NCBI GenBank assembly: GCA_020052515.1
Contig: JAGVOW010000061.1
Location: 8,685 to 72,684, forward strand
Direction: 5' to 3'
Length of the DNA: 64,000 bases
Source: Brevinematales bacterium
GTDB lineage: Bacteria > Spirochaetota > Brevinematia > Brevinematales > JAOACQ01
The notes below the pieces were generated by a model. The model saw only the letters and a list, made by a program, of their open reading frames with translations. It had not been told where the DNA came from and did no database searches. The position numbers and the translations under genes are program-made. Shown piece by piece: positions 1 to 64,000 of this stretch. Within the stretch, counting starts at the first letter, position 1; each line of letters begins with the position of its first letter.

Positions 1-1642
1 CAGTTTGCCGAAAAACTATAAAGTGGGCTATCTGGAACAGCATCTAAAATTCACACAGGATACCGTTTTGAAAGAAGCTTGCCTGGGCTTAAGGCCTGAG
101 CATAAAGAAGATTTCTGGAGAGCCGAAAAAATGTTGTCCGGCCTGGGTTTTGCAGGGGCTGACATGAACCGTCATCCGGGAGAATTTTCAGGCGGCTTCC
201 AGGTACGAATCCAGCTGGCAAAAGTCATTGCCGGCGAACCGAATTTGCTCCTATTAGACGAACCGACAAATTATCTGGACATTGTTTCTATCCGCTGGCT
301 GGAGCGCTTTTTGATCGACTGGAAGCATGAATTAATCCTGATTACACACGACCGGAGCTTTATGGACAAAGTCTGCAGTCACACGATGGTGATTCACCGC
401 CGTAAAGTACGAAAAATCGAGGGCAGCACAGAAAAGCTTTACGACCAGATCATAAAAGAAGAAGAGATGTATGAAAAAACACGCCAGAACGATGAGAAGC
501 GCCAGAAAGAGATAGAAACCTTTATTTCCCGCTTCCGGGCGAAAGCCAGGCTGGGAGGCCTGGTCCAATCCAGGGTGAAAATGCTGGAAAAGAAAGAAAA
601 AATGGATAAATTGGAAAAAATTAAATCCCTGGAATTTTCTTTCCGCGCCGCTCCCGAATCCGCAAAATGGACTGTGGAAGCGCAGAATTTATCCTTTTCT
701 TATTCAGGAAAAAAGCCGTTTCTAATAGAAAAGCTTAATATTCTGGTCGATAGCCAGGACAGAATCGGCATCATTGGAAAGAATGGAAAAGGTAAATCCA
801 CCCTGATCAAACTCTTTGCCGGAATTTTGCAGCCTTCCGGCGGCGAAACAAAGACTCACCCGAATGTGAAAATCGGCTACTTCGGCCAGACGAATATCGA
901 TCAACTTCATCCGTTGAATACAGTGGAAGAAGAAATTGTTTCCGCCCACCCGGAACGCAATTATCAAGAAGCAAGGAACATTGCCGGATCTATGCTCTTT
1001 GAGGGAGACGCGGCGCTCAAGAAAGTGAGCGTTCTTTCCGGAGGAGAAAAAAGCAGGGTTTTGCTGGGTAAACTTTTAGTTTCTCCTTCTCATCTTTTAC
1101 TTTTAGATGAACCGACCAATCACCTTGATATGCAGTCCTGCGATTCTCTCATAGCCGCCATTGATTCATTTGAAGGAGCGGTCATGATTGTGACGCATAA
1201 TGAAATGTACTTGAGCGCGCTTGTGAACCGATTGATTGTTTTTGATAACGGCAGGGTTTTCGTTTATGAGGGCGGCTATTCGGACTTTCTGAAAGATGTC
1301 GGCTGGCAGGAAGAGGCGGATCTAAAAAACAAAGACCTTTCAGAAAACAGCTGGAAGGCTCAAAAAAAAGCGCGCGCGGAGCTTGTTCAGGAAAAATCCC
1401 GCGTTTTAAAACCTTTAGAAAATCAGATAAAAGAAATCGAGAAAGAAATCACGCGCATGGAAACCGGGCTTCATCAGGATCATCAAGAATTAATAAACGC
1501 TTCCACCAAAAGCGATGGGCCAGAAATCGCGCGCCTCGCCAAAAAAAGCTATCAGGATCAGGCGAAAATTAATACTTTGTATGAGGAACTAACGAGTATT
1601 ACTGAGCAATATGAGAAAGAGGCGGAGAGGTTTATCGGATAA
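1..1642 (+). CDS. ABC-F family ATP-binding protein (5' truncated by window edge)
   Basis: Two ABC cassettes: FSGGFQVR/LLLDEPTNYLD, then GKNGKGKST/LSGGEKSR/LLLDEPTNHLD, with linker and C-terminal coiled coil. No TM segments. First Walker A lies outside the window. Confidence 0.93.
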   Translation, partial: SLPKNYKVGYLEQHLKFTQDTVLKEACLGLRPEHKEDFWRAEKMLSGLGFAGADMNRHPGEFSGGFQVRIQLAKVIAGEPNLLLLDEPTNYLDIVSIRWLERFLIDWKHELILITHDRSFMDKVCSHTMVIHRRKVRKIEGSTEKLYDQIIKEEEMYEKTRQNDEKRQKEIETFISRFRAKARLGGLVQSRVKMLEKKEKMDKLEKIKSLEFSFRAAPESAKWTVEAQNLSFSYSGKKPFLIEKLNILVDSQDRIGIIGKNGKGKSTLIKLFAGILQPSGGETKTHPNVKIGYFGQTNIDQLHPLNTVEEEIVSAHPERNYQEARNIAGSMLFEGDAALKKVSVLSGGEKSRVLLGKLLVSPSHLLLLDEPTNHLDMQSCDSLIAAIDSFEGAVMIVTHNEMYLSALVNRLIVFDNGRVFVYEGGYSDFLKDVGWQEEADLKNKDLSENSWKAQKKARAELVQEKSRVLKPLENQIKEIEKEITRMETGLHQDHQELINASTKSDGPEIARLAKKSYQDQAKINTLYEELTSITEQYEKEAERFIG

Positions 1643-1649
1643 ACAAAAC

Positions 1650-1677
1650 ATAGGCGCGGTTAATTAACCGCGCCTAT
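1650..1677. repeat. Perfect palindrome ATAGGCGCGGTTAATTAACCGCGCCTAT (REP-like family D)
   Basis: 28-bp perfect inverted repeat between convergent genes. Identical core at 38677-38710 and a half copy at 53853-53865. Confidence 0.9.
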
Positions 1678-2411
1678 AGGCTTTTCTCCACCAGATACTT
1701 CCAGTAACGTTTCGGCATAAAGCGCTTCTGCAGTGCTGGATTCTTCCGTTCCGCTATAGCGATAGTCTCAAAATAAGTCTTCCAGAGCTCCTGATAACCA
1801 TTCTCTTCTTCGGACAATAAAATGTTTTTGCCTTCTATTTCCAGCGCTTTCCATTTCCCGTTCTGATAAAAAGCGCCGATTCCCCTCTTCAGATCATGGA
1901 TCATCCATTTCTGACTCGCGAGCCGGCGCGTGAAATGAGGGGCAATCAATTGCAAAACATTGTGGTCGGGTTCAATGGGTGCATATAGAAAGCCGTCTTT
2001 CAATTCTTTAAACCGGATGAGTCCTTTTAAGCGGTGGGTTTCTAGAATGACCTTTTGGCACATTCGATGCGCCTTGAGAATGGATTCATTGGACAAATTA
2101 TTAAAGATTTGAGCGCCGTATTGAAAAATGAGATTCAGATAATCAAAAACAACCAGCTCAAAGTCCTCCATTTCTGATAAAAAGAGAAGAAGCGCGTTCT
2201 GCAAGACTTTATAGGGGAATTTTTGCTTTATTTTTTCTAAAAATAAAGCCGCCTGACGGGAATCTGTCTTTATTCTTACTTTCTCCAGAAACAACCCTTC
2301 TTCCTCTTTTGAATTATTGCTTATCCGATCTGGTTTTTGCCTTCTCTCCATCGCTGCCGCAATAGCATTGAGAAGGCCTTCAAACGAACCGTCATAAAGA
2401 TAAATCAGCAT
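1674..2411 (-). CDS. TIGR03915/DUF4130 family putative DNA repair protein
   Basis: YDGSFEGLL N-terminus, HRLKGLIRF, IEPDHNVL, WMIHDLKR, RKNPALQKRFMPKRYWKYLVE C-terminus. Confidence 0.9.
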   Translation of the reverse strand: MLIYLYDGSFEGLLNAIAAAMERRQKPDRISNNSKEEEGLFLEKVRIKTDSRQAALFLEKIKQKFPYKVLQNALLLFLSEMEDFELVVFDYLNLIFQYGAQIFNNLSNESILKAHRMCQKVILETHRLKGLIRFKELKDGFLYAPIEPDHNVLQLIAPHFTRRLASQKWMIHDLKRGIGAFYQNGKWKALEIEGKNILLSEEENGYQELWKTYFETIAIAERKNPALQKRFMPKRYWKYLVEKSL

Positions 2412-2427
2412 ATTGTCTCTTTACCTA

Positions 2428-2496
2428 CCTCCCCCTTTTCAAAGGGGGTCGGGGGGATTTTCTTCAAGTTGTCATTTCGACCGAAGGGAGAAATCT
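2428..2496. repeat. Family C hairpin CCCCCTTTTCAAAGGGGG..GGGGATTT followed by a TGTCATTTCGACCGAAGGGAGAAATCT element
   Basis: Same CCCCCTTTTCAAAGGGGG core and GGGGATTT tail at 16787-16820; related hairpin at 32026-32063. Confidence 0.75.
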
Positions 2497-2498
2497 TC

Positions 2499-5366
2499 TT
2501 ACTCCCTTAAGAGGTCCCCTGCCTTTTTGGCCCAATCGCTCGCGGGGTATTTTTCAGTCAAACGCTGGATGTATTTTTTCGCGGAATCATTATTGCCTAA
2601 TTGAATATTGCAGGCCGCAATACCGTAAAGACTCTGCGGATAAAGCTCGGAACGTTTGTAGATTGAGAAAATATTGCCGTACTGACGGATGGCTTCGACA
2701 TAATTGCCGTTTTCGCGGTTGTTTTCTGCCAATTCATAGAGAGAAAACGCCGCTTCTTCGCCCTTAGAAGTATCTATTATCTCAGAGAAAAGTTTCAGGG
2801 CATCTTCTATTTTCTGCTTGCGCTGATAAGCCTTCGCGAGCTTATACTTCGAGGCGATTTTTGCTTCCGGCGTTTTACTCTCACGAATGAGAATCTGGTA
2901 CAATTTTTCCTCATCGCCTCCGCTTTTTTCCTTGAGCTCAATATCAGACAACTGCACCTTCGCTTTTTCCGCCTCAGGGGATTTTGGATAAGAAGAAACC
3001 AATTGCCGGTAATACTTTTTGGCCAATGTCAGATTATTGAGGTCATAATAAATCGAGCCCAGCCGGAAAAGCGAATCTAAGGAATAATCCCCTTTTGGGT
3101 AATTTTTCACCAATCTTTCAAAAGCGTCCGCGGCGGCAATTTTATCATTCAAGTTCAGGTAAGACCAGCCCATCCAGTAAAGCGCGGAGGCACCAAAATC
3201 CCCGGGCTTGGGCAAAGCCAGAATCTGATTGTAGTTTTCAATCGCTTTTTTATAATCCGATGCGTTGTAATAAGATTCGGCCAGCTTGAAAAAAGCCTCT
3301 GCCGTATAAAGGCTCTCCGGATAATTTTTCAATAGCTTTTGATAAGCGCCCTCTGCATTTTGGGCATCACCGATCTTCGACCAGCACCAGGCCATGTCGG
3401 AAAGCGCCGCCGGGATTTCCGTTTTTATTCCAAAAGAAACGGCCCGGTCAATAAAACTCTGGTAGAAATCAATCGCGTTTGTGTAATCCTGAAGATTATA
3501 ATAGGACTTCGCGACATAGAGCATTCCTTCTAAAATCTTGGTTTTATCTGTAGAATAAGCGATAGAGTCCTGAAAATTATGGATTGCTTCCTGATAAAGC
3601 GACAAACGGTACTTTGCCCACCCCATCAAGTTTAAAGCCTCGGCTTTCTGAGCAGAATTTAAATTTTTCATATCCCATCCGGTAATATAATCCGAAAGCT
3701 CGCTAAACTTCTCTTCCTTATAATAAATCCAGGCAATCTTTAACCCAGCGTCTCCTGAGTAAGAAGATTCCGGATAACTTTTCACCACCTTTTTAAAACA
3801 ATCCACTGCCTTAGGATAATCCTTTAGATTGTATCTAATAATACCGCTGCTGTAATAGGCCAGAGGAACCAGAGGGCTTTGAGGAAAAGTATCCATAAGC
3901 TTTTTGTATTGTTCTATCGCTCGCTTAGATTCTCCTTTTTTTGCGTAAACCCAGGCAATGGAAGAAAGCGCTTCCGGGGAAAACTTTCCCCCTTTTTTGA
4001 AAACCCCCTGATAAGCGGAAAGCGCGGAGTCAAATTCATTCAACCCAGTGTAAGCATTTCCAACAAACATTTGAATTTCCTCATTCTTTTCGGAAAGAGG
4101 GGAAGCTTTCATGAAATCTTCGAAGTAATGAATTGCTTCGCTGTATTTTCCCAATTCTAAATAGCACCTCGCTTTCCAATAGAGAGCGTCTTTTCCGTAT
4201 TCGGTATCCGGGTATTTCGTTAAAGTTTCTTCAAAATTCGTCAGGGCGGTGGTAAAGTCTTTTTTCAGAAAACGAAGCTCACCCGATTTTAACAGAGACA
4301 GCGCCGCGTTTTCCCCGCCTGATTCCGAAAGCTCCTTGTAGACTATCAGCGCGCCTTCTGTGTCACCTTTTAATACAAAACAGGACGCGAGCTCTAAAAA
4401 AGCCTTTCTGCTATATTCCGAGTTTTTATAGAAAGACAATAATGCCTGAAAATCTTTGATAGCGCCATCCAGATCCCCGGAAAGTTTTTCCATCAGCCCC
4501 AGTTTATACAAAGATTCTTCCCGGTAATCATTGGCCGCTCCTTGAAAAAACTCAATTTTTGATAATTCTCTTAGATAAAAAACCGCTTTTTCCGGCTTTT
4601 CCAATTTTATCCATGCCATCCCGCTGTAATAAAGCGCTTCCAGCCGGTAATTAAAATTAGTTTGAGAAGAAAGCGCTTCCAGATAGGGTAAAGCCTTCTC
4701 ATTTTCGTCTAAAAAATAATAAGTTTTCCCAATAAAAAAAGAGGCTTCATTCCGGTATCTGGAAGAAGAATATTTTTGAAAAGCCTCCAGGGCCTTTTTG
4801 TAGTCTTTATCGTAAAAATAAGCCTGCCCCAGACGAAAAAACCCTTCCTCAGTGTAGGCTGAATTCGTGTATTTCCGAACTAAAATTAAGAACTCGTCGG
4901 CGGCATTGTCAAATTTACCTGCTGACAACAATGAAAGGGCAGTAATGTACTGCGCATCCGAAAGGAGCCTGCTTTCCGGGTAATTTTTAATAAACATCCT
5001 CTGCTGTTGAACGGCCTTCTCATAATTTTTCATCTTGAAATAAGCGTTTCCAATGTAAAAAAAAGCCCTTTCTTTATAAAGCGAATCCGGGTAATTATTC
5101 ATAAAACGAATAAATGACTGCACGGCAAAATCGTACTCCGCATTCTGGTAATAAGACAGGCCAATAGAATAGGAAGCCTCATCGGCAAGTTCGCCGGACG
5201 GGTCACTGGAAACCGCTTTCTCAAAAAAATTGACCGCCATGGAATAAGCGCCGTCATGAAAAGAAGATTTACCGGAATTAAAATAACGCTGGGCGTCTTT
5301 TTTATCCGCGTACAAAAAAGAAGAAGAAAGTATAAAAAGTATAAAAATAATGTAACGCAAAAACAT
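2499..5366 (-). CDS. Large exported tetratricopeptide-repeat protein (BamD/CpoB-like repeats)
   Basis: Signal peptide MFLRYIIFILF..LYA after a GGAGG SD. Many TPRs with 'YP.S..A..A' motifs. The ORF-track extension to 5483 reads through a repeat. Confidence 0.85.
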   Translation of the reverse strand: MFLRYIIFILFILSSSFLYADKKDAQRYFNSGKSSFHDGAYSMAVNFFEKAVSSDPSGELADEASYSIGLSYYQNAEYDFAVQSFIRFMNNYPDSLYKERAFFYIGNAYFKMKNYEKAVQQQRMFIKNYPESRLLSDAQYITALSLLSAGKFDNAADEFLILVRKYTNSAYTEEGFFRLGQAYFYDKDYKKALEAFQKYSSSRYRNEASFFIGKTYYFLDENEKALPYLEALSSQTNFNYRLEALYYSGMAWIKLEKPEKAVFYLRELSKIEFFQGAANDYREESLYKLGLMEKLSGDLDGAIKDFQALLSFYKNSEYSRKAFLELASCFVLKGDTEGALIVYKELSESGGENAALSLLKSGELRFLKKDFTTALTNFEETLTKYPDTEYGKDALYWKARCYLELGKYSEAIHYFEDFMKASPLSEKNEEIQMFVGNAYTGLNEFDSALSAYQGVFKKGGKFSPEALSSIAWVYAKKGESKRAIEQYKKLMDTFPQSPLVPLAYYSSGIIRYNLKDYPKAVDCFKKVVKSYPESSYSGDAGLKIAWIYYKEEKFSELSDYITGWDMKNLNSAQKAEALNLMGWAKYRLSLYQEAIHNFQDSIAYSTDKTKILEGMLYVAKSYYNLQDYTNAIDFYQSFIDRAVSFGIKTEIPAALSDMAWCWSKIGDAQNAEGAYQKLLKNYPESLYTAEAFFKLAESYYNASDYKKAIENYNQILALPKPGDFGASALYWMGWSYLNLNDKIAAADAFERLVKNYPKGDYSLDSLFRLGSIYYDLNNLTLAKKYYRQLVSSYPKSPEAEKAKVQLSDIELKEKSGGDEEKLYQILIRESKTPEAKIASKYKLAKAYQRKQKIEDALKLFSEIIDTSKGEEAAFSLYELAENNRENGNYVEAIRQYGNIFSIYKRSELYPQSLYGIAACNIQLGNNDSAKKYIQRLTEKYPASDWAKKAGDLLRE

Positions 5367-5429
5367 TTTTCCCTCCGGCTTATATTTTACACACTTTATG
5401 AGAATAAGTAAAAAAAACAGGAAATAAAT

Positions 5430-5507
5430 CTCCCCTCTTGGGAGGGGTTGGGGGTGGGTTCTTTTATATTCGGAACAACCCACCCCTGGCCCCTCCGTGG
5501 GAGGGGA
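5430..5507. repeat. Family A REPIN-like element (TCCCCTCTTGGGAGGGG..GGGGTGGGT / ACCCACCCC..CCCCTCC..GGAGGGGA)
   Basis: Two inverted palindromic arms around a short spacer. Other copies at 6667-6753, 42523-42616 and a partial at 61509-61544. Confidence 0.9.
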
Positions 5508-5541
5508 AATGGTTTTGATTCGGCTAAATTTACATATAAAT

Positions 5542-5570
5542 TTGCAGAAATTTCAAGTTTTGTGTAAAAT
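5542..5570 (+). promoter_or_regulatory. Putative sigma70 promoter of GH5 gene
   Basis: TTGCAG-N17-TAAAAT upstream of a GGAG SD. Confidence 0.5.
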
Positions 5571-5608
5571 ACTATTAATACTAAAATAAAAGATTTTGGA
5601 GAAAAAGC

Positions 5609-6640
5609 ATGAAAAACAAGGCCTGGAATATTTATTTATTAATTCTCTTCGGTATAGCGGGTTTTATCCTTAATTCCTGCACCATTACTCCTCCACCTTA
5701 TGAGCCTATGCCGCTTCTTCGGGTGGATTCCAACCGAATAGTGGATTCCAAAAACAATGTGATCTTCCTCAAAGGACTGGCCCTGGCTGATCCAGGTGAT
5801 TCAACTATGGCTTCCAACTGGAATATAGATTATTTTCGAAAAGCGAGAGAATGGGGAGCGCAGGTTGTCCGCATTCCTGTTCACCCAACGAACTGGCGCA
5901 CGGTGCCTAATTATTTGACTTTGCTGGATCTGGGAGTAATCTGGGCAAGGGCTTATAGAATGTATGTGATCATTGACTGGCACTCGATCGGCAATCTGCA
6001 AACCCTTAGTTTTCAGGACCCTATGTACGCTACTACCACCAATGAAACGCTTTCTTTCTGGAGACAGATCGCCAGCCGCTATAAAGACGAACCGGCTGTC
6101 GCATTCTATGAAGTGTTTAATGAACCGGATGGAACATTAAGCTGGGGAAGCTGGAAGAATTTTGCTCAGCAGATTGTAAATGAAATATTCCAATATAACC
6201 CAAAGGCTATTCCTCTCGTCAGCGGTGTTAATTACGCTTATAATCTGAGCAGTGTTGGAGGCAGTCCTATTACAAACACCGGAGTGGCTTATTCTGTGCA
6301 CCCCTACCCTGAAAAAACGAATGTGGCTTACCCTGTTTTGGAAGATTCCTGGAACGTGAATTTCGGCTATTTGACAAATCTCTATCCAATTATAGCAACC
6401 GAGTTTGGGTACAAATCATCAACAAATTTTACTTATTATCCTTACCGGGGAACGACCAATTATGGAAACCGGATTGTCAATTATCTCGCGGCAAGGAATA
6501 TGTCATGGACTGTCTGGTGCTTTCATCCCGTCTGGAACCCGACGCTGATTTCGAATTGGAATTTTGATCCTTCTTCTACTGCGGGAGTGTTTTTTAAGTC
6601 GGTTTTAAAGGGATATCCCTATACCGGCCCCGCGGAATAA
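5609..6640 (+). CDS. Glycoside hydrolase family 5 (cellulase-like) lipoprotein
   Basis: Lipobox ILNS-C; VRIPVHP, IIDWH, acid/base FNEP, HPY, nucleophile ATEFG, WTVW. Confidence 0.9.
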   Translation: MKNKAWNIYLLILFGIAGFILNSCTITPPPYEPMPLLRVDSNRIVDSKNNVIFLKGLALADPGDSTMASNWNIDYFRKAREWGAQVVRIPVHPTNWRTVPNYLTLLDLGVIWARAYRMYVIIDWHSIGNLQTLSFQDPMYATTTNETLSFWRQIASRYKDEPAVAFYEVFNEPDGTLSWGSWKNFAQQIVNEIFQYNPKAIPLVSGVNYAYNLSSVGGSPITNTGVAYSVHPYPEKTNVAYPVLEDSWNVNFGYLTNLYPIIATEFGYKSSTNFTYYPYRGTTNYGNRIVNYLAARNMSWTVWCFHPVWNPTLISNWNFDPSSTAGVFFKSVLKGYPYTGPAE

Positions 6641-6666
6641 ACTTAGAAAATGTTGATCAAACCGTT

Positions 6667-6753
6667 TCCCCTCCTGCGGAGGGGTTAGGGGTGGGTCTCG
6701 GACAACTCAAAAGTATCGAGGAAACCCACCCCCAGCCCCTCCCAAGAGGGGAG
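6667..6753. repeat. Family A REPIN-like element (inverted relative to 5430 copy)
   Basis: Right arm is the reverse complement of the left arm of the 5430 copy, with one mismatch in 33 nt. Confidence 0.9.
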
Positions 6754-6794
6754 ATAGCTCGACTTAAATTGATAAAGTGTTTTCGTACAAGCAT

Positions 6795-7922
6795 TTATTT
6801 ATTAACTTTCAATACAACGCCTTTGATTTTAAGGCTTTTCAGCTTGTCCAGGGCGGTTTTCGCTTCTGAAAGGTTTGAGTAATATCCCGTTCTTACCCTA
6901 ATCCATTTTCTCCCTTTTACATGCGCCTCAGAAGTAAAAACCGGAAAACCCTTGCTTTTTAAAAGTTCATAAAGCCCCAGGGCATGGATTTCCTGATGAA
7001 AAGCCCCTGTCTGGATCACATATTCTCCGGTGCCTAAACCTTTCCCTTTTTCCTGAACTGCCTCATTTTTTGTGTTCTTTTCTTCTTCTTTAACTACATT
7101 CTCATTCGAAAGCAAAACTTCCGGAGTTACTTCCAATTCCTTATATTCATCGTTTCCAGCAGAAGGAACCAGATTTGAGGCATCAGGGGTTTTCTCAACG
7201 GGTTCGGACAAAATAAATTCCTCATCGCTTTTGATATCCAGATTGATTTTATTGCTATCGGAAGCGTCCCGTTCTACTATTTTCTCTTCATAGGGAGGAA
7301 CATCGATTACATTGGTTACTGGAACATCTACATAATTGGTCACTCGCACTTGATTACTAACTGTTACCTCTTGTTTATCATTTGTTTTTTGAGAAGAAGA
7401 CCCGGCTGCCACAGAAGGGGCTGGCGCAGGAACAACAGCAACAGGCCCCCCTTCAGGAAGGGTCTGTGCCTCTGCCGGTAAAGAAGGGTTTGAAGAAGCG
7501 GCTTCACTATTTGAAACAGGCGCAGCCTCTCCCTGCGAAGTTTCCGGCTTATTATCCCCAACCTTAATCAGAGTCACTCTCGCGTAAACTGTGCCTTTCT
7601 TTAAAAAGCCCAAATCCTCTGCCGCTTTTCTGGAAACATCCAGAATCCGGTTTTCCACAAAAGGGCCGCGGTCATTAATTTTCACTCTTGTTTTTTTACC
7701 ATTTTCCATATTTTCTATTTCCAATTCAGTTCCAAATGGAAGGTTTTTATGCGCCGCGGTGAGTTTCTGCGGATCATAAACAGCTCCCCCCGCTGTCTTT
7801 TTAGCGGCAAAATCATCGCCATACCATGAAATAATACCGTATAAATATTTTGGAAATTGAGCGAAGGTAGAACAATAGAAAAACAAGACAAATACAAAGG
7901 CAAAAGGCAGTCCTTTTCTCAT
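6795..7922 (-). CDS. rlpA: RlpA family septal-ring lytic transglycosylase with SPOR domain
   Basis: SWYG, TAAHKNLPFG, INDRGPF, RILDVS (DPBB domain). C-terminal IQTGAF..RVRTG SPOR domain. Confidence 0.9.
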   Translation of the reverse strand: MRKGLPFAFVFVLFFYCSTFAQFPKYLYGIISWYGDDFAAKKTAGGAVYDPQKLTAAHKNLPFGTELEIENMENGKKTRVKINDRGPFVENRILDVSRKAAEDLGFLKKGTVYARVTLIKVGDNKPETSQGEAAPVSNSEAASSNPSLPAEAQTLPEGGPVAVVPAPAPSVAAGSSSQKTNDKQEVTVSNQVRVTNYVDVPVTNVIDVPPYEEKIVERDASDSNKINLDIKSDEEFILSEPVEKTPDASNLVPSAGNDEYKELEVTPEVLLSNENVVKEEEKNTKNEAVQEKGKGLGTGEYVIQTGAFHQEIHALGLYELLKSKGFPVFTSEAHVKGRKWIRVRTGYYSNLSEAKTALDKLKSLKIKGVVLKVNK

Positions 7923-8029
7923 GATTTTCCTCCCATACTATCTTATTCTATCGGCATTTTTCAGAAAACCATAATTGACTTTTGCAAAAGAGAAGGGGCA
8001 TGGGTGAGTTTTCTATTTTGGCCGTTAAA

Positions 8030-8058
8030 TTGAAAAAAAAACGAATCTGTGTTATATT
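8030..8058 (+). promoter_or_regulatory. Putative sigma70 promoter of the tamB-bamA-skp operon
   Basis: TTGAAA-N17-TATATT with TGn extended -10. Confidence 0.5.
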
Positions 8059-8103
8059 TTTCTTTGAAGGTATAAACCCCCTTAGGGGGTCATAGGAGAT
8101 GGT

Positions 8104-9627
8104 ATGAGCAGAATAATTGTATTTGTGTTGTTAAGCTTTATTGCTATTTTTAGCTCTCCAGCGGCAGCAACAGAGCCGCCTCAATTAATAAGGGCCTCAA
8201 GCGAAAAGATGCCTGATTGGGTAATGAAAAACAGGAAGGCCTTCGATTACGTCTACTTTACCGGTATGAGCGCAAAGACAACCGAACTCAAAGACTCGAA
8301 GAAACAGGCCGTAGACGATGCTTTATCCCAGCTCGTTCAATATATAGGATTCAGGGCCACATCGAAATTTCAGTCTAAAAAAGAAATGAGCGACTCGGAC
8401 AATATTTCCAGCTTTAAAAACGAAGTAGTACAAACCATAGAAGGGAAAGGAAGCGCGAACGTCAACATTGACATAGAGGACACCTATTATGAAAATTATT
8501 CAGACAATACCTATTCGATGTATGTCTTGATTAAATTTCCCACAGCCTGGGTAGAAAAAGAAAGAAAAAGGCTTCAAACGATGGTTGCTGAACAGCGGAA
8601 GAAGGCTTCTGGCTATCTGAAGGAAGCGAATGAGGACATCCAATCGGGAAAAATTTCTAAAGCATTGGACCTGGCTCTGGGCGCTTACAGCATCAGCGAA
8701 AAAGCGTCTGAAAATTCGGACTTAAACGATGAATCAAAAAGCCTGATTGAAATGATTTTTGGAAGCCTTTCTTTATCTCTGGAAAACAAGCCGTCCTTTG
8801 CTTACACAGAAGGAGGAAGCGAACCAATCAAAATAAAAGTTTTTTCTTCAAAGACAGGCTTGCCAGCCGGAAATTTTGCACTTTCTTCCTGGGAAAATAA
8901 TTCCAACGCTCTGGTAGAGGCGAAAAAAGGGAACAACTCTGATTCTAATGGAATAATCGAATACGAAGTCCGGAAAATATTCTCCTCCTCTACAAACGAG
9001 GTTTTTGTCGGCGTTTCTTTTTCGCTAGCCAGGCTCGAATCCATTAAAAAGAGTGACGAGGAATTTTATAGCCGGATACTAAAAATACAGAGTGCTTCTG
9101 CGCTTCAGATAGAATTATCCATTACTAAAAAAGACAAAACACTGCCGACAGGCATCTTTGTATTAGCGATTAAACGCGGCGGTGTCAGGGCCATAAAAGG
9201 CCAGAACCCTAAATTTCAGGAGTCTATTTCCGGTAAAATGGCTAACCTTGGTTTTAATATTATTTCCACGGAAATAACTCCTTCTTATTTAGAGAAAACC
9301 CGGGAAGACGGCCTGAAGGAAACAATTCTTTCCTCCTTCAAAAAGAAATACCCGTCGGTAAAAAGACTGCTTCTGGCGATACAGGAAATCAACCTGATTG
9401 GAAAGATTGGAAAAGATATTAAATTCAAAAATTACGACATCAATGACAGCGGTATTATTGTTGTCGAAATGAAACTTTCTCTTTCCCTCATAGAGGTTTC
9501 TTCCAGTAAAGTAGAAAAAGGCTTAAACCTCTCAGAAAAAGGCCAGGGGCTAAACCCCGAACAGGCCACAGGCATAGCCGAAAAAAGGATTTTAGAAAAA
9601 TTAGAGACTCAACTGGATGTGTTTTAA
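8104..9627 (+). CDS. Exported protein with LPP20-like N-terminal domain
   Basis: Signal peptide and AGGAG SD. P.WV...YFTG.S..A..DAL..L pattern resembles LPP20-type domains. Confidence 0.6.
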   Translation: MSRIIVFVLLSFIAIFSSPAAATEPPQLIRASSEKMPDWVMKNRKAFDYVYFTGMSAKTTELKDSKKQAVDDALSQLVQYIGFRATSKFQSKKEMSDSDNISSFKNEVVQTIEGKGSANVNIDIEDTYYENYSDNTYSMYVLIKFPTAWVEKERKRLQTMVAEQRKKASGYLKEANEDIQSGKISKALDLALGAYSISEKASENSDLNDESKSLIEMIFGSLSLSLENKPSFAYTEGGSEPIKIKVFSSKTGLPAGNFALSSWENNSNALVEAKKGNNSDSNGIIEYEVRKIFSSSTNEVFVGVSFSLARLESIKKSDEEFYSRILKIQSASALQIELSITKKDKTLPTGIFVLAIKRGGVRAIKGQNPKFQESISGKMANLGFNIISTEITPSYLEKTREDGLKETILSSFKKKYPSVKRLLLAIQEINLIGKIGKDIKFKNYDINDSGIIVVEMKLSLSLIEVSSSKVEKGLNLSEKGQGLNPEQATGIAEKRILEKLETQLDVF

Positions 9628-9633
9628 TTTACC

Positions 9634-12600
9634 ATGAAAAGAAAAATAAAGAAACTTACTTTTCTTGCTTTGATATTGTTTATTCTTTATCTGTCACTAA
9701 CAGCTGTTTTCGAATGGCTCCTTTATCAAAACAAAGCCTGGATAGAAAAAGAAGCCGCTAAAGCCTTGAACGCTGAATCTGTAAACATAGGTGGATTTTT
9801 TAACATCCCTTTTATAAATTTTTCTTTATTCAAAGTAGAAGTAAAAAAAAGCAAGATAGGAAATATAGAAATCAATAAGATTGATGTTTATTACAATCCG
9901 TTTACAATTCTTTTTCAAGGCGCCGCCTCTTCTATTTATTCCATTGGTGCCGATCAGGCGTTCATAAATGCTTCCTTGAAAGACGCTTTAACCTTTTCAA
10001 AAGAAATTAAAAGCCGTTTGTCTCAAGAAACAAATCCTGCTATTTCCGCCTGGAATATCCGCTTATTCATCCAGCAGCTATCCTTAAGCAGCGCGCTTAT
10101 TGATCCCATAGAGCATGTTTTGAAATTCCACCGGCTTGATCTGGTATTAAATAAAAATTTTTTGTTTATTCATTCGGATGTTTTTACTGACCTGCATGCT
10201 TTAAAACAAATTGATTATTTTTACAGTGCTTTTACGCTGGATTTTCATTACCAGATTTCCAATAAAAAAGGGACTGGAAGCCTATTTTTTCAAGCCCTTA
10301 ATTTCGGCGGTATTTCCCTGGCAGAAAACCAGCGATTGGGGTTTTCTTTGGATAAAACGCTCTCTATTTCCACCAGCAATTCTATCTTTTCGAATCGGAT
10401 TCAAAAAGATGAAAAAGGATTTTCAATTCGACTGTCCGAAGAATTTACTCTGGATTATCAGAAATTTAAAGAATTTTATTTCTTTGAGCATTTATTTGAG
10501 CCGGGAAAGTACCGCTTAAACTTCTCGGCAGATTTGATCCCGGGAGGAAAATTAGAAGCGGATATTCGCGGATTGGAGAAAAAAAAGAATCAGCTTCACC
10601 TTCAAATAAGAGATATCGGTGATAAATTCGCTCTGGCCAATCAAATCTCCAGCGGAAAATTTGGGTGGGCTAATCTGGACATAAAATTGGCGAAAAACAA
10701 TTTTCAGCCTTCCGGTATTGCCTCTTTTAGCAACTTTCCCATCCTGGACGGCCTTAACATCACAGGAGATTTTACCATGGCGGCTAGAGGCGCTTTTTTC
10801 AGCATTTTTGGCCAGGATGTTCGAATCAACGGAGGGTTTATAGGAAACGCTTTCTCCATCGCTAAAATGGACACGGAAGGAATTCAATTTTATTCGCCAA
10901 AAGAAGAATACAACGCATCGGTAAGAGGAAATATCAATCTGGACAACTATGAGGTATTTGTTGAAGCAAAAAACGTCACGGGCCAGGCTGTAGTCAGCAA
11001 TATTTATTTCGACGTTTTGGGAATCGGGAAAGGTGTTTATGACGGCATTATGCGTATTTATCCGCAAAACAAGCTGCCTTCTATCGAAGCTGAAATCACG
11101 GGCTTTCGGAAGATGAAAGAAGGCGTTAAGAAAAAAACAGTGGAAGCGGCTTTTTCTTTTCGGGATAATGTGCTTCAATTTTCAAAGATCCATTTTTTAG
11201 AAGATCGCCTCAACTTTAAACTCGGCCTTAATTTACTCTATCCTCAAAAACAATTTCTGGATATCGATATTACTGGCAGTTTGAATTATAGAAACAGGTA
11301 TAATCTTCCCGTTTCAGGGAAAGTCCATGTGGATTATGGTGAAAAGCTTGCTTCAGGCATTTTTAATCTGGATAAAAACATCGAATTCAGTGTGGAAAAC
11401 TCGGGGGGAAATTCATCCTACAAAATCGATATTCAAAAATATTCTTTGCAAAGAATTGGGCTGGCTGGTATTCTGAATTTTAATTTTTCCACAACACTTT
11501 CCAACAATCAAATAGAACTGATACAAATTCATTCGGATTATTTGGCCGGCTTTACACTTTCCACAAACAATAGCCTGAAAAACAAAAGATTTTCCTTTAA
11601 TATGAAAGCAAAGAAGAAAAATGAGGCTCTTAACCTGGAACGTTTTAGTCTGGATACACAGGATGACCAGCTATTCGGTTTCGGCCAGATCAAACAGTAT
11701 GGGAGTTTTTTATCCGGCAAAGTTTCGTTTCTCAGAGGCGGTGGGATTGATTTTACTTCTTCTTTTGAAGAACTGACAGCTTCTGTTAATTTGAAAAACA
11801 TTCTTTTAAAAGACTTTATTGCCGAAAAGGAAGACATTTCTTTGTCCCTTTCTTTGTCGCTTTCTGGCCCTTTGGTTTTCCCCAACTTCTCAGGAAACCT
11901 AAAAATTGCCAGCACAGCAAACGCGCCCAGGCTGGAACTGGAAGCAAAAAATATTTCCTACATAGATCATGAAATACACATAAAAGGCCTACATTTTCTA
12001 AATTCTGATAATACTGTCGATATGAATTCAAAAATACGCTTTGATGAGGACAATCTCTTCATTTCAGCGGATGGAAATTTTTCATTTTACGACAGTCTGA
12101 AAGGAGCTTTTGCGGGAGAATATACCGCAGAAACAAACAGAAAAAATCTTTCTTATACGATTTCTTCCCTGAAAGCATCCAGGAAAAATTTAAAGGATAT
12201 CTCCGGCAGTATACAATTTGACTCCGGAAGGTGGAACTTCACAAGAAGAGGCGATGCCGGCCTGGTAGGGTTCTTCTCTTTTGGCCAGGTATCTAAACAA
12301 TGGAAAATTGATTTTGCCCAAAGGGATATTTCCTGCCGTTTTACCGGGGAAACAAAAAAAGGAATTCTTTCAGCGGAAGCGCTTTTGGATTTTCCTTTAG
12401 AAATTATTTCTTACAAAGACATTGTCAAGGACCTAAAAGGAAACGCAAAAATAGCCCTGAAGTTGAATGGGCCTGAAGATTCGCCGCTGATAGATGGTTT
12501 AATTCAAGTCTACCACGTCAATTTTTCTATTCCTAACATGAACACTCGTTTAAGCGATCTGAGTATCACTACCCCTATTATTAAAAACAAGTTGATTCTT

Positions 12601-13764
12601 CAAAATGCCATGATCCCTACTTCTACCGGTAATTTTGTTGCTAACGGCTATCTGGATTTCAGCGACCTCAAATCTCCTTATCTCAACGCGAACATTGTCT
12701 CTGAAACCAACCAGAGGGCTTATTTGGACTTTAACATAAACTACCCTTCAGTAAAACTGGGAGGGAATTTAATCGTGAAAAAAGGCGCCATCGCTGGCAA
12801 TCTGCAATCACTAATGGTAGAAGGGGAAATAATAGCGGAAAACAATTTGCTTTTTTTATCCATCAATCCTGTAGAAGACAATGTCAATAAAAATGGAATA
12901 TTTGAAAACATTAACTGGAACGTAACGGTCAAAATGAGCGATGGCGTCAAATTCGCGAATGAATTTGTGGATGGAATACTGAAGAAAGACGATATCATTA
13001 TCGTACTAGGCTCCTTCAGAAACAATACTTTTACTATTAAAGGCAATGTTGGAATTTACCAGGGAACGCTCAATTATCTGGGCAGGTCTTTTTCTGTAAA
13101 GGAAGGATCCGCTACATTTAACGGTGTACCGGGTGACCCCATGCCTTACGTTGTTCTGAACAGCGTTTATCTCTATAAAGATGAGACTGGAGGAAATGTA
13201 AACATTTATTTGACCTTTGAGGGAAAAGCCCCTAAAATAATCATGCGTGATTTTTACTCAAATCCTGCCAGAAACAGAAATGAGCTTAATGCCGTATTGG
13301 GACTGGGAATGGCAAGCGCCCCATCGTCCAGCAATCAGGTAGTAAATGCTCAGGCTCAACAGCTTCTCTGGAGTAGCGTCAATGTGGCAGAGAATGTGTG
13401 GATCATCAGTCCTTTGAGTATGGATATAAAACGCCGTCTGGGATTGGACCTTTTTAATATCCGCACAGGATTGATTGAGAATTGGACAAAAAAATACGTA
13501 ATGGGTGATACAAACGTTAATATCTGGGAAGGAACCACTCTTTCCGTAGGTAAATTTATCCTGCCCAGCCTCTTTTTTGAGTATGGATTGACGATTTCAC
13601 GCAGCCCTTTTTCTTCATTGGATCTTGTACCGCTTCATTCTTTCGGCCTTCAATATGATTTCAATTTATTTGATCTCGGCTGGAAAATGCAGCAGATTGC
13701 AGAGGAAGGCAAAGGTTTAAAATACGAACAATTATTACAATTAAATTTCAATAGAAGGTTTTAA
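9634..13764 (+). CDS. TamB/AsmA-like translocation and assembly module protein (DUF490 C-terminus)
   Basis: N-terminal TM anchor and long beta-rich body. C-terminal 'GTLNYLGRSFSVKEGSATFNG..DP.P' and 'TLSVGKFI' motifs. Directly upstream of bamA. Confidence 0.8.
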   Translation: MKRKIKKLTFLALILFILYLSLTAVFEWLLYQNKAWIEKEAAKALNAESVNIGGFFNIPFINFSLFKVEVKKSKIGNIEINKIDVYYNPFTILFQGAASSIYSIGADQAFINASLKDALTFSKEIKSRLSQETNPAISAWNIRLFIQQLSLSSALIDPIEHVLKFHRLDLVLNKNFLFIHSDVFTDLHALKQIDYFYSAFTLDFHYQISNKKGTGSLFFQALNFGGISLAENQRLGFSLDKTLSISTSNSIFSNRIQKDEKGFSIRLSEEFTLDYQKFKEFYFFEHLFEPGKYRLNFSADLIPGGKLEADIRGLEKKKNQLHLQIRDIGDKFALANQISSGKFGWANLDIKLAKNNFQPSGIASFSNFPILDGLNITGDFTMAARGAFFSIFGQDVRINGGFIGNAFSIAKMDTEGIQFYSPKEEYNASVRGNINLDNYEVFVEAKNVTGQAVVSNIYFDVLGIGKGVYDGIMRIYPQNKLPSIEAEITGFRKMKEGVKKKTVEAAFSFRDNVLQFSKIHFLEDRLNFKLGLNLLYPQKQFLDIDITGSLNYRNRYNLPVSGKVHVDYGEKLASGIFNLDKNIEFSVENSGGNSSYKIDIQKYSLQRIGLAGILNFNFSTTLSNNQIELIQIHSDYLAGFTLSTNNSLKNKRFSFNMKAKKKNEALNLERFSLDTQDDQLFGFGQIKQYGSFLSGKVSFLRGGGIDFTSSFEELTASVNLKNILLKDFIAEKEDISLSLSLSLSGPLVFPNFSGNLKIASTANAPRLELEAKNISYIDHEIHIKGLHFLNSDNTVDMNSKIRFDEDNLFISADGNFSFYDSLKGAFAGEYTAETNRKNLSYTISSLKASRKNLKDISGSIQFDSGRWNFTRRGDAGLVGFFSFGQVSKQWKIDFAQRDISCRFTGETKKGILSAEALLDFPLEIISYKDIVKDLKGNAKIALKLNGPEDSPLIDGLIQVYHVNFSIPNMNTRLSDLSITTPIIKNKLILQNAMIPTSTGNFVANGYLDFSDLKSPYLNANIVSETNQRAYLDFNINYPSVKLGGNLIVKKGAIAGNLQSLMVEGEIIAENNLLFLSINPVEDNVNKNGIFENINWNVTVKMSDGVKFANEFVDGILKKDDIIIVLGSFRNNTFTIKGNVGIYQGTLNYLGRSFSVKEGSATFNGVPGDPMPYVVLNSVYLYKDETGGNVNIYLTFEGKAPKIIMRDFYSNPARNRNELNAVLGLGMASAPSSSNQVVNAQAQQLLWSSVNVAENVWIISPLSMDIKRRLGLDLFNIRTGLIENWTKKYVMGDTNVNIWEGTTLSVGKFILPSLFFEYGLTISRSPFSSLDLVPLHSFGLQYDFNLFDLGWKMQQIAEEGKGLKYEQLLQLNFNRRF

Positions 13765-13782
13765 AAAAACTAAGGGGAAAAT

Positions 13783-16221
13783 ATGGTTAGGAAAATTACT
13801 ATCAGCGTTCTATCTCTATTAGCGGTTGCTCAAATTTACATGCACTCCGAGGATCGCATTTTTAACAATCCAAAGATTAAAGACATTCAGTTTACAGGGC
13901 TTATTAATACGCATCCGGAAGAAGCAAAGCAGTGGATCGCTTTTAAAATAGGAGACAATCTGTCGGAAAGAAACATCAATGAATCTTTAAAAAAGCTTTT
14001 TTCACTGGATATTTTTAAAGACGCAAAGGTACAATTAACAGAAGATACAAACGGCCTCATCGTAACTTTTGTCGTGGTTGAAAATGCTTATATCCGCCAT
14101 ATCGAGTACCATGGAAATATAAACATCCGAAAAGAAGACCTGGACAAAGAAATCGAATTTACTGAAAACTCTTATTTTACAAAGGCTAAATTAAACAAAT
14201 CGATAAACGCCATTACAAAAAAATATATAGAAGATGGCTTTATCGATATTTCTGTATCTTACAGCCTAAAAGTAGTGGATGTAGTAAAAAACATTTATGA
14301 TTTAAGTTTCAAGATAAATGAAGGCAAGAAAGTTGTCGTAGAAAGAGTTGATATTAACGGCTCAAAAGAAGTGCCTGTGGGTGACATAAAAGGTATTATG
14401 AAAACAAAAGAAAGTTTCTGGATTTTTGTTCCCGGTGTTTTAAAGGAAGAAGAGTTCAGGGAAGACAAGCAAAAAATAATGGATCTTTACAACCAGCGCG
14501 GTTTTATGGATGTGGATATCAAAAGTTTTGAATGGAAGATAGACACTCTGGGCCAGGATAAACACAAAGCAATTGTTGTTTCAATTGAGCTGGTAGAAGG
14601 CAGTAAATACCTTACTGGCAAGACAACAATGAAGGGAAACTCAATTTTTTCTACCGAAGAATTAAGCGGTTTATTAACCTCCAAAGAAGGCGATACTTAT
14701 GACCGAATTAGAATGGATATGATCCGTATGGCTATTTACAACAAATACAGCGACAATGGCCACTTATACGCAAATGTTTCCTTGGTTATGAATAAAAACA
14801 TTACTAACCGGGTAATTGATTCCGAGTTTGTTATAACAGAAGGCCCAAAGGCCCATATTGAAAAAGCAACTGTTTCAGGCAATACAAAAACTCAGGCCTA
14901 TGTGATAGAAAGGGAATTTCTTTTCAAAGAGGGAGAGCTTTATGTTCAGCGCAAGGTCAGGCAGACTTATGAGACGCTGATGCAGCTCCAGTATTTCTCG
15001 GATGTAAAATTCACCCCCTACCCGGGAAGTTCAGAAGGCCTGATTAATCTGGACGTGGAAGTAGAGGAGCAAAGAACAGGAATATTCACAGTCAGTCTTG
15101 GTTATGGAACCGAGAGCGGCTTTAATGTCGGAGCAAGTGTTTCCGAGAAAAATCTTTTTGGAACAGGAAAAGTGGTTTCTTTGAAGGGAGAATGGGGCCA
15201 GAAGCGCCAGCTCATCGAGGTCTCCTTCCAGGAACCATGGCTACAGTGGTTTAAAGAACGGACATCCGCTGGAATTTCCCTTTCTTACGCCCGCTATTTG
15301 TATGACAATATTCCTGCCGACAACAACGGAGACGGCATCATTGATGGAACGGACCTGAATTATATTAACACCCCCTCTCAAACCTTGAGCACTTATACTT
15401 CTACGAACAGCTACACCCACGAAGTAATAGGCCTTGGCTTGAATTTGGGCCGGCGTCTTGCTGTTTATTGGTCGGGCTCATTGGGCTTCGGAATGTCAAT
15501 ATTCCGGGACAGTCTCGCAAATTTCAACAATCCTCTCTATTATTCCACCACCTGGCAGACAAATACCGCTTTGATAGACTCGCTTAATAAGCCGAATTTT
15601 ACTTTTAAAAACAATCTGAGCCTGGGTATCAATCAAAATTCCACAGACAATCCCCTGAATGCTACTTACGGAAGTGTTTTCAGCTTTGACCTGGTTTATT
15701 TCGGCGGAATCGTCGGAGGTGACTCTCAGTTTATTAGGCCGCATCTCTCCTTTGACTATTACTGGAACCCCATCTGGAAAATTGTGCTGGCTTTCCATGG
15801 CTCCGCGGATGTTATGCTGCCTCAGCTGGATGGAAAATTTGCTTATGACTCTTCTGATCTGCTCTATTTTGACGGAATGTATGAAATGCGCGGTTGGCAG
15901 TCCTATCCGATCAGAGGGCAGATCAAGAACTTCTACAGCTCCGAACTCCGGTTCCAGATCTATCAGGAAATCTGGGGCGCCTTTTTCTATGATATGGGCA
16001 ACCTATGGACAACTTACAAGGGTTGGACGCCATTCGGTGGAGATGGATATATCTACAGTTTTGGATTGGGCATAAAAATCAATATACCAATGATTCCTAT
16101 CCGGTTCTATCTTGCTAAAAGAGGATACTATGATTCACCTACCAGGCAATGGTTATTTACGGGTAAGCAGGAATTCTTCAGTGATTGGCAGCCCGTGCTG
16201 ACGATACAAGGACTTTTTTAA
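13783..16221 (+). CDS. bamA: Outer membrane protein assembly factor BamA
   Basis: POTRA repeats (GNTKT..VIERE, L.YF.DV), EEQRTG..SLGYG, SEKNLFGTG, FQEPW, loop-6 MRGW, C-terminal F. Confidence 0.95.
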   Translation: MVRKITISVLSLLAVAQIYMHSEDRIFNNPKIKDIQFTGLINTHPEEAKQWIAFKIGDNLSERNINESLKKLFSLDIFKDAKVQLTEDTNGLIVTFVVVENAYIRHIEYHGNINIRKEDLDKEIEFTENSYFTKAKLNKSINAITKKYIEDGFIDISVSYSLKVVDVVKNIYDLSFKINEGKKVVVERVDINGSKEVPVGDIKGIMKTKESFWIFVPGVLKEEEFREDKQKIMDLYNQRGFMDVDIKSFEWKIDTLGQDKHKAIVVSIELVEGSKYLTGKTTMKGNSIFSTEELSGLLTSKEGDTYDRIRMDMIRMAIYNKYSDNGHLYANVSLVMNKNITNRVIDSEFVITEGPKAHIEKATVSGNTKTQAYVIEREFLFKEGELYVQRKVRQTYETLMQLQYFSDVKFTPYPGSSEGLINLDVEVEEQRTGIFTVSLGYGTESGFNVGASVSEKNLFGTGKVVSLKGEWGQKRQLIEVSFQEPWLQWFKERTSAGISLSYARYLYDNIPADNNGDGIIDGTDLNYINTPSQTLSTYTSTNSYTHEVIGLGLNLGRRLAVYWSGSLGFGMSIFRDSLANFNNPLYYSTTWQTNTALIDSLNKPNFTFKNNLSLGINQNSTDNPLNATYGSVFSFDLVYFGGIVGGDSQFIRPHLSFDYYWNPIWKIVLAFHGSADVMLPQLDGKFAYDSSDLLYFDGMYEMRGWQSYPIRGQIKNFYSSELRFQIYQEIWGAFFYDMGNLWTTYKGWTPFGGDGYIYSFGLGIKINIPMIPIRFYLAKRGYYDSPTRQWLFTGKQEFFSDWQPVLTIQGLF

Positions 16222-16239
16222 ACAGGAGGCCGATTTATT

Positions 16240-16782
16240 ATGAGAAGAGCATTTTTATTATTATTACCGCTGCTTTTGTTTTTTGCCGGAAATAGTTATG
16301 GTGTACGTTTGACTAAAATAGGCGTGGTGGATGTAGAGGCTGTTTTTAATGCTTATCCGGGGACAGCGGATATTCGCCAAAAATTAAAAGAAGAAAGAGA
16401 TAAATACCAGATAGAAATAGACAAAAAGAAAGAAGAGCTGGCTAAAATGGGAAATGACTATCAAGCTAATTACAGCCGCTTCAACGAAGAAGAAAGACAG
16501 AGAAGGCAGGCGGAAGTCGAATATAAAAAAGAACTTTTGAATGAATTTATTGAGGAAACAAATAAAAAACTGAATGCCCTGAAAGAAGAGCTGACAAAAC
16601 CAATTTATTTAAAAATCCAGGAAGTAATTAAGAGAGTAAGCGCGGAGAAAGGTTTCAGCCTGGTTTTTAGAAAAGGAAGCGATTCTCTGCTCTATTTCAA
16701 TAATAGCGAAGCTGACCTGGATTTGACCAAAGATATTGTTAGCAGGATTTCAAAAGAATTATCTATCGAGCAACGCAACTAA
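16240..16782 (+). CDS. skp: OmpH/Skp periplasmic chaperone
   Basis: KIGVVDVEAVF, coiled coil, EKGFSLVF, DLTKDI; follows bamA. Confidence 0.9.
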   Translation: MRRAFLLLLPLLLFFAGNSYGVRLTKIGVVDVEAVFNAYPGTADIRQKLKEERDKYQIEIDKKKEELAKMGNDYQANYSRFNEEERQRRQAEVEYKKELLNEFIEETNKKLNALKEELTKPIYLKIQEVIKRVSAEKGFSLVFRKGSDSLLYFNNSEADLDLTKDIVSRISKELSIEQRN

Positions 16783-16786
16783 TACG

Positions 16787-16820
16787 AAATCCCCCTTTTC
16801 AAAGGGGGCCATGGGGATTT
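16787..16820. repeat. Family C hairpin repeat
   Basis: AAATCCCCCTTTTCAAAGGGGGCCATGGGGATTT, matching 2428-2461. Confidence 0.8.
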
Positions 16821-16893
16821 GGACGCAGAAGCGCGTATCGCTTACTCCAGAAAACTTTTGACAATACACCCGAAGAGGTAAGGGAGAATTTTT

Positions 16894-17376
16894 ATGAAAA
16901 CTCTGGTTGTTTATTACACGAAAAGCGGCTGGACGGAAAAAATAGCCCAGGAGATCGGAAAGTTGACTAAAGGGGAATTAAGAAAGATTGTAGAAATCAA
17001 AAGCAGAAACGGGATATTGGGCTTCATTCGTTCCGGTTTTGAGGCTGTTCGGGGAGCCTTAAGTGAGTTGCGCCCTATGGATTTTAATTTATCCAATTAC
17101 GATCAGGTATTTCTTGGAACCCCGGTCTGGGCCGGAAGCCCAACGCCGGCTGTCAACAGCTTTATCGCAGAAGCCGATTTTAAAGGCAAAAAAGTGGTTT
17201 TATTCCTTATAATGGGAGGAGAGCGCTATGAACGGCCTCTTTCTCTTTTAAAAGAAAAGATCAGAGCAAAGGGAGGGAAAGTCGCCGGCTCATTTGCGAT
17301 ATCTTCTTCCAGGCTCTCTGAAGAACAACTCAAAGAGGAAGTAAAAAGAAACTTGAAAATTGAGGGGGAAATATGA
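16894..17376 (+). CDS. Flavodoxin family protein
   Basis: LVVYYTKSGWT, YDQVFLGTPVWAG, FKGKKVVLF. Confidence 0.85.
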   Translation: MKTLVVYYTKSGWTEKIAQEIGKLTKGELRKIVEIKSRNGILGFIRSGFEAVRGALSELRPMDFNLSNYDQVFLGTPVWAGSPTPAVNSFIAEADFKGKKVVLFLIMGGERYERPLSLLKEKIRAKGGKVAGSFAISSSRLSEEQLKEEVKRNLKIEGEI

Positions 17377-17630
17377 AGAAATCTGTCTGGCTGAAAGTGC
17401 TATTGATCCTTGTTCTGGCGGCAATTATTCTGGCTTTAGTTATTCAAAATCTTGCCATTGCTCCTTTTAACTTTCTTTTCCTTAGTTTTTCCGCTCCTAT
17501 GATCGCGGTTATTTTAATTGCTCTTTTCATTGGTTTTTCTATGGGAATTTTAACTTATACCCTGATCTTTAATAAGGAAAAGAAGCAAACTTCTTCCGCT
17601 CAAAACTCGGTAAATAAGGCCCAAAAGTAA
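17373..17630 (+). CDS. LapA/DUF1049-like small membrane protein
   Basis: Two TM segments with IQN..V.FNFLF..P motif. Confidence 0.7.
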   Translation: MKKSVWLKVLLILVLAAIILALVIQNLAIAPFNFLFLSFSAPMIAVILIALFIGFSMGILTYTLIFNKEKKQTSSAQNSVNKAQK

Positions 17631-17634
17631 ATTT

Positions 17635-18981
17635 ATGCCGAAAACATTCTTTCTCTGCTCTTCCTGCGGTTACAAAACATCAAAGTGGCTGGGCAAATGC
17701 CCGGAATGCGATTCCTGGAATAGTTTCATCGAAGAAATAGAAAATCCCCCTGCCTCAGGAAAACAAGTGTCTACAAAAATTATTTCTCCTGTTTCTATAG
17801 AAAGTGTCCCATACGACGAAAAGGCCCGTTTTTTTACGGGAATCCCCGAATTCGACCGTGTCCTGGGCGGCATCGTGGAAGGACAGGCGATCCTCCTATC
17901 CGGGGAACCGGGGATCGGCAAGTCCACGCTTGTCCTTGGCATTGCCAATAAAATCGCCGAGAAGAAAAAGGTTTTTTATGTAAACGGCGAAGAGTCAAAT
18001 TCCCAGGTAAAGCTTCGAGCGAGAAGAATGAAAACAGAAGAAAAAAATCTTTACCTCTTTTCTGAAAACAAGTTAGACAATATTATCCATGTTTTAAGAA
18101 CGGAAAAACCAGATGCTTTATTTGTTGATTCCATTCAAACTCTTTTCTCCGAGCGTTACGCTTCTCTTCCTGGAAGCCTGGTTCAAATCAGGGAAAGCTG
18201 TCATGAATTGGTCCAATTCTGCAAAAGCGAAAACATCCCCCTCTTTCTGGTCGGCCATATTACCAAAAGCGGCATCATCGCCGGCCCAAAAATTGTGGAG
18301 CACATGGTTGATACGGTGCTCTTTTTAGAATCGGACTCCCGCGGAAATTACCGCATTCTAAGAAGCCTCAAGAACCGCTTTGCCGCTGTGGATGAAGCCG
18401 GATTTTTCACAATGGAAGAAAATGGAATGGAAGGCATTCAAAATATCTCGTGCGCTTTTATTTTTGGCCATGAAAATTCCGCGAGCGGCGTGTCTCTCTA
18501 CCCGCACCTCGAGGGAAACCGGGTTTTCCCGGTTGAAATTCAAGCGCTGGCTGTGCCTTCGCAGTTTAATTATCCAAAAAGGACCGCTGACGGTATGGAT
18601 ACAAACCGCCTATTTATGCTGATCGCCATTATGGAAAAAAGCCTGAAAGTTAACTTCAGCGCCCACGATGTCTACGTTAATGTGACCAGCGGGCTGAAGG
18701 TAAAAGACCCTTCTCTGGACTTATCGGTGATCCTGGCGCTTTATTCTTCATTGAAAGATAAACCTTCACCATTAGACACAGCCGCTTTCGGCGAAGCGGG
18801 GCTTTCCGGCGAGGTCAGGCCTGTCCAAAAGGCGGAAAAGCGCGCTCAGGAAATGGCAAGGCTGGGAATAAAAAGCATTGTTCTGCCTCATTCGGGCAAG
18901 ACTCTGAAAAGCATAGAAAACGCGCGCCTCCTGCCGGTAAAAACCATTACAGAAGCCATCAGCGCCGTCTTTGACTTTTGA
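17635..18981 (+). CDS. radA: DNA repair protein RadA/Sms
   Basis: CxxC..WLGKCPEC zinc finger, GEPGIGKST, GEES, LKNRF, Lon-like C-terminus with GEAGLSGEVR. Confidence 0.96.
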   Translation: MPKTFFLCSSCGYKTSKWLGKCPECDSWNSFIEEIENPPASGKQVSTKIISPVSIESVPYDEKARFFTGIPEFDRVLGGIVEGQAILLSGEPGIGKSTLVLGIANKIAEKKKVFYVNGEESNSQVKLRARRMKTEEKNLYLFSENKLDNIIHVLRTEKPDALFVDSIQTLFSERYASLPGSLVQIRESCHELVQFCKSENIPLFLVGHITKSGIIAGPKIVEHMVDTVLFLESDSRGNYRILRSLKNRFAAVDEAGFFTMEENGMEGIQNISCAFIFGHENSASGVSLYPHLEGNRVFPVEIQALAVPSQFNYPKRTADGMDTNRLFMLIAIMEKSLKVNFSAHDVYVNVTSGLKVKDPSLDLSVILALYSSLKDKPSPLDTAAFGEAGLSGEVRPVQKAEKRAQEMARLGIKSIVLPHSGKTLKSIENARLLPVKTITEAISAVFDF

Positions 18982-19008
18982 TTTATTCGTATTTATAATA
19001 ATAAATCA
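18971..19008 (+). promoter_or_regulatory. vapBC promoter with overlapping inverted-repeat operator
   Basis: TTGACT-N17-TATAAT. TGATTTATT-N12-AATAAATCA inverted repeat brackets the -10 box. Confidence 0.7.
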
Positions 19009-19042
19009 TTCAAAAAGATAAAACTATTTTGGAGAGGTTTCT

Positions 19043-19309
19043 ATGATTGAGATGACTTTAAAACTAGAAGAGGAAAAATTAGATAGCCTGATGAAAATTT
19101 ATCATACCAAAAACCAGAATGAAGCTGTAGAAAAAGCGATTGAAGAAGCTTATAAAAAATCTTTATTTCAGTCTCTTTTAAATTTAAAAGGTAAAGTAAA
19201 ATGGGAAGGGAAGCTGGAAGACATGCGGAGCCAGGTAAAACCTATATACATGCCGCTGATATTTACAGGAAATGCAGAAAAAAAGGACAGACCATACGGA
19301 AAACCATAG
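19043..19309 (+). CDS. VapB-type antitoxin (DUF2191-like), stop lost and read through into the vapC remnant
   Basis: MTLKLEEE..EAVEKAIEE..LLNLKGKVKWEGKLEDMR is a typical VapB ending. The last ~25 aa are out-of-frame vapC DNA. Confidence 0.7.
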   Translation: MIEMTLKLEEEKLDSLMKIYHTKNQNEAVEKAIEEAYKKSLFQSLLNLKGKVKWEGKLEDMRSQVKPIYMPLIFTGNAEKKDRPYGKP

Positions 19310-19422
19310 ACTGTATTATTGCCGCAATTTGTATAGAGAATGGTGTTGCTTTGCTTCATAATGACAAAGATTTTGATTTCATTGCAAGCAATTCGGAATT
19401 GAAAGTAGTCCAGGATTATTGA
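19228..19422 (+). pseudogene. VapC/PIN toxin, C-terminal half only
   Basis: AADIYRKCRKKGQTIRKTIDCIIAAICIEN..LLHNDKDF is present; the N-terminal D-T-S motif and catalytic Glu are absent. Confidence 0.8.
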
Positions 19423-20672
19423 TAACCTTGAAACAGCGGCATCTCCGGCTGGCGAGATTTTGCGGGTTTTTTCCTCTCAAATAAAAGCTGATTCCTCAAG
19501 ACTGTTTCTTCCAGGTCCAATCTTTCTAATCTCTTGCCGTCACAAGTAATAAAAAACCGTGCCCTCTTTAGAACCACGCCCATTTTCTTAAGATGGTCAA
19601 AAGTAAGTGCATTAAATTTGCGGGCATGGACAATGCGCTGCGCCGATTTTACGCCGATGCCCGGCACTTTCAAGATCATCTCGTACTCCGCGCGGTTGAT
19701 TTCTATTGGAAATAAGTTTAAATTACGAAGCGCCCAGCTCGTCTTTGGATCAAAATCCTCGTCCAAAAATGGATGCTGTGGATCTAAAATCTCGTTTGCC
19801 TGAAACCCATAAAAGCGAAGAAGCCAATCCGCCTGATAAAGCCTGTTTTCTCGAAGGAGCGGCGGAGAGGAAAGCGCGGGGAGATTTTTATCCAGATTGA
19901 CAGGAACATAGGCCGAATAATAGACCCTTTTCAGGAACAATTTTTGATAAAGGTTCTCGGAAAGCTTGATAATATTGAGATCCGTCTCCGGCGAAGCCCC
20001 GACAATGACCTGGGTACTTTGCCCTGCCGGCACAAAAGGAAGGAATTTCTGTTTTTTCTTTTTTTCTTCCTTGCTTTCCTGAATATTCTCTCCAATGAAA
20101 GACATGGAATGAAAAATTGTCTTGCTGTCTTTCTGCGGCGCTAATAACTTCAAACTCTTGTCGGAAGGTAGTTCAATATTCACGCTCATTCTGTCTACAT
20201 AAAGCCCTGCTTCGTGAATAATTTTCGAATCAGCCCCCGGAATAGCCTTCAGATGGATGTACCCATGAAAATTTTCGATCAGCCGAAGCCTTTTCACGAC
20301 CGCTAAAAGCTGATTCATAGTATAATCAGAATCCTTCATGATACCTGAGCTCAGAAACAGACCCTCTATATAATTCCTCTTGTAAAAATTGATTGTCAAT
20401 TGCACCACTTCTTCCGCTGTGAAAGAAGCCCTTTCTATATCATTGCTGCGCCTATTGTAACAGTAAGCGCAGTCATAAATACAGAAGTTGGTAAAGAGTA
20501 TTTTCAACAGCGAAATGCACCTTCCGTCATCTGCCCAAGCGTGGCAAATCCCGGAAAAGCTGGCATTGCCCATCCCTTTATTTTCATTTGCCCGCTTGCT
20601 CCCGCTGGAAGAACAGGAAACGTCGTACTTCGCCGCCGCACCCAGAATTTTGAGCTTTTCTAATACATCCAT
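19416..20672 (-). CDS. TIGR03916 putative DNA modification/repair radical SAM protein
   Basis: AAKYDVSCSSSG, GICH..DGRCISLLK, CIYDCAYC, GQSTQ, RENRLYQADWL, HhH motif (VPGIGVKSA). Start taken at MDVLEKL. Confidence 0.93.
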   Translation of the reverse strand: MDVLEKLKILGAAAKYDVSCSSSGSKRANENKGMGNASFSGICHAWADDGRCISLLKILFTNFCIYDCAYCYNRRSNDIERASFTAEEVVQLTINFYKRNYIEGLFLSSGIMKDSDYTMNQLLAVVKRLRLIENFHGYIHLKAIPGADSKIIHEAGLYVDRMSVNIELPSDKSLKLLAPQKDSKTIFHSMSFIGENIQESKEEKKKKQKFLPFVPAGQSTQVIVGASPETDLNIIKLSENLYQKLFLKRVYYSAYVPVNLDKNLPALSSPPLLRENRLYQADWLLRFYGFQANEILDPQHPFLDEDFDPKTSWALRNLNLFPIEINRAEYEMILKVPGIGVKSAQRIVHARKFNALTFDHLKKMGVVLKRARFFITCDGKRLERLDLEETVLRNQLLFERKKPAKSRQPEMPLFQGYQ

Positions 20673-20689
20673 AGATTCCCCTATTTTCC

Positions 20690-20753
20690 GCCTCATCCCC
20701 CCGACCCCCTTCTCCAAGTCTGGAGAAGGGGTGGTCGAAGGCCGGGGTGAGGC
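20690..20753. repeat. Family B palindromic element (GCCTCA.CCCC..CTCCAAGTCTGGAG..GGGGTGAGGC)
   Basis: Shares terminal arms and CTCCAAGTCTGGAG core with 34664-34761; arms also at 63664-63767. Confidence 0.85.
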
Positions 20754-20854
20754 AGACATATTTTAGTACCAACCGCAGCAATTTTCAAGAATTTGTTTTT
20801 TTTGCGAAAAAGGTGTAAAATTATGCCTTATTTTATTATTTATGGAGGAAACAA

Positions 20855-23800
20855 ATGGCCAAGTCTATGAAGACGATGGATGGAAACAACGCGGCGGCGT
20901 ATGTAGCCTATGCCTTTACCGAGGTTGCGGCAATCTATCCAATCACTCCGTCATCTACCATGGCGGAATACTGTGATGAATGGGCAGCCAATGGCAAGAA
21001 AAACATGTTTAATGACGTGCCCAAAATTGTGGAAATGCAGTCTGAAGCTGGTGCCGCAGGGGCTGTTCATGGATCATTGCAGACAGGTGCTATGACTACT
21101 ACTTTTACCGCTTCTCAAGGCTTGCTTCTTATGATCCCGAATATGTACAAAATAGCTGGAGAACTCCTTCCGGGTGTTTTTCATGTGAGCGCGCGCGCGA
21201 TCGCTTCACAAGCGCTCTCGATTTTTGGAGATCATTCCGATGTAATGGCCTGCCGTCAGACAGGTTTTGCGATGCTCGCTACCAGTTCTGTACAGGAAGT
21301 GATGGATCTAGCCGCTGTGGCTCATCTGACCTCTCTCAAGTCCAGAGTACCTTTTCTGCACTTCTTTGACGGTTTCAGAACATCCGCGGAAGTCCAGAAA
21401 ATCGAAGTTTATGATTATACAGAGCTTGAAAAAATTATTGATAAAGACGCGCTTCAGTCTTTTCGCAAGCGCGCGTTAAATCCAGAATCGCCGGTTACAC
21501 GCGGTACAGCGCAGAATCCTGATGTGTTCTTCCAGGCGCGTGAAGCAAGCAACAAATATTACGACGCTGTCCCGGATATGGTTGAGGAATACATGCAGAA
21601 AATGTCCAAAATTACCGGCCGCGAATACCATCCTTTCACTTACTATGGTGCGAAAGACGCTGAAAATATTATTATCGCAATGGGTTCAGTCTGCGATTTG
21701 ACAAAGAACGTTGTGGATTACCTGAATGCAAAAGGAGACAAGGTTGGTATAATTACAGTTCATCTTTACAGGCCTTTCTCTGAAAAATATTTTATGAATG
21801 TATTGCCCAAAAGTGTAAAGCGCATTGCGGTCCTTGATAGAACAAAGGAGCCGGGTGCTATGGGTGAACCGCTTTATCTGGATGTAAAAAATCTTTTTTA
21901 CAACAAGGAGAACGCTCCTCTCATCGTAGGCGGCCGTTTTGGTATGGGATCAAAAGATACTACTCCAGAACATATTATCGCTGTCTATACCAATCTTAAA
22001 CAGAAAGAACCGAAAAACAGATTCACTATCGGTATAGTAGATGATGTGACTTTCCTTTCTTTACCAACTGTTTGTGAAGATGGGGGCTGTATAGACGTGA
22101 CCCCTGAAGGAACGTTTGAAGCTAAATTTTATGGCCTTGGTTCCGATGGTACGGTTGGCGCTAACAAGAACTCCATTAAGATCATTGGCGACCATACGGA
22201 CATGTACGCGCAGGCTTATTTCTTCTATGACTCAAAAAAATCTGGCGGCATTACCGTGTCTCATTTGCGCTTTGGAAAGAAGACTCTCAGACTTCCCTAT
22301 CTGGTAAACAATCCAAATTTTGTAGCTTGCCATGTTCCTTCTTATTTAGGAAAATATGATATGCTCAAAGGAATCAAGAAAGGCGGTACTTTCCTTCTAA
22401 ACAGTATCTGGGACGAAAAGGAAGTGTTAAACCACATACCCAATCAAATGAAGAAGCAGATCGCTGATAACAATATTAATTTTTATATTGTAGATGCGAC
22501 AGAGATCGCGGAAGAATTAGGCCTTGGAAACAGAACCAATACTATTATGCAGAGCGCGTTCTTTAAGCTCTCCGAAAAAATCATGCCCTATAAAGACGCA
22601 GTCGCCTATATGAAAGAAGCGATTCAAAAATCTTATGGAAAGAAAGGCGACGAAGTGGTCGCGATGAATAACGCGGCTGTGGATAAAGGCGGAGAACCTA
22701 TCGCGGTAAAAGTTCCTGCCGAATGGAAGAATTTAAAAGTTGAAGCTGAAAAGAAGGCCGCAGATGTTCCTGAAATAATCAACGATATTGTAATTCCGGT
22801 TAATAGCATGAAAGGCGATGATCTTCCAGTCAGCGCTTTTATCGGCCGTGAGGATGGAACTTTGCCAATGGGAACAAGCCAATATGAAAAGAGGGGCATT
22901 GCCGTCAATGTACCGGAATGGGCAAGCGAAAACTGTATCCAGTGCAACCAATGCGCCTTTGTCTGCCCTCATGCTGTGATCAGGCCCTTCCTGATGGACG
23001 AAAAAGAGGTAAAATCCGCTCCGGCAGGAACAAAAACACTGAAAACCATTGGTAAAGGCCTGGAGGCCTTCCAGTACAAGCTCCAGCTTTCTGTTCTCGA
23101 TTGTACCGGATGCGGCAACTGCGCGGATATCTGCCCCGGCAAGCAGGGAAATAAAGCCCTTGTTATGAAACCTTTAGAATCTCAAAATGAGGAAATTTCA
23201 CGCTGGGAATGGTTTGATAAAAATGTTACCTATAAAACCGATATTATCCTGAATAAAGCGGCTGTAAAGGATTCTCAATTTCTCAGGCCTTATTTTGAGT
23301 TCTCCGGTGCCTGCGCGGGATGCGGTGAAACACCGTATATCAAAGTGATTACACAGCTCTTTGGCGAGAGAATGATGATCGCGAACGCCACCGGCTGTTC
23401 ATCTATTTATGGTGGATCTTTCCCAACAACGCCTTATTGCGTTGACAAAAATGGCTGCGGCCCTTCCTGGGCAAACTCTCTTTTCGAAGACAATGCTGAA
23501 TATGGTTATGGAATGGTTGTCGCGGACAGGGAAATGAAAGACAAACTGACCAATTTGATGGATCAGGCTATTAAAGAAGGAGCTTCCGGCGAACTAAAGG
23601 CCGCTTTTGAAGAATGGATAAAAGTTAAATTCGAAGCGGAAAACTCAAAGGAAATTTCAAAGAAAATCAAAGCTTTAGTCAAAGATAAAAAAGATGGCGC
23701 GCTGGGCAGCATTGCTAAACTAAGCCAATACCTGACAAAGAAATCATTCTGGGTGTTTGGCGGCGACGGCTGGGCTTATGATATCGGTTTCGGCGGCCTG

Positions 23801-24385
23801 GACCATGTGATCGCCTCGGGAGAGGATATCAACATTTTAGTTCTCGACACGGAAGTTTATTCAAATACAGGCGGCCAGGCCTCTAAATCTACTCCTACCG
23901 CGGCTATCGCTAAGTTTGCTTCTTCCGGAAAGAAAATCCGTAAGAAAGACCTCGGCATGATCGCTATGAGCTATGGTTACGTTTATGTAGCTCAGGTCGC
24001 GATGGGAGCTAACAAACAACAGTATCTCAAGGCGATTAATGAAGCGGAAGCTTATCCGGGGCCATCGCTCATCATCGCTTATGCTCCCTGTATTAACCAT
24101 GGCATCAGCGCCGGAATGGGCAAAACCCAGGAAGAAGAAAAGAGGGCTGTAGACGCCGGTTACTGGCACCTCTATCGCTACAATCCGCTCCTGGAAAATG
24201 AAGGGAAAAATCCATTCCAGCTTGATTCCAAAGAACCCACAGGAAGCTTCAGAGATTTTATTATGAGCGAAGTAAGGTACTCCTCGCTTCTCAAGGCTTT
24301 CCCGGAAAAAGCGGAAGAGCTTTTCAAAGCGGCTGAAACAGACGCGAAGAGACGTTATGAAGGCTACAAAAAACTAGCCAGTTAA
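20855..24385 (+). CDS. nifJ: Pyruvate:ferredoxin (flavodoxin) oxidoreductase, single-chain
   Basis: YPITPS, MQSEAGAAG, CIQCNQC..CP and CTGCGNC..CP ferredoxin motifs, GACAGCGE, GGDGWAYDIG, YSNTGGQ. Confidence 0.97.
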   Translation: MAKSMKTMDGNNAAAYVAYAFTEVAAIYPITPSSTMAEYCDEWAANGKKNMFNDVPKIVEMQSEAGAAGAVHGSLQTGAMTTTFTASQGLLLMIPNMYKIAGELLPGVFHVSARAIASQALSIFGDHSDVMACRQTGFAMLATSSVQEVMDLAAVAHLTSLKSRVPFLHFFDGFRTSAEVQKIEVYDYTELEKIIDKDALQSFRKRALNPESPVTRGTAQNPDVFFQAREASNKYYDAVPDMVEEYMQKMSKITGREYHPFTYYGAKDAENIIIAMGSVCDLTKNVVDYLNAKGDKVGIITVHLYRPFSEKYFMNVLPKSVKRIAVLDRTKEPGAMGEPLYLDVKNLFYNKENAPLIVGGRFGMGSKDTTPEHIIAVYTNLKQKEPKNRFTIGIVDDVTFLSLPTVCEDGGCIDVTPEGTFEAKFYGLGSDGTVGANKNSIKIIGDHTDMYAQAYFFYDSKKSGGITVSHLRFGKKTLRLPYLVNNPNFVACHVPSYLGKYDMLKGIKKGGTFLLNSIWDEKEVLNHIPNQMKKQIADNNINFYIVDATEIAEELGLGNRTNTIMQSAFFKLSEKIMPYKDAVAYMKEAIQKSYGKKGDEVVAMNNAAVDKGGEPIAVKVPAEWKNLKVEAEKKAADVPEIINDIVIPVNSMKGDDLPVSAFIGREDGTLPMGTSQYEKRGIAVNVPEWASENCIQCNQCAFVCPHAVIRPFLMDEKEVKSAPAGTKTLKTIGKGLEAFQYKLQLSVLDCTGCGNCADICPGKQGNKALVMKPLESQNEEISRWEWFDKNVTYKTDIILNKAAVKDSQFLRPYFEFSGACAGCGETPYIKVITQLFGERMMIANATGCSSIYGGSFPTTPYCVDKNGCGPSWANSLFEDNAEYGYGMVVADREMKDKLTNLMDQAIKEGASGELKAAFEEWIKVKFEAENSKEISKKIKALVKDKKDGALGSIAKLSQYLTKKSFWVFGGDGWAYDIGFGGLDHVIASGEDINILVLDTEVYSNTGGQASKSTPTAAIAKFASSGKKIRKKDLGMIAMSYGYVYVAQVAMGANKQQYLKAINEAEAYPGPSLIIAYAPCINHGISAGMGKTQEEEKRAVDAGYWHLYRYNPLLENEGKNPFQLDSKEPTGSFRDFIMSEVRYSSLLKAFPEKAEELFKAAETDAKRRYEGYKKLAS

Positions 24386-24394
24386 GAAAATATA

Positions 24395-24429
24395 AAAAAA
24401 AAGCGCCGCTAGATGCGGCGCTTTTTTTT
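24395..24429. terminator. Bidirectional intrinsic terminator
   Basis: A8-GCGCCGC-TAGAT-GCGGCGC-T8 between convergent genes. Confidence 0.9.
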
Positions 24430-24431
24430 GC

Positions 24432-24890
24432 TCAGTTATTTGTTACTTCTCTCTGGATACTTGAATGCGTAATAGTCATCTTGTCATCATAAGCCCAAAC
24501 CGCCCAGTGATACACGACGCCTCCTCCCGGAAGATTGCTCATACAGCTCCCTTGGATCACTCCTCCGATCATCTGCCTGAAATCGCTAAAACTAACTTCT
24601 CCAGCGGTGCCTTTTAGGCCAGTGGTCCACATCGCGATGCAGTCGTTCTTGTTTTGTATTTTCTTTCCATCTACAGAAATGACGTTGGTAAAAACTCCCA
24701 AAATTTCGTAAGTAGTACCCGGAGACTGCCACTTAAACTCAGGGTTATTGCTGCTTATGGATTTAATCGGCGCTGTAGTCTCGATCAAAATTGTTCCGGA
24801 AAACAAAGGATTTTTCGGCTCTGGAGTTGAATTATCGCAGGAAACCCATAAGAAAACAAATAGAAACAGAAAAAAATAATAATTTTTCAT
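24432..24890 (-). CDS. Hypothetical lipoprotein
   Basis: MKNYYFFLFLFVFLWVS-C lipobox; beta-rich body ending YHWAVWAYD. Confidence 0.7.
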   Translation of the reverse strand: MKNYYFFLFLFVFLWVSCDNSTPEPKNPLFSGTILIETTAPIKSISSNNPEFKWQSPGTTYEILGVFTNVISVDGKKIQNKNDCIAMWTTGLKGTAGEVSFSDFRQMIGGVIQGSCMSNLPGGGVVYHWAVWAYDDKMTITHSSIQREVTNN

Positions 24891-24900
24891 AGCATTCCCC

Positions 24901-26133
24901 CTAAAATCCAATTCTTATACCAATGCCGATCATAACATTCTGCAAAGTTAACTTTTTGTCAGTCGTAGTATAATCGCCAAAGAAATCAAACTTTTTCTCC
25001 TGAAGAGTGATCTCCCCTGGATTCTGGTAAACCGCCTCCAGAAAATAAGAAAATGAGCTGCTTGGGAAAAGAGTCAGCCCCACGATAGCTTTGTAATAAA
25101 AAAAAGTGGAAGAAAAATCCAAAAACGGTAAAACTCCCACACCGACGCCGAGATAAGGTGAAAGTATCCTGGAAGTGCCGAAGAAATGATATTTTAACAG
25201 AAAATTTAATCGATGGTAATACAAAAGGCTATTTTCCTCAAACGCTTTGCCCGGAGCGCTTGTGTCTTTATAGCCATGCGTATAGATATAGCCGCCTATT
25301 TCCCCTCCAAAAGAAAGGCCAAAATCCCAATAATATTCAAAGGAAAAACCCCAGTCTATTTGATAATCCGGAGAAAACAGCTCAAACATATGGGAGAAAA
25401 ATGAAATTCTACTGTTATAAAAAATTTGATTTTTCTGCTCTAAGTAAAAATTATAACTACTCTTTTGGTTCTCTGCTATCTCAAAAGAAACGTCCTTAAC
25501 TTCATAACCCTCTTTCACAATACTAACAGAATACCTGCCCGCTTTCATTTTCTTCCCGGTAATCGGCGTAACACCGATCTGCACACCATCAATCTTTACT
25601 TCAGATCCTTGCGGCGTGCTGTCACAATCCAAAAACCCAAACTTTTGATTCAAGAGCTTAATGATTATAGCGTCCGAAAGTTCATTGATTTTTGCAAAAA
25701 GCTGATTCCCCATTTTTTCGGTGATTTTTTCAGCTAGCAGAACCTCTCCCGTATCAGACCGAACCAACCTCGCGTTTATTTCAATTCTATCGTCAATGCT
25801 GGAAAAACTTCCCATTACCAGATTATCCGCCTTTAAAAGAACACCGATTTTTTTGCCCTTTGAGACATCCTCTTCCACCAGGCCTGACAAAACCAGCTTT
25901 TTTTCCTCTATCAGGTCAGAAAGCCTTTGCCTCTCAACAAGATTAAACTTGCCGCACTTCTGAAGAGATGTCATGACGGATTCCGCAATGGTTTTCTCTA
26001 AAAAATCATACCCTTTGTTTTTTGAAATATTAATAAAATCCAAAACCGCCAGCGTTGATTGGTTTGTAGTTTCATTTCCATGCAAAGGAAGAAACGGCAG
26101 TAAAATCAAAAATGCGATTAAGATTTTTTTCAT
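24901..26133 (-). CDS. CsgG/FlgO-like + PEGA domain protein with C-terminal beta-barrel
   Basis: Signal peptide; LAVLDF..LVERQRL..ADNLVMGS..INARLV..TGEV; PEGA motif STPQGSEVKIDG..GVTP; SPYLGVGVG and terminal IGIRIGF. Confidence 0.75.
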   Translation of the reverse strand: MKKILIAFLILLPFLPLHGNETTNQSTLAVLDFINISKNKGYDFLEKTIAESVMTSLQKCGKFNLVERQRLSDLIEEKKLVLSGLVEEDVSKGKKIGVLLKADNLVMGSFSSIDDRIEINARLVRSDTGEVLLAEKITEKMGNQLFAKINELSDAIIIKLLNQKFGFLDCDSTPQGSEVKIDGVQIGVTPITGKKMKAGRYSVSIVKEGYEVKDVSFEIAENQKSSYNFYLEQKNQIFYNSRISFFSHMFELFSPDYQIDWGFSFEYYWDFGLSFGGEIGGYIYTHGYKDTSAPGKAFEENSLLYYHRLNFLLKYHFFGTSRILSPYLGVGVGVLPFLDFSSTFFYYKAIVGLTLFPSSSFSYFLEAVYQNPGEITLQEKKFDFFGDYTTTDKKLTLQNVMIGIGIRIGF

Positions 26134-26183
26134 ATTATTACCTCTCACCAGCCTCCCCCTTGGGATTGTCGATAAATAAAAAA

Positions 26184-26242
26184 ATGTAGTCGCAAGCTTT
26201 AGCTTGCGTTTGATTTGCGCAGGCTAAAGCCCGCGGCTACAT
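26184..26242. repeat. GTAG-type REP doublet (family E)
   Basis: ATGTAGTCGCAAGCTTTAGCTTGCG-N9-CGCAGGCTAAAGCCCGCGGCTACAT: two inverted hairpin arms with GTAG/CTAC ends. Confidence 0.75.
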
Positions 26243-26301
26243 CAAGAAAACTAATTTAGCGGCAACCTGCCTTACAAGGGGGAAAGTTATCTGCATAAAG
26301 A

Positions 26302-27234
26302 TTAAAAATTAATTTTATCCTCAATAATAAACTCCGGCCTATGCTTTACTTCGTCAAAAATACTGCCAATGTATTCGCCCAGAACACCAATGGTGAGAAG
26401 CTGAACGCCTCCAAAAAACACGACACTGATAATCAACGATGCCCAGCCGGAAGCGGTTTTGTGAAGAATAAAAGCGAAAACAGTGTAAATACTGAGGCCC
26501 AAGCCCACCAGAATAGACAAGAACCCTAAAGTCATGGCCAATTTTAATGGTTTCTTGCTGAAATACAAAAGCCCATTGGTGGCAAACTGGATCATTTTAG
26601 AAAGCGGGTATTTTGTCTCCCCCGCAAAACGGGCATCCCGCGCATAATAAACCGGTGTCTGTTTAAAACCAGCCCAGCTGATTAAACCGCGAATATATTT
26701 GTGCGTTTCCTTCATGCTTTTAAAAGCATCCATCACCTTCCGGCTGATAAGCCTGAAATCTCCGGTGTCTAATGGAAGCGGAACATCCGACAGAAAATTG
26801 ATCACTCTATAAAAGAGCTTCGCGGTGATTTTTTTGAAGAAACTTTCTCCCTTTCTTTCCCTGCGGACGCCGTAAACCACATCATTGCCTTCCAGATAAA
26901 GCCTGACCATCTCAGGGAACAATTCCGGCGGGTCCTGAAGGTCCGCGTCAATAATAATGGCCACGTCCCCAGAAACAGATTGAATACCCGCTGAAACAGC
27001 CGGCTGGTGGCCAAAATTGCGTGAAAAAGAGATGGCCTTTACTTTTTTGTCAGCCGCGGCGATTTTTTTCAAAATTTTCAAAGTAGCATCCGTGCTTCCA
27101 TCGTTGATATAAAAAATCTCATAATCCTTGTAAGCATTGTCTTTCATTACTTTTGTGACCCTTTTATGCGTCGCTTCAATTACTTGTTCTTCATTGTAGC
27201 ATGGAATAATGACCGAAATTTTTAAATTAGCCAT
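26302..27234 (-). CDS. Glycosyltransferase family 2 (GtrB/ArnC-like polyprenol-phosphate glycosyltransferase)
   Basis: SVIIPCYNEE, INDGSTD, SRNFGHQ, IDADLQDPPE, DTGDFRL, two C-terminal TM helices. Confidence 0.93.
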   Translation of the reverse strand: MANLKISVIIPCYNEEQVIEATHKRVTKVMKDNAYKDYEIFYINDGSTDATLKILKKIAAADKKVKAISFSRNFGHQPAVSAGIQSVSGDVAIIIDADLQDPPELFPEMVRLYLEGNDVVYGVRRERKGESFFKKITAKLFYRVINFLSDVPLPLDTGDFRLISRKVMDAFKSMKETHKYIRGLISWAGFKQTPVYYARDARFAGETKYPLSKMIQFATNGLLYFSKKPLKLAMTLGFLSILVGLGLSIYTVFAFILHKTASGWASLIISVVFFGGVQLLTIGVLGEYIGSIFDEVKHRPEFIIEDKINF

Positions 27235-28345
27235 TTTCAACAACTCCTATGATTTTCTCCAGCGCCTCTTTTATTTCCCCGTTCTCTATAGAAAAAGAAT
27301 AATTGCGTCCTTGATGATAAACCATGCCCAACTCTTTGAGCATCACCACACGGATACTTCCAGCTTTATTTTTCTTATCCAATTTAGCTGAGCGGAAAAA
27401 AGAATCTTCATTCATATTTTTTAGCTCATCAGTAAAACATAAAAGCCCATAATCTTTAATCAATTTGCCAATTTTCTCAAAATCATCTTCCGCTAATATT
27501 CCCCTTTGTACAGATAGCGCCGCTTCCGCGATCATTCCCATTGCTACCGCAAAGCCATGAGGAATAGCATAATTCATTGCGTTCTCTATCGCATGGCCTA
27601 TCGTATGCCCAAAATTCAAAATCTGACGCAAAGACCTTTCTTTTTCGTCTTTTTGTACCACTTCCGCTTTGATTTGACAGCTTCTGGCAATCATTTCCGT
27701 AAGAAACGGCTCAGAAAGCATCCTTATACTTTCTCTATTCTCGTAGAGAAATTTAACATAATTTTTGTCTTTTATCAAGGCATGCTTAATTATTTCCGCC
27801 ATTCCATTGGTAAATTCCGCTTCAGGCAGGGTTTTCAAAAAATCTGTATCCATGATAACTGCCTTCGGCTGATAAAAGCTTCCCAAAAGGTTTTTGCCTT
27901 CTTTTGTGTCCACGCCCGTCTTTCCGCCAATCGAGCTGTCAACCATCGCCAGAAGGCTGGTCGGCACCTGGATAAAAGGCACCCCGCGCAGATAAATAGA
28001 CGAAAGAAACCCGGTCATATCTCCCGTCACACCGCCGCCTAAAGCAATTATGAGAGAATGCCTATCCAATCCAGCGCTGGAAAGATTTGAAAAAAGCTCC
28101 AGAATGACAGCCATGTTTTTTTGGGCTTCTCCGGCGGAGAAAGAAAAAACTTCCGCGGAGGGCAGCGCCTTTTGAATTTTATCCCGATAGAGCTTTAAAA
28201 TATTGGAATCAGTCACAATCGCTATCTTTGAAGGGGCCAATCGACTCACTTCGGCTTGAAGCCGATTTTCGAAGATCCCTTCGCCGATGTAAATAGAATA
28301 AGAATTATTCAAAAATCTTTTCAATTTGAGGTTAATTTTCCGCAT
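27227..28345 (-). CDS. aroB: 3-dehydroquinate synthase
   Basis: GGGVTGD, PTSLLAMVDSSIGGKTG, KNLLGSFYQP, LNFGHTIGHAIE, HGFAVA, DKK. Confidence 0.96.
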   Translation of the reverse strand: MRKINLKLKRFLNNSYSIYIGEGIFENRLQAEVSRLAPSKIAIVTDSNILKLYRDKIQKALPSAEVFSFSAGEAQKNMAVILELFSNLSSAGLDRHSLIIALGGGVTGDMTGFLSSIYLRGVPFIQVPTSLLAMVDSSIGGKTGVDTKEGKNLLGSFYQPKAVIMDTDFLKTLPEAEFTNGMAEIIKHALIKDKNYVKFLYENRESIRMLSEPFLTEMIARSCQIKAEVVQKDEKERSLRQILNFGHTIGHAIENAMNYAIPHGFAVAMGMIAEAALSVQRGILAEDDFEKIGKLIKDYGLLCFTDELKNMNEDSFFRSAKLDKKNKAGSIRVVMLKELGMVYHQGRNYSFSIENGEIKEALEKIIGVVENG

Positions 28346-28366
28346 AGATATTTTCCACCTTTTTTA

Positions 28367-28690
28367 TCAGACTTTTAATAATGTAAATTCTTTGCTTTTA
28401 TTGTGTCTTTTTTTTGGATATACTTTGATTTCCATGCCCATTCCAATGTCTTCTAAATAACCAATTAAAGTCGAAACTTTCATATCTTTTCTTGTTTCCA
28501 ATCTTGAAATGCTGGACTGAGAAAATGATTTTATTTGTTCTTGTTTATACCCCATATTTTTTCTGAGTTCTGATAATCTAATCTTAAATATTTCTTTGTC
28601 AGCATTTATCTTTGCCCTTTCAATTCTTTCAGGAGGCAACAGTAAGGACAATTCATCCAAGAAATCTTTTCTGCTATTTTTTTCTTTCAT
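28367..28690 (-). CDS. XRE-family HTH antitoxin (HigA-like)
   Basis: LSELRKNMGYKQ..SQSSISRLETRKDMKVSTL; overlaps the upstream toxin. Confidence 0.85.
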   Translation of the reverse strand: MKEKNSRKDFLDELSLLLPPERIERAKINADKEIFKIRLSELRKNMGYKQEQIKSFSQSSISRLETRKDMKVSTLIGYLEDIGMGMEIKVYPKKRHNKSKEFTLLKV

Positions 28691-29036
28691 GTTTTTTCTC
28701 CAATTCTTTTAAATGTATATCATATAAATAATCTGCTTTAGGTAACATTTCCTTGTAAAAATTTTTATTTCCTTTTTTATCTCCACCAATTAGAAGTATA
28801 GCATTCCTTTCAGGATCAAAAGCAAAAAATATTCTGTAGACTCTTTGTTTATTTTGAACTCTTAATTCTTTCATATTTTTGTGTTTACTTTCATAAATTG
28901 TATCAACATAAGGTCTGCCAAGAGATGGCCCAATGTTTTTTAGTATAATAAGATGCTGTAATACAGCTTCTTTAGCATCTTCATCTAATTTTTTGATCCA
29001 ATTGATTATTTCTTCAGTTCTTTCAATAATCCACAT
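28674..29036 (-). CDS. RelE/ParE-superfamily toxin (HigB/Gp49-like, DUF891)
   Basis: GPSLGRPYVDT, NMKELRVQ, RIFFAFDP.R.AILLIGGDK; toxin-first order. Confidence 0.88.
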   Translation of the reverse strand: MWIIERTEEIINWIKKLDEDAKEAVLQHLIILKNIGPSLGRPYVDTIYESKHKNMKELRVQNKQRVYRIFFAFDPERNAILLIGGDKKGNKNFYKEMLPKADYLYDIHLKELEKKHERKK

Positions 29037-29042
29037 ACAAAT

Positions 29043-29071
29043 ATCATACCATTTTTAATATATGATGTCAA
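29043..29071 (-). promoter_or_regulatory. Sigma70 promoter of the higBA-like pair (probably leaderless)
   Basis: TTGACA-N17-TATGAT with TGn, 6 nt before the ATG; no SD. Confidence 0.75.
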
Positions 29072-29149
29072 GTGCATATTAATATAAATCCCGCTGTTTG
29101 TGTTTTCCGACAAAATCGTTATATGCCGTGTGATAGAGCCGCTTCCGGG

Positions 29150-29410
29150 AACAGTTATAAATGGCTCAGCTTTCATTTTTTCTTTTAAAACTGATATTAA
29201 AACAGGGGTATATTCTGCAACTTTCATAGTTGAACTATTATTTAATAGTTTTTCTATTTTATGTGTTGTCGAATCTATACCTTTGTTAACTTCTTTTTGT
29301 CGAGAAGTCATTTTTAATAAACCAAAAATTTCAAGAGATTCAAGTAAAGTTGTTAACCAAGGAATAAGAGCTAATATTAAAAAAATAAGCGCAAAAAAAT
29401 TAATGCTTAT
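29150..29410 (-). pseudogene. AT-rich gene fragment without its own start
   Basis: Reads FFALIFLILALIPWLTTLLESLEIFGLLKM..., a TM helix plus amphipathic tail. The ORF-track start lies inside galE. Confidence 0.35.
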
Positions 29411-29445
29411 CCCTTTCCGTGGTTCGTCTTTCGGGGTGATACCTT

Positions 29446-30429
29446 CTACTTGAGGCTCAATCCTTGCAATTTTTGGTGCCAATTCCATGCCGTTCTGATG
29501 ATTTCTTCCAGGGAATACTTCGGCTTCCAGCCCAGTGTTTTTGAAACTTTATCACTTTTCGCTATGAGATAAGGCGGATCTCCGGCCCTTCTTTCGGTTT
29601 CAATGACTTTAAAATCCTTCCCAGTAACTTTCTTCACTACCTGGATCATTTCCCTCACCGAAAAGCCATCCCCTATTCCCAGATTAAAGTAATTTGTCGC
29701 TCCGCCATCCAGCAGGTACTTTAATCCCAGAATATGAGCTTCCGCAAGGTCAAAAACATGGACATAATCCCTTACAGCCGTTCCGTCTTTTGTCTCATAA
29801 TCCGTGCCAAAAACCTTGATGCTTTCTCTTTTTCCAGCGGCCGCGTCCAGAATCAGCGGAATCAAATGCGTTTCAGGTACATGCGCCTCCCCTATCTCTT
29901 TATCAGGGTCCGCTCCAGCCGCATTGAAGTAGCGGAAGCGTATGGTTTTTAATCCGTAAGCCGCGGAATAATCCTCCAATATTTGTTCGATCATCCATTT
30001 GGTCCGTCCGTAAGGATTGATCTGAATCTTTCTATCGTCTTCCTCGATCGGCATTTTCTCCGGCATTCCATAAACAGCCGCTGTTGAGGAAAAAATAAAT
30101 TTATTAACATTGTGCCTGCGCATTGCTTCCAGAAGGTAAATAGTATTACGCAAATTGTTCTGGTAATACTTTTCCGGTTCAATCACCGACTCGCCTACTT
30201 CAATAAAAGCGCAGAAATGCATAGCCGCTTCGATCTTATACTTCGAAAAGACCAGTTCCAATTGGACTGGATCACCGACATCCCCGGGAATAAAATCGCC
30301 CCACCTCGCAAAATCACGGTAACCCCGGCAGAGATTATCGTAAACGATGAGCTGAAAGCCCTGCTGAGAAAGTTTTTTGCACACATGACTGCCGATATAG
30401 CCTGCACCGCCCGCCACTAGAATCGCCAT
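29446..30429 (-). CDS. galE: UDP-glucose 4-epimerase
   Basis: GGAGYIGSH, VGESV..PEKYY, FSSTAAVYG, PYGRTK, RYFNAAGA, VRDYVHV. Confidence 0.96.
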   Translation of the reverse strand: MAILVAGGAGYIGSHVCKKLSQQGFQLIVYDNLCRGYRDFARWGDFIPGDVGDPVQLELVFSKYKIEAAMHFCAFIEVGESVIEPEKYYQNNLRNTIYLLEAMRRHNVNKFIFSSTAAVYGMPEKMPIEEDDRKIQINPYGRTKWMIEQILEDYSAAYGLKTIRFRYFNAAGADPDKEIGEAHVPETHLIPLILDAAAGKRESIKVFGTDYETKDGTAVRDYVHVFDLAEAHILGLKYLLDGGATNYFNLGIGDGFSVREMIQVVKKVTGKDFKVIETERRAGDPPYLIAKSDKVSKTLGWKPKYSLEEIIRTAWNWHQKLQGLSLK

Positions 30430-30435
30430 AATATC

Positions 30436-30511
30436 CTCCTATGAGAAAAAAAATCGCTTACGATTTTTTTTCGGCAAATTCAAAACCTCTTAAATAGCAT
30501 AATAATCCAAT
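30436..30511 (-). promoter_or_regulatory. Repeated hairpin+SD leader element (family F), copy 1
   Basis: CTCCTATGAGAAAAAAAATCG-CTTA-CGATTTTTTTTCGGC..ATAATAATCCAAT; colinear with 58859-58928. Confidence 0.65.
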
Positions 30512-30523
30512 GTCTCTCTATCA

Positions 30524-30552
30524 CGAGAAAAATTGCTTAGCAATTTTTTCGG
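30524..30552. repeat. Family F hairpin, partial copy
   Basis: CGAGAAAAATTGC-TTA-GCAATTTTTTCGG. Confidence 0.6.
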
Positions 30553-30663
30553 TTATATAATAACCTATTTTTTCAGCAATTGCAACGAGAAAATCTTTAA
30601 GAAAAGCTTTTGCTATTGCTAATTTATTAAAACTGACTATAATATTTACGGGATAGGCAAATA

Positions 30664-31971
30664 ATGGGTCATTTTAAGAACGTCTTCTGCTTTGCTTTTG
30701 TAGCTGTCTCTGTCTTTTGTTTAACCAGATTATATGCTATTGTCATTGACGGCACAAATGATTTTACGGATGATGGCCGGATTCTCACTACCACAGCCGG
30801 TTATACCAACTGGATCCATTGGGACAGCAATGTGCTTTACATTGGTTATTACGGCGAAGATGTGGACGCTAACATAGACACAACGATGCTCCTGGTCTAT
30901 TTATCCACAAATGTCGACAGCGGAAGTGCTTATGGGGAAATTTTCGATAGCCAGCGGCCGGTACTGCCATTCAAAGCAGACACTGTTTTTCAATACATTA
31001 CTACCAACGGATGGAGAAGCGCCAGCTGGGACGGAACAGCCTGGAATTGGGACAATGCCCTGGGTGTTACATCCAATGATCTAAAGGCAATTGGAAACTT
31101 TTTAGAGTTTTCCATAGCTAAATCTAACTTAAATGACACTCCCTACCTTGCTATCTACCTTCAATTTGTTAATAGCGCAGCGAGTTATGGCGCGATACCA
31201 TCTGGCACATTAGCAGATGGTTTTAAGAGCAATCCTTCAAATTTTATTTCTTTCGGCACAGATATTTGGCTGACAAACGCAGTTTCTTCATCCAATATTT
31301 ACCGGACAAACGACAATGTCTTTGTTTTATCGAATAACTTACTCGCTCCTGCAAATTATCAAACCAATGTCTGGGGAGAAAATATCGTCCTTTCCAATTA
31401 CGCCGCAGACGACATCGGCATATTCAAAATAGAATTTTGCACCAATTCCGGTATTTATTCTACTACTTACACAAGCAACACAAACACCCCTTATACTTCG
31501 ATTCTGGACACCTCACTTCTAAATTCCGGGACTTACCAGATTTATTCGATAGCCTATGATACAAGAAACAGCCTTTATTCCACCAGTAATATTCTGGAAA
31601 TATTGTCCGCTCCTGATTTGAGTATCACAAAGACCGTAGACAGTATTGAGCTTCTTTCTACTAATTTTTGCTGGCCGGGGTCTTTAGTCACTTACAAAAT
31701 CACTTACTCCAACCTCGGAACGGGATACGCGACCAATGTGGTTATTTTTGAAAGAATTCCAGGACAGGCCGCTTATTACACAAATTATCCGGGAAGCGGC
31801 ACAACGGATTGGCAGACAGAATTTGCACACATTCCCAACCCTGACCAGACCTATGATTCAGCGGATTACGATAGCGCTATTTCCAATATCAAATGGGTCA
31901 GATGGAAAAAGGCCAGCCTCGCGGCCGATGAAGATAATAAAACGATATTTTTAGGAGTTACCATTGATTAA
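30664..31971 (+). CDS. Secreted protein: DOMON/CBM9-like N-domain, Ig-like domain, C-terminal DUF11 domain
   Basis: Signal peptide; IDGTNDF..WDSNVLYIG..LEFSIA; DLSITKT..PGSLVTYKITYSNLG..ATNVVI.E.IP. Confidence 0.7.
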   Translation: MGHFKNVFCFAFVAVSVFCLTRLYAIVIDGTNDFTDDGRILTTTAGYTNWIHWDSNVLYIGYYGEDVDANIDTTMLLVYLSTNVDSGSAYGEIFDSQRPVLPFKADTVFQYITTNGWRSASWDGTAWNWDNALGVTSNDLKAIGNFLEFSIAKSNLNDTPYLAIYLQFVNSAASYGAIPSGTLADGFKSNPSNFISFGTDIWLTNAVSSSNIYRTNDNVFVLSNNLLAPANYQTNVWGENIVLSNYAADDIGIFKIEFCTNSGIYSTTYTSNTNTPYTSILDTSLLNSGTYQIYSIAYDTRNSLYSTSNILEILSAPDLSITKTVDSIELLSTNFCWPGSLVTYKITYSNLGTGYATNVVIFERIPGQAAYYTNYPGSGTTDWQTEFAHIPNPDQTYDSADYDSAISNIKWVRWKKASLAADEDNKTIFLGVTID

Positions 31972-32025
31972 TGATAAATATTATGTTGCGGTATTACCGA
32001 TAAAATAATAAAATAACGACAGCAC

Positions 32026-32063
32026 AACCCCCTATTCCCCCTTTTTTAAGGGGGAATAGGGTT
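32026..32063. repeat. Family C-related hairpin
   Basis: CCCTATTCCCCCTT-TT-AAGGGGGAATAGGG-type inverted repeat. Confidence 0.7.
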
Positions 32064-32081
32064 ATATTGAGGAAGAGGGCT

Positions 32082-33548
32082 ATGAATAAAATTTTGTTAT
32101 TGATTCTATTACTGTTTTTTAGTGCTCGCACTTTGTTTTCAAATATCAAAATCCAAAATGTAATTTCGGATCTAAAGGATTACAATCACTTAATGGACGA
32201 CAAAGCTGACACTTTCGCCGCCGCAAAAAAGGGCACAAACACCGTCATTATTCAGCTGGGAAGCATTAAATACATAAAGAATTTGAAAATCTATTTGAAA
32301 GAAAAAACGTTGATCAAAAATATTTCACTTTATTCTTCCGATAATTTCATCGAATGGAGTAATATATTAGAGAGAAAGAATGTAAAAGAAAACATACTGA
32401 CTTTTGAACTGACAGACCTTTCTGCTCTTTTTATAAAAATAGTTATCCAGGCAGATTCAGAACTTCTTATTCAAGAAATTGAATGCAGTGAAAACCCCGC
32501 TCCGAAAAATTCCCTATTCAACATTAAAGCAGAAAATATTACTGAAAATTCCGCGCTGGTAAAGTGGGAAACAAAAATCAAGACCGAAGGCTTTTTCGTT
32601 TATTCTAAAAAAGTGAAGGGGACGAAAATGACTTTGCTGGAAATGGACTACAAAAACAAGCATTCTGTTCAATTGAAGGGCCTTTTAAAAGGCACAGAAT
32701 ACACATACAACATTATCAGTCAATCCCCGGATGGCACAAAAATAGAAAGCGAGTTGAAAGAATTCAGGACAAAGGGAATTCCCTTTCCGGATATATGGGA
32801 ACTGAAGGCGGTGAGCATCACTCCCTTCGCGGCAAAGATGGCCTACCGGTCCAATATTCCCACAAAGTACCAGGTGCTTCTCGGCCAGAATAAAAAGAAA
32901 ATGGATAAAATTATAGATGAAAAGCAAATGGCTGAGGAAAAGACGTTTGATGTTCTGGGGCTCCAGCCGGAAACCGTTTATTTTTATCAATTAATCTTAA
33001 CCGACCAATTTGGAAATGTCGCGATGACACCGCCGCTTGAATTTAAAACACCGCCTAATAATATCGCTTTGGGGAAAAAAGTAGTTGGAACATTTAATTT
33101 TGTAGATGAAGACATTAAAAGAAGAGGCTTTGGAGAAAGTACCATTGAGAAAGTAGTGGATGGAAATTTAAATTATTTCGGCGGAATGGCGCTTTCTTAC
33201 AATGCTGACAATGCGGATCAATACATTATTATTGATCTCGAGAAGCCAGAACCCATTCAGAGAATAGAATTATATTGGTGGGGGTTATCCTACTCTAGAG
33301 ATTATAAAATTGACTTAAGCGATAATGGCATGGATTGGTTTACCGTAAAAGACCACATAGACGCTGAACAGGGTTTTGACATTGGTTCTCCGGGAGGGGA
33401 TTATCTGGTAGAGCATTCCGTCCAGATCAAAAAGACCGCCAGATTGGTCAGAGTTTTTATAAAAGCAGGAAATACCCGGGGATCAAAAGTAAAGAAGTGG
33501 AATCCGCGCCAAAATCTTTATTTATGCGAGATTGCGGTAATTAAATAG
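32082..33548 (+). CDS. Secreted discoidin (F5/8 type C) + fibronectin type III protein
   Basis: Signal peptide; ITENSALVKW..GLLKGTEYTY and GLQPETVYFY FN3 repeats; NIALGKKV..DG..QYIIIDL..YKIDLSDNG.DW..EIAV. Confidence 0.8.
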   Translation: MNKILLLILLLFFSARTLFSNIKIQNVISDLKDYNHLMDDKADTFAAAKKGTNTVIIQLGSIKYIKNLKIYLKEKTLIKNISLYSSDNFIEWSNILERKNVKENILTFELTDLSALFIKIVIQADSELLIQEIECSENPAPKNSLFNIKAENITENSALVKWETKIKTEGFFVYSKKVKGTKMTLLEMDYKNKHSVQLKGLLKGTEYTYNIISQSPDGTKIESELKEFRTKGIPFPDIWELKAVSITPFAAKMAYRSNIPTKYQVLLGQNKKKMDKIIDEKQMAEEKTFDVLGLQPETVYFYQLILTDQFGNVAMTPPLEFKTPPNNIALGKKVVGTFNFVDEDIKRRGFGESTIEKVVDGNLNYFGGMALSYNADNADQYIIIDLEKPEPIQRIELYWWGLSYSRDYKIDLSDNGMDWFTVKDHIDAEQGFDIGSPGGDYLVEHSVQIKKTARLVRVFIKAGNTRGSKVKKWNPRQNLYLCEIAVIK

Positions 33549-33562
33549 ACAGGAGGCTGATT

Positions 33563-34654
33563 ATGAAGAAGGCAATGCTTTTAAGTCTAATAGTTTGCGT
33601 AACAACTGTTTTTATTCTCGGTATTTTTGTTTTTGCTCCATGGGGGGAAAGGCATTTAGGGGCAGTCACCAGCGCCGGGGTGATTCTTACCAACATTGTC
33701 CAGGTAAATTGGAATAGCGGATCTATTGGGTTGTCAACCAACGCGACAAACGTTTCCGCCGCTGTAGGGACAAACTACGGTATGACCTGGATCGGAATGA
33801 CTAACCAGGAAGTGGTTTCCGGTTACAATACATCAAATGAGACCTATCTCACCAATGACGGCAACGCCACCGCTGATTTTATCCTTAGCTTTAACAGCAA
33901 TGTCTCGGCTAATGCCAGTTCGACCGTATGGGCAATCGCTTTTACGAACGTAACTTCCGGCGGCGCCTCTAGCGATACTCTCAGAGTGACACTTTCTCCA
34001 GCGGGCGGAGTAAATGTTCGGTTATTGGTAAATGTGCCCGGTAATGAAACAAACGGGGCCTTTGTTCTGTTTCAATGTCTGGCATCGAATTCAAACGCTT
34101 CCGCTGAAATAGGCGCGAACGCCACAAATTATGTAGGCTTCAATGGAACAGCTTACGGAGGGAATATGGGTAAGTATGGCGCAGGGGCGGGAAATGCCTT
34201 TCTGACAAACGCCGACGCGGATTTTACAAACTGGGCCGTCACCGTAGTGTTCGCCGATATTCAGCTTTCAAAGACCGCAGAAATCAGCAACGCGGATCCT
34301 TTTGCCGCTAATACTACCGACCCCTTCCCGGGCGCTTTGATCACTTACAAGCTGCAGTTTACCAACCGGGGTAACGCCGATGGTTCGTCTGTAAAAATCA
34401 TAGACTCTATTCCCACGAATTATCTCACCTATACACTTGGTTCTATTAAGAAGGGTCCCTATGGAAGTGCTTTTTCTACCTACGGCTCCCTTAGCGGCCT
34501 TTCTGATACTGAAGGAGACGATGACGGTTCATCCAATTCAGCCGCCGCGGACCAGTTGGTGTTTTGCCCGACCAATGGAACAGCTCCGGCAACCGGCGGT
34601 GTAGTAAACAAAGCGGACGGCGGCACATATTTTTACCGGACTTATTTGAAATAA
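33563..34654 (+). CDS. Secreted DUF11-domain protein
   Basis: N-terminal hydrophobic leader; TSAG.ILTN motif; IQLSKT..PFPGALITYKLQFTNRG..V.IIDSIP. Confidence 0.75.
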   Translation: MKKAMLLSLIVCVTTVFILGIFVFAPWGERHLGAVTSAGVILTNIVQVNWNSGSIGLSTNATNVSAAVGTNYGMTWIGMTNQEVVSGYNTSNETYLTNDGNATADFILSFNSNVSANASSTVWAIAFTNVTSGGASSDTLRVTLSPAGGVNVRLLVNVPGNETNGAFVLFQCLASNSNASAEIGANATNYVGFNGTAYGGNMGKYGAGAGNAFLTNADADFTNWAVTVVFADIQLSKTAEISNADPFAANTTDPFPGALITYKLQFTNRGNADGSSVKIIDSIPTNYLTYTLGSIKKGPYGSAFSTYGSLSGLSDTEGDDDGSSNSAAADQLVFCPTNGTAPATGGVVNKADGGTYFYRTYLK

Positions 34655-34663
34655 TTTGGTAAC

Positions 34664-34761
34664 CCGCCTCACCCCCCGGCCCCCTCTCCAAGTCTGGAGA
34701 GGGGGTGAAGAAAGACTCCCCCTTTTCCGCGAGTGGGGAAGGGGGATGGGGGGTGAGGCGG
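34664..34761. repeat. Family B palindromic element
   Basis: CCGCCTCACCCCCC...GGGGGGTGAGGCGG with two internal hairpins. Confidence 0.85.
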
Positions 34762-34778
34762 CTGGGCGGTAAAATACT

Positions 34779-35789
34779 ATGAAATTTATTTTGATTTTGT
34801 CTTTCATATTTATACAATTGAATCTTCATGCGTCTGTCCAGCTGATTGGAATGGATGGCTGGATTGCCGAAGTAGAAATAAATAAAACGGCTTTTAAAAA
34901 AAAACCTATTCTTTTTTTAACTTATAATGATAAAATCACAAACATTGAGTTTTTTCTGGAAGATACAAACCATTATCAGGTGAAATTAAATCTGCCGGAC
35001 GGTTATTACGATTATCTGATCAAAGACAGCGAAAAAAACATCCTGGAAAAGGGAAAATTAGATTTAATCCCCCCTTTTACCATAAATATTAAAGAAATTG
35101 CCTCAGATCACATTGGGGTAACCGCACAAGCCAAGAGTTTAGAATTCATAGATGCCTATTTGTACCTCAGCAATGAGATGTTAACCAATCAGAAAGTTCT
35201 TTTCACTCAGCAAAAGAACGCTTTTGATTTCTTTCATCTGGCGTCCGGCACTTTGTATACCCTGGAATGTAAAGCAAAAAATTATCTTGAAAGAAAAGAA
35301 TTTAAGACCCTATTAAAAAATATTGCCTTGAACAAGCCGGTAACCGGAACATTTACAAAATTGCCGGAGAGTAAATTTGTTGATGATTCATCTCCGGTCA
35401 TTAGCAGAATCAACGACGGAAAGATAAACTGGCTATCCGGCATGGCCGCCAGCGGCGAAGTGAACGCGAACGAGCAATATGTTTTCATTAATCTATTAAA
35501 ACAGTCCAATTTGAAAGAAGTCAAAGTCTATTGGCATGCCTATTATAACCCATTAAAATATTCTTTCTACTTCAGCCTGGATGGGACAAATTGGAACACA
35601 ATTGAGAGAAGCACCAACCAATGGATGAAAAAAATCGCCCCCGATAATACACCAGTCATAGTGGACCATTTAGAGACCAATATGAGCGCTCAATATATAG
35701 GCATTATTATTAAAAAAGGAGAAAAAATAAAAAACTCTCTTTCTCTCAAAAATTATCTGGAGTTATTGGAGATAGAAGCCTATGAGTAG
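34779..35789 (+). CDS. Secreted FN3-discoidin protein (paralogue of the 32082 C-terminus)
   Basis: EFKT..NIALNKPVTGTF, NDG.INW.SGMA, EQYVFINL, FSLDGTNW, EIEAY. Confidence 0.75.
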   Translation: MKFILILSFIFIQLNLHASVQLIGMDGWIAEVEINKTAFKKKPILFLTYNDKITNIEFFLEDTNHYQVKLNLPDGYYDYLIKDSEKNILEKGKLDLIPPFTINIKEIASDHIGVTAQAKSLEFIDAYLYLSNEMLTNQKVLFTQQKNAFDFFHLASGTLYTLECKAKNYLERKEFKTLLKNIALNKPVTGTFTKLPESKFVDDSSPVISRINDGKINWLSGMAASGEVNANEQYVFINLLKQSNLKEVKVYWHAYYNPLKYSFYFSLDGTNWNTIERSTNQWMKKIAPDNTPVIVDHLETNMSAQYIGIIIKKGEKIKNSLSLKNYLELLEIEAYE

Positions 35790-37011
35790 ATGGCTATTCC
35801 TATTCACTTTTATCATTCCTTTGAGCTTGAACGCGCTGCCCAGTAAAGGCGCTTCTGTCTTCACAAACACGATGGGGTTAAACCTCAATGGCTTTTTTAT
35901 GGGCCAGACCAATTTGTCGCTGACAGTCGGAACTTTTTATGGCCTAAGCCCTCTTGTTTCCTCCAGCAGTGTTTATGGGGCATATCCAAATTTTGAACTG
36001 AAAATTCCTATGAGCATTACCAATAATGCCAATGACGCAGACAGCAATGTCCAGATTCTTGTCGAATTTTTAAGTAATAACGCCGGGTATTCGGGCAGCA
36101 ACTGGAATTACTCTCTGGAAGTAAGCTCCGTAACTCAGGGGACAAACTATTCCATTCCAACCGCCAGCTTTGGAGAAGGCGCGATTTTTAATTTCAACCT
36201 GGTGGTCTATATCCCTTTAGTCTGCCTGGAAAGTTCTAGCGGATTTTTACGGGTAACTGCCTTTACTGCCAGCAATTCCAATCACATTGCCGCACAATAC
36301 ACTGGTTACAATGGCCTCCCCTACGGAGGGAATGCTTCCTCATCAAAAGTCGTTCAAATCAGCATATCCCTTCCAAATCAGATCGTCAATCTTTACGCTG
36401 AGGATGATATTGATAGGATCAATTTGTTTAACGGCCTATCTGGATTACGCCGCTCGCAAAACTCTTTCTTTGTAGAATTCGTCAATAGCCCAATTGACTT
36501 AAACAGCGTTCGTTTATGGTACGCTTTAGACAGCATTGCTGACGGAAACATTGGGCCAAACACCGCTGACAACTTTATCTCTATGAAAAGCATTACGCCA
36601 AAAAAATACAGCGGTTTGATTCAAGAAGAAATGCTGAAACAGGGCAAAATTTTGTCTTTTATCTTCGAAATAGACGGAATTGCTTATCTCACAAACTGGA
36701 CCTACAAACTCCTGGATTTAGGGGCTCAGGATAAATACCAGTCCGTTTTAATGCATAATATTATCAGTTACAAAACAGTTGATAATATTTTGATAAAGCT
36801 TCCCGGCATTTTAGTCGGCAAGGAAGGGAAAGTCAATATTTACTCTATCAGCGGCGATCTAGTAAAGGTTTTGCTCAGTGGAAAAGCAGACGCTCAAATA
36901 ATAAAATGGGATGGCAAAGATAAGGCCGGAACGTGGGTATCAAAAGGGATGTATTTTATTGTCATCGATTTTGCCGACGTAAAAGAGGTGAGAAAGACCT
37001 ATGTGAAGTGA
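35782..37011 (+). CDS. Secreted protein with C-terminal FlgD-Ig / T9SS-CTD-like domain
   Basis: Signal peptide; N-domain paralogous to 33563 (YxGxNGxxYGG); C-terminus VNIYSISGDLVKVL..IKWDGKD..G..VSKGMYFIVI..KEVRKTYVK. Confidence 0.75.
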   Translation: MSRWLFLFTFIIPLSLNALPSKGASVFTNTMGLNLNGFFMGQTNLSLTVGTFYGLSPLVSSSSVYGAYPNFELKIPMSITNNANDADSNVQILVEFLSNNAGYSGSNWNYSLEVSSVTQGTNYSIPTASFGEGAIFNFNLVVYIPLVCLESSSGFLRVTAFTASNSNHIAAQYTGYNGLPYGGNASSSKVVQISISLPNQIVNLYAEDDIDRINLFNGLSGLRRSQNSFFVEFVNSPIDLNSVRLWYALDSIADGNIGPNTADNFISMKSITPKKYSGLIQEEMLKQGKILSFIFEIDGIAYLTNWTYKLLDLGAQDKYQSVLMHNIISYKTVDNILIKLPGILVGKEGKVNIYSISGDLVKVLLSGKADAQIIKWDGKDKAGTWVSKGMYFIVIDFADVKEVRKTYVK

Positions 37012-37016
37012 TTAGC

Positions 37017-37125
37017 GCCTCACCCCCTCCGACTCGGACGAAGAACAACCCCAGGGAACGTTTCCCCGATATCGGGGAAAGAATAATTCATGTGGATAAG
37101 AAGATCATCCAGATGGATGATTCTT
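37017..37125. repeat. Stacked hairpins: family B left arm, TTTCCCCGATATCGGGGAAA, ATCATCCA-GA-TGGATGAT
   Basis: 20-bp perfect palindrome at 37061-37080 and an 8-bp stem near 37104-37121. Confidence 0.6.
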
Positions 37126-37143
37126 CCAGCGAGAATAGAAATT

Positions 37144-38661
37144 ATGAGTAATAATATAAAATTCACTTTTCTGTCCATGATTCTGCTTTTTTCTGTCAAA
37201 TTTCCCCTTTGGGCGGACATTACTTCCGGGTCGGATTTTCAGAAAATCCCAAAAAGCGCCCGCGCGATAGCGTTAGGGGAAAGTTACACCGCCGCCATGG
37301 ACGACATGGCCGCCATGGATTACAATCCAGCCGCTTTAAACACAATGAAAAAAATAGGATTTTCGGCAATGTACCAGAGCTGGATTGACAATAGCTATAG
37401 CGTCTATGGAGCGGCCGGTTATCGACTAGGCTATCTGGTACTGGGCGGCAGTTTTTTCTATCTGAACTATGGCGGAATAAAAGAATACGACTATTTTGGG
37501 AATTTTGTTGATAGCTATGATCCCTACGATATGAATGTAAAAGCGGCGTTATCCATGGACGGTGGAATTATTACTCCTTTTTTAAAAGGATTTTCCGTAG
37601 GAGCTTGCTTTTCCGGCATTTACCGAAAACTGATCACGGAGACGCTCTGGGGTTTTTCAATGGATACTGGATTGCATTATAAATCCACATTGTCCCAATT
37701 GTTTCAGATTCAGAACGAAAATTTTAACGAAACCTTTGGAGTTATGCCGATTAACGCTGGCTTTTCGATTCAAAACATCGGTTTTTTAGGGGAATTTTTA
37801 GCGCCTCTCAAATTCAATCTGGGCATTTGTCTGGGCCTATTTCCCGATTTTTACTTTTCTTTTGATCTCTCAAAAGATTATAACGCTACGCCTTTGCTTT
37901 ATAAATTGGGCCTGGAATATATTATCGCTGAAATATTGGCTTTAAGGTGCGGTTTTGCCATAGGCAAAGATAATGGAAATTTTTCTTTTGGAATCGGGCT
38001 TAAGTACCCGTTTTTGCTCAACAATCTCCGTTTTGATTATGCCTATTCACCGCTTGGAGTCATGGGCAATAATCACAGTTTTTCCTTATATGGGGAATTC
38101 CTGTTTGAAGAAAGTTCGGATGATTATTATCAAAAAGGGCTTTATTATTACAATAAAAAGGACTACTTAAAAGCGAGGGAATTCTGGCAGAAAGCCCTGG
38201 AATTAAACCCTAACGAAGAACCACTGATCAAAAAGCTGCAGAGAGTAAATGAGGTGATTCTTTTTTACGGGCTAGAGCCAGAAGTGCCCACGAAAAATCG
38301 TCATACTATTACGAATGAAAATTCTATACAATCCGGTGTTTTTATCAGCAATCAAATGGCCCACTTCGTTTTCATAACAGAAGGAGATGAGGTAAAAAAT
38401 GTTTCTGTAACCGGGGATTTTAATGATTGGGATTATCTTTCTTCTCCCTTGAAAGCGGAAGAAACCAACCAGTTGCCCTATAAAATCTGGAAATTAAGCC
38501 TCAAGCTAAAGGCTGGGGTTTATCAATACAAATTTGTTCTGGATGGGACAAATGCCGTCGATGACAGCAATAACCCTCTTTTTACTTCCGACGGAAAAGG
38601 CGGAAAAAACTCTATCTTAAATGTAACTTCCTTTGATACAAACGAAAACATTTCAAAGTAA
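37144..38661 (+). CDS. PorV/PorQ (UPF0164, FadL-like) outer-membrane barrel fused to TPR and CBM48-like glycogen-binding domain
   Basis: SARAIALGE.YTA..DD..A..YNPAAL; GLEY..LALR.G..FSFGIG..RFDYAY..G..H.FS; TPR YYQKGL..WQKALELNP; VSVTGDFNDW..W..L..GVYQYKFVLDG..D..NP..DG.GG.NS. Confidence 0.85.
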   Translation: MSNNIKFTFLSMILLFSVKFPLWADITSGSDFQKIPKSARAIALGESYTAAMDDMAAMDYNPAALNTMKKIGFSAMYQSWIDNSYSVYGAAGYRLGYLVLGGSFFYLNYGGIKEYDYFGNFVDSYDPYDMNVKAALSMDGGIITPFLKGFSVGACFSGIYRKLITETLWGFSMDTGLHYKSTLSQLFQIQNENFNETFGVMPINAGFSIQNIGFLGEFLAPLKFNLGICLGLFPDFYFSFDLSKDYNATPLLYKLGLEYIIAEILALRCGFAIGKDNGNFSFGIGLKYPFLLNNLRFDYAYSPLGVMGNNHSFSLYGEFLFEESSDDYYQKGLYYYNKKDYLKAREFWQKALELNPNEEPLIKKLQRVNEVILFYGLEPEVPTKNRHTITNENSIQSGVFISNQMAHFVFITEGDEVKNVSVTGDFNDWDYLSSPLKAEETNQLPYKIWKLSLKLKAGVYQYKFVLDGTNAVDDSNNPLFTSDGKGGKNSILNVTSFDTNENISK

Positions 38662-38676
38662 TGATTGATCCTCAAG

Positions 38677-38710
38677 CAAATAGGCGCGGTTAATTAACCG
38701 CGCCTATTTG
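38677..38710. repeat. Family D perfect palindrome
   Basis: CAAATAGGCGCGGTTAATTAACCGCGCCTATTTG (34 bp). Confidence 0.9.
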
Positions 38711-38731
38711 TCGCGTCTATGTGTCTATGAC

Positions 38732-38760
38732 TTGAGATTTCTCAAAAAAGACATTAAAAT
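38732..38760 (+). promoter_or_regulatory. Putative sigma70 promoter of leuS
   Basis: TTGAGA-N17-TAAAAT, then an AGGAG SD. Confidence 0.55.
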
Positions 38761-38789
38761 AATGCAGTAAAATCACAGGAGAACGAACT

Positions 38790-41225
38790 ATGTCCAAGAA
38801 TTATGATTTTTTAACTATTGAAAAAAAATGGCGGGAATATTGGGATCAACACAAAATTTTTAAGGTAGCAGAAGACCCTTCTATTCCTGAAGATAAAAGG
38901 CTTTATGTGCTGGACATGTTTCCCTACCCCTCCGGCTCAGGACTCCATGTAGGCCATCCCGAAGGCTACACAGCCACGGACATTTACTGTCGATATAAAA
39001 AAATGAGCGGTTATAATGTTTTACATCCTATGGGCTTTGACGCCTTTGGGCTGCCGGCTGAAAACTACGCCATTCAAACCGGAACGCACCCGTCTGAAAC
39101 AACTTATAAAAATATTGACCATTTTCGCGGCCAGATTAAAGCTTTAGGTTTTTGTTATGACTGGGACAGGGAGATCTCTACATGCGACGCTGACTACTAT
39201 AAATGGACACAGTGGATTTTCCTTCAGTTGTTTAAAAAAGGCCTGGCTTATGAGGCGCAAATGCCTATCAATTGGTGTCCAAAGTGCGGCACAGGTCTGG
39301 CTAACGAAGAAGTGAAAGACGGCCGCTGCGACCGATGCGATACGCCCATTGAAAGAAAAAATATCCGGCAATGGATATTGAAAATTACCGCTTACGCGGA
39401 AAGACTTTTGAAAGATCTGGATGTTTTAGACTGGAATGACTCTATCAAGCTAATGCAGGAAAATTGGATCGGCAAGAGCGAGGGTGCTGAAGTTGATTTT
39501 GAGATTTCCGGCTTAAATGAAAAGTTAAGGGTATTTACTACCCGCCCGGACACCCTTTTTGGGGCAACCTATATGGTTTTAGCGCCAGAGCACCCTTTAG
39601 TAGGTAAATTGACTACTCCAGAACAAAAAAAAGCTGTAGAAAGCTACATAAAAGAGGCTTCCCGGAAGTCTGATTTGCAGAGAACAGAGCTGAATAAAGA
39701 AAAAAGCGGTGTTTTTACCGGCGCCTACGCCATTAATTCGGTAAATCAGAAGCAAATTCCCATCTGGATATCGGATTATGTCCTTATTAGCTATGGAACA
39801 GGCGCCATTATGGCTGTGCCAGCACATGATGAACGTGATTTTGAGTTCGCGAAAAAGTTCGGCCTTCCTATCATCCAGGTTGTCAGCAAAGACGGCTCTT
39901 CTTATGAATTGCAGGAAGCGGAATCCACGGAAGGGTTTGCTATAGGATCCGGAAAATATAACGGAATGAAAACAGCCGATTTTAAGAAAGCAATTACGGA
40001 AGACCTCGAAAAACAGGGCAAGGGGAAAAAGACCATCAATTACAAACTCAGGGATTGGGTTTTTTCCCGCCAGCGCTACTGGGGAGAACCGATTCCTATC
40101 GTACATTGTGAAAAATGCGGTATTGTACCTTTAGAAGAGAAAGACCTTCCTTTGAAGCTCCCCGAAGTCAAAACCTACAAGCCCACCGGCACAGGCGAAT
40201 CCCCACTGGCTTTAATTGAGGATTGGGTCAACACTACCTGTCCAAAATGTGGAGGCAGGGCAAAACGTGAGACCAACACTATGCCTCAATGGGCAGGAAG
40301 CTGCTGGTACTACATTCGTTTTACCGATCCACGAAACGACAAAGATTTAGCTAGCAAATCCAGTATGGAATACTGGCTTCCCGTAGATCTCTACATTGGC
40401 GGGGCAGAGCATGCTGTGCTTCACCTTCTTTATGCCCGTTTCTGGCACAAATTTTTATACGACAGCGGCGTTGTCAATACGATCGAGCCCTTTATGACCC
40501 TCCGCAATCAAGGGATGGTCCTGGGCGAAAACGGCGAAAAAATGTCCAAATCCAGAGGTAATGTTATAAATCCGGATGATGTCATTGCCGAACATGGCGC
40601 CGACACACTGCGCATCTATGAAATGTTTATGGGGCCTCTTTCCGCTGACAAGCCATGGAACACCCAGGGCATTATTGGCCTGAGAAGGTTTCTGGAAAAG
40701 GTTTTCCGGCTTTTTGATAAAGAAATCGAGGAATCCCTTCCGGTGAACGACTCCATAAATCGACTGCTTCATAAGACTATCAAGATTGTGGGTGAAAGAA
40801 TTGATTCTCTCGAATTTAATACCGCCATCAGCCAGATGATGGTATTCACAAACGCTTTACAGAAAGAAGAGAAAATAAACAAAAGCATTTTACGGGATTT
40901 TGTAAAAATCTTGCATCCATTCGCGCCCTTTGTTACTGAGGAAATGTGGGAAATGCTGGGAGAAAGGCCCTCTGTTCTCAAAACAAAATGGCCCTCTTAT
41001 AGGGAAGAATTGACTCAAGATGAGAAAATCGCTATTGCTGTCCAGGAAAACGGTAAATTAAGGGATACCATTTTTATGTCCAAAGATGTTACTAAACAAG
41101 AAATGGAAGAGATCGCATTAAATAGTGATAAAATGAAGAAAATTCTGGAAAATAAAGAAAAAATAAAAGTTATTAGTGTTCCTGGTAAAGTAGTAAATGT
41201 GGTAACGCGAATTGTAACTGCTTAA
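38790..41225 (+). CDS. leuS: Leucine--tRNA ligase
   Basis: [48 protein letters not shown]. Confidence 0.98.
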
Positions 41226-41302
41226 AATTTATTTGCAAAAAACGCTTTTGCTTTTTTTTGATTCATTTTATAATTGAGAAGTAAAAATTAGGGAAAATTG
41301 TT

Positions 41303-41767
41303 ATGATAAATGATCTTTTAAAACTTTCTGAGAAAGGAAAAACACTTTTTGATGAGGCTGTCAAAAAAACAAAGCAAGAGCTAAAAGAATATGAAAGAAT
41401 ACGCACATGCTGTTACTACCAATCAAAAGGGAAAAAAGAAATAGAAAAAACCGAACTGCGTCAATTTATATCAGAAATAGCTAAGGAATTCCGGCTTAAT
41501 TTCTCTTTTGACGAGCGTGAATCCGATTATTTTTTCTTTCTCAATGACAAGTTCTTTGATTTACTTGGTATAAAGATTCATCGGCTGCATCCCAACAATT
41601 ATGTTATTGTAACACAAAAAAGCAACGGTCAGCCTGTTTTCATTATTCGGGACCATGACGATTATGAAGAATATAACGTCAAAATAAAGTGGAACAATGA
41701 AAAAATGGAAGATGCTGAGTTAGAAAAAGTACCCCTTTATATTTCAAAAACGAATCTTATCCATTAA
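41303..41767 (+). CDS. Hypothetical protein
   Basis: 154-aa ORF filling the gap with a GGGA SD; no recognised motif. Confidence 0.55.
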   Translation: MINDLLKLSEKGKTLFDEAVKKTKQELKEYERIRTCCYYQSKGKKEIEKTELRQFISEIAKEFRLNFSFDERESDYFFFLNDKFFDLLGIKIHRLHPNNYVIVTQKSNGQPVFIIRDHDDYEEYNVKIKWNNEKMEDAELEKVPLYISKTNLIH

Positions 41768-42405
41768 AGTTCAAAATTAATGCCCGCCATCACGCCAAAA
41801 CCGCTCACATCAATTTTTTCACCTACACTGACCGTGTCAGTTGAGTTTCTTGATTTACCAACAGAGCAAAAATTATAATTCACTGCCAGCAACAATGCGG
41901 ATCTTTCCCCCAGCTTCATCCGCATGCCCAATTCCAGCTCCAGTCCAAATTCTCCAAAAAGATAAGTCTTTTCATCGTATTTTTGATCAGAAGCAGATTT
42001 ATAAGTATTGATCATCACTTCGTAGCCCAGGCCAATCTGGCCATAGGGCACAATGACATCTGCTATCACTACAGGAATATCCACACGGGCGTTCAGCATC
42101 CAGATCAACAAATTACCCAGAGTTTCACTTCCTATGCCTGTCGTAACAATACCGGTATTAGCATTTGACAAATCAACCTTTGTACTAAAAGAAGTACGGT
42201 AATAATCCAGCGATGTGTTTACAGAAACCAGCTGGTCAATATTGAGGCCGAACAGAGCTCCTCCCCTGAAACCAGGCCCTGTACCCCAGGGAAACATCGC
42301 GCCAAGCCTTGCCTCAAAATACTTTTTCTGGCCGAAAGAACCGCTCTCGGCAAAAATAAAGCTCGTTAATAATAAAATACCGATGACAAATAATATTCTT
42401 CTCAT
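41764..42405 (-). CDS. Small outer-membrane beta-barrel protein (OmpA/OmpW-like)
   Basis: Signal peptide, alternating strands, VPYGQIGLGY, terminal AGINFEL. Confidence 0.7.
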   Translation of the reverse strand: MRRILFVIGILLLTSFIFAESGSFGQKKYFEARLGAMFPWGTGPGFRGGALFGLNIDQLVSVNTSLDYYRTSFSTKVDLSNANTGIVTTGIGSETLGNLLIWMLNARVDIPVVIADVIVPYGQIGLGYEVMINTYKSASDQKYDEKTYLFGEFGLELELGMRMKLGERSALLLAVNYNFCSVGKSRNSTDTVSVGEKIDVSGFGVMAGINFEL

Positions 42406-42476
42406 GTTTCCTCCCGCTCCTCATATTTTAAGCAAAAACAGAGAATCCCGCAAGAAAATACAGGCAAGATAAAAAA

Positions 42477-42505
42477 TTGAAAATAATCGGATTTTGATTT
42501 ATAAT
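42477..42505 (+). promoter_or_regulatory. Putative sigma70 promoter of gcvPA-PB
   Basis: TTGAAA-N17-TATAAT. Confidence 0.6.
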
Positions 42506-42522
42506 ATAGTGGCTGATCCGTT

Positions 42523-42616
42523 TCCCCTCTTGGGAGGGGCCAGGGGTGGGTTCCCTCGATAGTGCGGCAAAGCAGGAAGCCGAGGACACCCACCCCCAAC
42601 CCCTCCCAAGAGGGGA
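42523..42616. repeat. Family A REPIN-like element in the gcvPA leader
   Basis: TCCCCTCTTGGGAGGGG..GGGGTGGGT / ACCCACCCCCAACCCCTCCCAAGAGGGGA. Confidence 0.9.
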
Positions 42617-42639
42617 GAAGTTGGCTTAAGGAGTCTTTT

Positions 42640-43956
42640 ATGCCCTATTCTCCCCATACCGAAGCGCAAAGAAAGGAAATGCTTTCCGCTGTCGGTGTTT
42701 CTTCAATCGAGGAGCTTTTTGCCTCCATTCCGAAGAATTTACGCGTGAAATCGTTTAACTTACCGAAGGGCATGCCCGAAATGAAAACACTCGATTACTT
42801 CAAAAAATTAGCTGATAAAAACAACATCGGTTTAGTCGCTTTCCTTGGCGCAGGGATGTATGACCACTTTATTCCTACTGTTGTGGACGCTCTTTCCAGC
42901 CGCGCTGAATTTTATACCGCCTATACTCCCTACCAGCCGGAATGCTCGCAGGGGACATTGCAGGCGCTTTTTGAATATCAGACCGCTATCTGCAGGCTCA
43001 CCGGGATGGATGTATCCAACGCTTCGCTTTACGATGGCGGGACTGCTTTAGCCGAAGCGGCTTTGATGGCAATGCGCCTGACAGGACGGAATAAAATCAT
43101 TATGGATAGCGCGGTAAGCCCATTTTACCGGGAAGTATTAAAAACCTATCTGGCCAACCGCGACGCGGAAATTTTAGAACTGAATAGAAATGCTTTAGAA
43201 AAAACACTCGATGATCAAACCGCGGCTGTTCTGATACAAAATCCCGATTTTTTCGGCAACCTGGACAATTATAGCACCATAACGGAAAAAGCCAGAAGCC
43301 TTGGAGTGCTTTCTATTGCTTCTGTTTATCCTATTTCACTGGGGCTGGTAGAAACACCGGGCAAAATGGGTTTTGACATCGCTGTTGGCGACGGGCAGAG
43401 CCTGGGAAACCCAATCAGCTTTGGCGGGCCCAGCCTTGGTTTTATCGCCGCAAAAAAAGAGCACATCCGCCAGATGCCCGGGCGCATTGTCGGAGAAACC
43501 ATTGACAAAAACGGCAAGCGCGGCTTTGTATTGACCTTGCAGGCCCGCGAACAGCACATTAAGCGCCAGAAAGCCACATCAAACATCTGCAGCAACCAAA
43601 GCCTTTGTGCCTTACGCGCGGTCATTTATCTTGCTTCCCTTGGTGAAAAAGGCTTCGCGGAATGCGCGGCCCAAAATTTCCAGAAGGCGGAGTTTACAAA
43701 ACAGGAACTTCTTAAAATAAAAGGGGTTTCCCTGTTCAATATAGAGCCGACTTTTAACGAATTCACCATCCTCCTCCCTCAAAAAGCAGAAGAAATAGTC
43801 GAAAACCTTCTTTCAGCCGGTTTCGCGGCAGGCCTTCCTTTGAAGGCATATTACCCCGAATTAGAAAACGCGCTTTTAGTATCTGTTACGGAAAAGAGGT
43901 CAAAAGAAGAAATCCTTTCATTTGCGAGAGAATTGGAGAAAGCTTTATGGAAATAA
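42640..43956 (+). CDS. gcvPA: Glycine dehydrogenase (decarboxylating) subunit 1
   Basis: MPYSPHT start after an AAGGAG SD; [41 protein letters not shown]. Confidence 0.95.
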
Positions 43957-45401
43957 ATAACCAAACAATATTTGAAAAGTCTGTTGCCGGAAGGCGCGCG
44001 GTAACTTTCCCTGAGAGCAATGTCCCCCAGGTTTTTTTACCTGAAAATCTGCAAAGAAAAAGCGGCCTGGGTTTACCGGAAGCCAGTGAATTAGACATTG
44101 TCCGGCATTATACCAATTTATCCAGAAAAAACTTTTCGGTAGACACAGAGTTTTATCCTTTAGGTTCATGCACTATGAAGTACAATCCAAAAATTCTGGA
44201 AAAGGCCGCCGCTCTGGGCGGTTTTACTGACCTCCATCCTTTACTGGCAAGGCTTCCTGGGGGCGAAAAATTTGCTCAAGGGGCTCTGGAAGTCCTGTTT
44301 GAAACAGAAAAGCTCCTGGCTGAGATCACGGGAATGGACGCAGTAAGCCTGGAGCCATTGGCCGGAGCGCATGGTGAAATGACTGGCATTATGCTGATCG
44401 CGGCTTACCATAAGTCAAAGGGAAACAAGAAAAAAACTGTTATTGTCCCGGATTCTTCCCATGGAACCAATCCCGCGAGCGCGGCTATGGCGGGATACGA
44501 GATTATTACTATACCCAGCCTGTCGAATGGGGAAATGGACAGAGAACTTTTTCAAAAGGCTCTCAATAGTGAAACCGCGGCGGTTATGATGACCTGCCCC
44601 AATACATTGGGAATCTTTGAGACAAAAATTGAAGAAATTGCCCGAATGGCGCATTCTGCGGATGCTTTGATGTACTATGACGGCGCGAATTTAAACGCTA
44701 TTCTCGGCAAGATGAGGCCCGGCGACGCCGGTTTTGACGTTATCCATGTGAATGCGCACAAGACTTTTGGTACTCCGCATGGCGGCGGCGGCCCGGGAGC
44801 AGGCCCTGTGGGAGTAAAAAAAGCCCTTGTTCCTTTTATCCCCCACCCTCGCGTGAAGAAAAATCCGGATGGAAGTTATGGATTTGACAAAATAAATTCT
44901 TTCTCTATCGGCAAAGCCGCTAACTTTTACGGAAATTTTGGTGTGATCCTGAAAGCTTATGCTTACATCCTCCTCCTGGGCAAAGAAGGCCTGCGGGAAG
45001 CCTCGGAAGACGCGGTTTTAGCGGCAAATTATGTTAAAGAAAAATTGAAACCCTATTATTCCTTACCTTATGACAGAATCTGTATGCATGAATGCGTTTT
45101 CTCAGCGGGAAAACAGTTGGAACAAGGCATTCACGCTATTGACATAGCCAAAGCATTGATCGAAAGAGGTTTTCATCCACCGACGGTCTATTTCCCGCTT
45201 ATTGTAAAAGAAGCCATTATGATTGAGCCGACTGAAACAGAAAGCAAAGAAACATTGGACACTTTTATTAAAGCGATGATTGAAATAGCAGAACTCGTGG
45301 AAAAAAATCCGGAAGAATTGAAACTAGCTCCACGCAATACGCCGGTTTCCCGCTTAGATGAAACAAAAGCGGCAAGGGAAATGAAGGTTTGTTTATCATA
45401 G
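43947..45401 (+). CDS. gcvPB: Glycine dehydrogenase (decarboxylating) subunit 2
   Basis: [31 protein letters not shown] lysine in [22 protein letters not shown]. Confidence 0.96.
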
Positions 45402-45405
45402 ATCT

Positions 45406-46551
45406 CTATTTCTTTTGTTCTCTTTGCGGATTTCCCAGATAAGTACAGGCCTGAGGGACATCCCGCATCTCAATAACGGAAAATGTTTGATTGTCAAAAG
45501 CGCCCGCTTCCTTTAATGCGCCTAATATTTGTTCCGACTGGTTTACGGATACAATCATATCGCTTTCTTCCCGGGCCGGAGAAGGATTTCCGTTAGATTC
45601 TTTTCCATAATTATAAAAACTCGATCTGCAGATGGTCGCTCCAGCAGCGCCAACAGCCATAGATTCTCGAACTAAATCTCCCGCTCTCCCTTCGTTGCAA
45701 ATTAAAGACAGGTCGACTAAATTTTTTAAATAACAACGGCTTTTATCATCGTTATCTGCGTTTGCCAATGACCCTTTTTTTCTCCACTCATTACTGCCTT
45801 TTAAATCATCCACAGCCATAATAATCTGCTCTACGCTTGCCGCGTACCTCATTCTTCCTCTATATATTTTTAAATTAATCAAGGCTTTATTTACCGGGTA
45901 AAGATAAATAAAACCTTTTCCCGGCTGATCGAGCTTGCCCGCTTCAATGAGCGCTTTCATCACTCCCTGAGCGTCATTCTTTTCGGCCAGCAAGTTGACT
46001 ACTTCCTTTTCCGCAGGAATAGTGATCCTCAAAAGGCCAAGTTTATCTCTCAAGCCCGTACCCTGGCCGAATGTAATGGATGGAACGCATATTCCCATTT
46101 CCAGAACAGCCTGAGCGATATTATTACCCTGCCCTCTTTGAACAATACAGGATATCCCATAAAGATCGGTTTGAAAATAAAAATCTTTTTCAGATTTAGT
46201 TTTTAATGATTTCAAAGAAGAATCAAAGGAATAATCCTCCAATAGCTGTATCGCTTCTGAATAAATAGTGCATCTTCCCGGAATAGATAAGCCTGACTCC
46301 GCAACAAGGAATGAGAGAATATCTTCTTCTCTATCCGCAGGGACATAAAATTTATAGATATCTAAGGGATCTTCATCCAGGCCAGTCCCTGAAATTGCCC
46401 CAAATATATTTTTCTTTTCCCTGAGGACAATAGCCCTCCCGGCTTGAACATGAAAACGTTCTATGCCGGCTTTTTGAAGGGCATCTTTAAACAAATGAGA
46501 CACGCCCTTGTATATTTCGCAAGTGATTTTTTTCACTTTATTTTTTCTCAT
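45406..46551 (-). CDS. Protein with three tandem PII-like domains
   Basis: Central domain CIVQRGQG..FGQGTG..AEKEVV..GKLDQPGKGFIY is PII-like. Flanking domains repeat the same beta-alpha-beta pattern. Follows the DUF1538 gene. Confidence 0.65.
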   Translation of the reverse strand: MRKNKVKKITCEIYKGVSHLFKDALQKAGIERFHVQAGRAIVLREKKNIFGAISGTGLDEDPLDIYKFYVPADREEDILSFLVAESGLSIPGRCTIYSEAIQLLEDYSFDSSLKSLKTKSEKDFYFQTDLYGISCIVQRGQGNNIAQAVLEMGICVPSITFGQGTGLRDKLGLLRITIPAEKEVVNLLAEKNDAQGVMKALIEAGKLDQPGKGFIYLYPVNKALINLKIYRGRMRYAASVEQIIMAVDDLKGSNEWRKKGSLANADNDDKSRCYLKNLVDLSLICNEGRAGDLVRESMAVGAAGATICRSSFYNYGKESNGNPSPAREESDMIVSVNQSEQILGALKEAGAFDNQTFSVIEMRDVPQACTYLGNPQREQKK

Positions 46552-46565
46552 TTCAATGCTCCTGA

Positions 46566-48581
46566 CTATTTAGTTACTTGAAGATCGGTACGCCGCTTTT
46601 GATTAACATACAATCCTACCAAAAGCACAGATAAAATAGGAAAAACAGACGCGCAGGCCAATATCCCAAATCCTTCCACGACCCCGACCTGCCCGCCAAT
46701 TCCAAGGCCCATTGCTAAAACCAGCGGAACCGTTATAGGGCCTGTTGTAACCCCCGCGCTATCCCAGCCGATATTAACAAATTCCTCACTGGAAATTTTT
46801 GTGATCAGCAACAATATGAGATAAGGCGGCGTCAGCAGAAAAATAAGCGGAATATTCCAGATGATTTTAGCGACTCCCACAGCTATCCCAATTCCTACTC
46901 CAACCGCTACTGCCTGCATTAAAAGCGATTTTTTAAACGTACCGACTGTTAATTCCTCTACTTTTATTCCCAACGCGTTCAAAGCGGGCTCCGCCAAGGT
47001 CGCCCCATAACCCATAATAAAACCAAACAACAATACAATTAAGATTCCCCACAATCCTCCTTCATTGCCAAAAAGAGGCCCTCTTTTTGGGACAAAAGAA
47101 TATTGCTTCATTACGGGGTTGTAATTACTGACATCAAATGGAAGTGCGACATAATTTTGATTCAATTTAGTATAAAAAAAACTTTCCGTTGTACCGTCAG
47201 GAGATAAAGATCTCTGTAATAATTTAAGGTCAAATCCATTGATAACCTGCTTCTGATCGGTAAGGCTGATCGCTTTAAAAGAAGAGGGAAGTTTTTCTCC
47301 CACTTGATTACCCAGTTTTGACAATCCAAGCTCAATGCCGGCATTAAACAACCCAAGCCCAATCACAGCAAAAGAAATTCCAAGAATCACTTCATCAAAG
47401 CGCGGCAATTTTTCCCTGAGAATGATAACCAATACCAATACAAGTAAAATACAGAGCGGAATAATAGCCTGCACGGCAAGAATTCCATTTCGAATGAAAA
47501 TCGGACCTGCCATCGAAGCATTTTCTGCCGATTGCCCTTTCCAGCGGAAATATTCCTCATCGTTTCCAAAAACAGCTTTTCTCTTCTGGCTGTCTAAAGC
47601 AAGCGTGCTCATAAAACTATTCATCTGAGCGCCATTGTTATTAAAAAAAGACAGCACTCCTTTGTCAGAAGAATTTTTTAAGGCATACCCTGTCATTTTA
47701 TCTTCATTTTCAAACAAGATTATGGTTTTTGCGCGGTTTGAAGGATGAAAAAAACTTTCCTCATGCATCGGCTTCGGAACCCCTGAATTCAGAATTAGCC
47801 CCAAAAGCATGACGGTTATTACTGGAAAAGCGGAAGCCAGAGTAACCACCCCAAACCCGGAAGAAGCGCCCGATTTTTTCACGACAATCCTGGAAATACC
47901 GATCCCCAGAGCTATCACTAAAGGAACAGTAACCGGCCCTGTGGTAACACCGCCGCAATCCCAGGCAACCCCGGTAACATACATCATATTTGGATCAAAA
48001 AAAGCCCATATCGACAAGGGAATAAGTATCAAAGTAAAAATATAAATAAAAGGTTTTAATGACCATCCATATAAAAAGCGCAGCATCCCAAAAACAACCG
48101 CAATCCCCACTCCAATCGCGACCGCGTATACCAGATAATTTGAATATTTATTTAACAAAAGAAAAAGCAAAGGCGCGTCCCATGCTTTTACGGAAGACCC
48201 GGCGGCTTTTAAAACCCCAATAGCGGGCTCCGCGAATGTAACGCCCATACCCAGGACAAAGGAAAAAATTAAAATGAAGAGAAGCCCTGATTTCTGAGGC
48301 AGCTTAATTCCGCATATTTCACCCAGCGGCATGAGTCCTATGAGAAGGCCTTCCATAAAAAAAGCAAGCCCCGCCACTACTAACCCGATTCCAAGAGCGA
48401 TAACCGCAGACTCAGCGACAGGTATACCCAGAATAATAATCTGGAAAAACACCAGATAAAGAACAATCAAAGAGACAGATTGGATTTGTTCCTTAAACTT
48501 GGAAACAGCATAAGGAAAAATCATTCCTATAGCTTCCGTGAATTTTACCTTAATCTTGCCCGCTGATTGCTGAATCGACAT
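46566..48581 (-). CDS. Fused double DUF1538 membrane protein
   Basis: TFAEP..DCGGVTTGPVTVP and TLAEP..DSAGVTTGPITVP occur twice, with many TM helices. Confidence 0.85.
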   Translation of the reverse strand: MSIQQSAGKIKVKFTEAIGMIFPYAVSKFKEQIQSVSLIVLYLVFFQIIILGIPVAESAVIALGIGLVVAGLAFFMEGLLIGLMPLGEICGIKLPQKSGLLFILIFSFVLGMGVTFAEPAIGVLKAAGSSVKAWDAPLLFLLLNKYSNYLVYAVAIGVGIAVVFGMLRFLYGWSLKPFIYIFTLILIPLSIWAFFDPNMMYVTGVAWDCGGVTTGPVTVPLVIALGIGISRIVVKKSGASSGFGVVTLASAFPVITVMLLGLILNSGVPKPMHEESFFHPSNRAKTIILFENEDKMTGYALKNSSDKGVLSFFNNNGAQMNSFMSTLALDSQKRKAVFGNDEEYFRWKGQSAENASMAGPIFIRNGILAVQAIIPLCILLVLVLVIILREKLPRFDEVILGISFAVIGLGLFNAGIELGLSKLGNQVGEKLPSSFKAISLTDQKQVINGFDLKLLQRSLSPDGTTESFFYTKLNQNYVALPFDVSNYNPVMKQYSFVPKRGPLFGNEGGLWGILIVLLFGFIMGYGATLAEPALNALGIKVEELTVGTFKKSLLMQAVAVGVGIGIAVGVAKIIWNIPLIFLLTPPYLILLLITKISSEEFVNIGWDSAGVTTGPITVPLVLAMGLGIGGQVGVVEGFGILACASVFPILSVLLVGLYVNQKRRTDLQVTK

Positions 48582-48651
48582 GGTGACTCCTCGAAAGTAT
48601 TTCTGACAATACACTAATTATCGACAAACAGCGCTTAATATTTTAAAGTTT

Positions 48652-48954
48652 TTAAGAATTATAATCGAGCACAACCCTATCCTGCCTCACTTTCGAAACA
48701 AATTCCGTCGCCTTTTTGTGTTCCGGGTGGTGTTGATAACGGTCCAGCGCCTTTTCATCCTCAAACTCAGAAACCAGAGCCACATCATAAGCCCCTTCCG
48801 ATAAACTAATATTAATTCCCACTTCTAATTGGATAATTTCCGGGATTTTTTCCTTCAACCCTTCCAGAAGCTCTTTTAATTTCCTGGCATTTCTTTCCTT
48901 GCTTGACCCCAGAGCCTCATCTTTAAGCCTCCACATCACAATGTGTTTTATCAT
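48652..48954 (-). CDS. Dabb (stress-responsive A/B barrel) protein
   Basis: MIKHIVMW, IPEI..EVG.N, F..E.AL..YQ.HPEH. Confidence 0.9.
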   Translation of the reverse strand: MIKHIVMWRLKDEALGSSKERNARKLKELLEGLKEKIPEIIQLEVGINISLSEGAYDVALVSEFEDEKALDRYQHHPEHKKATEFVSKVRQDRVVLDYNS

Positions 48955-49892
48955 GAAATCCCCCTATGTGCATCTAACCATACGATAATATCCTTCGTGG
49001 CCTCGTCCCGGTTGGTCTCATTGAGAAGCTCATGCCGGGCACCTGGATAAAAACGGTAAGCAATATCTTGAATGCCCAATTTTTGATAAGCTTTTATAAG
49101 AGAACGAACGGTTTTAGTTTTTTGGCCTACCGGGTCCATTTCGCCTGCTATCAAATAAATCGGCAAATTTTTCGCGATTTTAGACATTTCTTTCCGACTG
49201 TGAATCCATCTGAGCCACACCGCCAGATCGTAAAAATACCCCGACGGAAAAATAGTCCCGCAATAAGGATCATTTTTATATTTGTCCACCTCGGCAATAT
49301 CCCTGGAAATCCAGTCATAACGAGTCCGGGTCGGTTTAAAATCGTTATTGTAGGAACCCATCCCCAGAGACAACAAAAACGGGCTCTTCTGATCCCTGCT
49401 GCCTCTGATGAATATTTCCAGCCCTGCCAAAACAAGGCCAATGTCGGCCAAAATTCTTACTTTCCCTATAGTCCCTGATAAAATCACGCCTTTCAAGTTT
49501 TCACCATACTGGGAAATATACCCCTGAACTAAAAACGACCCCATGCTGTGGCCAAATAGAAAAAGAGAAAGTCCCGGATGCTCCTTTTGAATGATTTCTG
49601 AGAGCTGCCGCATATCTCCCATCATCCAGGAAAAGCCGTCTTTATCAGCGATAATGCCCAGTTTTTCCACATCTCCTACAGTCCTTCCATGCCCCCGATG
49701 GTCATTAGCGTAAACAATGTATCCGGCTTTGGTTAAAGCCTGCGCAAAGCGCTCATAACGAAAGGCATGCTCAGCCATACCATGAGAAATCTGGACTACC
49801 GCTTTAGGTGTAATTTTTTCTTCCGGAAGCCAGTAATAAACAAAAATCTCAGCGCCTTCTTTGTCCTTGAAGGCAAATGTCTTTGTTCTCAT
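48951..49892 (-). CDS. Alpha/beta hydrolase (lysophospholipase/monoglyceride lipase-like)
   Basis: HGMAEH..RY, DHRGHG, GHSMGS, G..DPV, YPGARHELLNE. Start at MRTKTF after GGAG. Confidence 0.9.
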   Translation of the reverse strand: MRTKTFAFKDKEGAEIFVYYWLPEEKITPKAVVQISHGMAEHAFRYERFAQALTKAGYIVYANDHRGHGRTVGDVEKLGIIADKDGFSWMMGDMRQLSEIIQKEHPGLSLFLFGHSMGSFLVQGYISQYGENLKGVILSGTIGKVRILADIGLVLAGLEIFIRGSRDQKSPFLLSLGMGSYNNDFKPTRTRYDWISRDIAEVDKYKNDPYCGTIFPSGYFYDLAVWLRWIHSRKEMSKIAKNLPIYLIAGEMDPVGQKTKTVRSLIKAYQKLGIQDIAYRFYPGARHELLNETNRDEATKDIIVWLDAHRGIS

Positions 49893-50254
49893 TATTCTCC
49901 CCGGATTTTTTGCCTCGCTTAAAAAGTTACTGATTATTATATAATCTTCTGTATCAAAAAAGCAAAAAAATACCAAATTCGTCTTTCCAGATAGATCATT
50001 CTGCAGCATCCGCAAAATGTAGAACAAACAAAGCTCACAACCAAAATAGCCCTAAGGTACTTTTTAAAACATAGAAAAATTGTCATAAATTTTTTCTTTA
50101 CATTTATAAATAAATCAATTATACTACTAATGAGGTTAGACTAGCAATTCACTTCACTTCTCTCTGAATTCAAAAAAATTCGAATTTTAGCTCAATGCAT
50201 CAGGCCCCTTTATTATTGCTTTTACCGATCCTTTTAGTTTGTAGAGGTACAAAA

Positions 50255-52075
50255 ATGACAGGGAACAATCATTCCTTTCATATACCCGTTATGGGTATCG
50301 GCTTTACGATTGATACTCCGCTTAAGGTAGCAAAATATGGGATATCTTCCGTGATATCGCTGGTAGATGACGCTCTGATAGAGAATGTCCGAAAAAAAAT
50401 ATGCGCTGATTTCAATTTGGAGTACAGCGAAATATCTTCGAGCGAACCGGATAGCCGGGCGAGAAGAATTACTGAATACTTGAATCTCTTAAACCGCCTG
50501 GTAAACCGGCAATTTGAGGCACTCAAAAACTCCGGTTTCGAAAATGGTTCTGAAATCACGATTTTCTTTAACTATTTACCAGATGACTCTCCGCTCAAGG
50601 TAATGTATCTGGAACAGGCAAAAACTCCAGACACAGCCAAACTGCAAAAACTTCGCGAAGATCTCCTGAAATTAATCAATCCAGGTGATATTGACGTCAA
50701 CATTATGGTAAAGCTAGACAAAAGTCACTACAAAAATGGGGGGGAATTAGCTCCAGAATACTCCGAAGCACTTTCAGCGTTACGCGGATACGCAAAAAGC
50801 GGCCTCTATTCATCCATCATACTTTCTGCCGGTTTTAATAGACGCCTTGCCGCTTATATGGAAAATTTTGACGATTTCTTCCCCGATGAGCAGGGATTTT
50901 TGAAAAAGAAAATTACGTTGAAAGTAAGCGATTTCCGCTCGGCTCAAACACAATCAAAGTTTTATGCTAAAAAAGGATTGTGGGTGTCTGAGTACCGCTT
51001 GGAGTCCGGCTTGAATTGTGGCGGACATGCCTTCGCGACAGAAGGAGAATTGATGGGGCCGATTTTAGAGGACTTTAAAACCAAAAGGCCCGAGTTGATA
51101 GGAACTAATTTTGAATATTACCAGAAAGCCATTGAAGAAAAAAAAGGCTTTACTTTAAAAAATCCTCCCGTCTCTTTGATAACAGCGCAGGGCGGCGTCG
51201 GTACTGCATCGGAGCATAGATTTCTCCGCAACTATTACCAGCTGGACAGCATTGGGTGGGGTTCCCCTTTCTTGCTTGTCCCTGAATCCGTGAATATTGA
51301 CGAGGGAACGCTAAAAAAACTGGCATCTGCCGGTGAAAATGAAATTCAATTGAGCAATATCTCTCCTCTGGGTGTGCGATTCTATACCCTGGTAAATTCT
51401 GAAAGCGAGCTCGCGAAAAAGAAAAGAATAGAATCTGGCAAGCCAGGAAGCCCTTGCACCAAAGGTTTCTTGATGCTGAACACAGAGCTGTCTGAGAAAC
51501 CGGTCTGCATCGCGTCAAACATTTACCAGCAATTAAAGATCAAATCTCTGCAAAATCAATCGCTCACTGATGCGCAATACCAGGAAAAATTTGCTGATGT
51601 GGTCGCGAAAGCATGCCTCTGCAAGGACCTTTCCGGTTCCGTTGAGATCAACTACGAATTAAAACCGGAAGCGGCTGAAAAACTGACTCCAGCTGTCTGC
51701 CCCGGCCCTAACCTGGCCTTTTTTTCAAAGATTTCTTCATTAAAAGATATGATCAGTCATATTTACGGAAGACTCAACCTCATTACACAGAAAAGGCCGC
51801 ATATTTTTATCAACGAATTAAAGCTTTATCTGAATCATTTAGTAAAAGACATCGCGGATTGTACAAAGGAACAATCGGCCCGAAAAACAGAAAGTCTGAG
51901 GAACACTTACCGTAATTTGCTCAATGGAATTGAATACTATAAAAAAATTGCGGCTCACTTTGCGGAAGAACCTGAAGACTTTAAAACCGCTTTCCAGCAA
52001 GGGCTGTCTGCATTAACAGAACAGCTGGAGAATACCGTTCGCAATAACCCAATCCTGAGCTCAGTCTCACCCTGA
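50255..52075 (+). CDS. Conserved hypothetical protein, probable flavin/Fe-S TIM-barrel oxidoreductase-like
   Basis: HIPVMG.GFTIDTP, LESGLNCGGHAF, AQGGVGT, GWGSPFLLVPE, SPLGV.F, KACLC, AVCPGPN. Confidence 0.6.
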   Translation: MTGNNHSFHIPVMGIGFTIDTPLKVAKYGISSVISLVDDALIENVRKKICADFNLEYSEISSSEPDSRARRITEYLNLLNRLVNRQFEALKNSGFENGSEITIFFNYLPDDSPLKVMYLEQAKTPDTAKLQKLREDLLKLINPGDIDVNIMVKLDKSHYKNGGELAPEYSEALSALRGYAKSGLYSSIILSAGFNRRLAAYMENFDDFFPDEQGFLKKKITLKVSDFRSAQTQSKFYAKKGLWVSEYRLESGLNCGGHAFATEGELMGPILEDFKTKRPELIGTNFEYYQKAIEEKKGFTLKNPPVSLITAQGGVGTASEHRFLRNYYQLDSIGWGSPFLLVPESVNIDEGTLKKLASAGENEIQLSNISPLGVRFYTLVNSESELAKKKRIESGKPGSPCTKGFLMLNTELSEKPVCIASNIYQQLKIKSLQNQSLTDAQYQEKFADVVAKACLCKDLSGSVEINYELKPEAAEKLTPAVCPGPNLAFFSKISSLKDMISHIYGRLNLITQKRPHIFINELKLYLNHLVKDIADCTKEQSARKTESLRNTYRNLLNGIEYYKKIAAHFAEEPEDFKTAFQQGLSALTEQLENTVRNNPILSSVSP

Positions 52076-52084
52076 TAAATAGCA

Positions 52085-53563
52085 TCAGCCCTTCTTCTTG
52101 TTCTCCATTGCTTTTTTATACAACTTTTCATATTCCAATACGCTTTTATCCCAGGAAAAATCTTTTGCCATCGCGTTCCGGATCAATAGTTCAAGATGGT
52201 GCTTTCTATCATAATAAGTACTGACCGCCCACCCCACCGTATAATAAACCGCATTCGCGCTCGCTTCATAAAAAACAAAGCCTGTTCCTTCCCCGGTGGC
52301 TTCACGATAGTTTTCCACTGTATCAGCAAGGCCGCCTGTAGCCCGGACAATCGGCAATGTTCCATATTTCAGCGAATAGATCTGATTCAGGCCGCAAGGT
52401 TCATAAAGCGAAGGCATAAGGAAGAAATCGCTTCCTGCCTCAATCAGATGGGCCAGTTCATTGTTGTAGCCGATGTAAGAGCCGATTATACCGCCGTAGC
52501 GCAAAGGAAGCCACTTAAAGAAATCTTCCAGCCTTTTGTCACCGGAACCCAAAATGACAAATTGTACCCGCATAGACTGCACTATATCTTCAATCGACTG
52601 GGCCAGAAGTTCCAATCCTTTTTGAGAAACAAAACGGCTGACTATGCCCACGATCGGAATATCCGGATTTTCCAGAAGGAGAAAACGCTTCTGCAATTCT
52701 TTTTTGCAGAAGGCTTTGCCTTCTTTATTTTCAATCGAATAGTTAGCGGGAATCAAATTGTCTGTCTCCGGGTCCCAATGCGCATAATCCACGCCATTGA
52801 GGATGCCTGTATAATTCTCGCCCCGGTCGTTTAAATACTGCGCGAGGCCATATCCGCCGTCAGAAGTTTTCGTTTCCATGGCATAAGTAGGACTGACTGT
52901 ATTAACAATATCCGCGAACACAATCCCGCCCTTTAAGAAATTGACGCTCCCAAAACATTCCAGTTTGTCCCAGGTAAAATTCCTTTCACCCAGGCCGATA
53001 TAGCCATAATGAGATTTTGGATAAATCCCCTGATAAGCCATATTGTGTATGGTTAAGACACTCGCGGCTTTGCCCAGAATGGGATCATCCCAGTGCCAGA
53101 CCTTTAAATAAGCCGGAATTAACGCAGTCTGCCAGTCATTCGTGTGAATAATATCGGGAGAAAAATCAATATCCCGGCAAAGCTGGAGAGCCGCGCGCGA
53201 AAAAAAAGCAAAACGCCTCGGATTGTCTAAATAATCATTAAAATCTTCATCATGGTAAAGGCCGCTTCTTTCAAAGTAGAGATTAAATTCAATTAAATAA
53301 AGCGTTACTCCATCCATTTCTGTTTTATGAACCGTACACCATTCCTCGCGATCCCCCATCCACACTCCCATATTGTGAATAAAAGGTTCTATTTTGTATT
53401 TTCGGACATCAAGAAAAGAATATTTCGGAATCACGACACGCACATCATAGCCCCGTTTTTTCAAGGCCTTGGGCAAAGACCCAGCGACATCCGCCAGGCC
53501 GCCTGTTTTAGCGTAAGGAGCGCATTCTGAAGAAACTATTAAGACATTGTGCTTCTTTTTCAT
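52085..53563 (-). CDS. glgA: Glycogen synthase (ADP-glucose type)
   Basis: KTGGLADV, HTNDWQT, TIHN.AYQG, ILNGVDY, SRF..QKG, MPS.YEPCGLNQ. Confidence 0.96.
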   Translation of the reverse strand: MKKKHNVLIVSSECAPYAKTGGLADVAGSLPKALKKRGYDVRVVIPKYSFLDVRKYKIEPFIHNMGVWMGDREEWCTVHKTEMDGVTLYLIEFNLYFERSGLYHDEDFNDYLDNPRRFAFFSRAALQLCRDIDFSPDIIHTNDWQTALIPAYLKVWHWDDPILGKAASVLTIHNMAYQGIYPKSHYGYIGLGERNFTWDKLECFGSVNFLKGGIVFADIVNTVSPTYAMETKTSDGGYGLAQYLNDRGENYTGILNGVDYAHWDPETDNLIPANYSIENKEGKAFCKKELQKRFLLLENPDIPIVGIVSRFVSQKGLELLAQSIEDIVQSMRVQFVILGSGDKRLEDFFKWLPLRYGGIIGSYIGYNNELAHLIEAGSDFFLMPSLYEPCGLNQIYSLKYGTLPIVRATGGLADTVENYREATGEGTGFVFYEASANAVYYTVGWAVSTYYDRKHHLELLIRNAMAKDFSWDKSVLEYEKLYKKAMENKKKG

Positions 53564-53585
53564 AGAACATCCTTATGAAAATTTT

Positions 53586-53816
53586 GCCTTCTTCCCCATC
53601 TTCGTGCCGTTCTATCGTTCCTTCAACCCATTCGCTCATTGCTTCGATCTATTCTTCCATTCCTACGAGCCATTTATCCGTATCTTCATGCCGTTCCGTC
53701 GTTCCCGCGAGCCGTTCCTTCATTTCCACGAGCTATTCTTCTGTTCCTACAAGCCGTTTATCCATTCCTACGAACCGTTCTCTCATTGCTTCACGCCGTT
53801 TCTTCATTCCGGCGAT
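53586..53816. repeat. Degenerate 21-bp tandem array, 11 units
   Basis: Units in exact 21-nt register, consensus CCRTTYnnYCRTTnCTnCRnG (e.g. CCGTTTATCCATTCCTACGAA, CTATTCTTCCATTCCTACGAG). Confidence 0.9.
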
Positions 53817-53876
53817 GACGTTACAGCCCCCTGCCCATACTGGCTGTCGCTAAGGCGCGGTTAATCTTCTCAATAT

Positions 53877-53905
53877 ATTTTAACTCTTTTCTCTTATAAA
53901 GACAA
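53877..53905 (-). promoter_or_regulatory. Putative sigma70 promoter of glgA, upstream of the array
   Basis: TTGTCT-N17-TAAAAT on the minus strand. Confidence 0.5.
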
Positions 53906-53923
53906 TATCCTGATCTTAATTCT

Positions 53924-54385
53924 TTACATCACCAGATCAATAATCAAGCCGCGGATATGGTTGGCCAGTTTCAAATAAGACAATCTGTCTTTCTCGCCAG
54001 ACAGGATCAGCCTTGCCAGTTCAGCCATATCCTCATCAATGGTTTCTACTGTTTTGTATAGTTTTTGTTTGGAGAAGCTTATCCGGGAAACGGTGTCTTT
54101 TACCTCAAGGTTTTTTTGAATCAGAGAAATAAAAAGTTGAATGTGTTTTTTATAGCGGTTGAAATTCTCCGGGTCCGGGTTGGTTGAGAGGCTTTCGCCG
54201 ATCTGCTCAATGAGGCCAGCGAGGTTCTTTAAATCGGCATTTTCTCCCTCTTCAAAAGAAAGCTCCGGCGCCGCTTCATTTTCAATGTCTTTGAGCGTGT
54301 CCAGAAAGCTGGCTTCAGCATTTACTGGTTTTTTTCCTTTTTTCAATTGCTCTTTTGTGGAAACAAAACGGTTTTCAACGCGCAT
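53924..54385 (-). CDS. YaaR/DUF327 family protein
   Basis: SFLDTL..IEQIGESL..P..F.RYK..I..FI..V..ID..L..IRGLIIDL. Confidence 0.8.
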   Translation of the reverse strand: MRVENRFVSTKEQLKKGKKPVNAEASFLDTLKDIENEAAPELSFEEGENADLKNLAGLIEQIGESLSTNPDPENFNRYKKHIQLFISLIQKNLEVKDTVSRISFSKQKLYKTVETIDEDMAELARLILSGEKDRLSYLKLANHIRGLIIDLVM

Positions 54386-55160
54386 TTTTATTTTCCTTTT
54401 CAATATACGCGTAAGCATTGTGGTTGTGGATAGATTCAAAATTTGTCACTTCTACTGAATACCAGAGAATACGATTGTCCTGATTTAAGAGTGTCACGAC
54501 ATCTCTGGCCGCGTCTTCCACAAATCTGGGATTTTGATACGCCATTTCTGTTATGTATTTTTCATCCTCTCTTTTGAGCAGTGTAAAAAGCGGAGCGGAA
54601 GCCGACTTCTCCGCGATATCAATTAATTCTTCAAACCAGACCATTTTAGAAGCAATCACCCGGATCTTCATTACGCCCCTTTGATTGTGAGCCCCCTCGC
54701 TGCTAATTTCCTTCGAACATGGGCAAAGACTATGGACCGGAACATCCACCTCAATGATCAGCTCTAATTTCTCGCTTTTTCCTAATTTAGCTTCCACACG
54801 GCAGATATATTCCATCGGGCTTTCTATTTTTGAAACAGGCGCTTTTTTGTAAATAAAATAGGGGAATTCCAGTTCCAGATGGGAAGTCTCACAGTTAAAG
54901 GTTTTTCTCATGTCTTTAAGAATTTGATCCAGGCCTTCCTGTTTGAGATTGATATTGTGACGGCTGATCACTTCAATAAAACGGCTCATATGGGTGCCGC
55001 GATAATGATGAGGCAGATCGACGTACATATTGATCCTGGCTATCGTATGCTGAGGCTTGCCGCTTCTATCCAGAACGCTGATCGGAAAACTGAGTTGATT
55101 GATCCCGACTTTATTGATAGGAAGATTTCGTGTGTCTCTTTCACTCTGAACATCTTTCAC
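54375..55160 (-). CDS. folE2: GTP cyclohydrolase I, FolE2 type
   Basis: DVQ..INKVGI, RGTHMSRF, SLCPCSKEIS..GAHNQR, LKREDEK, NPRFVED, FESIHNHNA. Confidence 0.95.
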   Translation of the reverse strand: MKDVQSERDTRNLPINKVGINQLSFPISVLDRSGKPQHTIARINMYVDLPHHYRGTHMSRFIEVISRHNINLKQEGLDQILKDMRKTFNCETSHLELEFPYFIYKKAPVSKIESPMEYICRVEAKLGKSEKLELIIEVDVPVHSLCPCSKEISSEGAHNQRGVMKIRVIASKMVWFEELIDIAEKSASAPLFTLLKREDEKYITEMAYQNPRFVEDAARDVVTLLNQDNRILWYSVEVTNFESIHNHNAYAYIEKENKNAR

Positions 55161-55522
55161 TTTTTCTCATTCCTCCTGCTCACAAAGCTGGATTCCGTTT
55201 CCCAGAGAATGATTTCATAAAGCTTGTAATGGTCAGATTTCAAAGGCTTATCGATCTTTTCCCAGATCCAATCGGCAATATTTTCCGCGGTGGATTGCTC
55301 GATTATTTCATTGATATAATGGTGGTCCAATTCTTCCAGAACTTTTTCCTCAACTATCTGTTTAAATACTCCAAAATCAATAATCATCCCGCTGTCCGGA
55401 TCAGGAACGCCTTCCAGCGTCACACGAAGTTTGTAAGTATGCCCATGGAGATTCTCACATTTGCCCTTATAACGAATGAGATTGTGAGCCGCGTCAAAAT
55501 GAAATTCTTTTGAAATATACAT
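55157..55522 (-). CDS. queD: 6-carboxytetrahydropterin synthase (QueD/PTPS)
   Basis: FDAAH, KCENLHGHTY, IIDF, LDH..IN, STAENIA, LWET. Confidence 0.92.
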   Translation of the reverse strand: MYISKEFHFDAAHNLIRYKGKCENLHGHTYKLRVTLEGVPDPDSGMIIDFGVFKQIVEEKVLEELDHHYINEIIEQSTAENIADWIWEKIDKPLKSDHYKLYEIILWETESSFVSRRNEKK

Positions 55523-55529
55523 AAATATT

Positions 55530-56474
55530 CTACTTTACCGCTTTCAATACTTTTCTATAAATATCTTCCGCGGTGAGGCCAAAGTGTTTGAAAAGGCCCG
55601 CTGGTGTTCCCGATTCACCAAATGCATCCATCATCCCGATCCGAAACACACGAGTAGGATACTCTTCGGACAGCACCTCGCTTACCGCTCCGCCCAACCC
55701 GCCGATAATGCTGTGCTCTTCGACTGTCACAACGAGCCGTGAGGATTTCGCGATACGGATCAAAGCATCATGGTCAATCGGCTTTACCGAAGCAAAATCC
55801 GCGACCAGCGTCGAAAGGCCCTGCGCCTCCAGCAATTTTGACGCTTCGATCGCTTCCGGCACCATCATCCCAATAGCGATCAGCGCCACATCGGCTTTAT
55901 TCGCTTCTTTAATAATATTCGCTTTTCCATCTTCAAAATGATAGCTGTCGTCATAAATAACCGGAGATTTCGGACGGCTCAACCGGATATAAACAGGCCC
56001 TTTTACAGCAACCGCTTCCCGGACAATTCTGCCGGCGGAAACAGAATCTGCCGGCACATAAATGTGCATATTTGGAATAGCCCGGAGAATAGCAATGTCT
56101 TCCACTGTCTGATGAGAAAGCCCATCTTCTCCTACTGAAATGCCCGCATGGGTCGCAGCAATTTTTACATTCAAATTCTGAGCAGCTATAGAGTTACGAA
56201 TCTGTTCAAAAGGCCTGAGCACAGCAAACATCGCAAAACTACTGGCAAAAACCACTTTCCCGGAAAGAGCCAATCCCGCGGCAAAGCCCATCATGTTCGC
56301 TTCCGCTATGCCGAGATTAAAAAACCGGTCTGGAAATTCTTTCGCGAAAACACTGGTTTTAGTAGAGCCGGATAAATCCGCGTCTAAAACCACAATGTTT
56401 TTATTTTCCCTTCCCAGTTCCGCAAGAGTCTTTCCATAAAAATCCCTGGTTGCCTGCATCTCGAGCTTGCTCAT
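55530..56474 (-). CDS. Transketolase, C-terminal (pyrimidine-binding) subunit
   Basis: LDADLSGST, GIAEANM, GEDGLSHQ, PVYIRLSR, TVEEHSIIGGLG. Confidence 0.93.
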   Translation of the reverse strand: MSKLEMQATRDFYGKTLAELGRENKNIVVLDADLSGSTKTSVFAKEFPDRFFNLGIAEANMMGFAAGLALSGKVVFASSFAMFAVLRPFEQIRNSIAAQNLNVKIAATHAGISVGEDGLSHQTVEDIAILRAIPNMHIYVPADSVSAGRIVREAVAVKGPVYIRLSRPKSPVIYDDSYHFEDGKANIIKEANKADVALIAIGMMVPEAIEASKLLEAQGLSTLVADFASVKPIDHDALIRIAKSSRLVVTVEEHSIIGGLGGAVSEVLSEEYPTRVFRIGMMDAFGESGTPAGLFKHFGLTAEDIYRKVLKAVK

Positions 56475-57331
56475 TTTTCCTCCAGCCAATTCTCTAAAGA
56501 TTCAACACAGCCCAGTTCTTCAATGGCTTTGATTGCCTCATCCTTCGTGGGCGCGGCGCCATGCCATTCGCATTTATTTTCCATAAAAGAAACACATTTT
56601 CCTTTAATCGTATGAGAAATAATCACCGTGGGTTTTTTAGACCCGCGATTTGAAACAAAGAACTCCACAGCCTTTTCTATTTCATCAAATTTATGCCCAT
56701 TAATTTCCATAGTATTCCAATTAAAAGAGGCGAATTTTTCCGCGATGGGGTAAACGCTCATAACATCTGAAACCAGCCCATCAATTTGAAGTTCATTATT
56801 ATCGACGAACAGACAGACATTGTCCAATTCGAAGTGCGGAATCGCCATGGCCGCTTCCCATATCTGGCCTTCCTGGATCTCGCCATCTCCCGCTAAAACA
56901 AAAACGCTATAATCTTTCTTATCCATCTTTCCCGCCAGAGCAATCCCTCCAGCTATGGAAAGGCCCTGCCCTAAAGAGCCTGTGGAACTGTCCAGGCCAG
57001 GCAATTTGCGGCTGTCAGGATGCCCCTGCAATGGACTACCCAGTTTTCGTAAGGTCTTCAATAGTTTTTTTGGGAAAAAATTTACCGCGGCTAGCACCGC
57101 ATAAAGAGCGGGAGCCGCATGCCCCTTCGAAAGAATAAACCGGTCTCTTTCTTCCCAATAAGGATTTGCGGAATCAAATTTCATCACTTCAAAAAAAAGA
57201 TAGGCAATCACATCTATTGCTGAAAGAGAACCTCCAGGATGGCCGCTGCTCGACTCCGATAGCATCAAGACAATATCCCTGCGAAGTTTATTTACCCGAA
57301 CTTCCAAAAAGGCCCTTTTTTTTGGGTTCAT
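56471..57331 (-). CDS. Transketolase, N-terminal (ThDP-binding) subunit
   Basis: GHPGGSLS, DRFILSKGH, LQGHP, STGSLGQG, GDGEIQEGQIWE, WHG. Confidence 0.94.
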   Translation of the reverse strand: MNPKKRAFLEVRVNKLRRDIVLMLSESSSGHPGGSLSAIDVIAYLFFEVMKFDSANPYWEERDRFILSKGHAAPALYAVLAAVNFFPKKLLKTLRKLGSPLQGHPDSRKLPGLDSSTGSLGQGLSIAGGIALAGKMDKKDYSVFVLAGDGEIQEGQIWEAAMAIPHFELDNVCLFVDNNELQIDGLVSDVMSVYPIAEKFASFNWNTMEINGHKFDEIEKAVEFFVSNRGSKKPTVIISHTIKGKCVSFMENKCEWHGAAPTKDEAIKAIEELGCVESLENWLEEK

Positions 57332-57401
57332 TCCTTTCTCCCCCGCAACGATTCTTAGGTAATATTTTAATGGGAAAGAGAAGAAATGTAAAATTATTTT
57401 A

Positions 57402-58853
57402 TCAGGAATAAAATGTGAGGTGCTTCTTGCCGTTCTTTAGGATCGTAATGTGATTGCGGTTCGAATCAATGACTACCTGAATGGTTTTTCCGCCGGAAGA
57501 ACGAGTGATCTCAAAGTCAGAGAGTCTTTTATTAAAATTAAAACCATCCTGTCGATGATCGCTTAAAGGCGAAGCTTTCTTTTTTAAGCACAAAATATCC
57601 TTATAAAAAGAACTGGAAGAAGCTTCTTTTTCAACCCACTCATATTCTTCCTGCCCGGAAGCGGTCATGGGCACACCGGGGGTAAAAAACTGAACTGCTT
57701 GAAAAGGCATTCTACTTTCCCCGGAAAAAGTAAACCCGGGCGTTTGAGTCGTATAATTTTCCAGGAAAATAAGCCTTTTTGAATTTTGAGGGTAATACTG
57801 GTATTGCGTAAGAATATAATTATTTATCTCTTCCACACCATAATATTTTTTATGAATTCGGTCCATAACGCCGCTAAAGCTCCAGTCATAAATCAAATCA
57901 AAGCCTACTGAATAAAGCTCCGGACTTTCTTCTTCTGCCATCATAACGATATCTTTTTTGAGTAAACGCAAACAAGAGATAACTTCTCTTAAATTTTCTA
58001 TTTGAATGTATGATAAAACATGGAGCCGATACCCGTCAACATGATATTCCTTGACCCAATATCCAAGAATACCTTTCAAAAGCGTTGTCTTTTTTGGAGC
58101 GCTGATTGACCTATTTAAAACAAAATCCACGATCACCCGGATATTCAATCGATGCGCTTCCTCTACCAATTTCTGAAAATCAAGTTTACTTCCCAGCAAT
58201 TGATTTATTTCATAATAATCCGAAGCTTTGCTGATCTTAGTGAGATCCTGGATCGGGCCAAGCCAGATTGTATTAATCCCTGTTTCCTTCAAAGAAAAAA
58301 GTCTTTTCTTTAGTTCCTGAAAACCAATAATCTGTGAAGAGTCTTTTGGATGCGCGGAATAAATAACCGCATCATCGAGCCATTTGGGAGAATGAATGAC
58401 AGTTTTTCTGGCAATTTCCGGCACAGAAACTTCCTCCATTACATAGACGTATTTCCACAAGCCGGCCGTTTCTTCCCGAATATTCTCAAATTTGACAATT
58501 AAAGTATTTTCTTCCTGAATCGCTTCTGTCACATCAAAAACCTGCTTGCCAGAAGAAAGCTTGGTCTTGCCGGTCAGTTTTCCATTAAGCCAGATTTTAC
58601 CCTCATCCACACCAAAGAAAACAAGATAAACAAAGTATTCCTCACTTTTAGAAAAAGGAAAATCTTTTTTCACCCAGGCACTTTTTAAGCCCCGGAATAA
58701 TTTTGAAAAAATAGGATTAGGCACCTCATAAGACTGGCATAAAGAAACATTTTCTTTTGATTTCCAGGATTCTGGAAGATAGAAAAGATCCTTTTCCCCT
58801 TTATTATCTAAATCAGGCAAAAAATCCCAATTGCCTTTTAGATTTATTTCCAT
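57402..58853 (-). CDS. GH2-type sugar-binding domain + degenerate GH13 alpha-amylase-like barrel
   Basis: LKGNWDF, F.GVD..IWLNG..G, GLWKYVY; then GINTIWL.PI, DYY.I..LG..DF..LV..AH...IRVIVDFVLN, VDGYR, FDL.YD, FLEN, PGVPM..GQE. Confidence 0.75.
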   Translation of the reverse strand: MEINLKGNWDFLPDLDNKGEKDLFYLPESWKSKENVSLCQSYEVPNPIFSKLFRGLKSAWVKKDFPFSKSEEYFVYLVFFGVDEGKIWLNGKLTGKTKLSSGKQVFDVTEAIQEENTLIVKFENIREETAGLWKYVYVMEEVSVPEIARKTVIHSPKWLDDAVIYSAHPKDSSQIIGFQELKKRLFSLKETGINTIWLGPIQDLTKISKASDYYEINQLLGSKLDFQKLVEEAHRLNIRVIVDFVLNRSISAPKKTTLLKGILGYWVKEYHVDGYRLHVLSYIQIENLREVISCLRLLKKDIVMMAEEESPELYSVGFDLIYDWSFSGVMDRIHKKYYGVEEINNYILTQYQYYPQNSKRLIFLENYTTQTPGFTFSGESRMPFQAVQFFTPGVPMTASGQEEYEWVEKEASSSSFYKDILCLKKKASPLSDHRQDGFNFNKRLSDFEITRSSGGKTIQVVIDSNRNHITILKNGKKHLTFYS

Positions 58854-58858
58854 TCTTT

Positions 58859-58928
58859 CTCCTATGAGAAAAATTGCAGTGCAATTTTTCGGCTATTTTC
58901 AAACTTTTTACTGATATAATAATCCAAT
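58859..58928 (-). promoter_or_regulatory. Repeated hairpin+SD leader element (family F), copy 2
   Basis: CTCCTATGAGAAAAATTGC-AGT-GCAATTTTTCGGC..ATAATAATCCAAT. Confidence 0.65.
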
Positions 58929-58974
58929 TCCGTTTGTAGAGACGAACGACCGTTGGTCTCTACAAACGGAATTG
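58925..58974. repeat. GTAG-type REP-like hairpin (family G)
   Basis: 19-bp perfect arms CAATTCCGTTTGTAGAGAC / GTCTCTACAAACGGAATTG. Confidence 0.85.
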
Positions 58975-59082
58975 CGCTCGATTTATCATACCAGCTTCTA
59001 ATCCGAAAGCTTATTTTACTTTTATATTATAAACCAGTCTTTACAAATTTGTATCACCCCCGACGGGTGAAGCGTTTTCTTG

Positions 59083-59111
59083 TTGACAAAATAGTGAAAA
59101 AAAATTAAACT
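59083..59111 (+). promoter_or_regulatory. Sigma70 promoter of PIN-PhoH (probably leaderless)
   Basis: TTGACA-N17-TAAACT, 5 nt before the ATG; no SD. Confidence 0.65.
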
Positions 59112-59116
59112 AACTT

Positions 59117-60448
59117 ATGCTAAAATTGAATTCCAACAAAATATTCGTTCTGGATACCAATGTTATTCTCCACGATTATCAATGTATTTACTCCTTTTCC
59201 TACCACAATGTTATTATCCCTATTACAGTATTGGAAGAAATCGATAAGTTTAAGCGCGGCAATGAAATCATCAACTATAATGCAAGGGAATTTATTCGGG
59301 AGCTCGACGAATTGATTGATGGCAAACTTCTGAATGAAGGGGCGTCTCTCCCGGACGGCGGGATGATATTGGTGGAAACAAACACTATGAAAGACCCCCT
59401 GCTTTTGGAAACATTCTGGGAAGACAAGCCTGACCATCGAATACTTTCAGTCGCTTATAATCTCTCAAAAGAATATGGGTCAGAAAAAGTCACTCTAGTT
59501 TCCAAAGATATGAATCTCAGGATGAAAGCAAAGAGTTTTGGCATCAAGGCTGAAGACTACGAAACCGGAAAGATCAAAAATATTGATGATTTATACACCG
59601 GAAAATATTTAATTGAAAATGTTCCGGCCAACATTATTGATGAGATATACAAAAACGGTTTTATTTCTTTAGAAGAAGCAAAATTAGACATACCTACACC
59701 CTATCCCAACCAATATTTTATTGTTAAAAACGACCATAAAAGCATTCTGGCCAATTACCATTCCGAGAAAAACTCGCTCCGGCTGGTCGAAAAAAAGAAG
59801 GCTTATGGAATTGCTCCTAGAAACGCGGAGCAGATTTTTGCGCTTGATGCCCTTATGAATCATAAAATCAGCCTGGTCAGTCTTTCCGGCAAAGCTGGAA
59901 CTGGTAAAACCTTAATGGCACTGGCAGCTTCTTTGGAAAGAAGGGGAGATTACCGTCAGATTATACTTGCCCGTCCTATTGTTCCCCTATCCAACCGGGA
60001 TATCGGCTACCTTCCTGGAGATATCCAGGAAAAAATAGACCCCTATATGCAGCCTCTTTTTGACAACCTTTCCGTAATCCAGCACCAGTTTGAAGAAGAT
60101 TCCAATGAATTTCGAAAAATCAAAGAATTATTGGACTCAGAAAGGCTCCTTATTATGGCGCTTACTTACATTCGAGGCAGAAGCCTGTCAAAGGCCTATT
60201 TTATAGTGGATGAAGCGCAGAATCTGACCCCCCATGAAGTAAAAACCATCATTACCCGGGCAGGCGAAGGGACAAAAGTTGTTTTTGCCGGCGATCCTTA
60301 CCAGATTGACACGCCTTATCTGGATTCAAGAAGCAACGGATTGACCTATTTAATAGACCGGATGAAAGGACAGGAGATTTATGCCCATATTACCATGGAA
60401 AAAGGCGAACGTTCGCATCTCGCAGAATTGGCTTCCAATCTGCTTTAA
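59117..60448 (+). CDS. PIN-PhoH protein (PhoH2/YlaK-like)
   Basis: FVLDTNV, VLEEID, DHRIL, VSKD.NLR; GKAGTGKT, RGRSL, DEAQN, GD.YQID. Confidence 0.93.
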   Translation: MLKLNSNKIFVLDTNVILHDYQCIYSFSYHNVIIPITVLEEIDKFKRGNEIINYNAREFIRELDELIDGKLLNEGASLPDGGMILVETNTMKDPLLLETFWEDKPDHRILSVAYNLSKEYGSEKVTLVSKDMNLRMKAKSFGIKAEDYETGKIKNIDDLYTGKYLIENVPANIIDEIYKNGFISLEEAKLDIPTPYPNQYFIVKNDHKSILANYHSEKNSLRLVEKKKAYGIAPRNAEQIFALDALMNHKISLVSLSGKAGTGKTLMALAASLERRGDYRQIILARPIVPLSNRDIGYLPGDIQEKIDPYMQPLFDNLSVIQHQFEEDSNEFRKIKELLDSERLLIMALTYIRGRSLSKAYFIVDEAQNLTPHEVKTIITRAGEGTKVVFAGDPYQIDTPYLDSRSNGLTYLIDRMKGQEIYAHITMEKGERSHLAELASNLL

Positions 60449-60457
60449 TTCATCTTT

Positions 60458-61468
60458 ATGAAAGAAGCATTTTACTTCTCCAGACAGGAAGGTCAGAAAT
60501 CCCAATGTCAGCTTTGTCCGCACAATTGTTTGACAAGTGAAGGCCAATCTGGGATCTGCAAAGCGAGAATCAATAAAGAGGGGAAACTCTACAGTTTGAA
60601 TTATGGTGTTATTTCCAGCATGTCACTGGATCCAATTGAAAAAAAACCTCTTTATCATTATTATCCAGGCTCCCAGATTTTTTCTATCGGGACACTGGGC
60701 TGCAATCTACATTGCCCATTTTGCCAGAATTATCAGATCTCACGCTATTTTGAAGAAAATACAAATCGTTTTTTTGCCCAGTTTTCTTCAGAACAAATAT
60801 TAGAATTGGCGAAGAAAAATATTGCGGCTTCACCCTCCTGTTTTAAAGGAATTGCTTATACCTATTCCGAACCGCTCATAGCGTATGAAACTGTCCGGGA
60901 ATGTTCAGAATTATTCAAAAATAACGGCTTCAGAAATATATTGGTCACTAATGGTTTTATAAACTCAAAACCCTTGAAGGAACTATTGCCCTTTATTGAT
61001 GCCGCAAACATTGATCTAAAGGCTTACACAGAAGAAAATTATAAAAAACTGGGCGGAAGATTAAAACCGGTATTAGAAACAATTGCAGCCTTTAAAAACG
61101 CTGGAATTCACATTGAGATAACAACTCTGCTGGTTACCGGCCTGAATGACCGAATGGAAGAACTGGAAAGCCTGGTAAAATGGATAGAGAAATTGGATAA
61201 AAATATTCCTCTTCATATTTCCCGCTACTTCCCGCAATACCATTATCAAGAACCCCCTACTGATCTTCATTTTATGGAAGCTGTTAAAAAAATGGCATCT
61301 TCTTATCTCCATTATGTATACCTGGGAAACATTCCAGGAGAAAGCAGCACATTCTGCCCGAAGTGCAAGAACCTTTTGATCGAAAGGATAAATTATCAGA
61401 CAAATATAAAAGGCCTGATAAATCAAAGCTGTAGCCAATGCGGAAGAAAGGCAGACATTATTCTGTAA
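60458..61468 (+). CDS. amrS: AmmeMemoRadiSam system radical SAM enzyme
   Basis: C.LCP..C..G.C..R.N, DPIEKKPLYH.YPG, GCNLHCPFCQN, AYTYSEP, ANIDLK, PLHISRYFP, YVYLGN, T.CP.C. Confidence 0.92.
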   Translation: MKEAFYFSRQEGQKSQCQLCPHNCLTSEGQSGICKARINKEGKLYSLNYGVISSMSLDPIEKKPLYHYYPGSQIFSIGTLGCNLHCPFCQNYQISRYFEENTNRFFAQFSSEQILELAKKNIAASPSCFKGIAYTYSEPLIAYETVRECSELFKNNGFRNILVTNGFINSKPLKELLPFIDAANIDLKAYTEENYKKLGGRLKPVLETIAAFKNAGIHIEITTLLVTGLNDRMEELESLVKWIEKLDKNIPLHISRYFPQYHYQEPPTDLHFMEAVKKMASSYLHYVYLGNIPGESSTFCPKCKNLLIERINYQTNIKGLINQSCSQCGRKADIIL

Positions 61469-61508
61469 ACATTTAAACAACTATTCAACCATCAATTTAA
61501 GTCAATCT

Positions 61509-61544
61509 ATCTCCCCCCCCCCCTCTTGGGAGGGGAAATGGTTT
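61509..61544. repeat. Truncated family A arm with poly-C run
   Basis: CCCCTCTTGGGAGGGGAAATGGTTT; same tail as 5490-5515. Confidence 0.7.
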
Positions 61545-61636
61545 GTAGTTATAAAAGCGCAATTGTCGACAAACATTACAAATAAAGTATAATTTGTTTG
61601 TTTTTAATGAATAAATGAAACATTTGTGTTAAAATT

Positions 61637-61665
61637 TTGCAAATTTTTTTATTCTAAATTATAAT
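61637..61665 (+). promoter_or_regulatory. Putative sigma70 promoter
   Basis: TTGCAA-N17-TATAAT. Confidence 0.6.
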
Positions 61666-61693
61666 ATTTCGTAAAGAAGGGATAGGGTAATTT

Positions 61694-62410
61694 ATGTCCA
61701 GAGTTTTAGTTATTGAAGACGAAAACAATATGAGCGCCTCTATAAAAGACAGCCTGGAATTTGAGGGCTATGAAACTATTATTTCAAAAGATGGAAAAGA
61801 CGGCCTTGCTTGCCTCAATCGGGAAGGATTTGACAGTGTGGTGCTGGACATTTCCCTGCCGGAAATAGACGGCTATGAGGTTTTAAGGGAATTTAGAAAA
61901 ATTAACAAAGAAACACCTGTCATTCTTATTTCCGGGAGGACCAATGAAGAAGACAAAGTCTTTGGTTTTAACCTGGGCGCTGATGATTATTTAACCAAAC
62001 CTTTTTCTATTATAGAACTTGTAGCTCGAGTCAGGGCACATATTCGCAGGACTCATATTCTGAAGGGAACTCATTTACTCAAATCAGGTTCATACCCAGG
62101 CTATGAGCCGGTTACTATCAAGATTGGTGAAGCTCTGGTCTTTTTAGACAAGATGACAGTAAAACTGGAAGAAAAAGAAGCCCCTTTAACCCCAAAAGAG
62201 CTGGGAATAATCCGTCTTCTCTACAAAAATCGCGGAAAAGTGGTGTCACGAGATATGATGATGAAAGAAATATGGGGAGAAGACATTTTTGTTACAGAAA
62301 GAGTCATTGATACAAATGTCGTTTCTATCCGGAAAAAAATTGGCGATATTGGCAGAAAATCTAAGTATATTAAGACGATTTTTGGCATCGGTTACAAATT
62401 GGCAGAGTGA
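61694..62410 (+). CDS. OmpR/PhoB family response regulator
   Basis: VLVIEDE, LDISLP..DG, GADDYLTKPF, LTPKE, R.ID..V..IRKK, I.T.FG.GYK. Confidence 0.93.
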   Translation: MSRVLVIEDENNMSASIKDSLEFEGYETIISKDGKDGLACLNREGFDSVVLDISLPEIDGYEVLREFRKINKETPVILISGRTNEEDKVFGFNLGADDYLTKPFSIIELVARVRAHIRRTHILKGTHLLKSGSYPGYEPVTIKIGEALVFLDKMTVKLEEKEAPLTPKELGIIRLLYKNRGKVVSRDMMMKEIWGEDIFVTERVIDTNVVSIRKKIGDIGRKSKYIKTIFGIGYKLAE

Positions 62411-62416
62411 TGATTT

Positions 62417-63013
62417 ATGAAAAAATTATTATGCATCATTTTCTTTTTAATTGCTTTTACTCTTTCCTATGGAGCTCCTACAACTATTACTCCCGCCAAT
62501 ACTGACGAGGGGAAGTTCATGCTGACTTTTGGGTCAGATTTTCTATACAACCCCTCCAATGACATTCTTTCTATTTTTGACCTGGGCGCCCGTTTTGGGC
62601 TTCCCGGCGGTTTTGATGTCGGATTAAATATTTACAAATTAGGCGCTATTCTGGATCTTAAATACTTCTTCCTGAGAGCTACGATTTTTACAACCGCAAT
62701 TGATTTGGAAGGAGGGTTCAACAATTTACAGCAAGTCTGGGGCGGCCTGGGTATTGTTATGGGAATGGAACTGGAACCTTTTTTGGGTGTCTATACCTCT
62801 TTCCGGTGGCGATATCCAGCTATAAAAGAGATTGATTCTATTCAAAACGACGTATCTGGAGTTGTATTTATCATGAAATTTGGATTAGAACTATTCAGGC
62901 AAGAAACATTTTCTTTCCTGTTAGAAGGCGGATTTGAAAAAAGCTGGAGTCTTAGCGCAAACCCTTCTTTTGATCTCACCGCCGCAGCCATGGTACATTG
63001 GAAGCTTTACTAG
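62417..63013 (+). CDS. Hypothetical exported protein, probable small beta-barrel
   Basis: Signal peptide; alternating strands ARFGL..FDVGL, LDLKY; aromatic C-terminus VHWKLY. Confidence 0.55.
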   Translation: MKKLLCIIFFLIAFTLSYGAPTTITPANTDEGKFMLTFGSDFLYNPSNDILSIFDLGARFGLPGGFDVGLNIYKLGAILDLKYFFLRATIFTTAIDLEGGFNNLQQVWGGLGIVMGMELEPFLGVYTSFRWRYPAIKEIDSIQNDVSGVVFIMKFGLELFRQETFSFLLEGGFEKSWSLSANPSFDLTAAAMVHWKLY

Positions 63014-63651
63014 TAAGAAAGCGAATAAACAACAATATTGACCCCCATTCGAATTGCCTCTTCCCGTTTTTCCGGCGGGTCGCCATGCACTTCCGGCAAA
63101 TCCCATCCATTACCGATATCTGAGTTGTAAGCATAAAAAAGCGCCAGACGGTTCTGGATAAATAAACCAAACCCTTTCGGCGCCCCTTCGTAGTGCTCAT
63201 GTATTTTAGGCAGGCCATTTTTAAAAGAGTAAAAAGAATGGTAAAGGGGGTGGGGAAAACTCACTTCCTGCATCAAATTATCTGGAAAAACTTCCCGCAT
63301 GGTTTTTCGAAAAGATTCATCCATTCCGTAGTCGTCATTGGCGAAAACAAATCCGCCGTTCAATAGAAATTTCCTTAAATTTACCCTTTCCCTTTCTGAC
63401 AGCTCTATTGGGACATGGCCATTGATAAAGAGAAAATCATGCTGAAATATCGCATTATCCTCGAGGGAAAGCTCAAAAGGAGAAAGATTTACTTCTATAT
63501 TGCTTCTCTTTTTCAATTCGGAAAGAAAATTTTTGACTTCACCGCGCGCGTTGTAGTGATCGCCGTTTTTGTATTTGACAATGACAAAATCAAAAGCCGG
63601 CAAGCTTTCGAAAATAAAACACAATAAAAGAACTATTAGACTGATTTTCAT
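63010..63651 (-). CDS. DUF4159 domain protein
   Basis: VKY..GD.Y, F..GH..I..S..E..NLR.FL.NGGF..DDYG.D, HPLYH, GLPKIHEH, DIGNGW..VH.DP..RE.A.RMG.N. Confidence 0.85.
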   Translation of the reverse strand: MKISLIVLLLCFIFESLPAFDFVIVKYKNGDHYNARGEVKNFLSELKKRSNIEVNLSPFELSLEDNAIFQHDFLFINGHVPIELSERERVNLRKFLLNGGFVFANDDYGMDESFRKTMREVFPDNLMQEVSFPHPLYHSFYSFKNGLPKIHEHYEGAPKGFGLFIQNRLALFYAYNSDIGNGWDLPEVHGDPPEKREEAIRMGVNIVVYSLSY

Positions 63652-63663
63652 AATAAACACTCC

Positions 63664-63767
63664 TGCCTCATCCCCCCGCCCCCCTTCTCCATTCCGGTTG
63701 CGAAACTGCCGGAACGGTAATTCCACACCCCTCTCCGCCGCAGTGGAGAGGGGCCGGGGGTGAGGCA
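63664..63767. repeat. Family B palindromic element
   Basis: TGCCTCATCCCCCC...CCCCTCTCC-GCCGCAGT-GGAGAGGGGCCGGGGGTGAGGCA. Confidence 0.85.
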
Positions 63768-63768
63768 T

Positions 63769-63945
63769 CTAATGATAAATCATATTCGTAATAAAGCCAA
63801 TAATTAAGCCGCCTATAATACCAATCACATTGATGGGGACATAAGCCAGCAAGAATAGGATTCATCCCTAAATTGATATTTGGAATAATGAGGCCCGCCA
63901 TAAACCTTTCTAAAAAAGCCCCCAGGATCGCTTCCATTTTCTTTC
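63769..63945 (-). pseudogene. Eroded small membrane-protein gene in two frames
   Basis: RKKMEAILGAFLERFMAGLIIPNINLGMNPILAG shifts frame to AYVPINVIGIIGGLIIGFITNMIYH*; no N-terminus. Confidence 0.5.
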
Positions 63946-64000
63946 TTATGTCTTTCTCTTTTTCTTCTCCGCGGCGGGAAAAAGCACATTATTCAGGATA
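63946..64000 (-). CDS. C-terminal end of a gene extending beyond the window
   Basis: ILNNVLFPAAEKKKRKT*; resembles the C-terminus of a Bacteroidota-type conserved protein often labelled 'asparagine synthetase B' (from recall, unverified). Confidence 0.5.
   Translation of the reverse strand, partial: ILNNVLFPAAEKKKRKT

Follow-up and report, generated by a model that had tools for sequence, protein, structure and literature searches.

The window, a 64,000-nucleotide stretch of a Brevinematales bacterium contig (JAGVOW010000061.1), encodes 13 signal-peptide proteins between positions 5609 and 37011, whose sequences together contain 62 Thr-Asn dipeptides (TN) and 20 in the reverse order (NT) (Table 1). 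Hand counts in this interval had led to the original prediction that S/T-N, in that selected order, marks sites of a general extracytoplasmic modification. On recounting, the figures proved exact for the GH5 protein, for the proteins that start at 30664, 33563 and 35782, and for two cytoplasmic controls, PFOR (TN 3/NT 2) and LeuS (2/5). BamA was again without bias and the RlpA linker was indeed studded with S-N and T-N, and Pfam and NCBIfam matches placed galE and a GtrB/PgfS-like GT2 gene beside the TN-rich cluster, as had been proposed. Within that cluster, the fn3 and F5/8 type C protein is a TN-poor counter-example.

Table 1. Genes of the window discussed in the text, with dipeptide counts of their products
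Feature	Position	Strand	Dipeptide counts	Matches and remarks
GH5 cellulase-family lipoprotein	5609..6640	+	TN 7 / NT 1	Pfam PF00150
RlpA-like (DPBB + SPOR) protein	6795..7922	-	linker TN 3 / NT 1, SN 7 / NS 1	
BamA	13783..16221	+	TN 4 / NT 4	represents the housekeeping envelope proteins without TN bias
Small lipoprotein-like ORF	24432..24911	-	TN 2 / NT 0	no Pfam or NCBIfam match
GT2, polyprenyl-phosphate sugar synthase-like (PgfS/GtrB/ArnC-like)	26302..27243	-		PF00535
GalE-like NAD-dependent epimerase	29446..30429	-		PF01370 and PF16363
Exported DUF11 / Big_7 protein	30664..31971	+	TN 12 / NT 2, SN 12 / NS 4	
Exported fn3 + F5/8 type C protein	32067..33548	+	TN 1 / NT 2	
Exported DUF11/TIGR01451-repeat protein, 363 residues	33563..34654	+	TN 14 / NT 2	densest in the window
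Exported F5/8 type C protein	34779..35789	+	TN 6 / NT 2	
Exported protein	35782..37011	+	TN 5 / NT 2	weak FlgD_ig-like C-terminus
Exported TPR + CBM48-like protein	37090..38661	+	TN 4 / NT 1	just beyond the interval of the finding

Genome-wide, the exported TN excess was real and much stronger than could be seen from the window. In a home-made, crude set of 2275 gene calls, on which all genome-wide figures depend and in which some genes are double-counted because contig C95 is mirrored and one PBP gene occurs twice on contig C85, the 487 proteins classed as exported by a similarly crude signal-peptide rule contained 1223 TN and 638 NT (binomial p 2e-42; observed/expected (O/E) 2.01 and 1.05), whereas 1238 cytoplasmic proteins contained 797 and 859 (TN O/E 0.97-0.99). 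The 550 membrane proteins, assigned by an equally heuristic topology call, had 574 and 542. The TN/NT ratio thus differed between compartments (1.92 versus 0.93), and the O/E contrast persisted when expectations were computed for each protein (1.90 versus 0.99). TN ranked first among the dipeptides of the exported set both for asymmetry (z 13.6; runner-up 8.5) and for O/E (runner-up 1.57), and it was the sole dipeptide that strongly separated exported from cytoplasmic proteins, with z-scores of 14.7 in this genome (next dipeptide 4.9) and 10.5 in relatives from the same family (next 5.6). Of 81 proteins in which TN exceeded NT by at least 4, 66 were exported, a class that makes up 487/2275 of the proteome.

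The word was chemically strict: Thr and not Ser, Asn and not Asp or Gln. When all X-N and T-X pairs of the exported set were compared, T-N alone was raised (next 1.26), and in low-charge exported proteins O/E was 0.98 for S-N, 0.65 for T-D and 0.55 for T-Q. The proposal that S-N is a second form of the word did not survive the wider count, as SN and NS were at parity in the exported set (876 versus 939) and in the 66 most TN-biased proteins (268 versus 258); the S-N excess was restricted to two or three proteins of the window. An extended motif was ruled out by weak flanks, where deviations reached at most about 1.5-fold save for the rare residues Cys and Trp (1.7 and 2.0), and by a gapped T-x-N O/E of about 1.0. 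The mark was also distinct from the Bacteroidota D-S/T sequon, as had been claimed, with O/E values in exported proteins of 0.90 for D-T and 0.98 for D-S.

The signal was strongest in the mature parts of low-charge lipoproteins and of surface or secreted proteins. Lipoproteins had 395 TN and 165 NT and the remaining exported proteins 828 and 473, with parity (26/26) over the N-terminal 30 residues of the exported set. Accessory surface-type families, including BspA-LRR, PKD, Big_7 and Kelch proteins and glycoside hydrolases, showed a strong excess; secretins, TonB receptors, TolC-like proteins, PBP1, SBP, SurA-like and HlyD-like proteins were TN-poor. In 217 multi-pass membrane proteins, the periplasmic loops predicted by the positive-inside rule alone showed no excess (TN 98/NT 90 outside, 91/88 inside). 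Were the system truly general in the periplasm, housekeeping periplasmic and outer-membrane proteins should bear some sign of it, yet they are TN-poor. The signal is thus not general across inner-membrane loops and housekeeping envelope proteins, and that part of the original prediction fell.

Four FlaA matches, and best LeuS matches of 59-61% in Spirochaetales/Treponema MAGs, mark the organism as a spirochaete. The excess was shared by 4/4 sampled relatives from the same family, which span 31-58% GC (exported TN/NT 176/87, 153/67, 40/21 and 82/50). A single genome of family f5 (G015, 200 kb) was TN-positive at 132/82, and its low-charge classes gave 56/24 and 34/15; family f4 had 40/31. Three other families of the order showed no excess (52/59, 66/67 and 42/55), nor did three other spirochaete lineages (G058, 15/30; G042, 9/24; G132, 28/45). 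A mixed set of 140 exported proteins, drawn from 74 loci in other bacteria, gave 149/161, and low-charge exported proteins from TN-negative spirochaete lineages were unbiased (44/43 and 33/61), ruling out a universal trait of exported or low-charge proteins.

Comparison with homologues showed that TN sites were gained on conserved folds. In 119 GH5 homologues the totals were TN 70 and NT 84, a mean of 0.59 TN each versus 7 in the window protein, and at 6/7 of its TN sites TN lay outside the eight commonest homologue pairs, which were mostly polar or charged. A GH51-like protein with 8 TN gave a similar picture: 1.48 TN per 100 aa versus 0.30 in 150 homologues, and at no site was TN among the seven commonest pairs of its 100 closest homologues. 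TN is also under purifying selection in exported proteins: across 76 exported orthologue pairs 47% of TN but 16% of NT were kept, and in 217 cytoplasmic pairs the values were 50% and 43%. Neither of the two sequence-based outcomes named as refuting the original prediction, an equal ratio in exported and cytoplasmic sets or a match in homologues from other lineages, was thus observed. Together, the compartment difference and the unmatched homologues indicate selection for the order T-then-N that is particular to this lineage and to its exported proteins.

We considered whether the excess could be an artefact, or a by-product of composition, whether it could stem from biased nucleotide use or a handful of paralogous families, and whether faulty gene and signal-peptide calls could account for it. 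The crude calls, the double-counted genes and the overdispersion of TN counts (chi2/df 2.4) lend this some weight, but composition cannot produce an order effect, the O/E contrast survived per-protein expectations, and misclassification could only dilute the signal. A nucleotide cause was ruled out by the restriction of the ACNAAY excess to frame 0 in exported genes (1223, 218 and 108 by frame) and by a codon choice at TN that did not differ between exported and cytoplasmic genes; the excess also persisted across the GC range of the family. Paralogy was dismissed on the strength of 312 singletons among the exported proteins (691/377) and a cluster-wise tally (TN>NT in 166 clusters, NT>TN in 71), and the same pipeline was silent in six other spirochaete genomes and in the mixed bacterial loci. 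An artefactual origin is therefore very improbable, and the T-N excess stands as directional, protein-level, exported-protein-specific, lineage-specific and fold-independent. Scarcely more credible, and if anything less so, is classical PglB-type N-glycosylation with Thr immediately ahead of the Asn (position -1) in an N-X-S/T sequon. X-S/T did follow T-preceded Asn slightly more often in exported proteins (18.3% versus 13.8%, p 3e-5), but at the second residue past the Asn the enrichment of Ile equalled that of S or T, X-S/T followed at 222/1210 TN sites and was missing at 988/1210, and the STT3/PglB family (PF02516) had 0 matches in the 99.6% complete genome in a search that was positive in 4 control archaea. 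The proposed distinction from the N-X-S/T sequon is thereby upheld.

Two further explanations we regard as unlikely although by no means negligible. T-N might be a structural motif without modification, favoured at the ends of secondary-structure elements (strand C-terminus, helix first turn) and helping this lineage to build stable low-charge extracellular proteins. In the family of the 363-residue protein, a 13-sequence alignment has Asn invariant at 9/14 TN sites, with T and S alternating at several, and predicted strands end in TN at 97-98, 128-129 and 267-268, placements that are tentative because the AF2 model is poor (pLDDT 57); these observations fit a structural role equally well, as does the DUF11 consensus, which we take to include a 'vtN.G' turn. 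In the better GH5 model (pLDDT 92.9), three TN sites lie in the first turn of a helix, one at the end of a helix and three in loops, predicted exposed positions of which 4/7 are at helix ends, and the TN excess rises with falling charged-residue content (Spearman -0.40). However, proteins fold by the same physics in the cytoplasm, where TN occurs at its expected frequency, low-charge exported proteins of other spirochaetes are unbiased, and GH5 and GH51-like homologues of the same fold lack the sites. Turn and capping motifs usually tolerate Ser in place of Thr and Asp in place of Asn, yet neither S-N nor T-D is raised, and TN sites lie in several different structural contexts. Alternatively, T-N could be recognized non-covalently outside the cytoplasm, by a chaperone or by a component of sorting or surface export such as one directing lipoproteins to the cell surface, or could guard against a lineage-specific or habitat protease. 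The peak in lipoproteins and accessory surface-type families, the weak or absent signal in loops of the inner membrane and in machinery of the periplasm or outer membrane, and the compartment and lineage specificity all suit such a cellular reader as well as they suit an enzyme. Against it, TN sites are spread evenly along the chains, with up to 14 per 363 residues, a pattern that sorting signals rarely show; the analysis yielded no candidate for such a reader, and we know of no sorter or chaperone that reads a dipeptide.

A search for GT-C enzymes, suggested along with the original prediction, found GT39 PMT, PMT_2, TMEM260-like and Wzy_C proteins but no STT3, and none of those profiled, namely the GT39 PMT, the TMEM260-like protein, two types of PMT_2 (the C5/C89 type through one protein of the C5 pair) and three Wzy_C proteins, tracked the trait. 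A GT39 protein with PMT and PMT_4TMC domains (G000:C36:7041-8492; PF02366 at 6e-28, PF16192 at 1e-18) was present in 11/11 relatives of the family (f1) and in 0/19 other genomes of the order. TN-negative G042 and G132, however, have PMT orthologues (44% and 47% identical), and TN-positive G015 has none, which excludes this PMT as a necessary or sufficient writer; TN-negative G058 has a PMT_4TMC family match yet no match to the PMT protein used as query. The TMEM260-like GT-C O-mannosyltransferase occurs in 30/31 genomes of the order, TN-negative families included, and so is not trait-specific. PMT_2 candidates (a 730-aa protein and the C5/C89 type) were set aside for their mismatched distributions, being patchy among family relatives (one in 3/11, the other in 6/11 and in 3/4 of f4). 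Three Wzy_C proteins exceeded the Pfam cut-off, and two identical weak matches lie on the mirrored C95; orthologues were found in 11/11 (f1), 1/1 (f2), 2/2 (f3), 4/4 (f4), 3/4 (f5) and 5/8 (f6) genomes, and the protein on C106 had no relative in any of 30 genomes. As none of the three has a distribution matching the trait, they too were rejected as the writer. The GT2 enzyme of the window resembles PgfS and ArnC below both curated cut-offs (NCBIfam PgfS 324 bits, under the 500-bit cut-off), with orthologues of 62-71% identity in 11/11 family relatives and of at most 45%, or none, in other families. This distribution does not match the trait either; the GT2 may be a donor-making enzyme, and any link to TN would be putative.

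Our preferred reading, held tentatively and at somewhat less than even confidence, is that T-N is a modification sequon. Thr-Asn is a two-residue signal that selection has favoured and conserved in this spirochaete family, in the mature portions of proteins exported by Sec. It is probably read by a component acting outside the cytoplasm, which would most likely be an enzyme placing a covalent modification on either residue. The closest precedents would be a membrane GT-C enzyme that glycosylates with a polyprenyl-phosphate sugar as donor and a Wzy_C-type enzyme that transfers the glycan en bloc, and both kinds of enzyme are encoded in the genome. Dense marking might shield or stabilize surface proteins. 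A bolder and more doubtful proposal is that a general modification of surface proteins arose in the family, and probably in another family of the order, with Thr-Asn as its minimal, strict sequon and a writer outside the recognized bacterial oligosaccharyltransferases. The literature searched reported neither a T-N sequon nor a T-N bias of secreted proteins, and no general protein modification system for spirochaetes turned up in it. If the bolder proposal is correct, bacteria would have just one more known case of general protein glycosylation driven by a motif, after the first, or else a modification of a new kind, and sequence statistics alone would have revealed it; a T-N that proved transferable as a minimal sequon would also interest protein glycoengineering. 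Next to the Bacteroidota motif, another short word confined to one lineage and to exported proteins would point to an undescribed spirochaete envelope process. The dipeptide is cheap to test, with ready substrates in the GH5 enzyme (7 sites) and the 363-residue protein (14 sites), and the phyletic pattern of a positive family and negative sister families offers a handle on the responsible gene via phylogenetic profiling.

The T-N word resembles several known systems in part. Actinobacterial GT39 Pmt acts on Sec-exported proteins and lipoproteins with a polyprenyl-phosphate-mannose donor, and as in that O-mannosylation a PMT + PMT_4TMC protein is encoded here; the GT2 resembles a polyprenyl-phosphate sugar synthase, below the curated cut-offs. 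To our knowledge, actinobacterial PMTs have no T-N preference. Spirochaete lineages with PMT orthologues 44-47% identical lack a TN excess, and a PMT-less family has one. Many Gram-negative bacteria have a general O-glycosylation in the periplasm that is performed by PglL/Wzy_C-type enzymes, and Wzy_C-family proteins are encoded here too. The known preference of such enzymes is for disordered Ala/Pro/Ser-rich stretches without a defined sequon (PMC12645811), unlike the strict word found here, and Wzy_C orthologues extend to TN-negative families. The Bacteroidetes Q-rule places pyroglutamate at the mature N-terminus of exported proteins and is tied to an envelope enzyme (PMC10653852). T-N is likewise a lineage-wide sequence rule confined to exported proteins, although the Q-rule concerns a single N-terminal position and T-N many internal sites.

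Another parallel is with Bacteroidota. A 2025 review presents their D-(S/T)-(A/I/L/V/M/T) motif as the only known motif-driven bacterial O-glycosylation, with a transferase still undiscovered, and describes the glycoproteins as mainly periplasmic and membrane proteins (PMC12871550). The T-N word differs in taking Thr only and requiring Asn, among exported proteins in which D-(S/T) is not enriched, and in being missing as an excess from inner-membrane loops and housekeeping periplasmic proteins. It shares with the Bacteroidota system a short motif, non-cytoplasmic enrichment, confinement to one lineage and many sites per protein, here from sequence statistics alone.

The excess of Thr-Asn (TN) over the reverse dipeptide (NT) holds across the exported proteins of the genome (G000), a 2.6-Mb assembly of 114 contigs whose four FlaA genes, together with its best LeuS matches, place it among the spirochaetes. 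The window lies on its contig C45 and has a GC content of 41.5%, measured on the window only. Every hand count behind the original prediction proved exact when window reading frames were translated: TN/NT was 14/2 in the protein starting at 33563, 12/2 in that at 30664 (with SN/NS 12/4), 7/1 in GH5, 5/2 in the 35782 protein, 3/2 in PFOR, 2/5 in LeuS and 4/4 in BamA. Its annotations of GH5, RlpA-SPOR, TamB, BamA, GT2 and a GalE-like epimerase were upheld by Pfam. An fn3/discoidin protein within the window cluster was TN-poor (1/2).

A codon-usage model called 2275 genes, which a simple signal-peptide and hydrophobic-segment rule sorted as exported (487), membrane (550) or cytoplasmic (1238). 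Counted from residue 31 onwards, exported proteins contained 1223 TN and 638 NT (observed/expected (O/E) 2.01 and 1.05; binomial p 2e-42), versus 797 and 859 in cytoplasmic and 574 and 542 in membrane proteins, totals in which a few genes are counted twice through duplications on C95 and C85. The exported and cytoplasmic ratios thus differ genome-wide, as predicted. Of 190 residue pairs compared in exported proteins, TN/NT was the most asymmetric (z 13.6, next 8.5), and no dipeptide was more over-represented than TN (2.01, next 1.57); in the cytoplasmic set TN held neither rank. TN exceeded NT in 231 exported proteins, trailed in 95 and tied in 161 (cytoplasmic: 283, 336 and 619), and per-protein expectations gave O/E values of 1.90 and 0.99. 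In the reverse test, 66 of 81 proteins with at least four more TN than NT had been classed as exported; among the others, several were cut at a contig end or had a missed signal peptide. The whole of C95 is a mirror-image duplication with gene order palindromic about ~21.86 kb, and C85 has a PBP1-like gene twice, once on each strand; assembly artefacts probably account for both.

A DNA-level motif is ruled out, as ACNAAY occurred 1223, 218 and 108 times in frames 0, 1 and 2 of exported genes; codon choice at TN was alike in the exported and cytoplasmic compartments. Paralogy is excluded by 312 singleton proteins (TN 691, NT 377), and one protein per cluster gave 857 and 454. Signal peptides are not the source, the first 30 residues of exported proteins having 26 of each, and there is no longer motif: gapped T-x-N stood at ~1.0 and TN flanks were at most ~1.5-fold off, except for the rare residues Cys and Trp (up to 1.7 and 2.0). 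The chemistry of the signal is strict. T-N was the sole raised pair among all X-N and T-X pairs in exported proteins, and T-D (0.65), T-Q (0.55) and T-S (0.76) were depleted in low-charge exported proteins. S-N, originally proposed as part of the signal, dropped out, with SN 876 versus NS 939 in exported proteins and 268 versus 258 in the 66 most TN-biased. T-Q was also depleted in the exported set as a whole (O/E 0.67 versus 1.02 in the cytoplasm; Q-T 352, T-Q 181) and T-D in family relatives (0.71 versus 1.04); in exported proteins, Asn thus seems to displace other polar residues from the position following Thr.

Relatives were sampled at ~200 kb per genome and passed through the same pipeline. 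All four same-family genomes were TN-positive (G011 176/87, G001 153/67, G006 40/21, G004 82/50), with GC contents of 31 to 58% and cytoplasmic TN/NT near 1. Within the order, the one genome sampled from family f5 (G015) was also positive (132/82; low-charge classes 56/24 and 34/15), and the one sampled from f4 (G014) gave a borderline 40/31. No excess was seen in families f2, f3 and f6 (52/59, 66/67, 42/55), in three lineages elsewhere in the phylum (15/30, 9/24, 28/45) or in other bacteria (149/161 over 140 exported proteins drawn from 74 loci); low-charge exported proteins of TN-negative spirochaetes were likewise unbiased (44/43 and 33/61). TN was the single outstanding exported-versus-cytoplasmic dipeptide difference in family relatives (z 10.5, next 5.6), and none stood out in TN-negative lineages. 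Because relatives are not independent samples, the trait represents one or two evolutionary events.

The 119 nearest homologues of GH5, all at most 46% identical by BLASTP and, where named, mostly assigned to other phyla, contain 70 TN and 84 NT in total, so the seven TN of the window protein are not matched in homologues from other lineages. At six of these seven sites TN was outside the eight commonest pairs among the homologues, which had mostly polar or charged pairs (for example A-D, R-E, E-P, E-T, K-Q and A-R). A GH51-like lipoprotein encoded outside the window has TN/NT 8/1; its homologues (n=150) have 0.30 TN and 0.21 NT per 100 residues, and TN was among the seven commonest pairs at none of the eight sites in the 100 closest, aligned. 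Across 76 pairs of exported orthologues from the family, TN was kept in 47% and NT in 16% of aligned cases, Asn after Thr in 64% versus 47% for other Asn, and Thr before Asn in 52% versus 40% for other Thr; 217 cytoplasmic pairs kept TN and NT alike (50% and 43%). Aligning 13 sequences of the 33563 family showed an invariant Asn at 9 of 14 TN sites, with Thr and Ser alternating at several.

In the AF2 model of GH5 (pLDDT 92.9), three helices have TN in their first turn, one helix has it at its end and the other three TN lie in loops, varied contexts that are probably exposed; three TN lie at strand ends in the poor model of the 33563 protein (pLDDT 57). The excess was graded by charge, with exported TN O/E at 2.42 in the least-charged quarter and 1.34 in the most-charged, and TN/NT was 395/165 in lipoproteins and 828/473 in other exported proteins. 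Twenty TN-rich proteins included BspA-type LRR, Kelch, PKD, Big_7, PEGA, ankyrin, GH26 and GH51-like proteins, and eight matched no Pfam family at an E-value of 0.001 or below. Twenty TN-poor proteins were in the majority housekeeping envelope machinery (two secretins, two TonB receptors, TolC-like, PBP1, a solute-binding protein, a SurA-like PPIase, HlyD-like and an M16 peptidase), with GH9, GH16 and a subtilase also among them. In 217 multi-pass membrane proteins, the loops predicted to face the periplasm were not enriched (98/90 versus 91/88 inside). Two adjacent giant low-charge proteins of ~2580 aa each carry more TN than any other protein of the genome (78/26 and 76/27). Members of a paralogous family of TN-rich lipoproteins have a linker rich in Ser behind the lipobox Cys and share a C-terminal '..V(I/V)DE(L/I/M)M(L/F)I..'; of those scanned, two contain a PKD-like domain and another contains Big_7 domains.

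The search for GT-C enzymes proposed with the original prediction showed that G000 encodes five PMT_2 matches, Wzy_C proteins, one TMEM260-like GT-C and one protein with full GT39 architecture (PMT + PMT_4TMC), but a family search found no STT3, and none of the candidates tested tracks the trait. PMT_4TMC occurred in 11/11 family relatives, 0/19 other genomes of the order and 21/301 of the phylum, Corynebacterium being the only match among 14 control genomes. As writer, however, the GT39 PMT is rejected as necessary or sufficient, since TN-negative G042 and G132 have full-length orthologues (44% and 47% identical) and the PMT-less f5 genome is TN-positive; TN-negative G058 has a PMT_4TMC family match, yet none to the G000 PMT query. 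The TMEM260-like protein (30/31 genomes of the order), the patchily distributed PMT_2 types and Wzy_C (orthologues in all families, a third protein only in G000) did not match the trait in distribution either. The window GT2 next to galE is similar to polyprenyl-phosphate sugar synthases of the PgfS/ArnC type, below curated cut-offs, and has high-identity orthologues throughout the family and none in f5. The trait is thus not accounted for by which known-type transferases, of those tested, a genome has or lacks; it may stem from a specificity change in a shared enzyme.

In five family genomes, coordinates put the TMEM260-like gene within ~1.5-4 kb of the orthologue of Wzy_C (O-antigen-ligase/PglL-like), and the pair may form a conserved module for envelope glycans. 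In five relatives, a PMT_2 (ArnT-like) GT-C gene directly adjoins an orthologue or homologue of the GT2 (GtrB/PgfS-like); in G000 the two are on separate contigs. Two further window loci are listed in the table.

Coordinates of the window genes and genomic loci discussed
Feature	Location	Strand	Remark
GH5	window 5609..6640	+	
GT2	window 26302..27243	-	
Two overlapping small ORFs	window 28367-29036	-	107 + 120 aa, between DHQ-synthase-like gene and galE; may be toxin-antitoxin-like
GalE-like epimerase	window 29446..30429	-	
fn3/discoidin protein	window 32067-33548		
33563 protein	window 33563..34654	+	
Membrane protein, 682 aa, 13 segments	window 46566-48614	-	matches UmpA and UmpB Na,Li,K/H+ antiporter subunits below cut-offs; by sequence looks like a fused form
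GT39 PMT	G000:C36:7041-8492		outside window
PBP1-like gene, two copies	G000:C85:1334-3835 / 11572-14073	opposite	
Giant proteins	G000:C15:13772-29266		
TN-rich lipoprotein	G000:C32:22288-24072		
TN-rich lipoprotein	G000:C67:8537-10321		
TN-rich lipoprotein	G000:C98:21009-22778		
TN-rich lipoprotein	G000:C50:13590-15233		
TN-rich lipoprotein	G000:C67:10387-11166		
TMEM260-like near Wzy_C	G011:C4		
TMEM260-like near Wzy_C	G006:C2		
TMEM260-like near Wzy_C	G010:C14		
TMEM260-like near Wzy_C	G003:C5		
TMEM260-like near Wzy_C	G008:C3		
TMEM260-like near Wzy_C	G000:C95		window genome, besides the five family genomes
GT2 + PMT_2	G011:C2:79442-81915		
GT2 + PMT_2	G002:C14:251590-254103		
GT2 + PMT_2	G005:C7:254033-256518		
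GT2 + PMT_2	G014:C1:1024321-1026813		
GT2 + PMT_2	G018:C1:671887-674218		

Because the cause is compartment- and lineage-specific, fold-independent, chemically strict and conserved, the data point to a reader of T-N that acts outside the cytoplasm. On sequence evidence we rank a modification sequon first, tentatively and at somewhat under an even chance; counted against it are the lack of a co-distributed enzyme and the finding that neither inner-membrane loops nor the housekeeping proteins of the periplasm show an excess. A purely structural motif is unlikely, given that cytoplasmic proteins and the low-charge proteins of sister lineages are TN-neutral and that Ser is not accepted in place of Thr, nor Asp or Gln in place of Asn. 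We consider a non-covalent sorting or protective signal equally improbable, and an artefact would be very surprising.

In the accessible portions of the literature, bacterial O-glycosylation reviews included, we found no T-N sequon, no general glycosylation system of spirochaetes and no report of T-N bias in secreted proteins; the MatureP paper, in the portion available, describes the mature domains of exported proteins as generally rich in Asn, Tyr and Ser and no more. The nearest precedent, which counts towards ranking the modification sequon first, is the Bacteroidota O-glycosylation motif. According to the accessible part of a 2025 review (PMC12871550), the transferase of that system is still unknown, its motif is enriched in the non-cytoplasmic proteins of the phylum, and it is the 'only' motif-driven bacterial O-glycosylation.
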